DNA from: Candidatus Latescibacterota bacterium
GTDB lineage: Bacteria; Latescibacterota; UBA2968; SICM01
DNA length: 64,000 bases
NCBI GenBank assembly: GCA_965217865.1
Contig: CBDCJO010000002.1
Coordinates: forward strand, 1-64,000
Direction: 5' to 3'
How positions within the stretch are numbered: the first letter of the stretch is position 1; the number at the start of each line of letters is the position of its first letter. Both the position numbers and the translations under genes were made by a program. Shown here piece after piece: positions 1 through 64,000 of this stretch. The notes below the pieces were generated by a model, which worked only from the letters and a program-made list of their open reading frames with translations, was not told where the DNA came from and searched no databases.

Positions 1-397
1 TGGTCATAATACTCAAGGACGTCATATTTCCGGATGCCTGATACACGTTGTTGACAGCATCCACAAGAGCCTTATTGGTGGATTTGCCATCTCTGATCCA
101 GGATTTATAGGGAAGGGCTTTGATCTTAGTATTGCGATATCCGATCTCACCTTCGACCCGGAACGGCCATCCATTAATTTTGCTGCCAAACGCCCCACGA
201 GTATTAAAGCCAGTGTCAAACTTAGAGACGTTTTGGGCCACTATCAACGACCCACGCACGCGACCGCTTGATATTAACTCTGCGTCGTTTACGAATACAG
301 GTCCTCCGATGATGGAAACGTAAGAACCAAGCGGCAGCAGCTTCGCCTCGATTGGCGCGACCGCAAACATCGATAACAGAAAGATAGTCTTGAACAT
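1..397 (-). CDS. outer-membrane beta-barrel (opacity/porin-like) protein, runs off window edge
   Basis: Hand translation from ATG at 397 (RBS GGGAGG at 405-410): MFKTIFLLSMFAVAPIEAK signal peptide, then FDTGFNTRGAFG..FRVEGEIGYR barrel motif; frame open to position 1, so absent from the ORF track. Confidence 0.6.
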   Translation of the reverse strand, partial: MFKTIFLLSMFAVAPIEAKLLPLGSYVSIIGGPVFVNDAELISSGRVRGSLIVAQNVSKFDTGFNTRGAFGSKINGWPFRVEGEIGYRNTKIKALPYKSWIRDGKSTNKALVDAVNNVYQASGNMTSLSIMT

Positions 398-411
398 CTC
401 ACTTCCTCCCA

Positions 412-663
412 TCAAAGATAATCCAGAATAACGTCTGCATGACAAGGTGCACCAAGCGGACACCAGCACGACAGGTCATGGCCTGTTAATTTTTCCTTCG
501 CTTCGGCAAGCATGCCGGGTTGAGATAAAAACCAAACCCGATACTTATCCACGCAGCCAGGCCCCGTGAAAGGGTTTCCCCATCTTGACGGCCGCCCGAC
601 GTAAATTGATCCCCGTGGGGATCGCCATCCTTTGGTCCGCTGCCTTTGAATCCGAACGTTCAC
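412..663 (-). CDS. DUF4326 family protein (phage-associated)
   Basis: YVGRPSRWGNPF and GHDLSCWCPLGAPCHADVI motifs. Confidence 0.85.
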   Translation of the reverse strand: MNVRIQRQRTKGWRSPRGSIYVGRPSRWGNPFTGPGCVDKYRVWFLSQPGMLAEAKEKLTGHDLSCWCPLGAPCHADVILDYL

Positions 664-803
664 TTTCTGATCCTCATTGAATTAACGGCCATGCTGTAAC
701 ACTTGGAACACATAGGACGAAGGTGCTTGGCGGGGGATTCTTTGTACAGGTTTTTGTGCCCTGACGGGGTATCTGCCCAGGCGTAGACCAACTCGCGATC
801 GTT

Positions 804-1073
804 TTGTCAAGACTATTTATTTGGCTTCGCCAGACGTCGTCAAGCAAGGACAAGGTCCTCGCTAGGGACCGGCTGGGCGCGATGCTTGAAGTCGTTGCAG
901 ACATTGCCGAAGACCCGGAAGCGCCCCCAGGCGTACGGCTCACGGCGGCGAACTCCTTCCTGGATCGGTTGGCAGGGAGGGCGGCAAGGATGGGTTACGC
1001 TCCACACGTCCTCAGGGATAAGGAAGACGCGCGCCGAGACCCCCTGAGTTTGGCCCCTTGGGCCTCCCTCTAA
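804..1073 (+). pseudogene. phage-related fragment (terminase small subunit-like)
   Basis: VVADIAEDPEAPPGVRLTAANSFLDR resembles phage small-terminase-like helical motif; no clear start. Confidence 0.35.
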
Positions 1074-1233
1074 AAGGCCGTTAGGTCGAGGCTTGGCCGT
1101 AGCGCCTTTGACTCACCCCGGTATCGAGGCGCGCCTGTGGCGCCCCGGAGCCGGACGGCCCACTGGCTCGCGGAACAAGGCAACCCTCGCCCGCGCGCGA
1201 GACAGGCGCGGCTCAAGGCAGCGAAGGTGAACG

Positions 1234-1545
1234 ATGGTGGGACGTAAAACAAAGCTGACACCCGAGCTCGGGGCCGAGATCGCTGAAAGTGTTCGGAAGG
1301 GGCCTCTCGAACAAAGACGCCTGCCGGGTGGCGGGAATCAGCGAAAGGACTTTCTATCGCTGGCTCCGAGCTGGCGCGGCGGCGAAATCGGGTCAATTTT
1401 GTCATTTTTTGGAGTCCATAAAAAAGACCGAGGCGGATCTCAAAGTCTCGAACCTTGTTGTTATCCAGAAGGCCGCGCTGGAGCCCACGGTCACGGCCAA
1501 GGAGCATGTCCGGCAGAACCCGGATGGAAGCACGATCACTGGCCC
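1234..1545 (+). pseudogene. phage HTH / terminase small subunit-like protein, frameshifted
   Basis: MVGRKTKLTPELGAEIAESVRKG continues in another frame as LSNKDACRVAGISERTFYRWL; extra G in GGGG near 1300 relative to the paralog at 63711. Confidence 0.6.
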
Positions 1546-1602
1546 GTCCAGGCCGCCGAAGACTTCACCGATGGGAACCAAGCCGTCTCGTTTGCTCTGC
1601 AT
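1540..1602 (-). pseudogene. N-terminal stub of plasmid-type replication protein
   Basis: MQSKRDGLVPIGEVFGGLDGPV resembles a RepA N-terminus recalled from similar elements; only ~20 codons. Confidence 0.3.
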
Positions 1603-2352
1603 TGGGTTTCCGTCATTTTCTCATGTTCCCCAGACACAAGAAAACGACAGGACTGATTGGGAGAAAGCATGAGCATTGATGGAGGAGACCGGAACAGCCT
1701 TCTGTTCCGTAGACGGTCATCAGGATTGATCAAGCGATCGGCGAAGGGTTGCGATCAATGCTTGGCGGAAACCATCGTCGTTATCCCTAGACCAGGGGAC
1801 GGTTGTGCAATGCGTTCATGTGCTTTATTACACGTGGTTCCTAGGATCCGGTGGCTTTTATTGACACGGAATCTCCAGCCCACATCTCTGCGAGGTGGAT
1901 ACTGGGGGCTTCATGAAAGTATTTGAACTTGGATACCCCTTCCTTTGGAAGGGGAGGAAAAGTTTAGCTTGCCGAAGGCAAGCTAAAAGGATGTCTTATC
2001 GTGTTCAGACCACTGAGACACAAATCGACTCAGGAGGCATACGATGGGACTCCGACGGACCAGTCACGCAGTCTATGATAGCCTGTATCCTCTGGTATGG
2101 GCACCGAAGTACCGGAAATGGATTCTGGGAGGTGACCAACGAGCGTATGTGGGCAAGCTGTTTCATCGGATAGCAGAAGATTTTGGGGGTGGGAGTGGTT
2201 AATGCCCCGCCCTTTGGGCGGGGTGGTTTACTCGGGTCTTCGCTCTTGCACGGACGCCATATCGACTCACCATTCATGTCACGTAGCATCCTTTCGTCTA
2301 TAACACTTTCTGCACTGACGGCAATCACCACAAAGGTAATAGCCAAGCCTCG

Positions 2353-2428
2353 TCGAACGCAGCTTCGTCAAGGAACGACGCTGAACCGGTTGCGTGAAAC
2401 TCACGGGACCTCCGGTTCTCTCCATCCG
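2353..2428. repeat. ~70-bp dispersed repeat, copy 1 of 3
   Basis: cgaacgcagcttcgtc..gacgctgaaccggttgcgtgaaactcac..gacctc also at 35439-35498 and (partially) 36865-36905. Confidence 0.8.
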
Positions 2429-2474
2429 TGGATGCTGTAGCCCATCCGTGACCGTTCAAGAAAGGAGTCCGACC

Positions 2475-2914
2475 GTGAAGAAGAGCGTTTACCTGGCAAA
2501 CCCCTACGGGTTTTCACAGCAGCAGAGACAAGGACTGCTTCCCGCCTTTGTAGAGGCGATCGGTTCGCTGGGAGCGGAGGTGTGGGAGCGAAACAATCAG
2601 ATCGACTTCACCGCGTCCGGATGGGCATACAAGGTGGGACAGGCTGACCTGAAGGACGTTGTCGAGGCGGACGGTATTTTTGCGATCGTGAACGGTACCC
2701 CGCCCGACGAAGGCGTCATGGTAGAACTCGGAAGACCTTCCTCTTCCGCGACGATTTAAGAAGATGTACAGACTCCGAAGTCTATCCCCTGAACCTCATG
2801 CTCTTCACCGGTCTCCCTGAATGGGGGTGGGAAGACTACTACTATACGTCTGTGAGGGAGATCTCTTCTCCGAAGAAGGCGCTGGCCCGGTGGCTGCGTG
2901 GCGAACTCGACTGA
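2475..2914 (+). pseudogene. nucleoside 2-deoxyribosyltransferase family, frameshifted
   Basis: VYLANPYGFS..ADGIFAIVNGTPPDEGVMVELG, then frame change to KTFLFRDDLRRCTDSEVYPLNLMLF; RBS AAGGAG before GTG 2475. Confidence 0.8.
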
Positions 2915-2985
2915 CCTCATACGAAAAAATCGCCTTTTCTATGCCGCGTATAAACAATTACATCATTGCATTTTATACGGTTTGC

Positions 2986-3765
2986 TTAGGGTTCAGGCGG
3001 TTTGGGCATCGAATCAGGCTCTACTTTGCTGTATTCAGTGCTGAATTCTCTGATATGATCTTCCAAGGCTTCAACATTCGCTTCGTGGTCATCCAACTCA
3101 GATGTGATATCCCTCACCCTATCTGCTTCCAGCACCATCAATTGGATAGGATCCGAAACCCCGCCGGTGCTCGTTCGGATTGCCTGCTTTAGCGTCCAAG
3201 TGGTTGCAAAGACGCCTTCCGCCAATTTTGGCAAACGTTTCTCCCAGAATAGCCTTCTGATAAACGCCAAGAATGGGTCTGCCGTCTTCTGTTCGCTCCC
3301 GACCGAAAGAAAGGGAAGATCCTCGCTCGCAGCTTCTCCGGCACCTTGGTAATCGAACTGAAGAAGTGTGGGCTTTCCCTTGACCGGCAAGGCCACAACA
3401 CTTGAACATAAGGCACTCGTGGCTGCGTTTTGATGTCCGACGAGATTGGCTACACTTTGCGCCGTTTGCGCTGCTGGGATGATGTCTTTCTTGAATTCAG
3501 TGCTGATGGTACGCATGGCATCAGCAGCGCTCTTGCACTGCGTTTTGGACAGCTTGTTTGTCCCATTGAGAGATTCAACTTGATCAACCAGTAGTTGAGA
3601 CATCCCAACGGGGCCAGATACGCCAACGATGATTCGATTCCCGACGCCGCAGAGCTTTTTCGTTGGCTGACGAGCCGTCTGGGAACCGAGTGATCCGAGT
3701 GTCGCCGCTCCGTCTGATCCCACGACCACTCCGTCTTTACATAAGATCCCTACGATCAGAGTCAC
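2986..3765 (-). CDS. proteasome beta-subunit-like Ntn-hydrolase (Thr protease)
   Basis: True start GTG at 3765 gives (M)TLIVGILCKDGVVVGSDG: Thr1, Asp17, Lys near 35, SVGS and TGGVSDPI motifs. Confidence 0.75.
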   Translation of the reverse strand: MTLIVGILCKDGVVVGSDGAATLGSLGSQTARQPTKKLCGVGNRIIVGVSGPVGMSQLLVDQVESLNGTNKLSKTQCKSAADAMRTISTEFKKDIIPAAQTAQSVANLVGHQNAATSALCSSVVALPVKGKPTLLQFDYQGAGEAASEDLPFLSVGSEQKTADPFLAFIRRLFWEKRLPKLAEGVFATTWTLKQAIRTSTGGVSDPIQLMVLEADRVRDITSELDDHEANVEALEDHIREFSTEYSKVEPDSMPKPPEP

Positions 3766-3767
3766 TG

Positions 3768-4193
3768 TTACTCTCCGAAAACGCTGTTGACCTTGTAGGC
3801 TGGGAAGTGCGCGTAGATCGTTTTGATCAGATCCTGGAACGAAAGATCCTGAATCCACGTGACAAGCAGCTTCAAATATTCCCAAGGCTGCTCCGGTTTC
3901 GTCGCGATTTTTTCTGCGGCTATCTTGCCCTCTTCTGTGATCCAGTATTCTCGCCAGCGCACGCCCGGTACGGGCAACACGACGATCAGTCCCTCAAGGA
4001 CCATCCGGTCGGCCTCTTTATATACCTCATGCGAAAACGGGCCATAGTGATACGGCTCGAACTTGTAGAAACTGCGCCCCCCCAGAAGCCCGGATTCGCT
4101 CAACAGAAAAAGGCTCTTCTGTAACTGTACCGGCTGTAATCTGTAGTCCTTTGCGGCCAGAAGGGCTAATAGAATCCAATCCTTCTTTTTCAT
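3768..4193 (-). CDS. winged-helix protein, YwgA/SocA(Panacea)-like
   Basis: LQKSLFLL..YKFEPYHYGPFSHEVY..YWITEEG..IYAHFP signature; stop codon 2 nt before the protease start. Confidence 0.7.
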   Translation of the reverse strand: MKKKDWILLALLAAKDYRLQPVQLQKSLFLLSESGLLGGRSFYKFEPYHYGPFSHEVYKEADRMVLEGLIVVLPVPGVRWREYWITEEGKIAAEKIATKPEQPWEYLKLLVTWIQDLSFQDLIKTIYAHFPAYKVNSVFGE

Positions 4194-4369
4194 CCCGATG
4201 GTTCTCCACTTTTGATCTTCGGTTCGAACATTCGTTTTGGCAGATCGATCGCACTTGGCCGTGGTATGAGCAGACTCCTTCCGGGCTTCTTCCTGATGCT
4301 CATATCCCCTCCCTTTCAGTCCATTCCGTTGATCAGGCGAAGGTTTACCACAAGCTTTTCAACCCCAAA

Positions 4370-4734
4370 CTAGTACACCCTGACACCTAAAACTTGGGAT
4401 AGAGCTTCTTCAGTTTGATGCGGGCGTCGGTGGTCCTGAACTGCCAATCAATGGTTCTGTGTTTCTCGTTTCGATCACATTTCCAGGCCTCCACCTGGTT
4501 GGTGAGGGTCTGCAGGTCAGGAATGCGGCTGTGCAGGCATTGTCTGGCAAGGACGCTCAGTTCGATCTCGGCGACATTGAGCCAGCTGCCGTGCTTGGGG
4601 GTGTAGCGCAATTCGAGGCGTTTGGCTAGAGAACGGGCCTTTTCGGGTGGGAAGGCCTCGTAGAGAGATGCGATGGTGTGAGTACTGAGGTTGTCGCAGA
4701 CCAGGACCACGACTTCCGCATCCGGGTAGTCCAC
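4370..4734 (-). mobile_element. IS630 transposase C-terminal fragment and right end
   Basis: [39 protein letters not shown]. Confidence 0.9.
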
Positions 4735-4834
4735 CTCAAGCAGCGTAGTTATATACTTGATGCGGCCAACGGGCCGAGAAATTGAATCGTTGTGGGGACG
4801 GCTACAGCACTACGCATGTGAATGAGCCATCGGT

Positions 4835-5045
4835 ATGCCTAAGAAGAAGTACATTGTTCGTCTGACAGAAGGAGAACGCGAGTGGCTGGATCGATCCGCC
4901 AGCTTTACGAAGCCTTTCTACCCGCGAAGGCACGCGCGTTGGGTGTCTTGAACTACGCTACACGCCGAAACACGATAGCTGGCTCAACATCGCCGAAATC
5001 GAGCTCAGCGTACTGACCAGGCAATGCCTCAAGCGACGCATCCCC
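4835..5045 (+). mobile_element. internally deleted IS630 transposase remnant
   Basis: MPKKKYIVRLTEGERE N-terminus joined to [24 protein letters not shown]. Confidence 0.75.
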
Positions 5046-5680
5046 ATGGGTTGTGCCAAGCGTGGGTACATTCGACGACCCAGCGACGAGCAGGGTAGAT
5101 TCTTGACGGTGGCAGAAGTATGTGGAAGTTCACCTCGTTTTCCGCCGTGCAGGATATGGTCGCGTTCAAGGACTCCGCCCATCAACCGCGATTACATCCA
5201 GCGTCTTCAGGGCGACGGTCTTTGTTGTGGGTATTAGCAGGGGGCACCACGACTGACAAAGGGGCACCCCGCCGGTCGGTCAACACACTGCACCTAGGTG
5301 CCCCGCTTCCTTCGGTCCACAGGGCTTAACCGGTGGCCTGTCTACCCCCACGGATGCTTTGGTGATCGCCCCATCGAGAGCCTTGGGAGGCGCTTAAAGA
5401 GTGGATACACGGTGAGATTCAAAGGAGATTGCAGGAGGAAAAGGTAACCGCCTTTTGGGGTCGATGTCCTTACGAACGGCATTCTGGAGTCGATTTAATT
5501 TCTGGCTATCGCAATGGGTATGGCAAGCCTCGAAAACTGAACCTGACGGGTGGCACGATTGAGGTAAAGCGACCTTGTACGGGGTCTGGAAGAACGGTTT
5601 GAAAACCGGATACTGCCGTGGGGATGGGGCATCTTCCCTCCTTGAACTTCCCTTTGCTCCACCAGATCTGACGAATATGG

Positions 5681-5779
5681 GTCTCAGTTTGAAATTCGAG
5701 GGGAGTAGGTCTTTGGACGGTTCGGCTTTGATGCCCTCGCGTCGATCAATCCTACAATCCACTTCATATCGCGAAGGGT
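5681..5779 (-). mobile_element. IS1-family transposase C-terminus and right end remnant
   Basis: TLRDMKWIVGLIDAR tail ending in ttcaaactgagac; near-identical copy at 31582-31686. Confidence 0.55.
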
Positions 5780-5789
5780 ATCCTTTATA

Positions 5790-6080
5790 CTATCGTCCCC
5801 AGATGTACTTATTAACCTTGTACGCCTGGGGCGCTTTAGTTAAACCCGCCCGCATAGGAAATTCCAGGCCCGGCGTAACCATCTGAGACGGGCCATTCAA
5901 GGGATAGACCTTAACGGTACCTCCCCTCTTCGGAACCGGCGCCCACCAGATTAGATTGCGCTGGACACCCCGGTACCGCGTCTTCGGGCTATAGACAAAA
6001 GCGCCGCCCAGAGCCGATGGATTATACTTGACGCGGAAGTCCTGACCGCCGACATTGAGCTTATTGGGTTCAATATTCAT
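5790..6080 (-). CDS. hypothetical protein
   Basis: MNIEPNKLNV.. 96-aa portion of ORF 5790..6479 with protein-like composition; no family recognised. Confidence 0.35.
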   Translation of the reverse strand: MNIEPNKLNVGGQDFRVKYNPSALGGAFVYSPKTRYRGVQRNLIWWAPVPKRGGTVKVYPLNGPSQMVTPGLEFPMRAGLTKAPQAYKVNKYIWGR

Positions 6081-6084
6081 AATC

Positions 6085-6595
6085 ACTTCGGCGCGCGCCC
6101 GGGCGCAGGCGTGGCCGGCATCCCGAGAAGGCGATATCAAGCGCCACCAGCGGGCGCTTCCCCACGGCGAGGTTGCATGCGCAATAGAGGCGGTGCAGGC
6201 TTCGGATAGCTTCTCTGGCCGCGAAGCTGGCCTTCGAGTTCCTGGTGCTGACGGCGTGCCGTTCGGGCGAGGTCCGCCTGGCCCGGTGGGACGAAATCGA
6301 CCTGGAAGCCCGCCAGTGGACCATCCCCGGCGAGCGCATGAAGGCGAAGCGTCCCCACCGGGTGCCGCTGTCCGGGCGGGCGCTGGAAGTCCTGAGCGTA
6401 GCGCGGACTCTCGCCCAGGAGGAGACCGGTCTGGTATCTTCCGGTATAAGATATAGCAAACCGCTGTCAGACGCAACACTTTCCAAGCTGCTGTGGGAAC
6501 TCGGCATTCCGGCGGTGCCTCACGGGTTCCGGTCGAGCTTCCGCGACTGGGCGTCGGAACGCACCGACGCGCCGCGCGCCGTCATGGAGGCGGCC
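6085..6595 (+). pseudogene. P4-like tyrosine integrase catalytic-domain fragment
   Basis: LTACRSGEVR..WTIPGERMK..HRVPLS..HGFRSSFRDW; frameshift near 6215; truncated before the catalytic Tyr. Confidence 0.9.
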
Positions 6596-7420
6596 TGTCC
6601 GGTCTGCTCAATCCGTTCAAGGTGCGGCCCGGGCACGGCTCCGCTCCACCCGGGAAACCGCGTACGAAGAAACAGCTTGAGCGTGCGTACGACAGGGACA
6701 AGCACGACGGTGTAGATTGGCCGTATAGAAAGTTGTTTATCTCGATCTTCTGGGGCGACTTCGGAAAGTATGTCATCAAACCCAAACTCCGGGACTTCAG
6801 CCAGTATCCGCTCTCCTCGGTCCAGCCAAGGCGTGACCTAGAAGCGGAGTATCCCGTAGAGCTAGGGCAGCGCTGGGTTTTCGAACGTGTGCTCTCTCTT
6901 GGTTGGACCCCGCGGGCATTCGCCAAATTTGATCAGCACCAAGTAGGACATCAGACCGATCACAGCAGCGAGCACAAGGCTGAACGCTTCGGGAAGAAGT
7001 ACCAGTGGATAGCCCTTCGCGAACTGGCCGCAAGGATCGCGGACAACTTCCACATGACAGACTTCTTCGATGATCAGCCGGTGACCTATGCATGGCCGTG
7101 GCAGTTCTTCGGCCGAGATATCGACCCGACACTGCCGCCTCCGGCCCGTAAGCACAACGAGGATGGTGAGTTCGAGTTAAGCCCAACCTTCGCCTCAGAT
7201 GAGAAAGCGTGGTGGACTCCGCCGGGGCCGAGTTACCGTCGCGACGATCCGCCGGTCGGTGAAGACTGGGCGGTCGCGAGTGACGACATACCGGAGTTCG
7301 AACCGCTTGTAAGAAGGAGGGACGAGAGCGGAACTTGCTGGGTCGTGTTGAACGCCCATTACAACTGGGACGACGAAGTCCCAGAGGATGAGGAGATGCA
7401 GTCCCGGCGCCGTCGACAGC
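6596..7420 (+). pseudogene. C-terminal fragment of Avs2-like (AVAST/STAND) defence protein
   Basis: ERFGKKYQWIALRELAARIADN..WPWQFFGRDIDPT motif; no ATPase N-terminus. Confidence 0.65.
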
Positions 7421-7562
7421 CGAGCCCCCACTGGAGTTCGGGGTTCCATGCCCAGGCGCATATCTTGAACTGCTGCGCGTTCACAACCCCGCGCCGCCAC
7501 ACCGATGATTTCATCAAGCAACCCTCCCTCTCCCGCTCCAGGGCCAGGACATCGGCGCGGAA

Positions 7563-8010
7563 GTTATGACTGACGAACAGAGAATGGTTCCGGGGAGAGG
7601 ATCATATGGGGAGCCATATTCCCATCCGCCAACTTCGGCGGTCGTCCGTTAACGCAAGACCCCGTGGGGCAACCCTTCGGGGTCCTGTCGTTTCTGCCGT
7701 ATTCACAAACACTTGTGCCACCTCCTTCCCTTTCTGCCGATTCTCTGTTTCAAAGCTTTTCCCCCGGTGTCCGAGCACAACCGTGGGGTTGCGTCCGCTG
7801 AGCAGAGATATCTCCTCCGGATTCTCTGTTTTTCGCGTCCACCTTGTTTAACAGCCCGGTTGCATCCGGGCGGCCGGCTTCGACGTTTCGGGAAGGTCCT
7901 CCGGCAAGTATTCACAGGAAGCCGGACCCGGTGGGTCCGGTCACCAGCTTACGGCAGCTCACCGGACAGCGGAAGCGGCCGTGCGCCCGGAGCCCGGAAT
8001 CGTAGCCGGC
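7563..8010 (+). repeat. long structured non-coding element, copy A
   Basis: High identity to 34627-34996 and 62542-62914; several hairpins; no conserved ORF. Confidence 0.9.
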
Positions 8011-8059
8011 GACAAGCGTCGTGGCGAACGGCACTTGTGCACTCTCCCGGGTCTACACG

Positions 8060-8547
8060 GTCGAGGCAACTCGCCTCAAACGGCTCGGCGCACACTTATA
8101 CTCTCAAGAAGGAGAAGCGCTACCGTTATTATGTCTGCCGGAATGCCCGGCAGCGGGGCCGGGCGTCGTGTCCGGGCAAGTCGCTTAATGCTCACGAGAT
8201 CGAAACCGCAGTGGTGGAGCACGTCCGCGGCACCGGGATGAACGAACAGGTCGTGGCGGCCACAGTGGCCAAAGCGCGGGAACAGCGGCTGACCGCTCTC
8301 CGGGAAGAGGCTTTCGCTCTCGAGCGGGAAGCCGTGGATGAAAGCGACCTCGCCCGGGCCCCTGGAGGTCTTCGACCCGGTCTGGGCGGCGCTGGCTCCG
8401 AGGGAGCAGGCCCGAAGACTCCGGCTGCTCATCGAGCGGATCGGCTACGACGGACGGGACGGCACGGTGACCGTCACCTTTCGCCCACCCGGCATCGAGG
8501 CGCTGTGCCGGAAGGCGGGTCTCAACGGACAGGAGGTCATGCGATGA
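8060..8547 (+). pseudogene. large serine recombinase C-terminal fragment (zinc ribbon, coiled coil)
   Basis: RYRYYVC..CPGKSLNAHEIETAVV, frameshift, then FDPVWAALAPREQAR..LIERIGYDG. Confidence 0.8.
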
Positions 8548-8745
8548 GCGGTCGCGCATCCGATGCAACCCGGGCCGGACCCGGACCCCTGGAAGTGTCC
8601 TTCACGTTCCAGCGCGGAAACGGCCGGAACAACGGCTGCCGCCACACGGATCAGGACCGGAATGTCGAGCCGGGGAATATACCTCGCATATCGAGACTGA
8701 CGGCCCTGGCGATCCGGTTCGAGGGGCTGGTCCGGTTCAAATCCT
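8544..8745 (+). pseudogene. truncated serine-recombinase-associated small protein
   Basis: GNIPRISRLTALAIRFEGLVR motif, typical of the gene following such recombinases; ATGA coupling. Confidence 0.6.
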
Positions 8746-8747
8746 GT

Positions 8748-9070
8748 TGACCCACGGCCACGGGGACCATACCGTCCACGACCAGCATATCAACACCGAT
8801 CCTGGCGTTTCCGATCGCCCCATCCGGGTTTTTCGGAAACCATGCACAACGGGCGCTATCGACCAGCCGCTGTCCGTGCAGACCGAGAATGTTTGCCAGT
8901 GCCACAATCCGGGCATCATCAGGAACGAATCCTGCGCCGGTAATCCGTGCGAGATCCCCAGCCTTTAGCCCGGACCTCTGCTCCACATCCCGCTGTGCAA
9001 GCCCTTGACCCCGGAGGGACTTTCCCACCACATCTTCGAACAGATCCTCAAGGGCGGTGTAGTAAGACAT
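8748..9070 (-). pseudogene. HTH + MBL-fold hydrolase, N-terminal part only
   Basis: LEDLFEDVVGKSLRGQGL..ALANILGL HTH N-terminus; truncated where recombinase-element sequence begins. Confidence 0.55.
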
Positions 9071-9109
9071 AATAAAATCCCCCATATCCGGGTGACCCGA
9101 AACATTCAC

Positions 9110-9143
9110 AAAAAGATAGGGTGAGTCCCCGACTCACCCTATC
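9110..9143 (-). terminator. rho-independent terminator of the RND operon
   Basis: Perfect 13-bp stem gatagggtgagtc/gactcaccctatc, 3-nt loop, followed by a T-run on the minus strand. Confidence 0.8.
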
Positions 9144-9162
9144 GAATGGAAAAACACCCGCC

Positions 9163-9628
9163 TTAAAATCTCCGGTTGACGTAGAATTGAAGACCCTTGT
9201 TTTGAAGATCACTCGCCACGTGTAATCCGATGCCTTTGATCTCGAACCGGTTCAATTCCTCTTTCTCATGATCTAAAATTCCATGACCCTCGTCGAGCAT
9301 CAAGAGATAGATCCCGTAGGCCAACGTACCGCCTCCGAGGCCCAGCATGATCGCCATCCGGGTATCTTCCCCGTTTGGACTCGTTATAGAAGTTCAAGGC
9401 CTGCTGGGAATCGCCTGCGGTCTTGTAGGAATCGTAGTTCCGGTTGGCCTCCTGCCTGGCATCGTAGGCCTCTTTGAAGAAGAACAGGCTCGACGCGGTT
9501 GAAACCGCGCCGTAAAACTTCTTGGAAAACATGAATGAGCCGCTTTCGGCGTAAGACCGTGGGCCGGACGATAGGAGCAGAACCCCAAAAAGGACGGCAG
9601 ACATAACCGATCGGATTCCTGGTTTCAC
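9163..9628 (-). CDS. exported/membrane hypothetical protein, single frameshift near 9370
   Basis: Signal peptide in ORF 9266..9628; removing one G from a G4 run joins it to ORF 9163..9357. Confidence 0.6.
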
Positions 9629-9705
9629 CGCATCACCCCCCTTTTAAACAGATCTCTTTTGATTTTCCCGGCCCACCTGACCCCTTCCCTCGCTTCTTCG
9701 TCCCT

Positions 9706-11076
9706 TCACTCTTCAATCCCACCCAGAGCGGCCTCCAGGTCCGCAAGCCGCTTCTGGTAATCGTAGACGGCGTTGATATGCTGATTCCTGGACCTGAAGA
9801 GTCGCTCCTGTGCATCGAGCCGCTCCAGAATCGTCCCCGCGCCGAAATTGTAGCGCTCCTCGGCCAATCGGAAATCTTCTTCCGCGGCCTTCACGGCCTC
9901 CTGCTGCGCGGCGATCTTTTTCCGATCCCGTTCCAGATTCAAAAGGGACTGCTTCACATCCAGTGCGATCTGCCGCTTGACCTGTCTCAGCTGTTCCAGG
10001 TTCACAAGATACCTGAGCTCGTTCTGGTCCCCCTGATTTTCCGTTCTCATTCCGTTGAAGATCGGCAACGAGATGTTCAGGCCGAAGGTGTAGATGTAGT
10101 TCTGTAGAAAAAGATCCTCGATACCCTGGAAAGGCGTGTTCTGAGTCCGCCACGAATATCCTGCGCTCATCGAGACCGTCGGCCTGCGGATCAACGCCCT
10201 CGCCGCATCCATCTGCCTTCTGGTTTGTTCCAGGTCAAAATTCTTGGATTGCAGGTCAGGCCGGCGGTCCACGGCTTTTGTGAGGGCCTGTTCGTAACTG
10301 AGCGGCGTGGGCTCGACGGTGAGGTCACCGGCTTTCAGCCGAATCGAACGGTTGACGTCAATCCCGAGAACGAAAGCCAGGTTTGACCGAGCGATCTTCA
10401 TCTCGTTGTCCTGAGTGATCACGGACACCTTCTGGGCTTCGAGAGCGGACCTGGCCTTCAGCACGTCCGATACGGCCACCGACCCGATCTCATACATGGT
10501 CTTCGACCGACGAAGGGATTCCTCCGCCGTGCGAACCGACTCCTGGTTCAACGCCAACAGCTTCTCCGCCTGAAGAACCTCGAAGAATCGCTTTTTGACG
10601 GCGTGGACCGTGGCCACTCTGCTGCCCCTGAGATCCTGTTTTCTTCCGCGGAGGCCGGCCCGGTCTGCGGCGATGCTGGCCAGTGTGTTCGCGTTGTATA
10701 TCGGTATGCTGATATTGGCCCCCACCGAGTGTGAACTGCTGACCGTGCTCCTGCCCGGGGAGGTGATAACCTGTTGGGTGACCGGATCGAGAAATTGCCC
10801 CGGCCGGGGACCGGTGATCGCCTTGTTCACCCCGTAGCGAGAGTCAATGGACGGCAGGAGCCGCCCCTTGGCCGTTCGCAAGGCGAGTGCCTGAATATCT
10901 ACATTGTACCGGGCATTCACGACTTCCGGGTTGTTTTTCAACGCGATCTCTACGCAGGCCTCCAGGGTCAGGTCAAGCGTCCCTTCCGGGTCCGAAGCGG
11001 TTTTTTCCTGGGAAAACGTCTCGGACCTGCCCAAAGCCAATGTAAAAAGCGCGATAAGAAGCCATTTGGGTTTCAT
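9706..11076 (-). CDS. tolC: TolC family outer-membrane efflux protein
   Basis: Signal peptide, LTLEACVEIALKNNP, ISLPIFNG, AEERYNFG; last large gene of the RND operon. Confidence 0.92.
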   Translation of the reverse strand: MKPKWLLIALFTLALGRSETFSQEKTASDPEGTLDLTLEACVEIALKNNPEVVNARYNVDIQALALRTAKGRLLPSIDSRYGVNKAITGPRPGQFLDPVTQQVITSPGRSTVSSSHSVGANISIPIYNANTLASIAADRAGLRGRKQDLRGSRVATVHAVKKRFFEVLQAEKLLALNQESVRTAEESLRRSKTMYEIGSVAVSDVLKARSALEAQKVSVITQDNEMKIARSNLAFVLGIDVNRSIRLKAGDLTVEPTPLSYEQALTKAVDRRPDLQSKNFDLEQTRRQMDAARALIRRPTVSMSAGYSWRTQNTPFQGIEDLFLQNYIYTFGLNISLPIFNGMRTENQGDQNELRYLVNLEQLRQVKRQIALDVKQSLLNLERDRKKIAAQQEAVKAAEEDFRLAEERYNFGAGTILERLDAQERLFRSRNQHINAVYDYQKRLADLEAALGGIEE

Positions 11077-11236
11077 GACAGCACCTTTTTAGAGTCTCAC
11101 ATTTCAACTTCTAGGCAAGATGCGTACATCTTTTTTTCGTTACAGCTGCGCGATGTGAACCAGGCGAGTAGGTTTTAAGATAGGGGAAATGGATATTTAA
11201 TATAACTTTCCGGTTCAAGACGCGCAAGTGGGAGAC

Positions 11237-14200
11237 CTATCTCGCGACCGGGATCGTTTCACGCCCTTTGCCCTGAAAACTGGCCGCCGCCCTTCGAAAG
11301 ATTTCACGCAGATCGTCGAAAAAGGTATAGAACAGCGGCACGACGAGCAGGGTAAAAAAGGTCGAGACCACCATCCCCCCCATCATGGCCCGGCCCATCG
11401 GGGCATAAGACGTCCCCAACATCGATCCTGCACCCAGGGCCATCGGGAGCCACGCGAACACCGTGGTGGCCGTCGTCATGAAAATCGGCCTCAGGCGTTG
11501 ACGGCCCCCAATCACGATCGCCTCGGTCCTGGACATCCCCTCCACCCGGAGCTGGTTGATCCGGTCGATCAGGACGATCCCGTTTTTGACGACCACCCCG
11601 ATCAGGATGACGCTCCCGATCGTCGCGGTTTGATCGAAAGGCGTGTCCGCCAGGTAGAGCGTCCAGTAGACGCCCAGGAAGGAGAAGGGGATCGACAGCA
11701 GCACGGAGAAAGGAAGGACGAAAGACTCGAACAGACCCCCCATCAGAAGGAGCACGAACACAACGGCCAGGAGGATGGCGTACTTCTGGGTTTCCGCCGT
11801 CTCTTCGAGTCTCCGGTAACCCTCCCCCTTGTCCCACCGGTAACCCCGCGGCATCTCAAACCCCTCCATCGCCCGATCGATCTTCTGATAGAGCGTCTTC
11901 AAGTCGTCCTTCGTCGTGATCACCCGAATATCCTGGCGGACCCCCGTGAAATAGCGGGTGATGTTCTCCGAGCCCCTGTGGATCGACGTGGAGGCAATCG
12001 CCTTTAAGGGTATCTCCTGACCTTCTCGAGACGTAAACGTGAAGTTCTTCAACTGTTCCAGCGTTGCCCTTTGTGACTCTACCAAGGAAAGCCTGACGCC
12101 CACTTCACGATCCCCTGCCCGAAACCGGGGCAGCGTCACCCCCTGGAGCCCCGCAGAGATCGTATGGCCCACCTGCCGGGGCGTAATCCCCAACTTCCGG
12201 GCTTGTTCCCTGTCGATCCGGATCCTGATCTCATCCTCTCCGCGGTTCCGGTCCGGGTCCAGGCTGATGATCTCCGGGATCGTCTTCAGCCGTCGCTCTA
12301 CCTCCTCGGACAGCTTCGCCAATACTTCTGTGTCGTCCCCGTAGATGAAGACGGACATTTGAGCGTCGGGCCCGGCCCCCCCCCACCCCTCACCGCCCCA
12401 GATTCGAAACCTCACACCCACGAATTTGGGTATCTCCTTCGCGATGTCGTCCATGATCTCCTTCCGGGGCATCATGGCGAATACCGGGATTCCGAGGATT
12501 TCTCGCAGCTTTTTGTAAGCGACATACCACCAGGGATTCCGTTCCGAGTTCAGGATGATCCGCACCCCTCCTCCATTTTTCCAGTACCACGACGAGATCT
12601 TTCGGATACCATAGGCCTCCCTTTTTTCCTCCATAAACCGCTCAACCTCGGCGATTACCCCTGAGGTTTCATTGAGGCCGAAATTGGTGGGCATATCAAA
12701 ACTCATCCCGACGTTGCTGCGTGGCCCTCCGGACGACCCCTTTTGTTTCACGTGCGCCGCGGGAAACTGGATGCTCGCATACAGGATCAGGGCGATCAGG
12801 AAGACGTCCAGGCGGTGTTCCATAGCCCACCTGGAAACGCGTTCGTATACCCGCCCCATCCAGGCCACGCTCCGGGGTTCGCGCCCCACCTCCTCCTGTT
12901 TCGTACGGGATGCCGCGAGTGGTATGAACAGAAGGGACACGAGGAGTGAGGCCATAATCGCGATGATCATCGGCACACCCATGCGCGACATCACAAAGGT
13001 GAACCCCGCGTCGTCGCTCATAAAAATCAACGGCAGGAAGACCACCACAGTCGCCAACGTCGACAGGACAACCGCGATTCCAACCTCCCCGGCCCCTTCC
13101 ACCGCGGCCAACTTCGATTCCTTTCCGCCGAGCCGCTGCCGGTAGATGTTCTCCACGATCACGATTGCGTCGTCCACGACGATTCCGATCCCCAGCATCA
13201 ACCCCATCATCGTCAAGACGTTGAGCGACCAATCCATAAAGTAGAGGGAACTGATGGCCATCAGCGCGCAGAGGGGAATCGACAGCGTAACGATCAGAGT
13301 CATCCGGATCGCGCGCAGGAAGAAAAAGAGGACAAGGGCCGCGAAGATCCCCCCCCACACCGCGGCCTCCTCGACGTTCTCCATCGACTCCTCGATGATT
13401 TTTCCCTGGTTGAAGAACACCTCGACGGTCGTCCCGGCCATCGCAGGCCTTTTTTCGATCTCCTCCCTGACGGTCCTTTCGATCTCCCGGCAGAGTGCCA
13501 CGATGTTCGTCCCCGACTCCCGATAGATCCCGAGACTCGCTGCGCGCTGCCCGTCGATCTGCCATCGCCACCCCCGCTCAGGCACATCGTAGAAGACGTT
13601 CGCGACTTCTCGAAGCCGGACATTCCCCGCTTTCCCCACCCGCACGTCCTCGATCTCCTCGATGTCCTGGTAATGGGCAAGGGATCGGACATAGAACTTT
13701 CTCCCCCCCTCACGGATCGACCCGCTGGCGATGCTGAAGTTATCCTCCCGAAGGGCCTCAACCAGGTCGTAGGGATTCACCCCCCTTGCCCTGGCCCGCT
13801 CCTGATCCAGCTCGATCACCACGGACTTCCGCCACGCTCCCCAGATATCCACCTTCGCCACCCCGTCGATCCTCTGGAGGGGTCTAGCCAGGTGGGTTTC
13901 CATGAAGCGATAGGTGTCCTGAATATCCGGGTTCAGGGAAACGCCCGCCCAGATGATCGCCCAGTCTTCGGAACCGCTCCACTTCCACACCCCGATGTTG
14001 TCCTTCTTGACCCCGTCGGGAAGCGTTGGTTTCAACCGCTCCAGCCGATCGACAAGGTGGTTGTAGGCCAGTTCCATGTCCGTGCCGTTCCGGAAACTCA
14101 AATGACAACTCAACCCACTTGTGGTGCAGTACATGGTAAGTCTGACCAGCCCCTTCACCGTCCGCATCATCTCAGACACGGGCGCTGCGAGCTGTTGCTC

Positions 14201-14398
14201 GACCTCGTGGGGGGTCGCGCCGGGAAAAGGAATCCAGACATGCATCCGCAGATTCTCCATACCCGAGGGAAAGAACTGGATCTGGATCTGAGTGTAGGCG
14301 ATGAAACCCACGACCAGGATACCCGTGAGCAGCATCACGACCGTCACCGGTCGGGCAACCGAGATCCGGGGAAGAAACCCCTGTCGACTTGCCATCAA
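11237..14398 (-). CDS. RND efflux permease (AcrB family)
   Basis: 1053 aa; GIVVDDAIVIVENI, GVVVKNGIVLID, RLRPIFMT. Confidence 0.95.
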   Translation of the reverse strand: MMASRQGFLPRISVARPVTVVMLLTGILVVGFIAYTQIQIQFFPSGMENLRMHVWIPFPGATPHEVEQQLAAPVSEMMRTVKGLVRLTMYCTTSGLSCHLSFRNGTDMELAYNHLVDRLERLKPTLPDGVKKDNIGVWKWSGSEDWAIIWAGVSLNPDIQDTYRFMETHLARPLQRIDGVAKVDIWGAWRKSVVIELDQERARARGVNPYDLVEALREDNFSIASGSIREGGRKFYVRSLAHYQDIEEIEDVRVGKAGNVRLREVANVFYDVPERGWRWQIDGQRAASLGIYRESGTNIVALCREIERTVREEIEKRPAMAGTTVEVFFNQGKIIEESMENVEEAAVWGGIFAALVLFFFLRAIRMTLIVTLSIPLCALMAISSLYFMDWSLNVLTMMGLMLGIGIVVDDAIVIVENIYRQRLGGKESKLAAVEGAGEVGIAVVLSTLATVVVFLPLIFMSDDAGFTFVMSRMGVPMIIAIMASLLVSLLFIPLAASRTKQEEVGREPRSVAWMGRVYERVSRWAMEHRLDVFLIALILYASIQFPAAHVKQKGSSGGPRSNVGMSFDMPTNFGLNETSGVIAEVERFMEEKREAYGIRKISSWYWKNGGGVRIILNSERNPWWYVAYKKLREILGIPVFAMMPRKEIMDDIAKEIPKFVGVRFRIWGGEGWGGAGPDAQMSVFIYGDDTEVLAKLSEEVERRLKTIPEIISLDPDRNRGEDEIRIRIDREQARKLGITPRQVGHTISAGLQGVTLPRFRAGDREVGVRLSLVESQRATLEQLKNFTFTSREGQEIPLKAIASTSIHRGSENITRYFTGVRQDIRVITTKDDLKTLYQKIDRAMEGFEMPRGYRWDKGEGYRRLEETAETQKYAILLAVVFVLLLMGGLFESFVLPFSVLLSIPFSFLGVYWTLYLADTPFDQTATIGSVILIGVVVKNGIVLIDRINQLRVEGMSRTEAIVIGGRQRLRPIFMTTATTVFAWLPMALGAGSMLGTSYAPMGRAMMGGMVVSTFFTLLVVPLFYTFFDDLREIFRRAAASFQGKGRETIPVAR

Positions 14399-14461
14399 AC
14401 AGACCTTCCTAATGGATTATTACGGAATTAAAACTGTACTTTTCAGTAACGTCGTCGTGCT

Positions 14462-14644
14462 CCCTCACCCCGCTTCGCAAGCTCGGCACCCCTCTCCCGG
14501 GTGCTTAGAGAGGGGAAGTTCATTGTCCTCACGAAATTTTTTATGGTAGGAGCCGCCTCCTGGCGGCGAAAACCCATCCCCGTTCGCCAGCAGATCCTTC
14601 GGCACATTCGACTCGCTTCGCTCAGGACAGGGCTGGCTCCTACC
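14462..14644. repeat. REP-like palindromes in the RND intergenic region
   Basis: ccctcacccc..ccctctccc..gagagggg element and a gtaggagcc..ggctcctac GTAG-type inverted repeat. Confidence 0.6.
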
Positions 14645-14790
14645 TCCACCCCGTTGGGATTTCCGGAACTTTTTGGGTGATCTGCGATCCCGCCGTCACC
14701 TTTTCATATCCTCAATTCAACTGATATCTGGCCAGCGGTTATGCAAGGTTAATTCTTAACTTCAGAATTTGAAACGAAACCTTGCCCGAT

Positions 14791-17700
14791 TCAATCCTTC
14801 CGATCTAAGACCGCGTAAACGACCGGGATCACCACGAGTGTCAGGACCGTTGAGCTCGTCAGTCCGGCAATCACCGTGACGGCCAGGGGGATCCGGAGCT
14901 CAGCTCCCTCGCCCACCCCCAGAGCAATCGGGGTGAGGCCGAGCACCGTCGTCAATGTCGTCATCATGATCGGCCTCAACCTCGTATGTCCCGCCTGGAC
15001 GAGCGCATCGATTTTGCTCATCCCGCGGGCACGGAGGATATTCGTGTAGTTGATCAACACAATCGCGTTGTTCACCACCACACCCACCAGGACGATCACG
15101 CCCAGAAAGACCATCACGTTGATCGAGATACCCAGGGCCACCAGGGCAAGGACGACCCCCACCAGGGCAAGGGGGATGGTAAACATGATCACAAACGGGT
15201 GCAGGAACGACTCGAACTGGGAAGCCATGACGATGTAGACAAGGAACATGGCAAGCAGAAGGGCGAGCCTCAGACTTCTGAGCGAAGTCTCCATCTCTCG
15301 ATTCTGCCCGGTTACGAGATACTCGAACCCCTGGGGCATCTCCATCCGACTGAGCACATCATAGATCCTCCCACTCGCAGTCCCGATGTCCAGGCCGGCC
15401 AGATTCGCGGTGAGCAGGGCCGTCCGCTGCTGGTCGATCCGCCTGATCTCACTCGGGCCTTCTTGGATCCGCACGTCCGCCACTGCGGAAAGCGGGATCC
15501 GGACCTGGCTGTTGGGATTGATGACCAGGTTCTGGATGTCCCGGATGCTCTGTCGATCCGCTTCATCCAGCTTCACGAGCACATCCAATCGCCGCTCCCG
15601 TTCCCGAAAACGGGTGGCCACCTGCCCCTGAATCTTGTTCCGCACGAGCGTTGCGACTTGCTTCAGGTTCAAACCGTAGCGGGCAAGGTTATCTCGGTCG
15701 TAGGAGATCTGAACCTCGGGGTTCCCCCGCTGCAGGTTCGACTTGATGTCCGTCAAACCGTTTATTCGGGACAGGGCCGCCTCCGCTTCCCCGGCCAGTC
15801 GCCGTAACTTTCCCAGGTCGTGTCCACGAATCTCCACCTCGATCGGCGTCTTGAAGCTGAACAACGCAGGCCTGGAAAACTTCGTTGTCACCTCCGGGAT
15901 CCCGGACCATCTCTCCCGGAGGTTCGATATCGTCCCCGCCTCAGCGAGGGCCAGGTCTCCCTCCTTTCTCAGAAGGGCCGTAATCCTGGCAGTATTCTCC
16001 CCCTCCTCCGATGAGGATGCGGCATCGCGTTCCGTCCCCACCACCGTGGAGACCCTGGAGACTTCCCCCTGATCCATCACCGATCGCTCCAGATTCCGGA
16101 TCCGCCGATCCGTAACTTCAAGAGGGGTGCCCACCGGCAGGGAGATCTCTGCGCTGAATTCTCCCTGGTGGACCACGGGCATCAACTCCCGTCCCAGATG
16201 GGGCCCCAGGAAAAGGATCGTGATTACGAAAGCCCCCGCCCCAGCACTGATCACCTCCATTCGGTGTGACAACGCCCACCCGATGATCCGGGGATAGACC
16301 TCGCTCAACCGGTTGAAAGCCCCGCCGACCGTATAGACCAGGAGGGCCAATCCCGGAGCGACGATCAGACCCGCGATCCAACCTGTGCTGATGAGGCTGA
16401 CCCCGACAAGCATCGCAGTCGAGATCAAAACCTTGCCGGTGAGGGCAAGAGTCAGGTGGGCGACGAACCTCGAGTAGAAATAAATCAGGAGAATCGGAAC
16501 GAAAATCACCTTCGCCCCGCCCCACGCGCGACCGATTGCTGTCCGAGCGCGATCCCGCGGTTTCCTTCCCACCAACGAGATGACAACGTGGCCGCAAGAG
16601 ATCAGGAACCAGCCGCATCCCACTATCGGAAAGACGATTCCCTGAGCGATTCGATACCAGGGACTCCCTTTAAGTCCGGATACGGCCCACTGAAATCCCT
16701 TCGGGAGATCCAACCCGATCTCCTCTGCGGCGGTGAAAACCATCAGACGATCCCAAACCCGCTGCGGTGCTTTCCAGCCGAAAACTTCAGTGCCCTGGGA
16801 CCAGTGGTTCAGTTTGGGATAGAACCCCCTCAGGAATTTGATGAAACGCTCCAGAGCCTTCGTCAGGGGCCACAGGGTAATCCCCAAAAGGATCGACGCG
16901 AATTTCAAGATCACACAGACCACCCCCGAAAGGATCAGGAGCGTACGCCAGAGCCATTCCCAAGCCAGAAGAGGCACGGCCTTCAAGCAGCGTCCGTAAA
17001 CCTCGACCATAGCTCGCGGGGTCTGCGGTCCTGCCGTCGCCTCCCGAATACGATCGACCGCACGAAACTTCAGGATATCCGCCACGAGCAACTCCGTGTG
17101 CCGCCCCCCGGGCGTTGAGATCCGACGGGACGCCAGCATCGGCAGAAGGAAGAGCGCCGCTGCAAGCGATGCCAGGAGGGAGAAGACCACCACGAGGGCC
17201 ATATCCCCGAACACCTGTCCTGCGACACCCTCGACAAAAACGATCGGAAAGAAAACCGCCATTGTCGTAAGGGTGGCTGCAAGGACGGCCCCCCCCACCT
17301 CTTTTGTCCCCCGGATCGCAGCGGCGACCAGATCGTCCCCTTCTTGGCGGCATCGGAATATGCTCTCCAGAACCACGATCGAGTTGTCCACCAGCATCCC
17401 GATCCCCAGGGCAAGCCCTCCCAGCGACATGATGTTCAGGGAAACCTCGAAAATATTCATCGGCGCGAAAGTGGCCACCACGGAGATCGGGATGGAGATT
17501 CCCACGATCAGTGTATGCCCGATGTTCCTCAGGAAGATATAAAGGATCAGGACGGCCAGTACGCCCCCGATCACGGCGGCTTGCTTGACATCGTTGATGG
17601 CGCTCTCGATGAAACCGGACTGATCCGAAAGAATTTCGATCCGCATGCCCTCCGGAAGATTGTTTGCCAGGAAGTCCGCCATCTGCCTCTTCTCCATGGC

Positions 17701-18756
17701 CTTCCGGGTTTTTTCCGCTCGAATTTCGTCTTCCGTCTTTCCAACTGTGTCCACCTTCGTTTCAATCATCCCTGCCTGGAAGTCGGCAAGATACTGGCGC
17801 TGCTGCGCAAGACCGAAAATCCGATTTCGCACCTTTTGTGCAACTGCGACGATATTTGCGTCTCCCTCCTTGAAGATGTCGATCTCAGCGCTCTCTCGAC
17901 CGTTCACCCGGGTGATGATCTCCCGCTCCTTGTGGGTCCGAAACACCCGACCGACGTCTCTCAGCCGGACTTCCACATTGTTTTTTTCACCGACGACCAT
18001 GTCGGCCATCTCCTCGATATCCCGGAATTCACTCAGGGTTCGAACCAGATAATGGATCTCGCCCTCTTCGAGTCTACCCCCGGCAAGGTTGACATTCTCC
18101 TCCTGAAGGCGCCTGTTCACATCTTGAATCGACAGTCCCATCGTTGCCAGCATCGACTCCCTCAACTCAACCCGTATCTCCTCCTCGAGGCCGCCTCTGA
18201 CCCTTGCCGCCGCGATACCTTTCAGTCCCTCCAATTCCCGCTTGATCTCATCCTTCGCCACACGTCTTAAGAGAAACCTGTCCTCAACTCCATACAGCCC
18301 TAGACGCATAATCGGGTCAAGGGTCGGGTCGTATCGCAAGATGAGGGGCTTCTCGATCAGTTCCGGCAGACGAATCCGATCGAGTTTTTCGCGAACCTTC
18401 TGGATGGCCTGGTCCATCTCCGTATCCCACCCGAACTCCAGGACAACGTCCGAGAGCCCGGCCCTGGAGACGGAGCTGATGCCCTCCAGGTTGCCGACCA
18501 CCCCGAGCACCTGTTCGATAGGCCGGGATATCAGGTTCTCCACCTCCTCCGGGGCCATTCCCGGCGCATCGGTACGCACCGTCAGGGACGGGTAGGAGAT
18601 GTCCGGCATCAGATTTAACGGCAATCGATCGTATGAGACCCACCCGAACACCGCGATCGCCGCGACTGCCATGGAAATGGCCACCGGTCGCCTGGTGGTC
18701 CATTCAAACGAACGGGAATTTCCGGATTCTTCTTTTGATTTCGAGTTCATACCCAA
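14791..18756 (-). CDS. RND efflux permease with large central insertion
   Basis: 1321 aa; GMLVDNSIVVLESI, GVVVNNAIVLI, RLRPIMMT. Confidence 0.95.
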   Translation of the reverse strand: MGMNSKSKEESGNSRSFEWTTRRPVAISMAVAAIAVFGWVSYDRLPLNLMPDISYPSLTVRTDAPGMAPEEVENLISRPIEQVLGVVGNLEGISSVSRAGLSDVVLEFGWDTEMDQAIQKVREKLDRIRLPELIEKPLILRYDPTLDPIMRLGLYGVEDRFLLRRVAKDEIKRELEGLKGIAAARVRGGLEEEIRVELRESMLATMGLSIQDVNRRLQEENVNLAGGRLEEGEIHYLVRTLSEFRDIEEMADMVVGEKNNVEVRLRDVGRVFRTHKEREIITRVNGRESAEIDIFKEGDANIVAVAQKVRNRIFGLAQQRQYLADFQAGMIETKVDTVGKTEDEIRAEKTRKAMEKRQMADFLANNLPEGMRIEILSDQSGFIESAINDVKQAAVIGGVLAVLILYIFLRNIGHTLIVGISIPISVVATFAPMNIFEVSLNIMSLGGLALGIGMLVDNSIVVLESIFRCRQEGDDLVAAAIRGTKEVGGAVLAATLTTMAVFFPIVFVEGVAGQVFGDMALVVVFSLLASLAAALFLLPMLASRRISTPGGRHTELLVADILKFRAVDRIREATAGPQTPRAMVEVYGRCLKAVPLLAWEWLWRTLLILSGVVCVILKFASILLGITLWPLTKALERFIKFLRGFYPKLNHWSQGTEVFGWKAPQRVWDRLMVFTAAEEIGLDLPKGFQWAVSGLKGSPWYRIAQGIVFPIVGCGWFLISCGHVVISLVGRKPRDRARTAIGRAWGGAKVIFVPILLIYFYSRFVAHLTLALTGKVLISTAMLVGVSLISTGWIAGLIVAPGLALLVYTVGGAFNRLSEVYPRIIGWALSHRMEVISAGAGAFVITILFLGPHLGRELMPVVHQGEFSAEISLPVGTPLEVTDRRIRNLERSVMDQGEVSRVSTVVGTERDAASSSEEGENTARITALLRKEGDLALAEAGTISNLRERWSGIPEVTTKFSRPALFSFKTPIEVEIRGHDLGKLRRLAGEAEAALSRINGLTDIKSNLQRGNPEVQISYDRDNLARYGLNLKQVATLVRNKIQGQVATRFRERERRLDVLVKLDEADRQSIRDIQNLVINPNSQVRIPLSAVADVRIQEGPSEIRRIDQQRTALLTANLAGLDIGTASGRIYDVLSRMEMPQGFEYLVTGQNREMETSLRSLRLALLLAMFLVYIVMASQFESFLHPFVIMFTIPLALVGVVLALVALGISINVMVFLGVIVLVGVVVNNAIVLINYTNILRARGMSKIDALVQAGHTRLRPIMMTTLTTVLGLTPIALGVGEGAELRIPLAVTVIAGLTSSTVLTLVVIPVVYAVLDRKD

Positions 18757-18844
18757 TCTATGGAAAACGAATACGGGGATGGATGCCTGTGAAAGCGTGA
18801 GGAGGAAGAAGGAAGGAAAGAGGGGGCGATAATCTTTACCCGAT

Positions 18845-20065
18845 TCACGATTCTTTAGTGCTGTCGGCTTCGGTGCTGTCCGGTTCCGCGGGGATCACCA
18901 ACCCCTCTCCGGAAATCACCCGGATGCGGGCCTTATCTTTTAAACCGGTTTGTCCCACGACCACGATGCTGTCCCCCGGTGCGAGCCCGGACCGGGTCTC
19001 CATCCTCTCGGCGTCGGAATATCCCACGTCCAGCCTCACCCGATCCGCAATCGAATCCCGGGCAACAAAAACATAGGGCATACCCTCCTCGTACACGACC
19101 GCTCGTTTAGGGACCAGGACCGCCTCTTCGTGGGTATCCGTGATGACAAGAGCCGTCACGAACATCCCGGGTTTCAGTTGCCCATCACCGCCCGATACCC
19201 CCACGGTGACTTTAAAGGTTCCACTGCTGGGGTCCACCACGGGGCTGATCCGCTTGATCCCCCCCTGGAATTTCTGACCGGGAAGAAAGTTCGACTCAAG
19301 GACCGCCTTCTGGCCAACGGCCGTGAACTGGGCCTCCCGCCCGGGAACGAAGACCTTCACGATCAGGTTGTGCATATCGACGACGGAACAGAGTTTCGTA
19401 CTCGGAGAGACCCGATCGCCCAACCGCACCAATCGATCCGCAACCACACCCGTGATGGGAGATTTGACTGCTGTGTGGGCGAGGGCGAGCCTTGCCCGTT
19501 GCAAACCGATCTCCCCCTCCTTCAGTTCGAAGCGCTTTGTCTCGTACTCCTGGTCGCTGATCAGCTTTCTGTCGTGCATTTCGGTTGTCCGCTTGAAATC
19601 CGCTTGAAGCTTCCGGAAACGGGCGTCCGCATCGGCGACCGTCAACTTCGCTTCATCATCCTCCAATCGAACGAGCGTCTCACCGGCCTTCACGTGCTCC
19701 CCTTCCTCCACTTCGACACGCCTCACCATACCGGACACCTGAGGATAGACGTCCACGGTCTCCTCGGATTCAACCGTTGAACTGAACAGGAGGTAGGAAG
19801 ATATCGAACCCGTGTCAACCACCACCACTTTCACAGGAACCCCTTCTTCCGGTTTTTTTCCCTCCTCCGCATCAGTCTTCGATGAATCTGTTTCGCTGGT
19901 ATCGGTCTTAGTCGTGTCCGCTCTTGTCGTGTCGGCCTCCGCGGAGGACTCGGCTTTTCCCCCATCCTCTCCGTCTCCACCGCATCCCCCCGCCAGGGAA
20001 CCTGCACAGACAAGCGTTAACAAAAACGCACGGACAAACCAATCCCTGAATCGAATCTGCATCAC
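18845..20065 (-). CDS. RND periplasmic adaptor (membrane fusion lipoprotein)
   Basis: Lipoprotein-like signal, VYPQVSG..VEEGEHVKAG, SPITGVV, ISPVVDPSSGT, LKPGMF. Confidence 0.93.
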   Translation of the reverse strand: MMQIRFRDWFVRAFLLTLVCAGSLAGGCGGDGEDGGKAESSAEADTTRADTTKTDTSETDSSKTDAEEGKKPEEGVPVKVVVVDTGSISSYLLFSSTVESEETVDVYPQVSGMVRRVEVEEGEHVKAGETLVRLEDDEAKLTVADADARFRKLQADFKRTTEMHDRKLISDQEYETKRFELKEGEIGLQRARLALAHTAVKSPITGVVADRLVRLGDRVSPSTKLCSVVDMHNLIVKVFVPGREAQFTAVGQKAVLESNFLPGQKFQGGIKRISPVVDPSSGTFKVTVGVSGGDGQLKPGMFVTALVITDTHEEAVLVPKRAVVYEEGMPYVFVARDSIADRVRLDVGYSDAERMETRSGLAPGDSIVVVGQTGLKDKARIRVISGEGLVIPAEPDSTEADSTKES

Positions 20066-20157
20066 TGCTTCGTGTCCTTAAACTGTGGTTGCCGTGTCTT
20101 AGAACGAAACCCCGAACACAATCCCCCCGGACAACCCGCCACGACTGAAGGTTCTTT

Positions 20158-20173
20158 TGCAAGGTGTGTGCCA
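20158..20173 (-). promoter_or_regulatory. sigma-54 (-24/-12) promoter of the RND operon
   Basis: TGGCAC-acacc-TTGCA, an exact consensus match ~95 bp upstream of the MFP start. Confidence 0.75.
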
Positions 20174-20215
20174 GGGAAGCTCCTGATCCTTTAATCGATA
20201 AAACAGATATAATTT

Positions 20216-20322
20216 ACCACTGCTGTCCAAGATAAATCAGAATGGGCCTTTTTGGGACAAGTAAGTGACTGTTTTTACACAATGCCCTCTGGCAGACTGA
20301 AATCCAGGTTGCACTGGCCAAA
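20216..20322 (+). mobile_element. IS end remnant (IS4-like), inverted copy at 35780-35886
   Basis: ccactgctgtccaagataaatcagaat..gtaagtgact ~105-bp homology in inverted orientation; family assignment tentative. Confidence 0.6.
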
Positions 20323-20342
20323 GATGCTGTCCAAAAGCTGGA

Positions 20343-20928
20343 TGGAGTTACCCCGGTTTAGCGGACGGTTTATCAGTTGCGATTCAGTCGGCTGCATGGT
20401 CGACAGCGCTGGAGGTCTTCTCGAAGTTCATTGGAGAGAGATATCCGAGTGCTGAGTGTCGCCGATGAGGGTTGTACCAGCCCTCGATGTATTGAAATAC
20501 GGACATCCGGGCTTCGGCCTGTATGCGGTAGTTTCGGCGATCCAGGCGTTCGCATTCGAGCTTGGCGAAGAAGCTCTCGCATAACGCGCGTTGTCGTAGC
20601 AATCACCGGTGGAACCCATAGAGGGCCGGACACCGGCCTTGCGGCACCGTAGACCGAAGGCAATGGAGGTGTACTGACATCCCTGGTCGGAGTGATGGAT
20701 GACGGCTTCCGGCTGTCGTTGCCAGAGCGCCATATTCAACGCCTCGAGCACCAGCTCGGCGCGCAGATGGGTCGCCATCGCCCAGCCAACGACGCGGCGG
20801 CTCCAGGCGTCCACAACGACCGCGAGATACAGGAAGCCTGCCCACGTACTGATGTAAGTGATGTCGGCTACCCAAAGCTGATCCGGCCCGTTAGCCGTGA
20901 AATCTCGATTGACCAGGTCAGCAGCCAC
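20343..20928 (-). mobile_element. IS3-family transposase C-terminal fragment with right end
   Basis: WVADITY..HHSDQGCQYTS..YDNA/CESFF..YNPHRRHSALGYLSP. Confidence 0.9.
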
Positions 20929-21444
20929 CTGCCCATCGCGATCACGCGTCGTCGGCTGCCTCGATTACGAGACCCTCGGTCGCCGCCAGTTCTTCCAATA
21001 TGGTCGCGATCTGGTCACGGGAGTAGCCGCAGGCGCGTTCCAGAACCCATGCGAGTTCAACGGTCCTCAATCTGCGCATGGTCAAACTTCAACTTGAAAG
21101 AGTTCGGTCTTCTCCAAAGGCCAGCATCGAACTCCCAAGCGCGAATGTAATCTTCAATGGCTCTCCATGCATCGTCTTTTCTCAGAGGGGCGTCAGCCCC
21201 CTCGTCGCCTGTGGTTCTTGTTCCGGGTTCCCGTTTCCGCTTGATTTGTCCACAGGCCAGTCGCTCCTACTGCTTGTTCTTTAACTGCTTGTAAGGTATG
21301 CGCTTTCACCGTGGAAAACTTCCCCGGATCGCCGGTATTTGTGAAAAAAACCGGCCACAGGAAGCCCCAGGAGCGCGTTTCAGCGGCTCAGCCTATAGTT
21401 GTAGTGTGAAAGACAAAAAGAGGCCATCAAAAGGGGCATTTCAG

Positions 21445-22947
21445 ATGAGAGAATATAGGAAGATTCTTCGGAACAGGGAAGCACGAATTGTCCGTCGTTT
21501 GCGTCGGAAGCAGTGGTGCAGTCAGGTCAAGCCTATGATGTCTGGGGGAAACATCCACTACGAGATAAGTGGGAAGGCCGAGGCGATCACGTGTGGGGGG
21601 ATCGGCGCGTTTCACCACATGGTCCGCAGGGTTGGGCTGGTGAAAGAGATTGACCGTCATCTTCATCTTTTGAAAGTGCATTTGCCCTATCACGAATCAG
21701 ACCACGTTCTGAACATCGCCTACAATGCGCTGGTTGGTGGTCAACGCCTTGAAGACATTGAGCTGCGCCGCCAGGATGCCACGTTCCTGAACGCTTTGGG
21801 CGCTCAGCGTCTCCCGGATCCGGCCACAGCAGGCGACTTTACACGTCGTTTCCGGCCATCGGATATCGAGACGTTGATGGATTGCATCAACCGGGTGCGC
21901 ACCCGGATCTGGAAAAAGCGCGCCAGGGGCGAACTCAAAGAAGCCCTCATCGACATCGACGGCACCCTGGCCACCACTCTCGGAGAACGCAAGCAGGGCA
22001 TGGCCCTGTCATACAACGGTATCTGGGGATACCATCCTCTCGTGGTCTCTCTGGCGAACACCAGGGAGGTGTTGTTTCTTGTGAATCGACCCGGCAATGT
22101 GCCCAGCCACGACGGTGCCGTAAAGTGGATCGATCGCGCCATCGCGCTGGTCGCCCCTTTCGCCAAACGCATCTGCCTGCGCGGAGACACCGGCTTCTCA
22201 CTCACCCGGCACTTCGATCGTTGGTCGGAAAAGGTCGACTTCGTCTTCGGCATGGATGCTTACAGAGGATTGGTCAAGATCGCCAAATCCCTGTCACAGA
22301 GCGATTGGGAGCCCTTTGAACGACAACCCAAATACCAGGTCAAAACCTCCCAGAGACAGAAACGCGAGAACGTGAAAGCCCGGATCATCCGGGAGCGCGG
22401 CTTCAAAAACATCCGACTTGCCAGTGAACGTGTTGCCGGGGTTTCGTATCGTCCTGCTCGATGCAGGAAGACCTGTCGACTCGTGATCCTCGAAAAGAAC
22501 CTGAGCGTCGAACGCGGCGAAAACGCCCTGTTCGATGACAAGCGCTATTTCTTCTACATTACCACCCGAAAAGATCTTGCGGCCGCGGAAATCGTGAGGC
22601 TGGCCAATCGACGGTGCGATCAGGAAAACGTGATTGAACAACTCAAGAACGGGGTCAACGCCATGCGGATGCCCGTCGACAACCTGATGAGCAACTGGGC
22701 TTACATGGTCATGACCGCCCTGGCGTGGAACCTCAAAGCCTGGTTCGCGTTGATGATCCGAAAGCGTGAGCGTCGCGATCAACTTCTGAGAATGGAGTTT
22801 CGCGCCTTCCTCCAGAATCTGATCTGGATCCCCTGCCAGATCGTGACCCGGGGAAGACAGATCATCTATCGTGTCTTGGGCTACAACCGGTGGATGACTG
22901 ACTTCTTCCCGGCCTGGAACAGAATCAGATGGCTCAAACCGGCTTGA
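21445..22947 (+). CDS. IS1380-family transposase (apparently intact)
   Basis: HLPYHESDHVLNIAYN, IDIDGT, GYHPL, LRGDTGF, RCDQENVIEQLKNG; right end near 23143-23162. Confidence 0.9.
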   Translation: MREYRKILRNREARIVRRLRRKQWCSQVKPMMSGGNIHYEISGKAEAITCGGIGAFHHMVRRVGLVKEIDRHLHLLKVHLPYHESDHVLNIAYNALVGGQRLEDIELRRQDATFLNALGAQRLPDPATAGDFTRRFRPSDIETLMDCINRVRTRIWKKRARGELKEALIDIDGTLATTLGERKQGMALSYNGIWGYHPLVVSLANTREVLFLVNRPGNVPSHDGAVKWIDRAIALVAPFAKRICLRGDTGFSLTRHFDRWSEKVDFVFGMDAYRGLVKIAKSLSQSDWEPFERQPKYQVKTSQRQKRENVKARIIRERGFKNIRLASERVAGVSYRPARCRKTCRLVILEKNLSVERGENALFDDKRYFFYITTRKDLAAAEIVRLANRRCDQENVIEQLKNGVNAMRMPVDNLMSNWAYMVMTALAWNLKAWFALMIRKRERRDQLLRMEFRAFLQNLIWIPCQIVTRGRQIIYRVLGYNRWMTDFFPAWNRIRWLKPA

Positions 22948-23267
22948 CTGCCATGTCAGCACCTGTCGTCGTAACATCACAGGGACAAGTCCGTCCACCC
23001 CGGCTAAAACACGTCCGCAAACTCAGTTAATTAGACAATCGCATGCCGAAACAATCACAAAAACAGCCCAGACATCATCTCAAACAAGTCACAAGTCTGA
23101 AATGCTCCGAAATCTTGTATAACACACCGCTCAACAAGCCTGTTCGCTTATTTTAGGACTAGTAGAGAAAGAGCTGGATCTGTCAATCCTGACGGAAGTT
23201 GCGGAGGGAAACGGCTGAGCCCAGCGCGTCGGCGCGAGGCGGTGGTGCACGTGCGCAAGAAGACTCC

Positions 23268-24026
23268 ATGTCCGATTGGTTGAAGCCTGTTCTGGATCCG
23301 TACGACCGCAAAGCGCGGCTCAGTCCTGCGCTGCTTTGCGGCTTGCCGCTTGTCGCGTCGATTGTCCTACTGATTCCTCAGCTCGGGCCGATCTGGGGTT
23401 CGATTGGCGTCGTCGTATATGGCGGAGGGTACATGTTGCTGATCCAGATCGGCCGGGATCTAGGTAAGGGCCTAGAGGAGCGGCTATTCCAATCGTGGGG
23501 TGGAAGGCCCTCTGCGGCCATGCTGCGACATGCGGATGGTCGATTGGAGAAGCCGACCAAGGAACGTTACCGGAGGTTTCTGAGCGAGGCTGTACCCGGC
23601 TTGCCGCTGGTGTCCGCGGAGGACGAGCGGGAGAATCCCGAGAAGGCGCTTGCGGGATATGAGAGCGCGAACCGATGGTTGCTCGAGCAGACGAGGGACC
23701 ACGCGCGATTCGCGCTGTTGTTCACGGAGAACGTCAACTATGGGTTTCGTCGAAACCTGTTAGGCCTGAAGCCGATTGCGTTGGGTGTGGACGCAATCGC
23801 ATTACTGATCATGTTCGGCGTGGCAAGTGGCTCTTGGACAGGTCAGTTCGCCAGCACGATTGAGGCCGTCGCACCGGAGTGGTGGGCGAGTCTGTCAATC
23901 ACAGCTGTGCACATGCTGGCGTTCGTGGTACTCATCCGGGCTAAATGGGTGCGAGCCGCAGCCGAGACGTACGCGCGGCAACTGCTGGCGGCGTGCGACT
24001 CACTTGAGAGCGCAAGGAACACATAG
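23268..24026 (+). CDS. multi-pass membrane protein (defence-island effector-like)
   Basis: DPYDRKARLSPALL..WGGRPS..ENVNYGFRRNL; about 4 hydrophobic segments; ATG at 23268. Confidence 0.7.
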   Translation: MSDWLKPVLDPYDRKARLSPALLCGLPLVASIVLLIPQLGPIWGSIGVVVYGGGYMLLIQIGRDLGKGLEERLFQSWGGRPSAAMLRHADGRLEKPTKERYRRFLSEAVPGLPLVSAEDERENPEKALAGYESANRWLLEQTRDHARFALLFTENVNYGFRRNLLGLKPIALGVDAIALLIMFGVASGSWTGQFASTIEAVAPEWWASLSITAVHMLAFVVLIRAKWVRAAAETYARQLLAACDSLESARNT

Positions 24027-24111
24027 ACTTGACTAGACTGGACCGATTTTAGGGCGACGCGGTGCAAGTATCGCGGATACTCAACTGCGAGAAGATTAGG
24101 GAGCGTATTGC

Positions 24112-24990
24112 GTGAGCATTGTGCACTCTTACGCCGTCGGGAGCGGCGACATGTTTTCAATCCGACATGACTCGGATAACTGCACGATCATTGATTGCAG
24201 CATTTCGAAGGACGATCAAGACTGTCTATTGGGGGAGATTGACAAGCAACGTAAAGGCAAGACAATCACGCGATTCATATCCACACATCCAGACCAAGAC
24301 CACCTAATGGGCCTGTCGGCACTGGACGACCATATTAAGATCTTGAACTTTTATGTAGTGAAGAACAATGCCACAAAGGACGACGAAACCGACGACTTCA
24401 AGCGCTACAAGAACCTACGGGACGGAGACAAGGCCTTTTACATCCATAAAGGATGTACCAGGAGGTGGATGGATCAGAGTAATGAGGAGCGCGGCTGTTC
24501 AGGCATCAACGTCTGGTGGCCTGTGACTTCTAACGAGGACTTCAAGCAGGCGCTGCAGGATGCGGCCGATGGCATGAGTCCGAACAACATCTCTCCCGTG
24601 ATTACCTATTCTCTCGAAAACGGTGTCAAGATGGCTTGGTTTGGAGATCTTGAGACGGAGTTCATGGAAAAGATCGCAGACGAGATTTCGTGGCCCGAGG
24701 TTGACATTGTGTTTGCACCACACCATGGACGGGATAGCGGCAAGATCCCTGCGTCGATTCTGAATCAGATGGATCCCAAGATTGTGGTGATTGGCGTGGC
24801 GCCGTCCAAGGACCTGGACTACTATCGGAACTACAACACAATTACCCAGAATTCTGCCGGCGTTATCTACTTCGAATGCGTTGCCTATTGGGTCCACATT
24901 TATGTTGGAAGCTCAACCTACAGCGTGGACTTTCTCGAAGACAAAGGAGCTAGTTCCTACAGCTACTACCTCGGGTCTCTCCCCGTATGA
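24112..24990 (+). CDS. ComEC/Rec2-like metallo-beta-lactamase-fold hydrolase
   Basis: VGSGD, IIDC, THPDQDH, FGDLE, APHHG. Confidence 0.85.
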   Translation: MSIVHSYAVGSGDMFSIRHDSDNCTIIDCSISKDDQDCLLGEIDKQRKGKTITRFISTHPDQDHLMGLSALDDHIKILNFYVVKNNATKDDETDDFKRYKNLRDGDKAFYIHKGCTRRWMDQSNEERGCSGINVWWPVTSNEDFKQALQDAADGMSPNNISPVITYSLENGVKMAWFGDLETEFMEKIADEISWPEVDIVFAPHHGRDSGKIPASILNQMDPKIVVIGVAPSKDLDYYRNYNTITQNSAGVIYFECVAYWVHIYVGSSTYSVDFLEDKGASSYSYYLGSLPV

Positions 24991-25505
24991 TAGTGGACAA
25001 AAATTAATGTCGCCGTCGAATCCTGTTCGGTAGCCAACATGGAACAGGCGAAGTCGCGAACGTCTAGTCCTCGTCGCCAGCCGACCGTGGCGACAGTGTA
25101 AACGTTCGGTAACCTTTCTAATGAGGCAACTTGACAAAGTGATAATGGACCAAACGTGTTTGGTCCATTCCTCAAGGGATGCTTCGTCTACGTCTGCGGT
25201 CTGAAGCCACGCGTCGAAGCCTCGATAGATGGCGACGACACCGCCATGAACGCCGTAGCCTTCTATCGCTAGACCCGAACGCCGAGCCGAACCCATGAAA
25301 CTCGCGGCTGCCAATGGCCGAGAAGAACTACCCATGGATAACCGAAGCGCTCAACAGCGGCAACGGATTCTTGAGGGAACGAGCGACCTCGCGCTTCCGC
25401 AGCTGCGATCGCAGTGCTGCGGAGAAGCAGCTGGGCCGTCCCGTCGCGGCCAATGAACAATGGCTGAAAGATTGAGGTCGGGCTGCATTCAGGTAAGGAG
25501 AGACC

Positions 25506-26903
25506 ATGGCACGCATCACCACTGAAGTAACCAGGGAGATAATCGAGGATTTCGCCAAGGAGATCCAGAGAAAGCGAACGCACACTGCTAAGCCGTCAAA
25601 GGAAGTCATCAATTTCCGAGACGATAAGCTCTCCGGCACCGAACGGGATGTGTGGAAGGTGCCCATAGATCTCCTGCGGTACCGTAAGGACAACGGACGG
25701 ATCGCGTCCGACGTACTTGACTACGAACGCAACGTCGCCCCCCTTAGCGAAAAAGATGACCAGGCCCAAGCCATAATCAGGGAATTTCTTGAGAAGAAGG
25801 ACCCGGAGCGCACAGCTGTTCTAAAGAGGTCAATCGCCCACGGGGGCCAGCAGCAACCGGCGATCATCACTTGTGACGGATTCCTCATCAACGGAAATAG
25901 ACGCAAGATGGTGATGGATTGGCTCCAGAAGGAGAATCCTAACGGAGAGATATTTCAATATATGAAAGCTGTCATCCTGCCAAGAGAGGATGAGGAAGGT
26001 GGGCCCCCCACCCTGGTGGAAATTGAAAAGATCGAGAATCGATACCAGCTGCAGAGCGATGGGAAGTCAGAGTACTACGGTTTCGATCGTGCCTTGTCGA
26101 TAAAACGAAAGATCGACCTCGGTTTCACACTTGAGGAACAATTGAAGGACGATCCTACTTATGCTAAAAAGGCAGACCTCAATCGGGCAGTTGCTGATTA
26201 CCAAAAAGAATACCTCGACCCCTTGACCTGCATCGATCGTTACCTACGGCAATTCAAACGGGAAGGCCTTTACCGAACTATCTCAACAGGCATCACAGAC
26301 TCAGAGGGTCGTTGGCAAGCCTTCATAGATTATAGCAATACATACAATCGCTACTTCATCGATCCCAAGCGTCGAATTGAAATAGGCATAGAGGATGACG
26401 AGATCGGTGAACTAGAGGAAGCCGCTTTCGATGTCATTCGTCTTCGAACAGTGCCCGACATGCCCAAGGTTCATGCCATCATGCGGGACCTGTGGAAGTA
26501 CTGCCGTACAGACGACGGCAAGAAGGCGATCAAGAAGATTGTGGAGGAAGTGGACCCTGTACTTTCGCCAGGCGAGCGTGTTGATTCAGACGGAAAAGAA
26601 CTATTACCGGATGCAGCTGATGCCAAGTGGGCAGCTAAGAACAAAGAGTCAATAATAAACAACTTGAAGAAGGCGTCCCGAAGTCACGAGAGTCTGAAGG
26701 CAAGAGAGACACCCATAGAGCTTCTTGAGGGAGCTTACAAGAAACTAACCCACGACAACATGGATCTTAGCGCTATCAACAATGCTGACCTGCCGAAGGC
26801 GCATCGAATTGTCGCAGACATTGGTAAGAGGGCGCAATCACTTGAGTCTGAGATATACGGTTATTCGAAGAACTACAGGAAGCTTACAAAGAAGAAAACA
26901 TGA
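25506..26903 (+). CDS. ParB/Sulfiredoxin-like N-terminal domain protein
   Basis: LRYRKDNGRI..GQQQPAIITCDGFLINGNRR; RBS AAGGAG. Confidence 0.75.
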   Translation: MARITTEVTREIIEDFAKEIQRKRTHTAKPSKEVINFRDDKLSGTERDVWKVPIDLLRYRKDNGRIASDVLDYERNVAPLSEKDDQAQAIIREFLEKKDPERTAVLKRSIAHGGQQQPAIITCDGFLINGNRRKMVMDWLQKENPNGEIFQYMKAVILPREDEEGGPPTLVEIEKIENRYQLQSDGKSEYYGFDRALSIKRKIDLGFTLEEQLKDDPTYAKKADLNRAVADYQKEYLDPLTCIDRYLRQFKREGLYRTISTGITDSEGRWQAFIDYSNTYNRYFIDPKRRIEIGIEDDEIGELEEAAFDVIRLRTVPDMPKVHAIMRDLWKYCRTDDGKKAIKKIVEEVDPVLSPGERVDSDGKELLPDAADAKWAAKNKESIINNLKKASRSHESLKARETPIELLEGAYKKLTHDNMDLSAINNADLPKAHRIVADIGKRAQSLESEIYGYSKNYRKLTKKKT

Positions 26904-28795
26904 TTCAGATCCTCACCGAGAATGACAGGCTGGTCCTGGACTGTGAAGAGGGTGACCTCGCCCCCCGTCATGCCAGCCAGTTGACATTTTGGGGATTCTC
27001 TTATGATCAAGCCGAGTCCCGCTACCTTGGCCCTCACGGTGATTTTAGAGATCTTGCAAGGAAAGTCACCAAGTATCTTGAACGCGATTCGCGTGAATAC
27101 GAAGTAGAAGCGCGCACAGAGGAGTTCCTAGCAGAACTGGCGGTTGTAGAATCAACCTACCTTACCGCAAGGCAGAGGGGACAGGATCTTAAAGACGGTA
27201 GTCTGGATGTACCAGAGGCTACTGACTTTCTCTCATTCCTTGAAGATCAAATCCCTCGCTCTCTCAAAGAGCATCAGTGTAAAGCAGCCCTCCATCTCCT
27301 ATCGGTGGTTAATGGGGCCAACTTCTCCGTTCCGGGAAGCGGAAAAACTACGGTTGTCCTCACTGTCTTCGAAAGGTTACGGCAGCAAGGGCAAGTTGAT
27401 TCGCTTTTTGTTGTTGGCCCTCCCTCGTGTTTCGGTCCCTGGAAAACTGAGTATCAGGATGTTCTCGGGGTAGCCCCTTCCCACGAGATTCTCGCCGGAG
27501 GCAATGTTGAGGTCCGCAGGATGAAATATTTGGTTAATCAGGAATCCGTGGCCGACCTATACTTGACCACCTTCCAGACACTTCAACGTGACTGGGAGCA
27601 GGTCCAAGTGCTATTCGAGCGTCAAGGAGTGAAGTTTTATTTGATAGTTGATGAAGCTCACTACGTGAAACAGCCTGGGGGAGCATGGGCAAGCGCTGTG
27701 CTCAATGTTGCCCGTCACGCATCCCGTCGCGCAGTCCTTACCGGGACTCCCTTTCCACAGAGTTTTTCAGATGCATTCAACCTCTTCGATGTCCTTTGGC
27801 CAGAGTCTACCCCTGTTCCTAATGAAAACCGTCATCGCATTGAGTTTTTGAGTCAGAAAAAACAATTCCAGGAGGCACAAACGTACCTGAACCACGCAAT
27901 TGGCCCGCTCTTCTATCGCGTCCGGAAATCCGACTTGGGGCTGGCCCCCCAGGTGTTTCATCCACCAATACAGGTCAGAATGAAGAAGCACGAAAAGAGG
28001 GTTTATGATTTGGTATTGGATAGAATAGCGGACATGTCATCATCAGACTACATGCGCGACATTGACCTTCTAATACGTCTGAGGAAGGGACGCATGATGA
28101 GAGTCCGCCAATGCCTCTCCTATCCCGCCTTGTTGGGAGGTGAAGTAACCGACTACAATGAGAATCTGCTGGAAGGTTCGATCTCTCTCAGCGACATCAT
28201 CAAGCATTACGACCAGCTGGAGACACCAAGCAAAGTAGAACATCTTGTCCAGCTCGTACAGGATCTTTACCAGCGCGGAGAAAAAGTCGTGATTTGGTCG
28301 AATTTCGTGCGAACACTGGAGATGCTCCGTGATACGCTCCAGCCGCTGACAGGCGTGAGGCTCATCTATGGTGCCACTCCAGTAGAGCGTTCCGGAATTG
28401 ACGAGGAACTCACCAGGGACGAAATCATCCGAGAGTTTGTGAACTCTGATAGCGGGATCGAGGTACTGCTCGCGAATCCAGCAGCTTGTGCAGAATCCAT
28501 ATCTCTCCACAAAACGTGCTCGAACGCGGTCTACTATGACTTATCCTATAACTGCGCACAGTACGTCCAGTCGCTTGATCGAATCCATCGGGTCGGGGGA
28601 TCTGAGGATAAGCCGGCGCATTACCATTTCCTCCAGTATGAGGACACGATTGATGCCGACATTCTCCAGAATGTCCAACGAAAAGCCCAACGTATGAACG
28701 ATATCATCGATCAAGAGTACGCGATTTACTCACTGGATATGTTTGGCGAGGACGACGAACTCCAAGCCTATGAGAGACTATTCCCCAAACGCTGA
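26900..28795 (+). CDS. SNF2-family DEAH helicase/translocase
   Basis: PGSGKT, DEAH, LTGTP, KVVIWS, QSLDRIHRVG; ATGA overlap with upstream gene. Confidence 0.9.
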   Translation: MIQILTENDRLVLDCEEGDLAPRHASQLTFWGFSYDQAESRYLGPHGDFRDLARKVTKYLERDSREYEVEARTEEFLAELAVVESTYLTARQRGQDLKDGSLDVPEATDFLSFLEDQIPRSLKEHQCKAALHLLSVVNGANFSVPGSGKTTVVLTVFERLRQQGQVDSLFVVGPPSCFGPWKTEYQDVLGVAPSHEILAGGNVEVRRMKYLVNQESVADLYLTTFQTLQRDWEQVQVLFERQGVKFYLIVDEAHYVKQPGGAWASAVLNVARHASRRAVLTGTPFPQSFSDAFNLFDVLWPESTPVPNENRHRIEFLSQKKQFQEAQTYLNHAIGPLFYRVRKSDLGLAPQVFHPPIQVRMKKHEKRVYDLVLDRIADMSSSDYMRDIDLLIRLRKGRMMRVRQCLSYPALLGGEVTDYNENLLEGSISLSDIIKHYDQLETPSKVEHLVQLVQDLYQRGEKVVIWSNFVRTLEMLRDTLQPLTGVRLIYGATPVERSGIDEELTRDEIIREFVNSDSGIEVLLANPAACAESISLHKTCSNAVYYDLSYNCAQYVQSLDRIHRVGGSEDKPAHYHFLQYEDTIDADILQNVQRKAQRMNDIIDQEYAIYSLDMFGEDDELQAYERLFPKR

Positions 28796-29753
28796 CGACT
28801 CATTCTCAGGACTCAAATGGAGCCAGGTATTGGCGCTGGTGTCTGTGCTGAGAAATGCCGAGTACACAAAAGCGGATCACATTGGGCGACTTTACCTTGA
28901 GAGAGCTCAGAACTTCGAAGAAACATTGACGTTTCTTTCTGCTGTCGCTGGCATTAGCGAAGATGGATCAAACACGATAGAGAGCAGCCTACCATCTTTT
29001 CTTGACGAGGCTGAGACTCAGTCTTGGATTCTGAGCTGCCTGTTCAACTCAGGCAACGTCTACCGCAATGGCATATATCCCTACCTTCAGAACTTCCATA
29101 TTGAGGGCGGTGAACCAAGGTACCATCCAGAGTTCTCTACTCGGCACTATGAGAGCAACGTCCGGAACTTCCTTATCGAACTTGGTGTTGTTAGCCACAA
29201 TGTGGAAGGTGACTACTACTACGTAACGCCAGGACACATCGGCCTCTATGTCGCGGCACAAGACAGCGGAAGAGGGATGTGGTCACCGTCTTCGAGAGCT
29301 GCAGTGCAGGCCGATAAAGAGTCATTAGGAACTGCTGCTGAAGAACTGATTCTGGAATACGAACGGGAACGTGTTGGCGAAGAGCATCAACGGGAGGTAC
29401 AGCATATCGCAATTGTGGATACTGCGGCAGGCTATGACATAAAGAGTGTGACGCTTGAGCAGTCAGGAACACTCACGCCGAGGTACATAGAAGTGAAGGC
29501 AGTTCCCCGGATCTCCCTGCGTTTCTACTGGACTCGGAACGAGGTCCTTACATCGCGAAGATTAGGGGAGTGGTACTATCTGTATCTTCTACCAATGAGA
29601 AGAGATGGCCAGTTTATCATGAACGAACTAACAATAATTCAGAATCCGGCCAACAAAGTGCTTGGTGAACCCGACACATGGGAAGTGGAACCAGAGGTGC
29701 AGCAGTGCAGCAGATGTCCGCGTTTTGACAGAGGTCACGGCGATGTCGCGTAG
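28770..29753 (+). CDS. DUF3883 (NOV-C) PD-(D/E)xK nuclease domain protein
   Basis: GTAAEELILEYERERV..AGYDIKS..YIEVK..FYWTRNE..YYLY. Confidence 0.85.
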   Translation: MRDYSPNADDSFSGLKWSQVLALVSVLRNAEYTKADHIGRLYLERAQNFEETLTFLSAVAGISEDGSNTIESSLPSFLDEAETQSWILSCLFNSGNVYRNGIYPYLQNFHIEGGEPRYHPEFSTRHYESNVRNFLIELGVVSHNVEGDYYYVTPGHIGLYVAAQDSGRGMWSPSSRAAVQADKESLGTAAEELILEYERERVGEEHQREVQHIAIVDTAAGYDIKSVTLEQSGTLTPRYIEVKAVPRISLRFYWTRNEVLTSRRLGEWYYLYLLPMRRDGQFIMNELTIIQNPANKVLGEPDTWEVEPEVQQCSRCPRFDRGHGDVA

Positions 29754-30741
29754 GGAATATGTGACTCCGACTCACGACGAGCAATCACTTAAGGCCAAGC
29801 CTACGCGCGCACCGTTTGGATACTACGGCGCCAAGCAGACGATTGCCCAGAAAATAATCAAGACTCTTCCCCCTCATAACGCCTGGGTTGAAGGATTCTG
29901 CGGATCTGCCGCCTTGACTCTGTGCAAGAAATCCGTGCCTATCGAAGTGATTAACGACAGAGACAAGCAGATAGTGAACCTGTTTTCTCAATTAAGGGAC
30001 AATGCTGAGGCTCTTTGCCGAGCTGTAGAGCTCACGCCTTACGCTCGAGAGGAATTCCTGCTTGCCCGCGATCATGTAATGAAAGAAAAACTGGCGGATA
30101 TAGACCCGCTCGAACAAGCTCGAAGGTTCTTAGTGGCTACAATGATGACAGTGAATGGAACTATAGGTACACGATCTGGTTGGTCTTATTCTCAGTCCTA
30201 CGCTCGAGGGGGACGCGAAGCAAGGGTCAACCGATGGTGCAATCTACCAGACAGACTTGAGAAGGTGGTCGAAAGACTACGTGGGATTAGGGTGGAAAAC
30301 CGTGATGCTCGGGAGTTGGTGGACATGTTTGGGGATAGGCCAGCCACACTTATGTATCTCGATCCGCCCTACTTTACAAAGAGAGGGCACGGTTACATCA
30401 TTGATGCGCGCGAAGAAGAATTCCATCAGAAGCTCCTGAAGAAGTGCCTCAAGGCCCGATGCATGCTACTGATCAGTGGGTACCAGAACAATCTATACGA
30501 CGAGCTACTTACATCCAAGCAAGGATGGAAAAAGACGAAGATCGAAACTACCACACGGGACACCACAGGCAAGGATTATTCGCGAACAGAAATCCTTTGG
30601 ATGAATCCTGTCTTCGTGAAGGCGAAGAAGTCAGGGAAACTTCCCCTAAGGCTTACCCGGCGCGAGAAGGAGGAGAGAAAAATCAATCCATCTCGCCCCG
30701 CTAACACTACCTCTAATACATTTCGTGGATCAGTTGCTTAG
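29743..30741 (+). CDS. D12-class N6-adenine DNA methyltransferase (Dam-like)
   Basis: FGYYGAK, VEGFCGS, EVIND, YLDPPY; overlaps the DUF3883 stop. Confidence 0.9.
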   Translation: MSRREYVTPTHDEQSLKAKPTRAPFGYYGAKQTIAQKIIKTLPPHNAWVEGFCGSAALTLCKKSVPIEVINDRDKQIVNLFSQLRDNAEALCRAVELTPYAREEFLLARDHVMKEKLADIDPLEQARRFLVATMMTVNGTIGTRSGWSYSQSYARGGREARVNRWCNLPDRLEKVVERLRGIRVENRDARELVDMFGDRPATLMYLDPPYFTKRGHGYIIDAREEEFHQKLLKKCLKARCMLLISGYQNNLYDELLTSKQGWKKTKIETTTRDTTGKDYSRTEILWMNPVFVKAKKSGKLPLRLTRREKEERKINPSRPANTTSNTFRGSVA

Positions 30742-30808
30742 CGGCGGGCTGAACGGATTTCGGGAGCTTGCCCAGCACGGTTGCCTTGAGTCGCCCCGCA
30801 CGCGGGGG

Positions 30809-30868
30809 GACCGGACCACCGGGTCCGGCTTCCAGTGAATACGTACCGGAGGACCTTCCCAAACGTCG
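30809..30868 (-). repeat. long non-coding element, short inverted copy F
   Basis: Reverse complement of cgacgtttgggaaggtc..attcactggaagccggacccggtggtccggtc. Confidence 0.85.
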
Positions 30869-31096
30869 CGCGTCCTCCAGCCCGTCAATGTCCGTTTCAT
30901 GTACACGCTTAAGGAGTTTTCCCAGATTCCCATCTTTTGTTGAACTCAAATCGATATTAGATGAACTTATACATTTAGAAAGATTTCCCATATATTTTTC
31001 AGCGTCGTTAAGCGTATCCGGGGGATTTTCTTCAGCGACGAGACGCAGGAAAGATATTTGCGCATTTTATCAAAAGGGAATCTTTCTGTTTTGTCC

Positions 31097-31561
31097 TCAA
31101 GCGTTGGCCAGGTCGGAGGTGAGCCGCGGCGAGGTGTTGCTCGGCGAAATCATGACCAAGCCCGCGTCGCTGATGACGGGCGACGCCGCCACGGCCGCGG
31201 CCGAGCAGTTTGTTCCGATGACGCCGGCCACCTGCGAGTCCCTGATGATTCCAAGCGCACCTCCGCGGCCGCCTTCCGGCGAACAACTGGTGTCAATCGG
31301 ATCGCCCAGGTCGACATGGCGCCCGTGAACGGGACCCATGTCCTCGACGGCGAACTCGGCCCCGTGCCGGGACACGGCCCCCACCGCCGGCCAGCCCGTG
31401 ACCGAAAGCAGCATGCGGATCCGCACGGCCTCGCCTGCCTCCAAAGTGACCGCACCCAGCGGCCCGGGCTCGAATTCCGGCGGTGGCGGTGTAGTTGGAC
31501 TTCCCGGCGTCGCAAGAACGGCGATCAGCGCCGCGACGGAAAAAACGATGCGCTTTTGCAT
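31097..31561 (-). pseudogene. branched-chain amino-acid ABC substrate-binding protein, N-terminal fragment
   Basis: Signal peptide, VIGTNCSAAA..MISPSNTSPRLT; truncated. Confidence 0.8.
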
Positions 31562-31581
31562 GAGACCGACTCCTTCCTTTT

Positions 31582-31686
31582 GGTAGTGTCTCAGTTTGAA
31601 TTGCGGGGAGCGTAAGTTTTTGGACGGTTCGGCTTTGATGCTCTTGCGTCGATCAATCCTACAATCCACTTCATATCGCGAAGGGT
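31582..31686 (-). mobile_element. IS1-family C-terminus/right-end remnant, copy 2
   Basis: TLRDMKWIVGLIDARASKPNRPKTYAPRNSN* followed by gacactacc. Confidence 0.55.
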
Positions 31687-31767
31687 TCCGCGATCATAGG
31701 GCCACGGAGCCCTCTAAAACACGAGTCATAAAGTGCCTTAATGCAGCCCAGGAATGCCGGATTGAGG

Positions 31768-32070
31768 TTAGAAATCAAACCGGAACCCGGAGATCAATGC
31801 GACTTCATCGCCAGGCTGCGGAACCTTTGTTGATTTCCTGAAAAATTCTACGAAAGCCATAAAATGCCCGGAAAACCTGTGATCTCCTCCGAAGATAACA
31901 TAGACCTCATCGAGGTCGGAATTGTCACCGTCTCGTTTAAATGTCACGGCGAGTCTTACGCTGTTCAGAGGTGTGAGATCCAGGTCCCCGGCTAAGCCCA
32001 CGAGTGTGTCCTCGCTGTTATCCGTGTTCTCGATTCTCTGATAGACCCCGGCCAGATTCAGCGATCGAAA
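31768..32070 (-). pseudogene. porin C-terminal fragment
   Basis: Amphipathic beta strands ending in GFRFDF. Confidence 0.5.
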
Positions 32071-32159
32071 TCGATAATGGGAACCAAAGAAAGGCCTCAG
32101 GACCGACGATCGTGAGGGGCGACTCCAGAAATGATTGAAAAAATCGCAAGTTTCGTGCG

Positions 32160-32390
32160 GGAGGCGTTGAGGGATCTGCCCGGACACGACGATCGGCCCC
32201 GCTGCCGGGCACTCCGGCAGACGTAATACCGATAGCGCTTTCCGTTCCTGCCGGTACAGACGTGCGCCATGTCCGTCCCGCACGGCGTGCAGCAAAGCAG
32301 CCCCTTCAACAATGCCCCATACCGGTTGCGCACGTCCCTTCCGCCGATGCGGCCGTTCCTGCGGAGCGCGTCTTGGACTATGTGTCCACG
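32160..32390 (-). pseudogene. large serine recombinase zinc-ribbon fragment, copy 2
   Basis: GALLKGLLCCTPCG..RYRYYVC..CPGRSLNA, paralogous to 8060-8547. Confidence 0.8.
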
Positions 32391-32832
32391 GCCCTTTTTG
32401 AACGGCTATCGCTGCAGAAAGCGGCTTAAACCACTGTCCACTTTTCCCGGGTCATATCACAACCTGGCTTCGCCAGGTTCACACACGCCTGAGCGTTATG
32501 CGCAAGTGCACATCCAAACGAAGGCTTCGCATAAACGAGATTCTGCTTTGACATGATTCACATCCACCGAAGATTCGTTCTGCAGCTTGAAGGATTTGTC
32601 ATGGTTGCGGTAGGATTCGCACCAAGGATTTGCGCAGCGATAGAAAGGATCCTAGAATCCGCAGCTATACCTTTGAAGGGAGATAAAGGAATTGTCGTAA
32701 AATCTGTTCCCTGGGACCGAGAATCACAATGCATCTTCCTCCTGGCTTCAGAAGCGAGGAGGAAGCACCAAGCTCTATGGCGACGAACGGCACAGTCAAA
32801 AAGGGTAACATTCCATTATTCTTCTCAACGTG

Positions 32833-33621
32833 CTATGTCATCTCTTTCTTGGTCCTGAAGGTAAGAACGGAATTGTAATGCTTAGTGATAACCCCTCCAT
32901 ACTGACTATCGATCAGCCCTCTTATCCCATCAAATAGAGATTTACGTCTTTCGTCTTGTAATGGAATATGATCCGAGTATGTATTCAGCAGCTTCACATA
33001 CTCCTCAGAGGAGTAGTTCTGACTCCATGGGTAAGAACGTACAAGTGGTTCGCTGAAGTATTCGACTCCAGGCTCCAGAGCGGGTGGATCAGACCTCGTT
33101 AAAGAGGGGTGATGCGAATCTGTATGTAACTCAGGCGCGTGTTCTTTGTATATTTTCTGTACTTTAAGAAAGAAGCCTTCGGTATGCCTAACGTGTTGGT
33201 TGGAAAAAATAGCAATAGCACCTTCGGTTCTGAGTACCTCTGCAGCTTTGATGTATCTAACCTGCCGATTTATCCAACGAAATGCCGTTCCGCAAATAAG
33301 TAGATCGAATGGATACTCATGTTTCCAATCTTCAAATCGACACAACTCGAATCTTACATTTTGGAATTGGCGTAATCTCTTCTTCGCGATTTCGATTAAA
33401 TCTGGCCCAACGTCTAAGCAGATCATTTCATATCCGTGTTCGGCGAATGGTTGCGTCGCTTGGCCGGTCCCGCATCCTACTTCGAGAATTCTACCTCCGC
33501 CGCCTATACGTGACAGAGCTATAACGTCTCTAATAAGGCCATCTGGGTATCCGGGCCGAATCTCCGCGTAGAGTGAAGCTACGCGGTTGAACGTGTCTTG
33601 TAAATCGTCGATTTGCATCAA
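32833..33621 (-). CDS. class I SAM-dependent methyltransferase
   Basis: YAEIRPGYP, ILEVGCGTG, FDL..AFRW, LNTYSDH. Confidence 0.9.
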   Translation of the reverse strand: MMQIDDLQDTFNRVASLYAEIRPGYPDGLIRDVIALSRIGGGGRILEVGCGTGQATQPFAEHGYEMICLDVGPDLIEIAKKRLRQFQNVRFELCRFEDWKHEYPFDLLICGTAFRWINRQVRYIKAAEVLRTEGAIAIFSNQHVRHTEGFFLKVQKIYKEHAPELHTDSHHPSLTRSDPPALEPGVEYFSEPLVRSYPWSQNYSSEEYVKLLNTYSDHIPLQDERRKSLFDGIRGLIDSQYGGVITKHYNSVLTFRTKKEMT

Positions 33622-34014
33622 CCTCTCTTTTTCCTTGATTTTTAGGGATCAATCACAAGTCCTAGTTCCTAGTACCAACCTGCGGAAATTCGCGTAATCT
33701 GATTTCCTAGCAACAGGGGTAGACGCCCTCGAAGTCCGTCGGCAGGTTGACCAGCACCCGGCGTAGCTTGGCGAGGGGGGGCTTGGCGCAGCCTCCGACC
33801 TTTCAGGTCTTTCGCCGGGAACAGGTGGTTCACGCTTCGACTTCGCGCCGGCGCAACATTCTTTGAGGTATGAAAAACTCCTTTCAGGGTCCGGCTGATT
33901 TGCCCTACGCTTGCGCAACTCTGCCTCCCCCCGGCCGCCGCGGCAAACTGGCCCCGGAGTTGCCCCCCAATGTATGAAGGGGGCGAAAAGGAACCGCACA
34001 GGCTGCACGGCTGG

Positions 34015-34287
34015 TCAGTCTTGACCGTCGACCTGCTCGACAAGGCTCTTCATCCCACGAATGAGCGCAGCCACTTCCCGCCGCTCGGCGATCGCCGCGG
34101 CGGTGAAAAGACCGTGTTTGAAGGCGTTCGTGTTACCGACCGGTGCGCCGGGCGATGTTCCCCCATGCATCCGGCAACGGCCATTCGTCATCGCGGGTGA
34201 TCGGCACGGCATCCCGCTTCTCGTCCTGGCACCGCATCGCGGGCTCCGGTGCATGGGCAATCTACTTTGCACGGGGTTGTTCCTCAA
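34015..34287 (-). CDS. HGGxSTG domain protein (phage/element-associated)
   Basis: RCGARTRSG.PC..P..NGRCRMHGG.SPGAP.GN.NA.KHG. Confidence 0.85.
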   Translation of the reverse strand: MRNNPVQSRLPMHRSPRCGARTRSGMPCRSPAMTNGRCRMHGGTSPGAPVGNTNAFKHGLFTAAAIAERREVAALIRGMKSLVEQVDGQD

Positions 34288-34325
34288 ATTTCGACCGAAT
34301 CCCCTCTCCCCCTCCCCCGGAATGC

Positions 34326-34390
34326 AGTAATATAGCCGTTTGGCCGGAAGCTGTCAACCAGGGAGGCTTCAGATCCGAGCGATCAGAAGC
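34326..34390. repeat. 65-bp repeat, second copy at 62095-62159
   Basis: agtaatatagccgtttggccggaagctgtcaa..cagaagc, near-identical in both places. Confidence 0.85.
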
Positions 34391-34626
34391 GGTCGCGACC
34401 CGTTGGATGACGGCCAGGTTCGAGACATTGAGCTTCGCCCCGGCCTTTTCAGGATCTCCAAAAACTCCAGAAATCGCCCCGACTTCGCCGTCACGCCGAC
34501 CTGAAGCCAGTGACAAAAAGTCGACTGATTCCCGCACCCTCCAGGCGTCCATGTTCCACAACTTTCTCAAATACAAGAGGTTTCTCTCTCTGGCGTGAGG
34601 GTGAGCGGTTAGGAAAAGGGTGCAGT

Positions 34627-34996
34627 TGGGGAGCCAGATTCCCATCCGCCAACTTCGGCGGTCGTCCGTTAACGCAAGACCCCGTGGGGCAACCCCTTCG
34701 GGGTCTTGTCGTTTCTGTCGTATTCACAAACACTTGTGCCACCTCCTTCCCCTCTCTGCCGATTCTCTGTTTCGAAGCGTTTCCCCCTGTGTCCGACCAC
34801 AACCGTGGGGTTGCGTCCGCTGAGCAGAGATATCTCCTCCGGATTCTCTGATTCTCTGTTTTTCCCGTCGGCCTTATTTAACAGCCCGGTTCGACGTTTG
34901 GGAAGATCTTCCGATACGTATTCACTGGAAGCCGGATCCGGTGGGTCCGGTCACCAGCTTACGGCAGTTCACCGGACAGCGGAAGCGGCCGTGCGC
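34627..34996 (+). repeat. long structured non-coding element, copy B
   Basis: Aligns to 7607-7986 and 62586-62914. Confidence 0.9.
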
Positions 34997-34999
34997 GGG

Positions 35000-35430
35000 C
35001 AAGCCGGCACCTGTGCCCACATAGGGCCTCCAGGCGAGTCGTTCTCGAAATCATAGTATGCGTTCACGAAGAACTGGTGGGCGCGGAAACCGGAAATTCT
35101 CTCCGAGGGCGGTTCTTCCGGACTCCACTCGCCGGACTTGCCTGCCAGCACTTCATTCCCCCCGCCCGCCGCGCGGAGGGGCGAAACGTCGTCCCCCTGG
35201 TAGCGGCTCAGGTGTTCGACCTCGAAGCGCAGCCTGCCCAAGTCGTAGCCTGCACTGAGGCCGCCCGAGAACCCGGCTCCCGGGTCGAAGCCGTTGGAGC
35301 TCATTCCCGGGGTATCGTCGCTGCATTCCGCCGCGCCGGTCGGAGCCATGCCCGGATCGGAATAGAGCAGCACGTCGCACTTCGTCGGATGATTGACATA
35401 GAAGACGGAGGACTCCACGGTCGCGGCGGT
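35000..35430 (-). pseudogene. opacity/porin-type beta-barrel internal fragment
   Basis: GLSAGYDLGRLRFEVE..FFVNAYYDF; no start, truncated by repeats on both sides. Confidence 0.7.
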
Positions 35431-35546
35431 CGCCAAGCTCGAACGCAGCTTCGTCGAGGAGCGACGCTGAACCGGTTGCGTGAAACTCACAAGGACCTCT
35501 TCCACTGATTTGTTATATGCTCTTCATACCCTTGGCCAGGGGCATC

Positions 35547-35780
35547 GATGTTTCGGAACGTCCTTCGGTACGTATTCACTGGAAGCCGGACCCGATGGGT
35601 CCGGTCACCGGCCTACGGCATCTCACCGGACAGCGGAAGCGGCCGTGCGCCCGGAGCCTGGAATCGTAGCCGGCACAGCCCCCAGAAACACATAGCGGAC
35701 TTTGAAACGGATTCATTGGCCACACGGGATTCAAGAGTTGACCGGATACGCCAATTCTCATATATTTTCCGCAGTGTTTG
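35547..35780 (+). repeat. long non-coding element, 3' copy D with sigma70-like promoter
   Basis: Matches 43741-43945; TTGACC-17nt-TATATT at 35738-35766. Confidence 0.85.
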
Positions 35781-35886
35781 TCTGCCCAGGGCAACCTGAA
35801 TCTCAGTTTCCAGAGAACATTTTGTAAAAACAAGTCACTTACCCATCCCAAAAGGTCAATTCTGATTTATCTTGGACAGCAGTGGT
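35780..35886 (-). mobile_element. IS end remnant, inverted relative to 20216-20322
   Basis: Direct sequence homology. Confidence 0.6.
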
Positions 35887-36228
35887 GTTTCATCTTGATT
35901 TCGAGCACCAGTGGGGAGTAGCGGTCATCCGGCCAGCGGATCTGTCCAATCCACGAGACAGGCTCGATACAAACCCTGCAAAGAAGGAAGGAAGAAAAGC
36001 GTGAGTGAACATTCAGGCTGTCCAATCTGGAGCACACCAGCATCCATCGAACCGCGAACAGGCCACGGGGTGACTGTAGATTCTCCGCGCGCCAGGGGTC
36101 GATATTTCATTGCTGACACGGCAACAGAAATACTGAAAAGCCATGATGAAAATCTAAAAGCTCGGCTGATATCATGCTCACCGCGATGCTGTCTTGCCAG
36201 AGCATAAGGTCGTCAATGCAGAGGGACT

Positions 36229-36864
36229 ATGAGGACTTTCGAAGATCCAAATAAACTGAAAGAGTACGTTATAAATCTGGTTGGAAAAAATGAACTCGGT
36301 CTGATTTCCGTGGACGGAATAGATGGAAGTGGAAAATCGACACTCGCATTATGCATGGTTCAGGACACGGATTTCTGTCATATAGATCTTGATGATGATA
36401 AATACCGTATTGCAAAAACAGGCAAATTCGTAGATTCCGTTAGATGTCCGATACTAAAGGAGAAAGTATCCAGACGTCTTAGCGAAAATCGTACGACATT
36501 TGTCAATGGTGTCTGCGTGCAAAAAGTGTTAGAGAAAACCAATCTGATCCCAGATATGAGAATATACGTGAAGAAGTCATCAGATTGGATCAATGGAGAT
36601 AAATTCGACTATTCAAGAGATGTTGAAGAAGTAATAAGGGAGCACCATGATAAGTCAATGGAGGACTCTCAGAAATTCGAAGCAGTTGAAGCCCGTGTAG
36701 AGGGTAAGGAAGTGAGGCCAAGGCCAAAGGAAGGAAGGCCAAACCAAGTAACTGAGTCGCTTTGCCATGAAATAATACGGTACCACTATGAATATCAGCC
36801 AGATAAAAACGCCGAGATTCTCTTCGAGAGGAACGACAGATCGCACCACCAGTTGAACTGGTAG
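36229..36864 (+). CDS. P-loop nucleoside/nucleotide kinase-like protein
   Basis: ISVDGIDGSGKSTLA; YHYEYQPDKNAEILF. Confidence 0.7.
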   Translation: MRTFEDPNKLKEYVINLVGKNELGLISVDGIDGSGKSTLALCMVQDTDFCHIDLDDDKYRIAKTGKFVDSVRCPILKEKVSRRLSENRTTFVNGVCVQKVLEKTNLIPDMRIYVKKSSDWINGDKFDYSRDVEEVIREHHDKSMEDSQKFEAVEARVEGKEVRPRPKEGRPNQVTESLCHEIIRYHYEYQPDKNAEILFERNDRSHHQLNW

Positions 36865-36987
36865 CCGTTGCGTGAAACTCACAGGACCTCCGGTTCACAC
36901 CATCCATTTTGCAGGACGCTTAGTCAGGACTTGACCTTCGGCAAGCGGCGAGATGTGGCGTCTTAATTCTGGTTAAATTCGGCCCTG

Positions 36988-37023
36988 CTGCAATAATCTG
37001 TGATGCCGAAAGGCGTTGAGCAC
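36988..37023 (+). CRISPR. solitary 36-nt CRISPR repeat (type I-B/Myxan-like family)
   Basis: CTGCAATAATCTGTGATGCCGAAAGGCGTTGAGCAC; 3' part matches the GATGCCGAAAGGCGTTGAGCAC repeat family; no array. Confidence 0.6.
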
Positions 37024-37339
37024 ACGTTTGGCACGTCATTGTGCATCTATTCTGAGATAACAAGAAAGGTAGATATAGGTCCAAGCAAGATTCAGGCAGC
37101 CTTTCTGATGGTCTAGGATGTTCTTTGCCGATTGATTTCTATGCGGCGCTGCCGAGCCTCCTCCTTTCGATCTTGTCGGTGGTGAAGAATCTTTTGATGC
37201 TGGCCTTTATGCCTCTATCGATTTGGCCTTCATCTGAGATCCGTGATCTGAGAGGGCTGTCAAGCTTATGGGCCCAGTATCCAGGTCCAGCAGTCCTTCG
37301 TTGGCAAGGGCTTGAGATTGCGAATCAGGAGGGAAGTCG

Positions 37340-37648
37340 ATGATTCCTGCCGTCACAGAGCATTCCGATGAATTGGAGCGTATCTGCCTCCGTTACAGTG
37401 TGCAGCGACTTGACCTGTTCGGCTCGGCTGCAACCGGCGAACACCATCTGGAGGGGAGTGATCTGGACTTCGTGGTCGAGTTTCAGCCGACGGCTTTCGC
37501 ATCTTATGCGGACGCCTACTTCGGTCTACTGGAGTCCCTGGAGCAGCTTTTCGAAAAGCCTGTGGACTTGGTGGTCGGGTCGGCCATCAGGAATCCTTTC
37601 TTCTTGCAGTCCGTCGAGGACACGAGGGTCCCGATCTATGAGGCTTGA
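37340..37648 (+). CDS. minimal nucleotidyltransferase (MNT) antitoxin
   Basis: LFGSAATGE..SDLDFVVEF..VDLV..IRNPFF. Confidence 0.9.
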   Translation: MIPAVTEHSDELERICLRYSVQRLDLFGSAATGEHHLEGSDLDFVVEFQPTAFASYADAYFGLLESLEQLFEKPVDLVVGSAIRNPFFLQSVEDTRVPIYEA

Positions 37649-37979
37649 GACCAAAAAATATCTGTATGACATGCAACGTGCCGCCGCTTTACTGAGAGAG
37701 TTCACCAGCAACAAGACTTTTGCGGATTATGAACGCGACGCCATGTTGCGGGCTGCGGTGGAGCGAGAGTTCGAAGTCATTGGCGAGGCCATGACACGAC
37801 TTGCCAGAGTCGACGAAGCGGTGGCGGCCCGTATCGACGGATATCAACGCATTATCGCCTTCCGCAATGTCCTGATTCACGGATACGCCGAGGTGGACAA
37901 CCACCTGGTGTGGGACGTGGTTGAGACCCGTCTCCCAACCCTCGACCGCGAGATCGATGCACTTCTGGAGGATGGATGA
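37638..37979 (+). CDS. HEPN/DUF86 RNase toxin
   Basis: ATG at 37638; AVEREFEVIGEA, RNVLIHGY (Rx4H). Confidence 0.9.
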   Translation: MRLETKKYLYDMQRAAALLREFTSNKTFADYERDAMLRAAVEREFEVIGEAMTRLARVDEAVAARIDGYQRIIAFRNVLIHGYAEVDNHLVWDVVETRLPTLDREIDALLEDG

Positions 37980-38029
37980 GTGGAGTCCACCGAGCGTTGA
38001 TAGCTTGGCCGTGTTGCACGGACATCTTC

Positions 38030-38325
38030 CTCCGCACGCCCAAGGTCTCAGGTCGCATCGGGCCCTGGCCCCTCCCGAACAGCAGGCTGTCTTGGATCTG
38101 TTGCACTGCGAACGGTTTATGGATAAAGCCCCTCCTCAGGTCTGGGCCGAGTTGCTGGATGAAGGCCTGTATTTCTGCTCACTCAGCACGATGTATCGCA
38201 TCCTGAAGGCACACGAGGAAGTCCGGGAACGCCGAAACCAGCTCAGACATCCGAACCATCCAGCGCCTCGCCTGGTGGCAACGGCGCCTAACCAGGTGTG
38301 GTCTTGGGATATCACGAAGCTGCTG
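38030..38325 (+). mobile_element. IS3-family transposase internal fragment
   Basis: LLDEGLYFCSLSTMYRIL..ATAPNQVWSWDITKL. Confidence 0.85.
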
Positions 38326-38706
38326 GACCGGGATATAGTTCTCGTACTGGCGACTGGCCTCTCTTCCTCTTGGTGCTATTGGGAAGAGTTACGCGGCGAT
38401 AAGGAATCCTTTAGCAGACTGTTCGCAATGTGGACCTCATGATCGGTGGAGCGTGGATTCTGACATGGGATCAATTTATAAAGAAGGCGATAGTTACGCC
38501 GTCCCCGGCCCACTGCTTCGGTGAAACGAAACAGATCCCGCTGGTTCGTCCCCAGCTCCGCGCATGGTGGAGCGGATGGAAGGGAAGATTCGGGCGGCCA
38601 TCGGGCGGGTGTGTGTGGAGAGATGGCGAAATCAAAGGCGGTTGATGATTCAAAACCGAATTTTATAACAGTCAATAGGTAAAACTGTTTATGGATCACA
38701 GTCAAA

Positions 38707-39420
38707 CTAGACCTAAAATAAGCGAATAGTCTTGTTGAGCGGTGTGTTATACAAGATTTCGGAGCATTTCAGACTTGTGACTTGGTGGAGATGATGTCTG
38801 GGCTGTTTTTGTGATTGTTTCGGCATGCGATTGTCTAATTAACTGAGTTTGCGGACGTGTTTTAGCCGGGGTGGACGGACTTGTCCCTGTGATGTTACGA
38901 CGACAGGTGCTGACATGGCAGTCAGGCCGGTTTGAGCCATCTGATTCTGTTCCAGGCCGGGAAGAAGTCAGTCATCCACCGGTTGTAGCCCAAGACACGA
39001 TAGATGATCTGTCTTCCCCGGGTCACGATCTGGCAGGGGATCCAGATCAGATTCTGGAGGAAGGCGCGAAACTCCATTCTCAGAAGTTGATCGCGACGCT
39101 CACGCTTTCGGATCATCAACGCGAACCAGGCTTTGAGGTTCCACGCCAGGGCGGTCATGACCATGTAAGCCCAGTTGCTCATCAGGTTGTCGACGGGCAT
39201 CCGCATGGCGTTGACCCCGTTCTTGAGTTGTTCAATCACGTTTTCCTGATCGCACCGTCGATTGGCCAGCCTCACGATTTCCGCGGCCGTAAGATCTTTT
39301 CGGGTGGTAATGTAGAAGAAATAGCGCTTGTCATCGAACAGGGCGTTTTCGCCGCGTTCGACGCTCAGGTTCTTTTCGAGGATCACGAGTCGATAGGTCT
39401 TCTTGCATCGAGCAGGACGA
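38707..39420 (-). mobile_element. IS1380 3' fragment with right end, inverted near-identical copy of ~22450-23162
   Basis: Near-identical DNA and C-terminal peptide. Confidence 0.92.
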
Positions 39421-39566
39421 TGGCTGCACCGATGGCGGTGTGGGCCTCTTTTCATGTGGGGGGTGATGGGCCTGCCAGCTTCGGAACGAAGTTCAGTTTC
39501 AACTATGGTGGCGGGTTGAAGGTGGCGTTGATCGAACCCGCGGTGAGCACGTGGAGGAGCCGGAAA

Positions 39567-39946
39567 TGAATACACCCGTGGAAGATCTCGATCCGATGCC
39601 CGACGTGTCCGCTCGGGACTGGCGGTACTGGAGGACGCCCGTGCTGTTCGGGGCGGGATTCTGCGCCCTCCAAGTCGCCCTCTTCGTAGTACGGTTCGGC
39701 TTCATGGATGCAAGCACGGCTGGTCCCGTCGCTTGGGTCCCGGTCCTTTTTGGCCTCGTCTTGTTCTTCGCAGGTGGCTTGTTGGCCGGGTTGCTCGCTC
39801 AGCGGCTGGTGCGAGGATGCCACGGTGCGTGGCGGACCTTCCTGCTTGTGGCGATTGCCATAGCCACTCCCTTCGCCGTCGTGTTGGTCGGGATTCCCGT
39901 ACTGATCCGCAAGGTATGGTTGTGGCGAAAACACAAAGGGACTTAG
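39567..39946 (+). CDS. small membrane protein
   Basis: RBS GGAGG; three hydrophobic helices. Confidence 0.5.
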
Positions 39947-39974
39947 GGATTACTGGGGCGGCAAAGCGGCTTTG

Positions 39975-40140
39975 ACAAGAGCAAGCTGGCTGAGTATTCC
40001 CAGGTGCCATCGGTGGGATCGAACAGATCCAATTGGTAGTTCTTGCAAGTTTTGTGGAACACCCGCTTGCGCTTGAAAAAGTCCCCATCCATTCGGAAGC
40101 GCAGTTGGTATTGCTTCCCAAGGGTCTCCACCCGGCGCTG
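39975..40140 (-). mobile_element. second IS1380-like transposase internal fragment
   Basis: FRMDGDFF..KNYQLDLFDP.DG.WEYSA. Confidence 0.55.
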
Positions 40141-40171
40141 GAAGTGGGCATAGCCTTTTGGGGATCTTGAA

Positions 40172-41104
40172 ATGCAATTGGCACGCCGCGTAAGACAATG
40201 GCATGTTCGTCGCCTCTACAACCTATCGAAACTGGGAATCTACGACGACGAACTCTTGCTGGAAGTTGGTTGGGGATTATTCGCTCGCTGCGAGGATATC
40301 TTAACGGTCGTACGTGCGGTTGAAGGAGAAGTACCTTGCCCCCAGTGTGGCGAGATCGTCTATCGGGCTAAATATTATCGGACTCTAAAATGGAAAGAAA
40401 GTCGTTCCGCTATGCCTAGATTTTCCTGTCCACAATGTAGCCAACTTCTCACCTGGCTTGATTGTAGAGAAGCGCTTCGTGAACGCCCTAGATGCTTCAA
40501 GTGTCTTGTTTCATTGGATTGGAACAATGTGGAAGATATGCTTTCTTGTAGATCCTGTGAGAAGACGTGGTCCTGGAAGCAGTATCGGGAATCCATTAAG
40601 AATCGTGTCCGTTTACCTTGTGTACATTGTGGAGAGGTCGTAGCTCGCCCTGCCCAACCCAGACGACGAAGGCGGTGGATCGAGAGTCGAAATGAAACCT
40701 CATCCTCTTTGGAAGAGCTCCCTTGTCCAAGTTGCGGAGAACCTGGCGTTCACATAGGTGGAAAGTTCCAATGTTCAGAGTGTCGAATTGAGAAACCTTG
40801 GTCAACATATCGAGAACGCCTCAAACAACGCGCCGAGCATCTCAATTGTGAAGCCTGTGGCTATAAATTCACTTGGAAATCGTGGCGTCGGCAATATCAA
40901 GGACAATTTCTTCTAACAGGAAACCCTGTGCCCGTTCAGGAATTTCTCCAAAACTGGCCGAGATGTCTAACGTCTCAGGACCAACTCATACAAATCGACA
41001 TATTGCTTTATGCCTTACATGGAGCAGGGGTATTAGCCCCTCTATTTATCGAAGGGAATGAAAAAACTGTAAAAGTATTGCTGGATGAGTTGGCTCTAGT
41101 GTGA
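40172..41104 (+). CDS. multi-zinc-ribbon hypothetical protein (8 CxxC)
   Basis: CPQC x2, CFKC, CRSC, CVHC, CPSC, CSEC, CEAC; the start may be slightly truncated. Confidence 0.75.
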   Translation: MQLARRVRQWHVRRLYNLSKLGIYDDELLLEVGWGLFARCEDILTVVRAVEGEVPCPQCGEIVYRAKYYRTLKWKESRSAMPRFSCPQCSQLLTWLDCREALRERPRCFKCLVSLDWNNVEDMLSCRSCEKTWSWKQYRESIKNRVRLPCVHCGEVVARPAQPRRRRRWIESRNETSSSLEELPCPSCGEPGVHIGGKFQCSECRIEKPWSTYRERLKQRAEHLNCEACGYKFTWKSWRRQYQGQFLLTGNPVPVQEFLQNWPRCLTSQDQLIQIDILLYALHGAGVLAPLFIEGNEKTVKVLLDELALV

Positions 41105-41499
41105 GTCAGTAATTTTCGGGTTAAGGTTTTGCGGAGAGGAGAAAGCGCGTTCCCAGAAGGGTTAATTAAAGGCAATTTTCACGAAAGATTAGCTGTATAA
41201 TTAAGCATCTACGTGAACAGCTTTGAGATAGTAGTTGACGGATATCGATCGGCGGTTTTTCATCTTCAGATAGCCGTCGGTGTGGACGTTCGAAAAGCCT
41301 GGCGCAAACTCATCGAGCACGGTGCGGTTGAAGCGTTCGACGAAGCGAGTGGTTTGAGGACGTCTGACATTGGTTTTCTTGTGCTGAATGCCATTGAGGG
41401 CCAGGTAGAGCTCGTAAGGGTGAGAATCCGAAACGGGGAAAAACTACTCGGAGTTGATTCGAAGTGGCAGTTGTGTCAGTTGTTTTGCCAACGAAAATA

Positions 41500-41685
41500 T
41501 GGAGTTACCCCGTTTTGGTGGACGGTTTAGGATTTGGGGTTCAAAGCCCTTCTTTCGTAGTGATCGGTGAAAGATAATCTATCGCAGAGTGTCGACGATG
41601 GGGGTTATAACACCCCTCGATATACGTGAAGATCTCCAGTTTGGCTTCTTTGTGTGTGCCGAAGGAACGTCTGTCGAGGAGCTTG
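41500..41685 (-). mobile_element. IS3 C-terminal remnant with right end
   Basis: EAKLEIFTYIEGCYNPHRRHSAIDYLSP; end tggagttaccccg as at 20343. Confidence 0.75.
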
Positions 41686-42256
41686 ACGAACGTTATTGGT
41701 ATTGGCATCCCACTGATATCCTGGTGACCGCAAGGTGACCGGCAATGCCGCGGACAGGCAGCACCCTACCTTTCCCTTCGCCGCCTTTCTCTGATGCGCT
41801 TCAGTGTGTCAAGTATGGGTGGATCCTGTACGTCATTTGGAATCAATACGTTATCGTCTTCGTGGATCGCGGAAACGTCAGGATCGTGCTCTTCGAGTTG
41901 CCATGCCGGCCTGATGACGATGCCGTGTTTAAGAATTCTCAAGTCAGGATCCAGTGCTGGGATGCCGCCTTCCATCAGCGCGGGCATGATCGAGTAGTGC
42001 TTGGTCACGTTGTAGCTCTCTAGGAATCGGTCGAGGTTTTCGGAGGTGGTTGGCGCTATGTGGTGTATGGCGTGCTGCTCGCAACCATCTGGTCGGACGT
42101 TCCGGTGATGAGGGACTTGACCATCAGTGCCACGCCAAGGCAAGTGCAGGTCGGTAGGACGTTCTCGTTCTGATCAGAACCTAACAAACGTTCGATACTG
42201 GCTCGTGCTCATCCACGAGCCGGCACACGCCTCAATGACGCAGATCGGAGGTTGAA

Positions 42257-43300
42257 ATGAAACGGCGGCCAACAAGCATACTTACGACACTTGCCATTTC
42301 CGTGCTGGCCTTGACGCTAACCGCGCCTTGGGCGTTCGGACAGGATCCGGACCCGATCATGGCAGCCGCGCAAGGTCGGCAGCTGCAGCTCGTGTCGACG
42401 GCGTGGTCGCCGTTCACCAACGCGCCGGGGCAGGCGCGGTTCGCTCTCGATCTGGTCGACACGGCTCTTGAACGAGTGGGGATCGTCGCCGAAACGGTCA
42501 TCGTGGACGAAGCCAGGCTGACGCCCGCACTGCTGAGCGGGGAGTTCGACGGAAGCGCGGCGCTCTGGAGGGACACGGAGCGCGAACGCGCGCTGATTTA
42601 CTCGCAGCCGTATCTCGAGAACCGGTTGATCCTCGTCGGGTGGCAGGGCAGCGATGTATCCGCGACCGCGCTGGCCGACCTCGTCGGCAAGCGGGTCGCC
42701 CTGGTCGCCGGGTACGCGTATGGCGAGGCGGTCGAGACGACGGACGGGCCGATCTTCGTTGGCTCGAACAGCGAAGAGAACAGCGTCACAAGACTCCTCA
42801 ACGGTGAGGTGGACTACACGCTGATGGACGACCTGGTCATCCAGTATCTCATCCGCAACCACGGAGAAGAAGCTCGAACGCGGCTTGCGTTCGGCTCGAC
42901 GCCGCTGCTCACACGCTCGCTTCACCTCGCCGTCCGTCGCTCGTTTCCGGACGCCGAGTCGATCATCTCGCGGTTCAACGCCGAGCTGCGCGGCATGATC
43001 GCCGACGGCAGCTACCATCGCCTGCTCCACCTCGACTGGATTCATGCGGACGTCGATGGCGACGGTCTCATGGAGTACGTGCCTCACGCGGAACGAATCG
43101 ACCCGGAGCCGCCGCAGCGTTCCTACACACTCTTCGCGACGGGCAGGCCGATCCCGGAGCCGGAACGGCCGCGGCGCTTCTATGTCGGCGGCAACATCTA
43201 CAACAGCTGGTCCACCGTGCCCGACCGGTACAAGATCCCGGACTTCAGCAGGCCCGCGCGGCAGCAACCAACGGGGGTATTTTTCACCTTCACATGGTAG
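42257..43300 (+). CDS. ABC-type substrate-binding protein (family 3-like)
   Basis: Signal peptide, WSPF, YSQPY, DLVGKRVALVAGYAYG, FNAELRGMIADGSY. Confidence 0.8.
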   Translation: MKRRPTSILTTLAISVLALTLTAPWAFGQDPDPIMAAAQGRQLQLVSTAWSPFTNAPGQARFALDLVDTALERVGIVAETVIVDEARLTPALLSGEFDGSAALWRDTERERALIYSQPYLENRLILVGWQGSDVSATALADLVGKRVALVAGYAYGEAVETTDGPIFVGSNSEENSVTRLLNGEVDYTLMDDLVIQYLIRNHGEEARTRLAFGSTPLLTRSLHLAVRRSFPDAESIISRFNAELRGMIADGSYHRLLHLDWIHADVDGDGLMEYVPHAERIDPEPPQRSYTLFATGRPIPEPERPRRFYVGGNIYNSWSTVPDRYKIPDFSRPARQQPTGVFFTFTW

Positions 43301-43740
43301 CGGCAGCGGGTCCACTGTGCTCGTGTCACATGATCTATTCTGCCGAGAGAATTAAACGCTCTTGTAGAGCGCGACAAGGAGGTAGTCTATGAGCCGGTGG
43401 AGGCAGGAGACGGGGCTTTGGACTGTCACCATTCTCGTTCTGGGCTTGCAGGTTTCCTGTGGAGGTAAGAGGCGTGGAACGCTGTCCGCTTTCTGAATAT
43501 TCAAGGACCAGTTTCGTGTGACCAGAATCAGGATTTTGGGACGTATCTCCATGGCTGGTATTTAAGGACGCCAAACAGATGGCAAACATACGTGGCGGAG
43601 ATTGCCGGGCGCTTCGGATACTTCCCAGCCAGCAAACCGGCATTGGTCGGCACAGAGGGGATACAATAATCGGCCACAGGGCATCGGATTCTCTCCGTGT
43701 GCGACTTTATTCAGGAATCCGGGCAAATGGATGCGGAACC

Positions 43741-43945
43741 TTCACGGGAAGCCGGACCCGGTGGGTCCGGTCACCAGCTTACGGCAGCCCACCGGACAGC
43801 GGAAGCGGCCGTGCGCCCGGAGCCCGGAATCGTAGCCGGCACAGCCCCCAGAAACACATAGCGGACTTTGAAACGGATTCATTGGCTACACGGGATTCAA
43901 GAGTTGACCGGATACGCCAATTCTCATATATTTTCCGCAGTGTTC
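43741..43945 (+). repeat. long non-coding element, 3' copy E with promoter
   Basis: TTGACC(43904)-17nt-TATATT(43927); near-identical to copy D. Confidence 0.85.
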
Positions 43946-43979
43946 GTTTTGTTTCCCTTTTGTGCGCAGGTGAGTAGAA

Positions 43980-44113
43980 ATGTCATATCAGCTTCTCTGG
44001 GCCAAGTCAAAGCCCTTTCACCCCCTGTGGTGCCATCTGTGTTGGATACAGGGGCCGTCTGTCAGGCCCTCCTGCCCCGGTTCGGACCCGTTGAGGGATT
44101 CCCAGATTCGTGA
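43980..44113 (+). pseudogene. cas3: Cas3 HD-domain N-terminal stub
   Basis: MSYQLLWAKSKPFHPLWCHL / LDTGAVCQALL with a frameshift; matches the LWAK..HPL..HLLD..AV motif. Confidence 0.65.
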
Positions 44114-44746
44114 TAGGACGTTTGAAAGACGACGGAGCCGACTTTTGGGATGGGGGTTCCAATCAACTAACCCGTTGGAGAGACTATTGCACCGAGCTAT
44201 TGACGTTTCTAAACGCCGACACGGCGACGGTATGCAGAAGAACAAGACCTGGCCACAGCACTGAGAGAGTTTATTGCAAAGTTTGAGCATCACGTTGGAG
44301 GCATGTACGAGATGCTGCATGGAACTTCTGACGACCCGGACAATGACCCTGATATCAAGCGGATGCTTGATTGGTTTGCTCTGGTCTACATATTTTCCAC
44401 TTACGCCATCATTTCGTTTTGGATTGATGACAAAACTGAGAAGAACTCAGTTAAAATAACAACGAACCTTGCCACGGGTGAGCGCAGGGAAGAATGGACG
44501 AGAGAAGAGATGAAAGTACCAAGGCAATACCGCCATACCACCAAGAAGTTGTGAGAGACACATCCATGATTTGTGACCGTCGTGTTCATTCCCGAATAAA
44601 TTTACCAGCAACTATCCGCTGGTCGTGAAAGTTATTACATTGAATCAGTGCGCAAAAATGAGTCGACGGCGCAAAGGAGGAGAAGGATTCCGTGGCGCTG
44701 AAAAGTTGCTCTTGAGCGAGCGCGCATTGAGAGATGCGACGATCTG

Positions 44747-47557
44747 ATGCGCCTGTCGTGGAACGAGGTTCGCGCCCGCGCCGCCGCCTTCGCCGAGGAG
44801 TGGCGAGACGCGGCCTACGAGAAGGGCGAGACGCAAAGCTTCTATAACGACTTCTTCGAGATATTCGGGGTCCGGCGCCGAACCGTCGCGCGCTACGAGG
44901 AGCACGTAAAGCGGCTCGACAACACGCACGGTTACATTGATTTGTTCTGGCCCGGCGTCTTGATCGTCGAGCATAAGAGCGCCGGACGCGATCTCGCCCT
45001 CGCCTATGGTCAGGCCGGGGAATACTTCGACGCCCTGCCCGAGCAGAACCGGCCGCGCTACATTCTGGCAAGCGACTTCCAGACCTTCGAGCTTCACGAT
45101 CTCGACGAACGGGAGAAGGCCGCTTTCCCTCTCGTGGACCTGCCCGCCCACGTGGAGGCGTTCGGCTTCATCCTGGGCGTGCAGCGCCGGACCTTCCGCG
45201 ACCAGGACCCGACCAACATCAAGGCCGCCGAACTGGTCGGCAGGCTGCATGACGCTCTCGACGCGGCGGGCTACCGGGGCCACGACCTGGAGCGCTTCCT
45301 GGTGCGAATCGTTTTCTGCCTGTTCGCGGACGACACGGGCATATTCGAGCCGCGCGACATCTTCCTCGACTTCATCGAGACGCGCACGGGAGAGGACGGC
45401 GCCGATCTCGGGCCGTGGCTGTCGCAATTGTTTCAGGTTCTGGATACGCCGGAGGACGACCGCACCGCGACGCTCGACGAAAACCTAGCGCAGTTCCCCT
45501 ATGTCAACGGCGAATTGTTCGACGGGCCGCTACGCATTCCGTCCTTCGATGCGGCCATGCGCGGGGCGCTGCTGGATGTTTGCCGGTTCGACTGGTCGAA
45601 CATCTCGCCGGCGATCTTCGGGGCGCTGTTCCAGTCGGTCATGGACCCGAAGGAGCGCCGCGCCCAGGGCGCGCACTACACCACCGAGAAGAACATCCTG
45701 AAGGTGATCGAGCCGCTGTTCATGGACGACCTGCGGGCCGAATTCGCACGGCTCAAGTCCCGCAAGGACAACCGCCGTCTTGCCGAGCTTCGGCGGTTTC
45801 AGGAGAAGCTGGGGCGGATGCGGTTCTTCGACCCGGCCTGCGGTTGCGGCAACTTCCTCATCATCGCCTACCGGGAACTGCGGGCACTGGAAATCGACGT
45901 GCTCAAGGAACTTCATCCCGGCAAGCAGATGGACGCGCTGGCGCAAACCCTGTCGCGGATCGATGTCGATCAGTTCTACGGGATCGAGCTTGGCGAGTTC
46001 CCGGCCCGCATCGCGGAGACCGCGATGTGGATGATGGACCACATCATGAACAACCGGCTGAGCCTGGAGTTCGGTCAGACCTACGCCCGAATTCCTCTGG
46101 AGAAGTCGCCGCACATCGTCCATGGCGATGCGTTGGAAACCGATTGGGCGGACCTGCTGCCGCCGGAGGATTGCTCGTTCGTGTTCGGCAATCCGCCCTT
46201 CGTGGGCGCGAAGTATCAGACGGGGGACCAACGCGCCCAGGTGCGCGGGATCGCGGCGCTGGGCAAGAGCGGCGGCACGCTCGATTACGTCGCCGCGTGG
46301 TTCATCAAGGCGGGAGAGTATCTGCAGGGCAGCCGTGCCCAGATCGGCTTCGTCGCCACCAACTCGATCACGCAAGGCGAACAGGTCGCGCAACTGTGGC
46401 CTGTCCTGTTCGGGCGCTGCAAGCTGGAGGTGGCCTTCGCACACCGCACCTTCGCGTGGGGATCGGACGCGCGCGGCAAGGCGCATGTGCACGTCATTAT
46501 TCTCGGACTCGATCGGCGGGAGGATGTGCGAACGGAAAAGCGCCTGTTCGGCTATCCCGACATCAACGGCGAGCCGGAGGAGAGCCGCCATGCGGCGCTC
46601 TCGCCCTATCTGTTCGACGCGGGCGGACTTGCGGATCCGCATCTGACCGTGCGCGAGGAAAGCAAGCCGATCAACGGGATGGGGAAGCTGATTATCGGCT
46701 CCAAGCCAATCGACAACGGTCACTACATTTTCAAAGCGGAAGAACGTGCGGCATTTCTGGAAGCCGAGCCGAATGCCGCGCCTTTCCTGCGCCCTTTTGT
46801 TGGTGCCCGCGAATACCTGCAAGGCGGTGAGCGATGGATTCTTGCCCTGCATGACGCGCCGCCGGACGTGCTGGCACGGCTCCCGCGAGTTCGGGAACGT
46901 ATTGCCGCTGTCCGCTCATACCGAGATGCCAGCAGGAGCCGTCCCACGCAAAAGCTGGCGGAAACGCCCACGCTCTACCATGTGAACGTTCTCCCCACCT
47001 CACCATTTCTGGTGATTCCCGAGGTCAGCTCGGAGCGGCGAGAGTATGTGCCCATCGGCTGGCTCGCGCCGCCGGTGATCCCGAGCAACCTTGTTCGCGT
47101 CCTGGAAAATGCCACCCTTGCCGATTTCACACTGCTTACTTCCGCCATGCACATGGCTTGGCTCCGCCATGTTGGAGGGCGTCTGGAGAGCCGTTACCGC
47201 TACTCCATCGGCCTCGTCTACAACACCTTTCGGACCCCGCCCAGGACTTCAGACTGGTCGAAACTAGAGCCACTGGCGCAAGCCGTGCTCGATGCTCGAG
47301 CCGCTCATCCGGATGCTACGCTGGTCGACCTCTACGACCCCAATCTGATGCCGCCCAATTTGCGCCGAGCGCACCAACGACTCGATCGCGCCGTGGATCG
47401 ACTCTATCGACCGGCAGGTTTCGCTTCCGAGCGGGAACGTGTCGAGCATTTGTTCGGGCTCTATGAAAAGATGCTCGCACCACTGGAGGCCAGGATGAGC
47501 GCAAAACCGAGACGGCGGCGCGCAAGGCGTAAGCTAACAAGCAGAAGGACACGCTGA
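44747..47557 (+). CDS. MmeI-like type IIL restriction-modification enzyme (YeeA family)
   Basis: IDLFWPG..VEHKS nuclease, GAHYT, DPACGCGNFL, GNPPF, TNSITQGEQV, YRYS..VYNTF. Confidence 0.92.
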   Translation: MRLSWNEVRARAAAFAEEWRDAAYEKGETQSFYNDFFEIFGVRRRTVARYEEHVKRLDNTHGYIDLFWPGVLIVEHKSAGRDLALAYGQAGEYFDALPEQNRPRYILASDFQTFELHDLDEREKAAFPLVDLPAHVEAFGFILGVQRRTFRDQDPTNIKAAELVGRLHDALDAAGYRGHDLERFLVRIVFCLFADDTGIFEPRDIFLDFIETRTGEDGADLGPWLSQLFQVLDTPEDDRTATLDENLAQFPYVNGELFDGPLRIPSFDAAMRGALLDVCRFDWSNISPAIFGALFQSVMDPKERRAQGAHYTTEKNILKVIEPLFMDDLRAEFARLKSRKDNRRLAELRRFQEKLGRMRFFDPACGCGNFLIIAYRELRALEIDVLKELHPGKQMDALAQTLSRIDVDQFYGIELGEFPARIAETAMWMMDHIMNNRLSLEFGQTYARIPLEKSPHIVHGDALETDWADLLPPEDCSFVFGNPPFVGAKYQTGDQRAQVRGIAALGKSGGTLDYVAAWFIKAGEYLQGSRAQIGFVATNSITQGEQVAQLWPVLFGRCKLEVAFAHRTFAWGSDARGKAHVHVIILGLDRREDVRTEKRLFGYPDINGEPEESRHAALSPYLFDAGGLADPHLTVREESKPINGMGKLIIGSKPIDNGHYIFKAEERAAFLEAEPNAAPFLRPFVGAREYLQGGERWILALHDAPPDVLARLPRVRERIAAVRSYRDASRSRPTQKLAETPTLYHVNVLPTSPFLVIPEVSSERREYVPIGWLAPPVIPSNLVRVLENATLADFTLLTSAMHMAWLRHVGGRLESRYRYSIGLVYNTFRTPPRTSDWSKLEPLAQAVLDARAAHPDATLVDLYDPNLMPPNLRRAHQRLDRAVDRLYRPAGFASERERVEHLFGLYEKMLAPLEARMSAKPRRRRARRKLTSRRTR

Positions 47558-47589
47558 TGGCCGAGGAACACACTCTACAAGAGACGGTT

Positions 47590-48149
47590 GCAAACCTTCT
47601 CCAAACCCGTGGCACTCCTGCTGGCCGATCTGGGGCTGACCAAATCGCACTCACGACCGCACGTGTCGAACGACAACCCCTACTCTGAGGCGCAGTTCAA
47701 GACCCTGAAGTATCGCCCGGACTTCCCGGAACGCTTCGGTGGACTCGAACACGCCCGTTCATTCTGCCATGAGTTCTTCACCTGTTACAACACAGAGCAT
47801 CGCCACTCAGGCCTGGGCTTGCTGACCCCGGAATCTGTGCACTATGGCTACGCCAAGGAAATCCTTGACGCCCGTGAACAGACCCTGTGGCGTGCCTATA
47901 TCGCCCACCCCGACCGTTTTGTGCAGGGTCCCCCGCAGCCAACCGACCTGCCTTCCGAGGTCTGGATCAATCCACCCCGGATCTCGGATAAGTCCCAGCA
48001 GGATCCAATCGTTATTACGCCAGGTGATACCAAATCGAACCCGGTCCCGATACCTGCACGGGGATCCACGGTTGCCGATGACACCTCTTATGGAGACGGC
48101 CGGAAACTTCACTGAATTCCAACTTTCAGTGTCTCAAAATTGTTGACAT
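47590..48149 (+). mobile_element. IS3-family transposase C-terminal fragment and right end
   Basis: SHSRPHVSNDNPYSEAQFKTLKYRP..VWINPP; end tgtctcaaaattgttgaca. Confidence 0.88.
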
Positions 48150-48369
48150 GTTCCGGAAACCCTCAAACGTCAGATCCGGCGCGCTCAATCCAGAATCACT
48201 GCCGCCGAACGTAAGCGCCGCACCCGCCGCCTGATCCTCATGGGCTCCTACCTCGAACACGTCACCGGCGACGATCCCGGCAAGCGGGATCGCCTCATGA
48301 AGGGGCTCGATGGCTTCCTAGAACGAGATCGGGACCGCGAACTCTTCGATTTACCCCCAAACAAGGAGA

Positions 48370-50064
48370 ATGCTTATGAGCACCGTGGAATCCAAGTCAA
48401 ACATCGTTCGGGACGAACAGTTAACCAGATGGCTGACTTATGCGGATGTAGATGCCAGACTGGCCAGCTTTGTAGAAAGCGACTACATCGTGACCGATGT
48501 GTTCACTTATCGATCTGCTGGGGACCATTCAAGCTCCATGTGGGAGAAGGAGGAATGGGCCTTGGCTTCTGTGCTCGTTCCCGTTAAGCAGTTAGAAGAA
48601 GCAGAGCGAGTATTCACGTTTCATGATCTTAAGATCGAGCCGCAGTGGATAGATCGCAATCGATTCGATTTTGCCACTTCAGTTCAGATCAAGGGCATAC
48701 CTGTCAAACCGTGGTCGTTTGTGCGCAAACATCCTGCAACTGGCACTCATCTCGTCGAGATTCAGCGTGACTTTCTGATATACCACGCCCTAGACCAGAG
48801 AGGCACTGGCGATCAGTATGAACTCGTCCACCCGCTGGACAACCTCGACGTTGTCCGAGTTCGAATCGAGCAACCCGCGTTTTACAATCCCACATTGAGA
48901 TTAGAAGTTCACCGGGATTATCTGCGAGATTATCTTGCAGCCGCTGAAATGGGTATGGTGGTCGGAGCTGTCGCAGATCGCTTTCGTAATTCACTGGTCC
49001 CGGACAAGATGACACCTGCACTCTCCCAAGCGCCAAGCGACGTGGAAGTCTCCGTAAACGAAATCACCGAGTACCAGGAGAGATATTGGAGGGCTCGATC
49101 GATCTTGCATCGAACGACTGCTATCAAGCCGTATCCCGCTCCGAGACCGGAACGGAGTCCTTGGTACTGTTACGATCTGCCTCCAGAAGCTTCGAAGCTG
49201 GAATTCATCACGGATGCAGAAGGCAGAAAGTGCACACTCGATTCTAGTCCACCATACCTGTACTTTCGACCGGGAGTTCTCCGAAAATACTTGAGAAATC
49301 CATACGACTCAGTGTTCTTTCACATGAGATCATGGGGTACTGCGCAACCGGCAGGGGCTATTGAGCCCATCGATGTTGGAATCAATTCGGCGGGTCTCGT
49401 GAATGCCTTTGCATTGGACTTGGCGAAACAGAGTTCCGCAGAGCAACAATACTGGGCATCCTTTTCCTGCCTACCCAGCGAGCCGGTCTGCGAAGAGCTG
49501 TTTCAAACACGGATGCAGCAGAACCCGCCCAAATCGCCAGGCACAGTTGAGCTTATTCAGACAGAAATCACACGGCTCAATGCGTCATTTGAAACTCGTT
49601 TTGGAGAGCCGGTTCACAACGACGTTCCTCCCCACGAAAAGACCATGCAGCGGCTAAGCGTGGGTCCGCTTGAGGAAAACTGGGACGAAGTCACTGAATT
49701 GGGAAAGGACTTGTACTCTTGGGTGGCTGAAGGTCTTCGTATTGCAACTCTCCGCAAACCGCTGAACGAAAAATCGTTTGACAACGACTGGAAACAGTTT
49801 AAACTCCTTGAGACGCTCATGTCGAGCGTATTGGGTTGCGGACAATCGGATCTCACGGCAGCGATGGGTCCCCTTAAGGATCTCAACAGCCTGAGAGTTA
49901 CCCACGCCCATAACGTCATTGTGGACCGGGGTCGGCATTTTGATCAGAAGGATCGGCGCATGCGCGAAGCGTGGTTCATCGTTGTCGATGGCATCGCCCG
50001 CGCTCTCCGACTGTTATCAGACCACCTTGAATCGAATCGAGAGGTGTCGGGACAGACGAGCTAG
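48370..50064 (+). CDS. hypothetical protein with C-terminal HEPN-like Rx4H motif
   Basis: 564-aa ORF with RBS AAGGAG; LNSLRVTHAH near the C-terminus. Confidence 0.65.
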   Translation: MLMSTVESKSNIVRDEQLTRWLTYADVDARLASFVESDYIVTDVFTYRSAGDHSSSMWEKEEWALASVLVPVKQLEEAERVFTFHDLKIEPQWIDRNRFDFATSVQIKGIPVKPWSFVRKHPATGTHLVEIQRDFLIYHALDQRGTGDQYELVHPLDNLDVVRVRIEQPAFYNPTLRLEVHRDYLRDYLAAAEMGMVVGAVADRFRNSLVPDKMTPALSQAPSDVEVSVNEITEYQERYWRARSILHRTTAIKPYPAPRPERSPWYCYDLPPEASKLEFITDAEGRKCTLDSSPPYLYFRPGVLRKYLRNPYDSVFFHMRSWGTAQPAGAIEPIDVGINSAGLVNAFALDLAKQSSAEQQYWASFSCLPSEPVCEELFQTRMQQNPPKSPGTVELIQTEITRLNASFETRFGEPVHNDVPPHEKTMQRLSVGPLEENWDEVTELGKDLYSWVAEGLRIATLRKPLNEKSFDNDWKQFKLLETLMSSVLGCGQSDLTAAMGPLKDLNSLRVTHAHNVIVDRGRHFDQKDRRMREAWFIVVDGIARALRLLSDHLESNREVSGQTS

Positions 50065-50543
50065 ATCAGAGCTTATGTCGAATGTCCCTTAGGACCTTTC
50101 ACGCGCAAAGAACCGCTTCATGGTGGGAGCTTTGAAGCGGCGGCGCTTTCGGAAACAGAGAATCAAATCTGGCAACTCTTTTCCACTCACTTCCAACCTT
50201 GCCGCAACGTGATGGGAGGAAGCGCCAGCGGAAAACTGGAGCGGCAAGGGGCAGGCGTTTTCGTGGTTGGCGATGCCTTTGGCGTCGCACTGAAATACAA
50301 AAAATGGTCCATGACCGTTTGTCGGGCATCAGCAATGCTGCGGCCATTTGGCAGATTGGCGCCACAGGCACCCATGGTGGCAATGCAGGGTACATTCTGT
50401 CCAATGTATCGCAGTACATGGATCATTTTCTTCTCAAGTTCCTGCGCGTGAACGAGGATGCATGCGAGAAGTGTTTTGCCTTGTACATCATGGGTGTGAC
50501 CCGGTTCACTTCTCAGGAGTGGATAAAAGGGGGATTTATATAC

Positions 50544-51224
50544 CTAACTTGAATCGGCCTTCTGGTTTTCCTCTCTGCTCCTTTCCCATGAAACAATAGT
50601 GTCTTCATCCGGGTCTATCCTTCCAAACCCGGACATATGCACGTTTCCATCGTCCTTCGATTGCATCAAAACTATGTACATATAGTCGTCGCCAACTGGA
50701 AAGACATGGTGGTGGTTGAGCAGAGTGATGATCTTGTCCATCCACTCAGGAACTTCCTTGAACAAGAACGCCTTAATGTCTTCTTCCCGTATGGAAAACG
50801 GATTGTCGGCGTGGAGTATGGTGCTGCATCTGTCGTACAGGACGACGAAATCATCCTTCGTCAAATAGCCGGATTCAATATGCGGTGTATCAAAGCGACC
50901 TTTTTCTATTTGTACCTGTATCGTCGGAACTGGGTAGAACTTCGGGTTTGCTTTGTCCAGTGTCTCGAGGATACGCTTTGCGTTCCAATCCTTTCGAAAG
51001 TTCGCACGATACTTGCTGTACTGTTTGTGATTGGCAACTAGCGAAGACAAGGCAATCAACTCAAGGATTTTCCTAAGCTGCAACGCGGCGGATTCCGCCG
51101 TCGTGCCGACGTACCTGGTGCTTATTTCGCCTCGCACAATGCCTGTGACAACCTCTGTTCGCTTTTTGATTTCCTCCATACATGCGATGTACTTCTGGTA
51201 TAGCTCATCATTATTGATTGCCAT
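50544..51224 (-). CDS. conserved hypothetical helical (HEPN-like) protein
   Basis: LQLRKILELIALSSLVAN..NPKFYP..ILHADNPF; RBS GAGGAG. Confidence 0.65.
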   Translation of the reverse strand: MAINNDELYQKYIACMEEIKKRTEVVTGIVRGEISTRYVGTTAESAALQLRKILELIALSSLVANHKQYSKYRANFRKDWNAKRILETLDKANPKFYPVPTIQVQIEKGRFDTPHIESGYLTKDDFVVLYDRCSTILHADNPFSIREEDIKAFLFKEVPEWMDKIITLLNHHHVFPVGDDYMYIVLMQSKDDGNVHMSGFGRIDPDEDTIVSWERSREENQKADSS

Positions 51225-51639
51225 GTTTTGTGCTCCTCGCCGCTGCTGCTGCCGATCCTGTTCCTGTGGGGTGACCTGGAAGACTTACAGGACTCAAAAA
51301 AAGGATGAATACGGCGACACGGAATGTCTGAATGACGGCTCGCGGCCGATGTTGCAACAAGGTGTCGCCAATCGAATTTCTCCTGCAATACAGTTTAGCA
51401 ACGCCTAAACCATTGAAAGCCCGTCCGGGCCGGGGGGTTGCAGAATCGCTTCTTTGTGCAACCCCTTCCGTTCGGGAGATCGGTCCCTTCCGGGTCCGGT
51501 TTTAATCCGGTGGATTTATTCACAGATCCAGTCGTTCCTACTAATTGTTCTTTAACTACATGTCTTACTACTTGTATGTGTTACCTGTTTGGTACTGGAA
51601 AACTGACTCAAATCACCGGCACCATCTACGTCTGACATT

Positions 51640-51832
51640 TGACCGTCCTCGATAGCGATGACTTCCTTGCAGCCTTCAGCTGTTGCACCGACCAGCACGA
51701 GCACACAGGGCCGATCCTTATCCAGGCGCACGTTGAAATAGATCCCGTCCGGCCCACACATGCACGTAGTGTTTTCCGGTCAGGTCGCGCTGCTTCCAGC
51801 TCTTATACTCATCTTCCCAGATTTGCTTCAGT
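51640..51832 (-). mobile_element. IS256 transposase fragment
   Basis: RLKQIWEDEY..RDL..YVHVWA / DGIYFNVRL..KEVIAIEDG. Confidence 0.85.
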
Positions 51833-51982
51833 CTGGTGCGTTTCCGGCAACCTCTCGGCCGGTTGCCGGAATTCCGTCGGCCTGACGTCGGTGCGCCGGA
51901 ACAATGCGCCGAAGTGCATTGAACGGGTCGAAAGCGCAGCAATCGGCATCTGTGCGGAGATTCAGGTGCGCGCGCGTAATCG

Positions 51983-52783
51983 TCACTCGGGATCCCCACA
52001 AATCGGCCGTTCTCCCGCCCAATATCCGAGCAATTCATCCGTACCCGACCACCATTGCCATCCGGCACTGAGCGTGCCTCTAATGGCGTTTATTTCAACT
52101 TGGTGCGGATCGCCACTGCCGTCATGTGCTGCCTCGTGCTCAAGTCTGGCCGCAAGTTCGGCAATCTCGGCTGAGGATTCGAAAATCGATCTCTGCAAGT
52201 CCAAAGCCAATCCGCCGCTGCCACCGAGTAGCGCGCTGGCCTTAGCGTCGTAGCGCAAGAGTTCGTCATGTGAGATTGCAGCGCCCAGACGCACTGGCGC
52301 GAACTGCCTGGTTTCGTAACGAGTCATCTCCGGCTGTTCCCATGACATGGCGCATGCGGAAAAGCATAACGGCCCAAAATCCTCGCATACATCATCGTGG
52401 CCGCTTGCTGCCCGGCATGCGCGAATCACTTTCTGAACCCTGCGTCGGTCGGCCTTAATGACCTCACCGTTCGTGTCCCGATAATCGGCCGCGTCTATGA
52501 CTTGCGGAGGAAAACTTCCCTCACGAGCGCGGTAGTGGCCGGGGGATGCGTAATAGTCGTAATGACGTTGGTGGAGCGCATCCTGTATGTGACTCATGAA
52601 CCACGACTTCCCTGGGTAACCAGACAACCAGACATGAGGGCGATGTTTGAGTGAGGTACTAGCGGGCGCACATGCTAACCAGCCGAGCATGCGTTTGCCA
52701 TCCTCCGGTGTCAGCCAGTTGTATCTCATGACGAGATCCGCAACCTCTCTCCGCATAACGATATTCTCAGATACTACTCTCAT
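51983..52783 (-). CDS. degenerate phage primase/helicase P-loop-like protein
   Basis: LGWLACAP..RPHVWLSGYPGKSW (shortened Walker A). Confidence 0.45.
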   Translation of the reverse strand: MRVVSENIVMRREVADLVMRYNWLTPEDGKRMLGWLACAPASTSLKHRPHVWLSGYPGKSWFMSHIQDALHQRHYDYYASPGHYRAREGSFPPQVIDAADYRDTNGEVIKADRRRVQKVIRACRAASGHDDVCEDFGPLCFSACAMSWEQPEMTRYETRQFAPVRLGAAISHDELLRYDAKASALLGGSGGLALDLQRSIFESSAEIAELAARLEHEAAHDGSGDPHQVEINAIRGTLSAGWQWWSGTDELLGYWAGERPICGDPE

Positions 52784-53081
52784 TGTCTTCCATACCCGGC
52801 GATGTGTTCGGCCCTAAACTCAGTCCGCGAGAACAATGAAAATAAAGTGCTTGATCGCGTAGTCAACCGCATTGCGAGGCCGACGTCTATCCGGCTAAAG
52901 CCCCCGGTCAAGTCCTTTCGGAGCCTGCTTTAGGAAGATCGCGGCGGTTGTCGAACATCATATTTTCATTATTTGTCGAGCCATGCAACGAATCACAGTG
53001 CGTCGAGGCGCGGCCGACTATAGAACGTCTTTTTGCTCCGAACGTCTTCACCAACTCGTCGGCGCACAGCTTGCTAGTTTT

Positions 53082-53336
53082 CTATTTTACACCGAAATGC
53101 ACCTTGGCACGGTCGGGAACCGAAATCCCTTCTCGCTTGGCCATCGAGAGGACGATTCTCGAGCACAGTTTGATTGCTTCTTGCCCGAGGCCGTGAAGTT
53201 CGGATTCCTCCAAGTAGTCGCCCCGGAGCTCGTTTTCCGCTCTTGTCCGGCCGTGGAACAAGCGGCTTCGCTTCGAGTACAGTGTCTCCCAATCTCGCCA
53301 CACGCCCGGCAATTCAGCCATGACCGCATTGGACAC
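53082..53336 (-). pseudogene. HEPN-like C-terminal fragment
   Basis: LYSKRSRLFHG (Rx4H). Confidence 0.45.
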
Positions 53337-53583
53337 CGCATCTGCCCTGAATGGGTCGCTTATGAATCGACTATTGGGAGATGGCGCATGATCCCCTTGG
53401 CGCTGCGCATGCTTCCCTGTTTAACAGAGTAATCGCTGAATCGACGCTTGGTCCAGTGCCGACCATAATGCCGACCGCAGATTGAAGATAGCGCACCATG
53501 GATAACCGGGAAGGACACACTGTGAGAAACGCCGCTGCTAAAGCTGTCTGGCAAATACGGGTAAACTGATCTGGATACGAGGA

Positions 53584-54246
53584 ATGGCCATGAGCAAATT
53601 TACAAGCCCGCAGCCCAAGATAAAGAACTATTGGTTAGAGAAAGATATCGAACTTGATCAAGATCATAGGAGAAATACTGACGGTACGGAATTTGTCTGG
53701 AAATTAAATGGAAGAGTACAAATTTTCGAACCTCTCATCCGGGAAACCGCCTATTTCGGTGTGGATCTACGACGTTCCGTGCCGCCCACTTCGCCATTAG
53801 ACGAAGGCGAAATAGTTACCCGATGCATTGAGGGAGTCTACGATCAGAACATGGCTGAGTCTTGGTTGTTCATTCATCTTTATAATCATGCAATTCATCA
53901 GGCAAACGCTATAGCGATTCTTTTCGAGACATCTTGTATACGAGAAGGACTACAGCTGTGGCGTTCGCTATTTGAGGCTTATGCAATCTGTGAATTTTTT
54001 GCAAAAAACCGATGCGAACACCCGCAATTACCCCAAGACTATGTTTGTCATAGCCTATTGCGCTCGTGGATCCGCCAGAAAGAGGACTATAACGCTCTCT
54101 GCAAAGAGAAAGGACGCGAACCCAATTACGATGAATCGGACATCAGTCAGATGAAGTCTATGTTTGGACTTGACCCGGTTTCGTGGATGGAGCCGCGCTC
54201 CTTACCGCGCATACCGTTATGCTGTCTGTGTCGGTCGCACTCCTAG
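53584..54246 (+). pseudogene. DUF5677-like helical protein, 3'-truncated
   Basis: AIAILFE..GLQLWRSLFEAY motif; runs into unrelated sequence near 54170. Confidence 0.5.
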
Positions 54247-54530
54247 TGACCGCCAAACCCATTGGAGTGTGTCTCTTTAAGTTGTGTGGTTTCATTGCGA
54301 TCTGTTGCATGATTATGGTTTTATTGAACTTCTGGCTGACGAAGTCTCAATACGAGCAGATTGGGCGACGTTCGGCAGAGCCCAAGGCAGAGTTATCCGA
54401 ATCGGAGCGAAATAAAGATCTGAGAGACGCTCGGATTCGTTGGCACTTCAATTCTATTTTCGAATCCATGGCGTTCCTCGGACTCTTCGTGGAAGCTTTA
54501 CTCTTTGGCTGGGTTCTCGCGGCCTCGTGA
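54183..54530 (+). CDS. small membrane protein (probably 5'-truncated)
   Basis: Three hydrophobic segments. Confidence 0.4.
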   Translation: MDGAALLTAHTVMLSVSVALLVTAKPIGVCLFKLCGFIAICCMIMVLLNFWLTKSQYEQIGRRSAEPKAELSESERNKDLRDARIRWHFNSIFESMAFLGLFVEALLFGWVLAAS

Positions 54531-54634
54531 GCCTGCCCGACCTGCTGCTGAACGACGAAGCCGAACGCCGTTTGACCGACTTTCGCGATGGCTGACGCCA
54601 AGCATGATGAAGGCCTTGCGATCGAGCCAAGATT

Positions 54635-55093
54635 TCATCCGTCATGCCTGACGATCGCCGGGTGCATGTCGATTACGCACTCCGCGATGAGATCGCCCAC
54701 CAATACAGCTTGATCGGAATCTCCCGGTGGCAGACCGATAATTTCTGCATGCGAAGGGTTGGCATCGAAACCTTCCGTTGCTTCAAGTGGATCGTGGATA
54801 ATGCGTAGCGTGTCCAACTCCTTGGCTACCTCGCGTATGACAGTGCCAACATTCATCTCCGCAAAACGCCCGTTTGGCCTTAAGTGCAGACGGTACAAAC
54901 GTCGCACTTCGCCCAGTTGATGGACCTTTCCCGGTTCAAAGGCTTCGAGCCAATTGACAGACAGACCTGTTTCGTCCGGTCTGGCAGAGCGTAAACGGAA
55001 GTCCGAACCGTCAGCGGTCCCATCCTCTTGGATCATGCTCGGCTTGACGTAACGGACGATTTGGTCGCCCGCAGGCAGATCGTCCCGCTTCAT
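54635..55093 (-). CDS. ART/RES-fold-like putative toxin
   Basis: IVRYVKP..F..ETGLSVNW..NPSHAEIIG pattern. Confidence 0.55.
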   Translation of the reverse strand: MKRDDLPAGDQIVRYVKPSMIQEDGTADGSDFRLRSARPDETGLSVNWLEAFEPGKVHQLGEVRRLYRLHLRPNGRFAEMNVGTVIREVAKELDTLRIIHDPLEATEGFDANPSHAEIIGLPPGDSDQAVLVGDLIAECVIDMHPAIVRHDG

Positions 55094-55704
55094 TCGTAGA
55101 GCAACGAATACAGTTCAAAGGCATCAATCTGCTGTTCCAGTCCTTCCAAGGAATCGCGTCCAGTGACCCTCGAAATCGGTTGTCCATGCTTGCGCCGCTT
55201 GAAGATCACATACTGCACCATTCTGCCGCCAAGGAACTGCAAGCCTAGACGCGATCCCTGTTCATCCTTCCAGATCGCTCTCAGGTTTCCGTTATCCATC
55301 AACACCAAGTTGCCTTTCCGAATGTCAGGCCCGGCCCGAACAAACTGCCGGAAATCGATTTCGGAGGAAAGATTCAGTACATAGCCGTCATGCATAGCCT
55401 CATTCTGCAAGAGCTTCATACGCGACATGTAGGCATCCAACTTATCGCTTGCACCACCTAACGCAACCGCCTCAGCGTTGAACCGCTTCAAGGCTCGGAA
55501 CGTCTCTTTGGCCTTACCATCGTCCTGACTGAAGAAGGTAAATCCGATATTCCGATTCGGAATCCATGTCATTTTTGGTAGGTGACAGCTTTCGTCAATC
55601 CGAAGGCATCCGTCTCCTAGAACGCCAGAGCCTTTCAAGTCCATCGCCGCCGGCAGGCTGTCTAGCTTGCTTGCATGTCCGGCTTCTGCCCGTCCAGACA
55701 GCAT
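55090..55704 (-). CDS. hypothetical protein (putative antitoxin/immunity partner)
   Basis: ATG 55704 overlaps the upstream stop (TAATG); ATGA overlap with the downstream gene; LMDNGNLRAIW..LGLQFLG. Confidence 0.6.
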   Translation of the reverse strand: MLSGRAEAGHASKLDSLPAAMDLKGSGVLGDGCLRIDESCHLPKMTWIPNRNIGFTFFSQDDGKAKETFRALKRFNAEAVALGGASDKLDAYMSRMKLLQNEAMHDGYVLNLSSEIDFRQFVRAGPDIRKGNLVLMDNGNLRAIWKDEQGSRLGLQFLGGRMVQYVIFKRRKHGQPISRVTGRDSLEGLEQQIDAFELYSLLYE

Positions 55705-56228
55705 TATCTGTCTCCCTCTTCCGCTAACACTGGAACAAACAAAACACATCCGTCTGCTCCAGCGACACCTACATCGCCTTTCTTGTAGCCTTTGCCGCCG
55801 CCGCCGCCGCCGCCGCCTCTACCAATTTTGATCTCGAAACGATCACCGACAGACAGATCGGCAAGTTCAACAATCTGAGTTTCTCCCGGAAAGCCCTTGC
55901 CGCCATTACCGCCATTTGACGCGAGGCGGCCGTCGGTCGGAGGCACGACCGCCCCACGTCCGCCATCGCCGCCATCGCCGTAGTGGCATCCCTTGCCGTG
56001 CTTACCTTCGACAGGCTTGCCCTCGTGAAGCTCACCCCCTCCGCCGCCGTCGCCGCCATTACCACCCGCCGCCTGATAGGTCGTTTTTCCACGCTTCACG
56101 CTGGTTGCCCCGCCGCCGCTGCCACCCCCGCCAAGCGCTCCGCCAATAACCAGCAGACCATGCGACTCGGTCCACGGCCATACGAAGACTCCGGATTTGA
56201 TAACGCGCCTAAACCCTTTTTTCAGCAT
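55704..56228 (-). CDS. glycine-rich domain protein (tail-fibre-like Gly-rich module)
   Basis: SGVFVWP..GGGGSGGG..GGNGG..IKIGRGGGGG..GADGCV; RBS GGAGG. Confidence 0.65.
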   Translation of the reverse strand: MLKKGFRRVIKSGVFVWPWTESHGLLVIGGALGGGGSGGGATSVKRGKTTYQAAGGNGGDGGGGGELHEGKPVEGKHGKGCHYGDGGDGGRGAVVPPTDGRLASNGGNGGKGFPGETQIVELADLSVGDRFEIKIGRGGGGGGGGKGYKKGDVGVAGADGCVLFVPVLAEEGDR

Positions 56229-56879
56229 CCGATATCTCCTCCAATTCCAACGGCTGATCTGTACCGAACAGTTCCCGCGAGTGTTGACCCGGCTGCTATT
56301 TTCGCCCTAGCCACCTGTGCTCCGACGCGGTCGCCTTCCGCACCACCGGACGCTTAAGGAGATAGTCGAGTCGACGGAGCCAATGCTCTGGATCTCGTAC
56401 TCCACTCACCTCACGGAGGTGCTCTGCCAAGAACCGCTTCACGTTGCTTTCGGAAACACCCGAACTAGTATCTACCGCCGGTGGAGCAAAGACGGCTTCG
56501 CTTAGGTAAGCTCACGAGCGAAACTAAAGTGAAGCAACGAGAAAAGGCGACAGAAGCTCGGCATACAAAAACCTCATCCAATCCAGAATCGTCAACTTTG
56601 CTCTTGACTTTCCGTATGTAGTTTGCAGGCTCCCGAAATGGCCGCGCCTGCCGAAAAGATCAATTTGCCTTCCAGCAAACTGAACAACCAAGCCGTGGCC
56701 ATTTGGGTCGAGCGTCAGCGAGCCGGGAGCGTGCTGTTATCTGCTGTTGTGGCTCCCCATCTAATCTTCCCCTCCGACCTTCCCGCCGTCGCGTTGGACG
56801 ATGCCTTCCGCAGGCTGCCTCGCCCGGAAGGTTCGACGCTGGAGGCTCGCACCGCGCCTTCCATCAGTGGCTGGGGGAC

Positions 56880-57074
56880 GTGCCGGAGCATTGACCGTGT
56901 GTTATCCTGTGACCCCGAAGCGAGGATCGCCCATCGGTTGAAAACGATACAAACTGGACCCCACCCGCATGCCCCAGGGTGGCGATATGTTCTCTTGCCG
57001 CAACGACCGATCAACGCGAAAAGGCAAGCACTCAATCTGATTGGTGAGGTGAGACGAAGAACGGTTTTTTGCAT
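56880..57074 (-). pseudogene. collapsed paralog of the WD40 gene (leader fused to one WD repeat)
   Basis: MQKTVLRLTSPIRLSACLFAL matches the leader of the 61706 gene; followed by WD-like DNA. Confidence 0.75.
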
Positions 57075-57125
57075 CGGGTTATGCTCTTCTCAAGTGAAAG
57101 ACATCCGCCTGCACGGACAGACAGG

Positions 57126-60100
57126 TCAATTTGATGACGCTTCCTTGCCGAAGTCGTTGGCAAAGATAAAAAAATCACCAAGCCCAATTATGTCATCCCC
57201 ATCCAGATCATACCGCGCTTCATATCCCTTATCGCCTTGACTTGATCCAAACTGTTCGGCAAACCGGAAAAAGTCGGCAAGGTCAACAGTACCATCGCCA
57301 TCAAAGTCGGAATTAGGGGCTTGAGGTGTGCTGTACGGCGACATATCCCACAGCAGAATCGTGCCATCACTTGACCCGGAAACGAGCATTGTCCCATCGG
57401 GGGAAAACGGCACGGAATGGACCCCGGCCCCAGATGTATGCCCCTTAAGGGTGGCGATATTTTCTCTTGTCGCCACGCCCCATAGCTTGACAACGCCATC
57501 ATCTGCCCCGGAAGCGAGCATCGTCCCATCGGGCGAAAACGACACCGATTGGACATACCCACCATGCCTGAGAGTGGCGATATTTTCTCTTGCCGCAACG
57601 TCCCACAGCCTGACCGTGCCATCCCCTGCTATGGAAGCGAAAGTCGTCCCATCGGGCGAAAACGACACCGATTGGACTGACCCACCATGCCTGAGAGTGG
57701 CGATATTTTCTCTTGCCGCAACGTCCCACAGCAGAATCCTGCCATCCCCTGACCCGGAAACGAGCATTGTCCCATCGGGGGAAAACGACACGGAAGTGAT
57801 CCAAGATGTATGCCCCTCAAGGGTGGCGATATTTTCGCCCGTCGCAACCTCCCACAGCCTGACCGTTCTATCATATGACCCTGAAGCGAGAATCGTCCCA
57901 TCGGGCGAAAACGATAAAAACTTGACCGAAGACGTATGCCCCTCAAAGGTGGCGATATTTTCGCCCGTCGCAACCTCCCACAACTTGGCCGTTCTATCAT
58001 TTGACCCTGAAGCGAGAATCGTCCCATCGGGCGAAAACGATACGGAACGGACTGACCCACCATGCCTGAGAGTGGCGATATTTTCGCCCGTCGCAACCTC
58101 CCACAACTTGGCCGTTCTATCATTTGACCCTGAAGCGAGAATCGTCCCATCGGGCGAAAACGATACGGAACGGACTGACCCACCATGCCTGAGAGTGGCG
58201 ATATTTTCTCTTGCCGCAACGTCCCACAGCAGAATCCTGTCATTCCATGACCCGATAGCGAGGATCGTCCCATCGGGCGAAAACGATACGGAACGGACCC
58301 AAGACGTATGCCCCTCCAGGGCAACAGCATTTCCCGTCGCCACGTCCCACAGCAGAATCCTGTCCTTCCCTGACCTGGAAGCGAGCATCGTCCCATCGGG
58401 CGAGAACGATACGGAACGGACCCAAGACGTATGCCCCTCCAGGGTGGCGATATTCGTGCCCGTCGCAACGTCCCACAGCTTGACCGTCCCACCTGCCCCG
58501 AAAGCGAGGGTCGTCCCATCGGGCGAAAACAACACCGAATTGACCTGACGCGTATGCCCTTCGAGGGTGGCGATATTTTCTCTTGCCGCAACGTCCCACA
58601 GCCTGACCGTGCCATCCCATGATCCGGAAGCGAGCATCGTCCCATCGGGCGAAAACGATACGGACCTGATCCTATCCGTATGCCCCTCCAGGGTGGCGAT
58701 ATTCGTGCCCGTCGCAACGTCCCACAGCTTGACCGTGCTATCATTCCACGGCACCGAAGCGAGGATCGTCCCATCGGGCGAAAACGATACGGACTGGACC
58801 ACATCCGTATGCCCCTCCAGGGTGGCGATATTTTCGCCCGTCGCAACCTCCCACAGCCTGACCGTTCTATCATTTGATCCGGAAGCGAGCATCGTCCCAT
58901 CGGGCGAAAACGACACCGAATTGACCTGACGCGTATGCCCCTCAAGGGTGGCGATATTTTCGCCCGTCGCAACCTCCCACAGCTTGACCGTGCTATCCCC
59001 TGACCCGGAAGCGAGGATCGTCCCATCGGGTGAAAACGACACCGAATGGACCCAAGACGCAGTGGGTAGCAGCGCGAGGGCACGAGCCGTCGCCACATCG
59101 TAAAGCCAGATGCCAACGCCACTTGCCACAGCGAGGCCTTGACCATCCGGTGAAAGGGCAACCGCCCTGTCGCTTTGACCGAGGCGTCCTTTTCCCAGGC
59201 GAAAGATTGCACCATCGGGTACATGCCACGTCCGATAATCCCGCATGCTCGGCATGGCAGGCGTTCCAACGCCCACCGCATTAAACGTCACCCGCTCAAA
59301 CCCGGCAACCCTCACCTCGACAGTGTTTGTTCCCGGATTGGGACCAAGGGTAAGGATACGCTCTGCCCGGCCGTTGGCATCGGTCGTTGCCTTATCAACA
59401 GTGAACCTTTCGCTGAGCCGCCCCTCGCCTGCGGTGACCGTAAACGTGACTTGCGCACCCGGTAAGGGATTATCATACTGATCTCTCACTTCAACTGACA
59501 AGGGGTTCGCCAACGCGGCACCGGGCATGCCCTGCTGGTTATCGTCGGAGATTTTCACCAGCATTCGTGGACGGGGCCGCGTCCACGCAGACATATCCCA
59601 CAGCAGAATCGTGCCATCATCCAATCGCACCTCTGACCCGGAAGCGAGCATCGTCCCATCGGGGGAAAACGACACCGAATAGACCGGTCCCGTATGCCAG
59701 ATAGTGGCGATATTTTCGCCCGTCGCAACGTCCCACAGATTGACCGTTTTATCCCATGACCCGGAAGCGAGCATCGTCCCATCGGGCGAAAACGACACCG
59801 AATTGACCTGACGCGTATGCCCCTCAAGGGTGGCGATATTTTCGCCCGTCGCAACCTCCCACAGCCTGACCGTTCTATCATATGACCCTGAAGCGAGGGT
59901 CGTCCCATCGGGGGAAAACGACACCGAACTGACCGCCACATCCTTAAGCGTGGCGATATTCGTGCCCGTTGCAACGTCCCACAGATTGACCGTTCTATCA
60001 TGTGACCCGGAAGCGAGGGTCGTCCCATCGGGGGAAAACGATACGGACCTGATCCAATTCGTATGCCCCTCCAGGGTGGCGATATTTTCGCCCGTCGCAA

Positions 60101-61706
60101 CGTCCCACAGATTGACCATGCCATCCGCTGATCCGGAAGCGAGGGTCGTCCCATCGGGGGAAAACGACACCGAACTGACCCAAGACGTATGCCCTTCAAA
60201 AGTGGCGATATTCGTGCCCGTCGCAACGTCCCACAGATTGACCATGCCATCCGCTGATCCGGAAGCGAGGGTCGTCCCATCGGGGGAAAACGACACCGAA
60301 CGGACCGCCACATCCTTAAGCGTGGCGATATTCGTGCCCGTCGCAACCTCCCACAGCTTGACCGGGCTACCATATGACCCGGAAGCGAGGGTCGTCCCAT
60401 CGGGGGAAAACGACACCGAACTGACCGCCACATCCTTAAACGTGGCGATATTCGTGCCCGTCGCAACGTCCCACAGATTGACCGTTTTATCCCCTGCCAT
60501 GGAAGCGAGGATCGTCCCATCGGGGGAAAACGACACCGAACTGACCCAAGACGTATGCCCTTCAAAAGTGGCGATATAGTATGGCGAAATTTCCACAAGG
60601 GTAAAAGACGCATAGCCCACATTCCCATCCGTATCAACGGCCTCGGCACGAATCGGATGCGCAACAGGGCTGGAAAGACTGCTAAAGATAGCAGATGGAA
60701 TAACGCCGTCGTAATCGAATTCAACGACGGCATCTTTTTCATCTCCCAATCCATGACACGCCTTCACTTCAAGATGTCCGGCGGGGGTGGAAACGAACAG
60801 GATCACCTGATGAAGCCCTTCTGAATCGCTGACTCCGAGTTGGACAGAGACGCTCTTTGAACCTGCCGGATATGCAGGCGGCGAAATGAGTTCGATGGTG
60901 GGCCCCCGCGCTTCTTCAATTGGGATATCGGAATTGAAGCAGGGATGCACGGCCAAAATTCCGGCACTGCACACAGATAACCGATCCAGTCCTAGGCCAT
61001 ACGACATGATGTACGCATTATCGTTGAAATCGTGCCGCAATCCGAAGGCATGTCCAAGTTCATGGGCCACCGTTTTGAGGGCCGCCGTTTTGATGCCAAA
61101 TCCGCCAGGAACCAACACAATGCCACCATTTTTTCCCCGCTGGCCTCCGACACCTGCTACAACACGATCAATTTTACCACTACTATTATCAATGATGATA
61201 AAGTAAATGTTCTCCATGACATCAAACGCCTGTTCAATCTCGTCTTGTACATTACCAAATGTGTCGTCAAGATAATGACCATCGGGGTGTTGACCGTCCA
61301 CGCGATGAACCATCGGCTCGCCCTGCGCATCCGTTTCAATGCGGAAGGTTTTATTCCCGTATCCGTGCGCCTGCATCTGCGCGGCATAGAAGGCCTGAAT
61401 CTGGAGAATCGCAACCTTCATCGAATCAACCTCTTCTGCGCGAAACGGGCGGTCATTGGGCAAGAAGTAGATGAGCCGCACCGTGCGGGGTTCCCCAACA
61501 TTCAAATCAAACGCCTGCTTGTGAGCAGCATAGAGACTGTCTCGTGCCCACATCTCGAAATCGACCGGTATGCAGAAAAACATATCATTTGCCGGCTGTG
61601 GAGAAGCATGGCTGACAGCCATCGGGGAGAGGAAGAAACCGGTCAACGCAAAAAGGCAAGCACTCAATCTGATTGGTGAGGTAAGACGAAGAAAGGATTT
61701 TTGCAT
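57126..61706 (-). CDS. secreted zincin metallopeptidase + WD40 repeats + Ig-like + dockerin/EF-hand protein
   Basis: HELGHAFGLRH; ~8 plus ~15 WD repeats (SVSFSPDG..LWDV); Ig-like TTDANGRA; C-terminal DFDGDGTVDLADF..DLDGDDIIGLGDF. Confidence 0.92.
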   Translation of the reverse strand: MQKSFLRLTSPIRLSACLFALTGFFLSPMAVSHASPQPANDMFFCIPVDFEMWARDSLYAAHKQAFDLNVGEPRTVRLIYFLPNDRPFRAEEVDSMKVAILQIQAFYAAQMQAHGYGNKTFRIETDAQGEPMVHRVDGQHPDGHYLDDTFGNVQDEIEQAFDVMENIYFIIIDNSSGKIDRVVAGVGGQRGKNGGIVLVPGGFGIKTAALKTVAHELGHAFGLRHDFNDNAYIMSYGLGLDRLSVCSAGILAVHPCFNSDIPIEEARGPTIELISPPAYPAGSKSVSVQLGVSDSEGLHQVILFVSTPAGHLEVKACHGLGDEKDAVVEFDYDGVIPSAIFSSLSSPVAHPIRAEAVDTDGNVGYASFTLVEISPYYIATFEGHTSWVSSVSFSPDGTILASMAGDKTVNLWDVATGTNIATFKDVAVSSVSFSPDGTTLASGSYGSPVKLWEVATGTNIATLKDVAVRSVSFSPDGTTLASGSADGMVNLWDVATGTNIATFEGHTSWVSSVSFSPDGTTLASGSADGMVNLWDVATGENIATLEGHTNWIRSVSFSPDGTTLASGSHDRTVNLWDVATGTNIATLKDVAVSSVSFSPDGTTLASGSYDRTVRLWEVATGENIATLEGHTRQVNSVSFSPDGTMLASGSWDKTVNLWDVATGENIATIWHTGPVYSVSFSPDGTMLASGSEVRLDDGTILLWDMSAWTRPRPRMLVKISDDNQQGMPGAALANPLSVEVRDQYDNPLPGAQVTFTVTAGEGRLSERFTVDKATTDANGRAERILTLGPNPGTNTVEVRVAGFERVTFNAVGVGTPAMPSMRDYRTWHVPDGAIFRLGKGRLGQSDRAVALSPDGQGLAVASGVGIWLYDVATARALALLPTASWVHSVSFSPDGTILASGSGDSTVKLWEVATGENIATLEGHTRQVNSVSFSPDGTMLASGSNDRTVRLWEVATGENIATLEGHTDVVQSVSFSPDGTILASVPWNDSTVKLWDVATGTNIATLEGHTDRIRSVSFSPDGTMLASGSWDGTVRLWDVAARENIATLEGHTRQVNSVLFSPDGTTLAFGAGGTVKLWDVATGTNIATLEGHTSWVRSVSFSPDGTMLASRSGKDRILLWDVATGNAVALEGHTSWVRSVSFSPDGTILAIGSWNDRILLWDVAARENIATLRHGGSVRSVSFSPDGTILASGSNDRTAKLWEVATGENIATLRHGGSVRSVSFSPDGTILASGSNDRTAKLWEVATGENIATFEGHTSSVKFLSFSPDGTILASGSYDRTVRLWEVATGENIATLEGHTSWITSVSFSPDGTMLVSGSGDGRILLWDVAARENIATLRHGGSVQSVSFSPDGTTFASIAGDGTVRLWDVAARENIATLRHGGYVQSVSFSPDGTMLASGADDGVVKLWGVATRENIATLKGHTSGAGVHSVPFSPDGTMLVSGSSDGTILLWDMSPYSTPQAPNSDFDGDGTVDLADFFRFAEQFGSSQGDKGYEARYDLDGDDIIGLGDFFIFANDFGKEASSN

Positions 61707-61804
61707 CAGGTTATGCTCTTTTCAAGTGAAAGACAGGTCAATTTGATGACGCTTCTTTGGATGTGCTTACGATTTCAGATGAGACAATACAGGAAGATTC
61801 TTCG

Positions 61805-61919
61805 GAACAGTCAACTCAAGCGCTTCGGAGCCGAACCACTGCACGCTGACCACCGTGACGAGGGAGTCGGATAGGATGCCATGCACCGCAGCATTGGCCT
61901 GGAGATCTTCCAGCTTCAT
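61805..61919 (-). pseudogene. SNF2/DUF3883-type helicase N-terminal stub
   Basis: MKLEDLQANAAVHGILSDSLVTVVSVQWFGSEALELT. Confidence 0.6.
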
Positions 61920-62319
61920 ACTCTGCTTCTGTTCCCTGTTTATATTTGAGAACCCGATATGCCCCCCGGAAGGGCGTGGCTTCCTGCTCCCCACGCGCCC
62001 ACCACGGTTTCGACGAGCGTGGTCTTGCCCCTCACTGCATTCCGGGGGTGCGCGAGACTGGGAGCCAAGACGATTAGGGGCAGTCAGACAATCGAGTAAT
62101 ATAGCCGTTTGGCCGGAAGCTGTCAATCAGGGAGGCTTCAGATCCGAGCGATCAGAAGCTACGAGCGGATGGAGGGGAAGATAAGAGTGGTGGCGATTTG
62201 GCGGGTGTGGGAAGAGGGGAGTTGAGATTTGCGCCGCACTATGTAGAATTTCTTCAGGTTAAACGGTTCCTCCGCCACAGCTTCCGACAGCGTGAGGCGG
62301 TCCAGAACGTGGACAACGA

Positions 62320-62462
62320 CCTCACCACGGCTTCTCGAGTTGATGCGTGAAGCCTGTGTTGGCCCCTACGAAAGGCGCGCCGTCAGCACCAAGGTGAACA
62401 GCGTGGGTAACGACGACCCGGATATCCTGATCCCATGCCGGAGAAGTGGCTGTTTTGACCTG
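62320..62462 (+). pseudogene. SOS-response-associated peptidase (SRAP) C-terminal fragment
   Basis: AVSTKVNSVGNDDPDILIP. Confidence 0.55.
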
Positions 62463-62541
62463 AAGGGCGGAAGTCGTCTTGACGCTGTCTTCCGCGTCTG
62501 CGGCGCGGGCGTAATTACGATAGCTCCTTTCAATACAGCAT

Positions 62542-62914
62542 GTTACGACTGAGGAACAGAGAATGGTTCCGGGGAGAGGATCATATGGGGAGCCATATTC
62601 CCATCCGCCAACTTCGGCGGTCGTCCGTTAACGCAAGACCCCGTGGGACAACCTTTCGGGGTCTTGTCGTTTCTGTCGTATTCACAAACACTTGTGCCAC
62701 CTCCTCCCCTCGCTGCCGGTTCTCTGTTTCGAAGCGCTCCCTCAGATGTTCGAGCGCAACCGTGGGGGGTGCGCCCGCTGAGCAGAGATATCTCCTCCGG
62801 ATTCTCTGATTCTCTGTTTTTCCCGTCGGCCTTATTTAACAGCCTGGTTCGACGTTTGGGAAGGTCTTCCGGTACGTATTCACTGGAAGCCGGACCCGGT
62901 GGTCCGGTCACCAG
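62542..62914 (+). repeat. long structured non-coding element, copy C
   Basis: Same 5' start as copy A (gtta[t/c]gactga.gaacagagaatggttcc). Confidence 0.9.
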
Positions 62915-63050
62915 TAGGGTAAGCTGGGTCTTGTCCGGCTGCCGGAAGCGACTCGCAACCTTCCGTGGGTGGCAACGTAGAGGCCTGGTCCGAGCGCCGG
63001 ATGCGGGCAAACCGCACGTCCGGTTCGACGAGCGTGACGGGCAACGAGGC
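62915..63050 (+). mobile_element. group II intron 3' remnant (RT tail + domain V)
   Basis: LVRL..NLPWVAT* followed by gagcgccggatgcgggcaaaccgcacgtccggttcgacgagcg. Confidence 0.8.
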
Positions 63051-63429
63051 TGAGGGGTCTAGTTCTTGACCAACTTCGACGGAATCAGCGCAAAGATCAA
63101 GCGGGCGGACGATCAAGGGACGCGGCAACACAAAACGGGCTGCACGGCACGGCACAGACGGCAAATTGGGCGAAGTGAGAGAAGGTCCCCGGTCCCGTGG
63201 CGTGGGCGAAGTGAAAAATGAGACAGTAGGGTGCGACAGTGGCAACCGCCTCGAACAGGCGAAGTCCATATGAGGGCTCATCTTACGTAGATGTCGGGGC
63301 CTACAGGTGCATAATGTAGATTTGTGGCCCCCCAGCTGGTGAATTTGACCCCCCGGAACTATACTGCCTTTCCCCCCGGTCGTAATTCCGGACTTGCCCC
63401 GCAACCCTGCTCATCCACCCGGCCCCCAG

Positions 63430-63665
63430 GGCCCTCGACAAGCATCGTGGCAAGGGGCGGCAGAAGGTGACGGTCGAGCATGTGTACGTCCACGCGGGCG
63501 GTCAGGCAGTGGTCGGCATGGTCGAAACACAGGGGGGGGGATCGCACGAAATCGGAGGAACAACCCCCTGCATAGCGCTTGTCCATGCACCGGAGCCCGC
63601 AATGCGGTGCCCGGAAGCGGCGCGGGACGTCGTACCGGTCGCTCGCAATGACGAACGGCCGGTCG
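63430..63665 (+). pseudogene. VTVEHVHV-type protein tail and degenerate HGGxSTG gene
   Basis: ALDKHRGKGRQKVTVEHVYVHAGGQAVVG; then MHRSPQCGARK..AMTNGR, homologous to 34015-34287. Confidence 0.7.
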
Positions 63666-63710
63666 GTGGACTACGGGTTTGACCGGTTCGAAAGGGGGAC
63701 GCGCGGAACG

Positions 63711-63960
63711 GTGGGACGCAAGACAAGGCTGACGCCCGATCTCAAGGCCGGGATCGTCAGCAGCGTTCGGAAGGGCCTCTCGAACCAGGCCGCCTGCCGG
63801 GTGGTGGGAATCAGCGAGATGGCTTTTTACAACTGGCTCAAGCGCGGCGCGACGTCGAAGTGTGGGAAATTCATGCAGTTTGTGCAGTCCTTTAAAAGAG
63901 GGCGGGGCGGATTTCAAGACCTCGAACCTCGCCGTCATCCAACGGGCCGCACTGGAATCG
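63711..63960 (+). pseudogene. phage HTH / small terminase-like gene, paralog of 1234-1545
   Basis: VGRKTRLTPDLKAGIVSSVRKGLSNQAACRVVGISEMAFYNWL; later frameshift. Confidence 0.65.
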
Positions 63961-64000
63961 GGTCAAATCCATCGATGTCACCTATGCGTGGGCTCCGATC

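Follow-up and report, generated by a model that had tools for sequence, protein, structure and literature searches.

What are the repeats scattered through this accessory DNA, and by what process were they multiplied? The window, a stretch of 64,000 nucleotides from the genome of a Candidatus Latescibacterota bacterium, had in a preliminary description been credited with six copies of a structured non-coding element of about 550 nt, taken to be either one large RNA or the cis-acting end of a serine-recombinase element that persists while its genes decay. Self-BLAST of the window recovered all six copies where they had been reported (E 1e-136 to 1e-23), with identities of 87% between 7607-7986 and 34627-34996, 85% between 7563-7947 and 62542-62914, 93% between 34627-34957 and 62586-62914, 96% between 35575-35781 and 43741-43947, 90% between 7876-8010 and 35541-35674, and 97% between the inverted 30806-30868 and 62912-62850. 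The number six is correct for the window but not for the 6.43-Mb genome, in which 71 loci were found (31 measuring 370 bp or more, 14 in the range 200-369 bp and 26 shorter). Of the 108 occurrences in the genome of the motif ATTCTCTGTT, described as recurring in both orientations, 101 lie inside copies.

The proposed single unit of about 550 nt did not hold up, as its three parts differ in history: first a left arm that runs up to a GA dinucleotide, the crossover core, then a leader, and finally a promoter-like module. All parts lie on the plus strand unless stated otherwise. In the first copy the left arm L1 with its upstream subtype (7414..7610) is followed by the core (7611..7612, an L1-R1 junction in our junction catalogue); 7414-7612 matches the right end of an intact 11-kb element over 199 bp at 98.5%. 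The leader R1 (7613..8011) comprises a short hairpin, a long terminator-like hairpin, three ATTCTC motifs, GTTTAAC and a third hairpin. Beyond it lies the remnant of a large serine recombinase (LSR) gene (8079..8627), consisting of the zinc ribbon (8079-8541, Pfam Zn_ribbon_recom, E 2.7e-10) and C-terminus with the coiled-coil deletion junction at 8271, while DUF2924 and the catalytic region have been lost; it is followed by the beginning of the small gene that intact elements have after the LSR (8628..8735, the match to the element at C2:133474 extending to 8735). This recombinase remnant beside the first copy is a further amendment to the preliminary description. A second LSR remnant covers the zinc-ribbon region (32121..32378, minus strand).

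The two other copies with a core are preceded by element right ends. The first (33710..34630) carries L2, the left arm common to the family, the remnant of a leftward ORF (34015-34287) for which no Pfam match was found, and a 65-bp promoter module, predicted to be sigma-70-like and present at 24 loci, whose TTGACA-17-TATATT (34329..34357, minus strand, 11/12 consensus match) faces into the right end; its core (34631..34632) forms the L2-R1 junction that is the canonical attP-type junction of the family, and its leader R1 is truncated at the 3' end (34633..34996). The second (61810..62589) carries arm L1, is 98% identical to the end at C2:252262, and contains both the 65-bp module (62095-62159) and the 5' end of a cargo gene, helicase-like and read leftward, followed by a catalogued L1-R1 core (62590..62591) and another 3'-truncated leader R1 (62592..62914). 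The remaining copies, identified by self-BLAST like the truncated leaders, are coreless 3' fragments of the leader at 35541..35683 and 43741..43849 and a 63-bp inverted fragment of its 3' part (30806..30868, minus strand). Both coreless fragments run into the promoter-like module that is joined 3' of the leader in some copies (35684..35784, with TTGACC at 35738, 17 nt and TATATT at 35761 as read from the sequence, and a second copy at 43850..43959); this separate module of about 110 bp occurs at 15 loci, several of them without leader.

What kind of element the arms and leader belong to is indicated by intact relatives. The genome's only tRNA-Asn gene is joined without a gap, at its GGAGCCA end, to the repeat. 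Among 79 LSR loci taken from GTDB (DUF2924 present at 74), 62 had at least 2.2 kb upstream and were usable for context counts; the leader is present at 53 of these, and a tRNA-Asn gene lies 1.2-2.2 kb upstream at 38, a tRNA-Lys gene at one and a tmRNA gene at one, so that the left end abuts the 3' end of an intact tRNA or tmRNA gene at 40/62 related loci as it does at the tRNA-Asn gene here. Junctions of the attP type with an L2-like arm were also seen in six other LSR loci. Across taxa the 3' end of tRNA-Asn is the usual target; here the element also sits precisely inside a protein gene. Since close relatives are site-specific for tRNA-Asn, the relaxed targeting looks recent and lineage-bound. 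We also considered C2:574653 as the right end of the tRNA-Asn island, a candidate for which the two relatives from the family offered no empty flank to compare it with; a core tRNA-Thr gene stands between it and tRNA-Asn.

Three intact DUF2924-LSR pairs are encoded 3' of leaders or of a leader fragment (C2:134035, 821813 and 3485252), and their LSRs have Pfam Resolvase, Recombinase and Zn ribbon domains with intact YTRKS and VYKVDRLSR motifs. The order at an intact left end is target, GA, leader of about 450 bp, small ORF, DUF2924, LSR, small gene and cargo, and the right end consists of an arm (L2, or L1 in this lineage) and then GA. One case is an 11,032-bp element (C2:822346 to 811314) with a core at each end, arm L1 being the element end used, that interrupts a response-regulator gene; its flanks combine into one in-frame receiver-GGDEF gene. 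Contigs of three of four other runs (X4, X7 and X8, from three studies) skip exactly 11,032 bp, the empty-site joint not being seen in run X1, so that hybrid attL/attR ends, a 2-bp core crossover and a precise empty site all come together in this element. No circle joint going back over it was found in Logan contigs, which lose rare forms, and no replication genes were seen in its ORF list, five ORFs of which were domain-scanned.

Genome-wide, four arms (L1 and L2 on the left, R1 and R2 on the right) swap at the GA core, of which there are 55. The catalogue, a Hamming scan of 59 rows from which four without GA were discarded as chance or deletion matches, contains 28 L1-R1, eight L2-R2, five L2-R1 and one L1-R2 junctions, plus eight between an arm and foreign sequence, the whole extending across more than 1 Mb and reaching into protein genes. 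All eight arm-foreign junctions break 0-4 nt past GA, six exactly at GA, and where arm L1 meets the intact cas1 sequence GA are the sole letters in common; a matching left half of cas1 fused to a leader was looked for and not found. Three of the eight, those in cas1, are probably one duplicated event. Copy ends placed by BLAST fall at positions 52-56 in 7/65 cases (core 51-52) and never at 57-123. Pairs of copies that are 98-100% identical right of the core diverge immediately left of it, and vice versa (179447/219625, 34631/3267982, 62590/377109 and 34631/457441), and a 175-bp segment between two cores was found present, precisely absent and duplicated. SNP linkage across the core is at the level of the null (r2 0.024 against 0.036) compared with 0.08-0.12 within the leader, in a test with only four SNPs left of the core and with the divergent copy C2:361129 left out; four-gamete conflicts are also frequent inside the leader (0.48-0.60 of pairs), so homologous recombination acts too. 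The cores form 15 same-orientation runs where 23.8 are expected (P 0.006), and twelve consecutive cores share one orientation downstream of tRNA-Asn, provided that contig C1 joins C2. That join is ambiguous, as the 6.3-kb overlap recurs inverted at C2:3.29 Mb.

Taken together, the tRNA-Asn junction, the arm swaps at GA, the intact DUF2924-LSR pairs, the 11-kb empty site and the related loci support the second of the two original proposals, an att site with protein-binding array and promoter that outlasts the genes of a serine-recombinase element. The copies are very probably att junctions plus leader of a DUF2924-LSR integrative element, inserted repeatedly, probably by its own recombinase, and then eroded by deletion. 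An excised circle would join right end to left end as arm-GA-leader and could insert at the tRNA end or at an existing core; each round would add one arm-GA-leader junction, which may be why most copies are attP-like. Insertion sequences and homologous recombination between copies may subsequently have trimmed and mixed them, the att end remaining once the genes had gone. Judging from shape and position, the long hairpin, 35-70 nt past the core, might end the tRNA transcript (the strict terminator rule of our scan did not call it as a terminator), and the spaced linear motifs may be bound by element proteins or RNA polymerase.

An extension of this explanation concerns the recombinase itself. 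All three intact LSRs of this genome lack 59 coiled-coil residues, and the same in-frame deletion junction is found in all three ORFs and in six remnants. The segment measures 57 residues in 8/124 aligned sequences (three from this genome, G000, and five from close relatives) and 110-116 in 115/124; a full coiled-coil hairpin in the zinc domain is thus usual but not required, and its absence marks a variant. In a model of the full-length relative P0006 (pLDDT 76.5) the missing part falls within a two-helix hairpin (helices 369-415 and 423-455), of which the deleted LSR keeps a short helical stump. A single-sequence fold of the short LSR (pLDDT 35) was set aside. The pN/pS among the three intact ORFs is 0.28-0.45 (few sites), and 471/475-residue forms recur in other assemblies, both of which count in favour of a driving role for this LSR. 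It is possible, though we regard it as tentative, that the deletion drove the spread, site identity and direction being lost so that any core could recombine with any core or with a GA pseudo-site. In its furthest form, which we offer equally as a possibility short of a probable account, an island once specific for tRNA-Asn became, through a serine integrase that naturally lacks the coiled coil, a genome shuffler without direction, which recombines some fifty att junctions with one another and with GA pseudo-sites in host genes, adopts new arms, captures host DNA such as pieces of cas1 and has built more than 1 Mb of accessory DNA. The LI integrase becomes promiscuous without its coiled coil (PMC5499577), ten other genomes have 1-9 leader matches each against 45 copies of at least 200 bp here, and arm L1, not found outside this genome in the exact scan of JGI metagenomes or at related LSR loci, is the end of the 11-kb insertion. 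However, the coiled coil of phiC31 is essential and its deletion lowers productive complexes (PMC10754689), and the LI integrase yields little product without it (PMC5499577). The deletion is moreover confined to a single lineage, in which cause and coincidence look alike, and a full-coil LSR, of which the genome retains two fragments, or the two full-length LSR paralogues at its tmRNA island may have acted instead. In addition, this region may be short by nature in some subfamilies of DUF2924-linked LSRs, one other genome (G007) also has nine leader matches, several 3' of different tRNAs, and the present genome is rich in repeats of every kind.

Alternatively, the att ends could stem from a few insertions and have been multiplied passively, a repeat-rich symbiont genome copying them through gene conversion and through segmental duplication driven by IS elements, with the recombinase in a minor role. 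Copies do lie in zones in which 25-50% of 25-mers are repeated, several pairs have long common flanks on both sides (such as 7611 and 2503257), and the ragged 3' ends and the frequent recombination inside the leader would fit; but the abrupt loss of identity on either side of the core, the three states of the 175-bp segment and the precision of the 11-kb insertion speak against such copying, and we consider it unlikely as the main process.

The other original proposal, a large structured RNA gene kept in many copies, fared much worse. The hairpins named in the preliminary description covary across taxa and are therefore real local structures: 85% of cells are paired across four local helices, 19/31 pairs show two-sided changes, and 0/500 shuffles score as high. 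Whole-unit folding gives z = -2.0 to -4.4, and RNA-run contigs cover 7414-7756, yet these are short (89-293 nt), shallow (depth 2-5), unstranded and possibly DNA, stem from two runs of one study and include the LSR remnant; 7838-8004 is uncovered in runs X17 and X20, gaps in contigs being uninformative. Covariation within the class alone scores no better than shuffles (203/500), the top APC-corrected pairs are mostly non-complementary, and RNAalifold over 23 sequences (57% identity) returns two local stems only and no long-range helix (16 pairs, against 6 in another run), the best-conserved columns between the stems being unpaired linear motifs. With covarying local hairpins but no long-range fold, a 550-nt RNA comparable to OLE, GOLLD or ROOL is unsupported; no Rfam family reaches the gathering score within the window, and the unit straddles a recombination core whose sides reassort freely, which makes this reading very improbable. 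Least credible of all is a self-contained, MITE-like or REP-like unit of about 500 bp moved with transposase help, in spite of high copy number, both orientations and lack of an ORF: across the copies no fixed ends, terminal inverted repeats or target duplication were found, ends are ragged save at the internal core, the flank on one side of the core is common to copies for up to 2.6 kb, and in many taxa the homologous sequence stands in a fixed place as the leader of LSR operons.

If the att-junction reading is correct, the repeat defines the att site, the target (tRNA-Asn 3' end, GA core) and the conserved leader of a DUF2924-LSR island family of many bacterial phyla, yielding a testable set of integrases and att sites and a first context for DUF2924. 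Our literature searches found DUF2924 in three Wolbachia papers only; it is absent from PMC12286644. No paper describing the island family was found, although supplements, subscription papers and TIGER-type databases may contain members unnamed, and none was found on multi-targeting LSRs together with tRNA and Cas2. Exact patterns of arm L1 in JGI metagenomes, of the long hairpin in IMG/VR and of the leader start in GTDB gave no matches, which, as records of this genome were possibly excluded, means that its exact letters are not widespread and no more. Runaway att sites and an integrase devoid of the coiled coil, which in model integrases determines direction, coincide in this one genome; were the link causal, nature would have put the coiled-coil model to the test, and a symbiont genome would have a way of building very large variable regions.

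Among described systems, the ssrA-specific islands of Dehalococcoides (DsiB, PMC3146451) are similar in being LSR islands at a tRNA-like gene with the integration module beside attL, which accrete into tandem arrays and of which many keep att sites but have lost the integrase. As far as that account describes them they differ from ours, which target mainly tRNA-Asn, carry DUF2924-LSR instead of dsiA/dsiB/parB/mom, possess a conserved leader of about 450 bp, cross over at GA close to the CCA end, duplicating hardly any of the target where the Dehalococcoides islands have a 20-bp direct repeat, and have junctions over more than 1 Mb and inside protein genes. Prochlorococcus tycheposons likewise target tRNA genes, build islands of att remnants and broken integrases through serial insertion and carry defence and other cargo, whereas 910 of the 937 reported have tyrosine recombinases and many have replication genes (bioRxiv 10.1101/2020.12.28.424599). 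Multi-targeting LSRs (Cp36, TndX-like, DUF4368 clade) resemble the present case in that one LSR serves several unrelated targets with a 2-bp core, but here close relatives are tRNA-Asn-specific, and Cp36 is reported to be unidirectional (PMC10083194); a domain scan of the LSRs of this genome gave no DUF4368 match at E 0.01. The closest parallel to the enzyme is the engineered LI integrase from which the coiled-coil hairpin after the zinc ribbon was deleted (PMC5499577; PMC10754689), with the difference that the loss recognized here at the sequence level arose naturally, has become fixed in one lineage and spares a short stump of helix. If the deletion did drive the spread, this integrase would represent in nature what the promiscuous mutant is in the laboratory.

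The repeat, an arm-GA-leader unit that the preliminary description had recognised as six copies of about 550 nt, is a real feature of the genome: a self-BLAST of the window recovered all six where they had been placed, at 85-97% identity, and we find 71 loci (45 of at least 200 bp) in the 6.43 Mb assembly, which consists of two contigs, C1 and C2, the window being the first 64 kb of C2. The loci cluster in three stretches of C2 (0-0.82 Mb, 2.44-2.51 Mb, 3.12-3.78 Mb) and at the end of contig C1, where repeats of every kind abound. Decay of the unit is visible in the window itself, where at 7611 the leader is directly fused to the final third of a large serine recombinase (LSR) gene and fragments without a core lie at 30806, 35541 and 43741.

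One copy begins within the final letters of the genome's sole tRNA-Asn gene (C1:619978-620053). Most leader matches in same-class relatives start at the CCA end of a tRNA; one survey of these relatives counted such starts at 6 of 13 loci, and a second found the leader at tRNAs for Asn, Met, Ile-type CAT and Val. The gene order in one relative (G039) is tRNA-Asn, leader, small ORF, DUF2924 and LSR. A GTDB search with a full-length LSR relative (P0006) as query returned 79 LSR loci from many phyla, with DUF2924 at 74 and a small downstream gene at 66 of them. Among the 62 loci with at least 2.2 kb upstream, the leader is present in 53 and a tRNA or tmRNA gene stands in front of 40 (tRNA-Asn in 38 of these). 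This makes the repeat the constant left end of a widely distributed DUF2924-LSR island family. Our genome carries three DUF2924-LSR pairs with open frames (C2:134035, C2:821813 and C2:3485252), and two paralogous modules with full-length LSRs of 528-533 aa and a related leader (C2:1831061-1834431 and C2:1881700-1885087; loci L032 and L033), one at the tmRNA 3' end and the other 50 kb behind the tmRNA gene, represent a second accreting island family. In another relative (G007), leader remnants lie behind five different tRNA genes (L066, L074, L076, L078 and L013), hence target switching occurred in that lineage too. At C2:574653 (L049), left arm L1 adjoins GCCA, a hairpin and a pair of short repeats similar to the 3' end of tRNA-Asn; the site may be the right end of the tRNA-Asn island, displaced.

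A Hamming scan of the genome, using 20 letters either side of the GGG-GA-GCC site, gave 59 candidate junctions, with GA in 55. Left arms (up to the GA core) come in two types, L1 and L2, as do right arms, R1 (the leader of about 450 bp) and R2, and all four pairings are found (L1-R1 28, L2-R2 8, L2-R1 5, L1-R2 1). L2-R2 sits 175 bp ahead of an L1-R1 junction. Between these two GA cores lies a 175-bp segment, a potential minicircle, which some copies contain, others lack precisely and still others carry twice (C2:295662, 342119, 457441, 525794, 626385, 3528951, 3719026, 115410 and 2468692); L2-R1, for example at window 34631, is the form from which it is precisely missing. L2 resembles the arm at attP-type junctions of six loci in other genomes and is the right end of the island family; L1 was found in this genome only. 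The core position agrees with an independent BLAST count, in which 7 of 65 copies end at reference positions 52-56 and none at 57-123, the core being positions 51-52. Eight arms run into foreign DNA, with the switch precisely at GA in six cases and 3-4 letters beyond it in two. Three of these partners are copies of cas1; the others are a receiver-GGDEF gene, the downstream gene of the element itself, an ATPase-like frame and two further stretches. The cas1 fusions, which join the 3' part of the gene to L1 at GA (C2:252262, C2:377109 and C2:3312904), are probably one event. An intact cas4-cas1 pair is retained near C2:607800 (L052), and L1 and intact cas1 have only GA in common at the joint. 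A joint at which only the core letters are shared is a hallmark of serine recombinases, and the cas1 joints suggest that host DNA was captured at a pseudo-site.

An 11,032-bp element, bounded by a leader junction (C2:822346) and an L1 junction (C2:811314), contains the leader, DUF2924, LSR, a small gene, a reverse-transcriptase-domain gene (482 residues, L050:5805-7250, minus strand) and a transposase. Its flanks together make one in-frame receiver-GGDEF gene and are joined, with exactly 11,032 bp skipped, in contigs of three of four runs (from three studies), an empty site of the kind that the preliminary description had proposed to look for. The element inserted precisely at a target other than a tRNA, with the most frequent form of the repeat, L1-GA-R1, as its donor junction. 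The DDE_Tnp_1_4 transposase of the window (21298-23163; inverted partial copy at 38706-39421) has 99% identical copies inside and beside the element.

An excised circle closed at arm-GA-leader would insert at a tRNA end or an existing core, and each round would add one such junction, leaving many attP-like copies. Published accounts describe accretion in Dehalococcoides ssrA islands (PMC3146451) and tycheposons (10.1101/2020.12.28.424599). Insertion-by-insertion accretion is supported here by same-orientation blocks of cores (15 runs among 46 sites vs 23.8 expected, P 0.006). The tRNA-Asn core is followed by eleven same-sense cores, provided that C2 continues from the end of C1; the final 6.3 kb of C1 match window 1-6322 at 99.97% identity, but the join is not certain because this overlap also occurs inverted at C2:3.29 Mb. 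Copies near-identical on one side of the core diverge immediately on the other, and SNP linkage is r2 0.024 across the core vs 0.08-0.12 within the leader, based on 49 SNPs from 29 copies, with just four SNPs left of the core. Four-gamete conflicts inside the leader and ragged 3' ends show that homologous recombination and deletion also act on the copies.

Of the two readings first offered, a large structured non-coding RNA or the att end of a serine-recombinase element, the former was not borne out; the latter held on its att side, with binding and promoter roles putative. The data do not support one 550-nt RNA: RNAalifold recovered only local stems (the long hairpin and the third stem, 23 leaders), and the top corrected covariation outside stems is mostly non-complementary. 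Contigs from RNA runs are short and shallow, with the LSR remnant covered as well as the repeat. The proposed Rfam scan gave no family anywhere in the 64-kb window. A short structured leader is conceivable, and the hairpins named at the outset do covary: among 23 leaders (mean identity 57%), four local helices are paired in 85% of cells and both partners vary in 19 of 31 pairs, a result that none of 500 shuffles attained (slid controls 36-56%); in the class-level set, shuffles were not exceeded. The long hairpin behind the tRNA end (9 of 14 pairs covarying, G-U pairs, a T-rich tail in many members) would fit a terminator. Turning to the att-end reading, the invariant letters between stems form linear motifs (three ATTCTC, of which two lie 8 bp apart, two TTAAC, CGAC and GGTA-GTA) with nearly constant spacing, as expected for candidate DNA binding sites or a promoter. 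The final 110 bp of the unit as first drawn are a separate promoter-like module (15 loci), and a near-consensus promoter, by consensus match, faces into the element's right end at 24 loci. Behind the last copy, window 62985-63035 has a motif resembling group II intron domain V; it has no Rfam match at the gathering score, and its join to a leader copy recurs at C2:3195020.

The three intact LSRs of the genome are 470-475 residues long. We aligned 124 sequences, four from this genome and the 120 best matches. Behind the zinc ribbon, 115 of them have a segment of 110-116 residues, one truncated sequence has 66 and eight, all of this lineage, have 57. An identical deletion junction occurs at nine genomic places, window 8271 included, and the missing 59 residues fall in a two-helix hairpin in a structure model of P0006. 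The catalytic motifs of the short LSRs are intact in the alignment, pN/pS of their ORFs is 0.28-0.45 (few sites), and the 471/475-residue forms recur in other assemblies. LI integrase deprived of its coiled coil is reported to make no distinction between attP x attB and attL x attR, with low product (PMC5499577), and phiC31 integrase requires its coiled coil (PMC10754689). Ten other leader-bearing genomes have 1-9 matches each, all candidates scored. In the present genome, full-coil LSR fragments and the tmRNA-island paralogue coexist with the short forms. A link between coiled-coil loss and att-site spread is suggestive, in one lineage, and the finding would matter more if the loss proves causal.

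The window holds defence-type cargo: a cluster of a metallo-beta-lactamase-fold gene, SNF2 helicase and D12 adenine methyltransferase (23199-30741), an MmeI-like restriction-modification gene (44747-47557), a HepT-like ribonuclease (37368-37979) and, grouped with these, a proteasome-subunit-like ORF (2986-3885). A secreted-looking protein of 1526 residues with 21 WD40 repeats is encoded at 57126-61706 (minus strand). Short pieces at 6217-6560, whose contig cover in other runs is very deep (to about 5000-fold in run X1) and which show many loose ends, represent a widespread repeat that is probably a tyrosine-integrase remnant. Two sponge metatranscriptomes are among the runs containing the stretch, which suggests a sponge-associated host.

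The papers that literature searches gave for DUF2924 all concern Wolbachia, and neither these nor the matches on LSRs with tRNA islands and on tRNA-Asn with serine recombinases showed a description of the DUF2924-LSR family. Its domain content places the element outside the DUF4368 multi-targeting clade. It fits an LSR att system in the tests run here, its activity and direction being putative, and DUF2924-LSR islands operate like other LSR islands at tRNA-like genes.

Follow-up and report, generated by a model that had tools for sequence, protein, structure and literature searches.

The closest described system is AbiR (abiRa/b/c plus M.LlaKR2I, from Lactococcus lactis pKR223). Its description dates to 2000-2006. 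The passages of a 2026 review on which we draw present it as a ParB-like subunit together with a nuclease-SNF2 subunit, the system as a whole requiring a methylase, give 5K5D as the best PDB match of AbiRb, list AbiR among the abortive infection (Abi) systems, with an effect of lowering phage DNA replication and with toxicity when the methylase is missing, and still call unclear how the parts give resistance (PMC13064643). Operons of SAR11 with AbiRb- and AbiRc-like genes, lacking AbiRa and with an AbiRc without its terminal domain, have also been noted and their function left open; the available passages of that paper mention no nuclease or methylase partner, and we liken these operons to our locus by description only (PMC13712998). 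As far as the passages of these two sources go, they are precedents that overturn the claim of the first-pass annotation that the locus matches nothing described. The literature passages found give no account of the four-gene cassette itself, and an earlier description may stand in the primary AbiR papers. A further point of comparison is HmaA, in which DUF3883 fused to SNF2 is, in the passages cited, a nickase required for defence (PMC11232893); a DUF3883-SNF2 fusion appears also in PMC3710099.

The locus lies in a window of 64,000 nucleotides, the whole stretch of DNA analysed, from a Candidatus Latescibacterota bacterium. Four uninterrupted reading frames, all on the forward strand and each overlapping its neighbour, occupy 25506-26903, 26900-28795, 28743-29753 and 29662-30741. 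Gene A (25506..26903, 465 aa, ParB/Noc-like and AbiRb-like by predicted fold, profile and invariant residues) follows a putative ribosome-binding site (AGGTAAGGAG, 25491..25500, forward strand) and overlaps gene B by the ATGA at 26900-26903. Gene B (26900..28795, 631 aa) encodes an SNF2-family ATPase resembling the core of AbiRc without its PLD domain. The frames of genes C and D are open from 28743 and 29662, and the sequence and the starts of homologous ORFs favour ATG 28770 and ATG 29743; gene C (28770..29753) would then carry a variable N-terminal domain and a NOV_C/DUF3883 PD-(D/E)xK nuclease domain, and gene D (29743..30741) encodes a D12-class N6-adenine DNA methyltransferase. Coordinates, a motif check and Pfam all bear out the earlier description of four overlapping, intact ORFs with the named motifs. 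The accompanying remark that most genes nearby are broken holds in part: the 20-36 kb flanks contain IS copies and dispersed repeats, but the window contains long intact genes too, among them those for a WD40 protein, MmeI and an RND pump. Between 25441 and 28073 there are 0 differences to the contigs of runs X1 and X2. Across 28044-30695 most contigs track a frameshifted second copy, placed elsewhere in the genome and at about twice the depth; for the window copy, the support at its two indel sites is the agreement of its frames with full-length homologs. A promoter and terminator scan of the cassette gave hits at chance level only. An upstream pair of a TM and a metallo-beta-lactamase gene was ruled out as a member of the cassette, as it does not recur beside relatives.

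The comparison with AbiR rests first on genes A and B. Gene B has the Pfam domains SNF2-rel_dom and Helicase_C, with PGSGKT at 145-150, DEAH at 251-254 and motif VI, and its catalytic motifs are invariant in 77/77 sequences. It scores 151-216 bits against eight plasmid SNF2 partners, compared with 74 bits for the other SNF2 protein of the genome (the only one found by tblastn), and shares the signatures ANFSVPG[SA]GKT and ES[IV]SLH with the PLD-SNF2 proteins. Where PLD-SNF2 genes stand beside dcm/Sau3AI genes, their ParB partners are matched by gene A with profile E values of 3e-28 to 4e-19, at 24-33% similarity, mostly within residues 15-240. Thus A and B have homologs in plasmid loci of AbiR anatomy, a comparison made by sequence with look-alike loci and the review rather than with named AbiR sequences; in the same sense an SNF2 protein of the AbiRc kind lies beside a ParB gene here, judged on the look-alikes and not named AbiRc. 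A linked methylase, as in AbiR, is supplied by gene D. PADLOC returned no match to an AbiR model, look-alike loci included.

The two systems have in common a ParB-like subunit with an SNF2 ATPase after it, a nuclease domain and, for the cassette presumably, dependence on a methylase, but differ in three respects. AbiR has a sigma-70-like AbiRa, of which the cassette has no counterpart: an AbiRa-like candidate (L042, used as a single-sequence query that distant forms may escape) had no match in the genome and none among the loci of the close clade, and no AbiRa-like or restriction-fold partner gene is conserved beside close-clade cassettes. The nuclease of AbiR is a PLD domain fused to SNF2, whereas that of the cassette is the separate DUF3883 gene C; gene B has no PLD domain in Pfam, and a PLD profile search of the genome was also empty. 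Finally, the AbiR methylase belongs to a separate R-M pair, while the cassette has its own D12 adenine enzyme within the operon. The cassette is likely a stripped-down relative of lactococcal AbiR.

Gene A consists of an N-terminal nucleotide-binding domain with GNRR (G130-N131-R132-R133), a helix-turn-helix region and C-terminal helices. Its predicted structure (pLDDT 86) gives Noc/ParB as the best Foldseek matches at E 3e-3, none reaching E<=0.001, and 5k5d, the match reported for AbiRb, as the top VIA match (Z 9.0, rmsd 3.9, 209 aligned). The profile of gene A aligns to chromosomal ParB over residues 43-261 with a probability of 92% and E 6.7e-7 (reversed control 0.14%), and this alignment runs from the ParB-N motifs on through the helix-turn-helix. 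With the close clade alone the probability drops to 52%, and the helix-turn-helix of the clade carries an insertion. Residues N63, R65, Q115, G125, G130-R133 and E177 are invariant in 47/47 sequences. No model of PADLOC 2.0, NCBIfam or Pfam matches the protein, and sequence searches against the PDB gave nothing meaningful. A 902-aa homolog in one locus (L028) was dismissed as a chance upstream extension. Compared with the clamps ParB, Spo0J, Noc and KorB, gene A has the same fold and motif order, but GNRR for GERR, insertions, a longer C-terminal part and no ParA. The first-pass annotation had called it a nucleotide-sensing ParB-like subunit; the ParB fold stands, but 'nucleotide-gated DNA binder' is the better description of its putative role, because the alignment to true ParB extends through the helix-turn-helix. 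By analogy with ParB, the nucleotide would be CTP.

The catalytic residues of gene C are intact. Its NOV_C domain (PF13020, DUF3883) is found by Pfam at E 7e-13, the catalytic motif is D232..E250-V-K252, and E200, D232, E250, K252 and E267 are 100% conserved across 93 sequences; an Atlas look-up of the N-terminal part gave scores all below 0.9. Gene D matches MethyltransfD12 (PF02086) at E 1.5e-17 and PADLOC MTase_II at E 5e-55, has DPPY, and is a distant match to DpnM (2dpm, E 1e-6). The methylase associated with AbiR is a C5 enzyme acting at GATC. As a common target GATC was rejected, since gene D lacks the Dam/DpnM recognition loop and GATC is undepleted in D12 cassettes (O/E 0.95); the O/E of N6_N4 cassettes is 0.71, that of flanks 0.82. 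A codon-shuffle avoidance test of the cassettes showed no clear target site among the palindromes tested. The target-recognition region of gene D is conserved across 50 relatives, and because it stays so alongside each kind of effector (C, HNH or nucleosidase), gene C is unlikely to set specificity.

Other known systems share parts of this architecture. Hma (HmaABC) likewise joins an SNF2 helicase to a DUF3883/NOV_C-type nuclease, but by fusion, and with a DUF499 ATPase rather than a ParB protein as partner; gene B matches HmaA over 457-596 only (E 3e-8), and neither a DUF499 ATPase nor an SNF2-nuclease fusion is present in the cassette or conserved beside its relatives, as would be expected of Hma or a DUF499 BREX-related system. 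PD-lambda-5 resembles it in being compact and R-M-like and in having a methylase of D12 type (gene D vs PD-Lambda-5_B, E 7e-18), but has two genes, no SNF2 and no DUF3883; gene A itself has no match there, while one relative of 41 weakly matches PD-Lambda-5_A at the ParB motif region (E 0.002). A Type II R-M system, a stand-alone endonuclease plus methylase with no motor, does not describe the loci found through gene A, in which C is replaceable and always follows the A-B core. No full-length match to a core subunit of Type I/III R-M, BREX, DISARM or Zorya was found, and gene A matched none of them at all; gene B matches DrmD and ZorD partially and far under the cutoff (54/610 and 26/1500 bits). 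SspE and GmrSD combine a ParB-fold NTPase with HNH, a design paralleled by the HNH-gene A fusions of relatives; neither is known to have an SNF2 partner.

To see which genes belong together we compared relatives recruited through gene A, so that C-D pairs without it are outside the scope. Gene B adjoins A in 31/33 GTDB loci and in 63/64 of the metagenome loci with room, the latter from the best 80 of 504 relatives. For the remaining counts we left out loci with less than 3.9 kb downstream of A (2/34 GTDB, and 35/80 of the best 80 of 504 metagenome relatives) and three without gene B (L032, L034 and L072). Where A and B are both present and the downstream flank reaches 3.9 kb, a methylase lies nearby in 30/30 GTDB and 44/44 metagenome loci (metagenome: best 80 of 504), compared with 316/6407 same-size windows of this genome (4.9%); the loci are related to one another and not independent. 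The methylase is thus co-conserved with the other genes in 74/74 close-relative loci, which together with the fold of gene A supports the earlier reading of a methylation-linked, R-M-like module with a ParB-fold subunit; the refuting condition named in the first-pass annotation, a methylase that does not accompany the other genes, did not hold. Of these 74 loci, whose metagenome part is drawn from the best 80 of 504, 46 have a D12 and 28 an N6_N4 methylase. Gene C is present in 62, B and C being separate genes in relatives, and the other 12 have HNH fused to A (10), an upstream nucleosidase (1, L109) or an unknown gene (1, L117); C occurs together with HNH or PLD in no relative examined. The one N6_N4 member examined, in L074, carries SPPY and most resembles M.PvuII. 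The A-B pair is therefore the constant core. Around it methylases of m6A and m4C type replace one another, as do the effectors DUF3883, HNH-A and nucleosidase. No extra conserved neighbour was found in the close clade, the largest cluster comprising 5 loci.

The spread of the cassette is patchy (5/168 genomes of the phylum, hits under about 11 phylum labels), and its GC content is about 50% vs 55%. Relatives on plasmids and prophages, the IS-rich surroundings and the ParB fold of gene A would also suit a module without a defence role, either a selfish addiction module or one that helps a mobile element to partition or segregate, and that post-segregational toxicity maintains. We consider this very improbable: neither ParA nor any other conserved neighbour accompanies the close clade, the genome has its own chromosomal ParB, and the neighbours of relatives include the defence genes DarT, AbiEii, Shedu and HNH nucleases.

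We think it somewhat more probable than not that the four genes, as one conserved cassette, form an AbiR-like, energy-driven restriction system that marks self and cuts unmarked DNA. Host DNA is likely marked by gene D, through methylation at a short site. Where that site is unmethylated, on DNA entering the cell, the ParB-like A likely binds it as a clamp gated by a nucleotide; the SNF2 motor B likely moves along or remodels the bound DNA, and nuclease C would then cut it. For the cassette itself we infer the anti-phage role, the site-reading subunit, the nucleotide, complex formation and cleavage.

The same parts could instead serve as a guard, in which A and B sense phage DNA replication or lost host methylation and an effector kills or arrests the infected cell. 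The cited passages on AbiR, an Abi system that lowers phage DNA replication and is toxic without methylase (PMC13064643), fit such a role, as do non-DNase effectors (L109 and L121 have an upstream nucleosidase gene, and in L153 a HEPN domain is fused to an A homolog) and distant loci in which the pair sits behind a complete Type III or Type II R-M system, like a back-up. We nevertheless regard it as rather unlikely, since the close clade has the methylase inside the cassette and no other conserved restriction enzyme, and the effector has a DNase domain in 72/74 loci (metagenome: best 80 of 504). A separate observation against a restriction reading is that AbiR is classed as abortive infection and that nucleosidase and HEPN variants better suit cell suicide.

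Within the restriction reading, the target site is probably read by gene A, with B a less likely reader, because no AbiRa-like or restriction-fold partner is conserved in the clade. Residues 161-280 of A are conserved (0.53-0.78), and residues 1-120 of B are not (0.33-0.45). The methylase reads the site in Type III and BREX systems, and here too the methylase or B could do so, with A as a nucleotide switch or scaffold only. Pointing that way are the close-clade helix-turn-helix, which carries an insertion and aligns poorly to ParB, and distant clades that keep a separate candidate reader. In 17 prophage loci this is an upstream gene with a restriction fold, and in further loci it is a Sau3AI/MutH-like or sigma-like gene. 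In addition, the A-B pair comes after Type III mod-res in 7 loci. We judge this alternative improbable. Beside closely related cores two unrelated methylase classes interchange, and they do so on both strands and both sides, so a fixed contact with the methylase is hard to reconcile with the loci; the extra N-terminal domain of B is also poorly conserved. Specifically, the class switches between closely related B proteins (L096, L098 and L112); the gene B tree has no outgroup, SH-aLRT support only and long branches.

Returning to gene A as the reader, we tentatively propose that a ParB clamp could be the recognition unit of restriction: it would read an unmethylated site in parS-like fashion, close in a CTP-dependent manner and, assisted by SNF2, license any effector, with m6A or m4C shielding self, and the AbiR family would have its minimal form in this clade. 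A wide family is built on the invariant ParB-SNF2 pair, and the versions of PADLOC, NCBIfam and Pfam searched here miss it through gene A. Because it encodes its methylase itself and its nuclease as a gene apart, with no further subunit, the cassette offers a small, self-contained test case for AbiR. If gene A is indeed a CTP-gated, methylation-sensitive clamp, it would represent a new recognition mechanism for restriction biology.

The four-gene cassette is real, intact as assembled and conserved. All of the uninterrupted, overlapping frames claimed by the first-pass annotation are present on the + strand at 25506-30741 and open throughout: A (25506-26903, 465 aa), B (26900-28795, 631 aa), C (28743-29753) and D (29662-30741). 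A strong ribosome-binding site is predicted from the sequence upstream of A, the A/B overlap is ATGA, and translation probably begins at ATG 28770 for C and at ATG 29743 for D, each inside the end of the preceding gene. Pfam assigns no family to A and agrees with the identities proposed for the others, i.e., SNF2 for B, NOV_C/DUF3883 for C and D12 methylase for D. GC content is about 50% in the cassette and 55% in the genome.

A duplicate of 28044-30695 (99.1%) lies at C2:708317-705664 of the source genome and includes neither A nor the 5' portion of B. It differs from the window by 22 substitutions and two single-base insertions, which frameshift C and D. The two copies differ at 11 amino-acid positions. 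At 5 of these the window has the residue seen in two or more of three close homologs (once in two of the three, the residue being V); at no position does a close homolog have the residue of the duplicate. Contigs of runs X1 and X2 are identical to the window over 25441-28073. The duplicated part has approximately twofold depth and the majority of contigs there carry the broken-copy sequence, so the two indel sites of the window copy are backed by homologs and not by independent contigs; in run X7 the window alleles are present in part of the duplicated stretch.

The window is defence-rich, since it also holds an intact MmeI-type IIG restriction-methylase (44747-47557, +) and a HepT-like RNase toxin gene (37368-37979, +). 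Upstream of the cassette, a + strand pair encoding a membrane protein with no family match (23199-24026) and a metallo-beta-lactamase-fold protein (24112-24990) is probably a separate candidate defence system; the latter protein matches the PADLOC candidate PDC-M48B (E 4e-136), and fragments of the pair are duplicated at other genome sites. A DDE transposase (DDE_Tnp_1_4; 21298-22947, +) belongs to an element with more than 20 near-full genome copies of about 99% identity, and 57126-61706 (-) encodes a protein of 1526 aa that contains about 21 WD40 repeats.

The ParB-like nature proposed for A holds up in profile comparison. Relatives of A number 1516 among 7991 candidates (912 among 50%-identity representatives), and a profile built from 47 diverse relatives matches one of 27 chromosomal ParBs across residues 43-261 (probability 92%, E 6.7e-7; reversed control 0.14%). 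The probability falls to 52% when only the close clade is used. The alignment pairs LINGNRR with LIAGERR and ENRYQ with ENIQR and extends into the helix-turn-helix. For the confident AlphaFold model (pLDDT 86), the top Foldseek matches are Noc, pNOB8 ParB, ParB and KorB, none at E<=0.001. VIA-align places 5k5d first (Z 9.0, rmsd 3.9, 209 residues), then PadC, KorB and sulfiredoxin; its Z values are middling, and the top six entries are all of ParB/Srx type, where we take PadC and the serine kinase to be family members. ParB uses CTP, and it is tentatively suggested, with some doubt, that A could be a methylation-sensitive ParB clamp.

The methylase, whose conservation with the other genes had been set beforehand as a test, lies nearby in every relative with A, B and at least 3.9 kb downstream (30/30 GTDB and 44/44 metagenome loci), compared with 316 of 6407 equal-size windows of the source genome. 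Among the loci compared (34 from GTDB and, from metagenomes, the best 80 of 504 relatives), B directly follows A in 31/33 and 63/64, respectively, of those with room. These counts are not independent events, because the loci share kinship. Within the phylum, 5 of 168 genomes carry the cassette, and it occurs under about 11 phylum labels. A defence role is probable, and a selfish module without one very improbable.

The methylase and the effector are both exchanged. The 74 methylases are D12 in 46 loci and N6_N4 in 28 (that of L074 has an SPPY motif and M.PvuII as nearest relative), their side and strand vary, and their class differs among closely related B proteins (L096/L098/L112, also L093; tree without outgroup, changes not formally counted). 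C is found in 62/74 loci, with E200, D232, E250, K252 and E267 invariant across 93 sequences. Where C is absent, 10 loci carry A as a fusion with an HNH domain, L109 (likewise L121, outside the 74) has an upstream nucleosidase gene, and L117 has a 297-aa gene of no known family in the effector slot (L117:7-900); no compared locus has two of the nucleases together. The D12 target-recognition region shows a single pattern regardless of effector. We also note that the D12 methylase of L117 (L117:4368-5702) is a fusion with DUF1508 repeats, and that L095 seemingly has two tandem cassettes.

Because C is replaceable, the methylase recognition region constant and unrelated methylases interchangeable, the reader of the site is most simply A or B, and conservation of A 161-280 but not of the B N-terminal domain favours A. 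We lean toward a mechanism in which D would mark sites on host DNA, A, acting as a nucleotide-gated clamp, would bind a site that is unmarked, B would spend ATP on movement or remodelling, and C would make the cut. Reading by a subunit other than A is quite improbable. Distant clades have an additional candidate reader (in 17 prophage loci an upstream gene with a restriction fold; in others Sau3AI/MutH-like, Type III res or sigma-like genes). The close clade has no extra conserved candidate, the largest neighbour cluster being 5 loci. An avoidance test for the target site was null, and GATC was not favoured. Elsewhere in the genome (L164, C2:3777856-3778686), a member of the relatives' N6_N4 methylase subfamily (E 3e-127) is accompanied by neither A nor B and precedes a frameshifted gene resembling, by eye, a Type II endonuclease; the specificity of this methylase could point to the cassette target.

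PADLOC, the check originally proposed, and NCBIfam gave zero matches for A and matched B in part only. The claim that the cassette resembles no described system is not supported: plasmid loci with the anatomy of AbiR are homologous to A and B. The four-gene form was not found described in the literature searched (most subscription journals lie outside its coverage), nor in the available portions of PMC9519451, bioRxiv 2024.02.29.582594, PMC11381338, PMC6458302, PMC12839542, PMC3710099, PMC10853773, PMC12278908 and PMC11232893.

A matched 21 plasmid records at 24-34% identity, and an SNF2 gene adjoins the A-like gene in 8/8 plasmid loci compared. Matches of the A profile to these partners have E values from 3e-28 to 2e-17; B shares a motif signature with their SNF2s and scores 151-216 bits against them, versus 74 bits against the sole other SNF2 found by tblastn in the source genome. 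On plasmids the pair lies downstream of Type III mod-res (L035, L037), behind a sigma-like gene (L042) or together with DUF3883 (L038), and at L036 and L039-L041 a PLD-SNF2 fusion lies near dcm, in some cases also near Sau3AI-like genes. Prophage loci include an A-B-C form with dcm, and L165 has every AbiR-like part, interrupted by a dcm region. At L035, L037, L148-L151 and L154, which are plasmids of lactic acid bacteria or related viral contigs, the pair comes immediately after a complete set of Type III mod-res genes, and no nuclease of its own was detected. Two A homologs (L153:7494-12145, L155:4928-8396) accompany a sigma-70 r4/RNAP alpha-CTD protein with no adjoining SNF2, the former bearing an N-terminal Swt1-like HEPN domain.

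Homology to lactococcal AbiR rests on these look-alike plasmid loci, AbiR itself being compared by its published description; its LlaKR2I methylase is presumably of C5 type, for GATC. According to a 2026 review, AbiRa resembles sigma-70 and AbiRb ParB (PDB 5K5D), AbiRc combines a nuclease with an Snf2 ATPase, and the system requires the LlaKR2I methylase, in whose absence it is toxic (PMC13064643). Abortive infection, or the guarding of methylation, is an unlikely role for the cassette compared with marking and cutting. An AbiRb/c-like operon without AbiRa occurs in SAR11, its function left open by the authors (PMC13712998). The cassette would probably work like an AbiR-type system, but it fails two AbiR features: it has no AbiRa, and its B lacks the PLD nuclease that is fused to SNF2 in AbiR-like loci.
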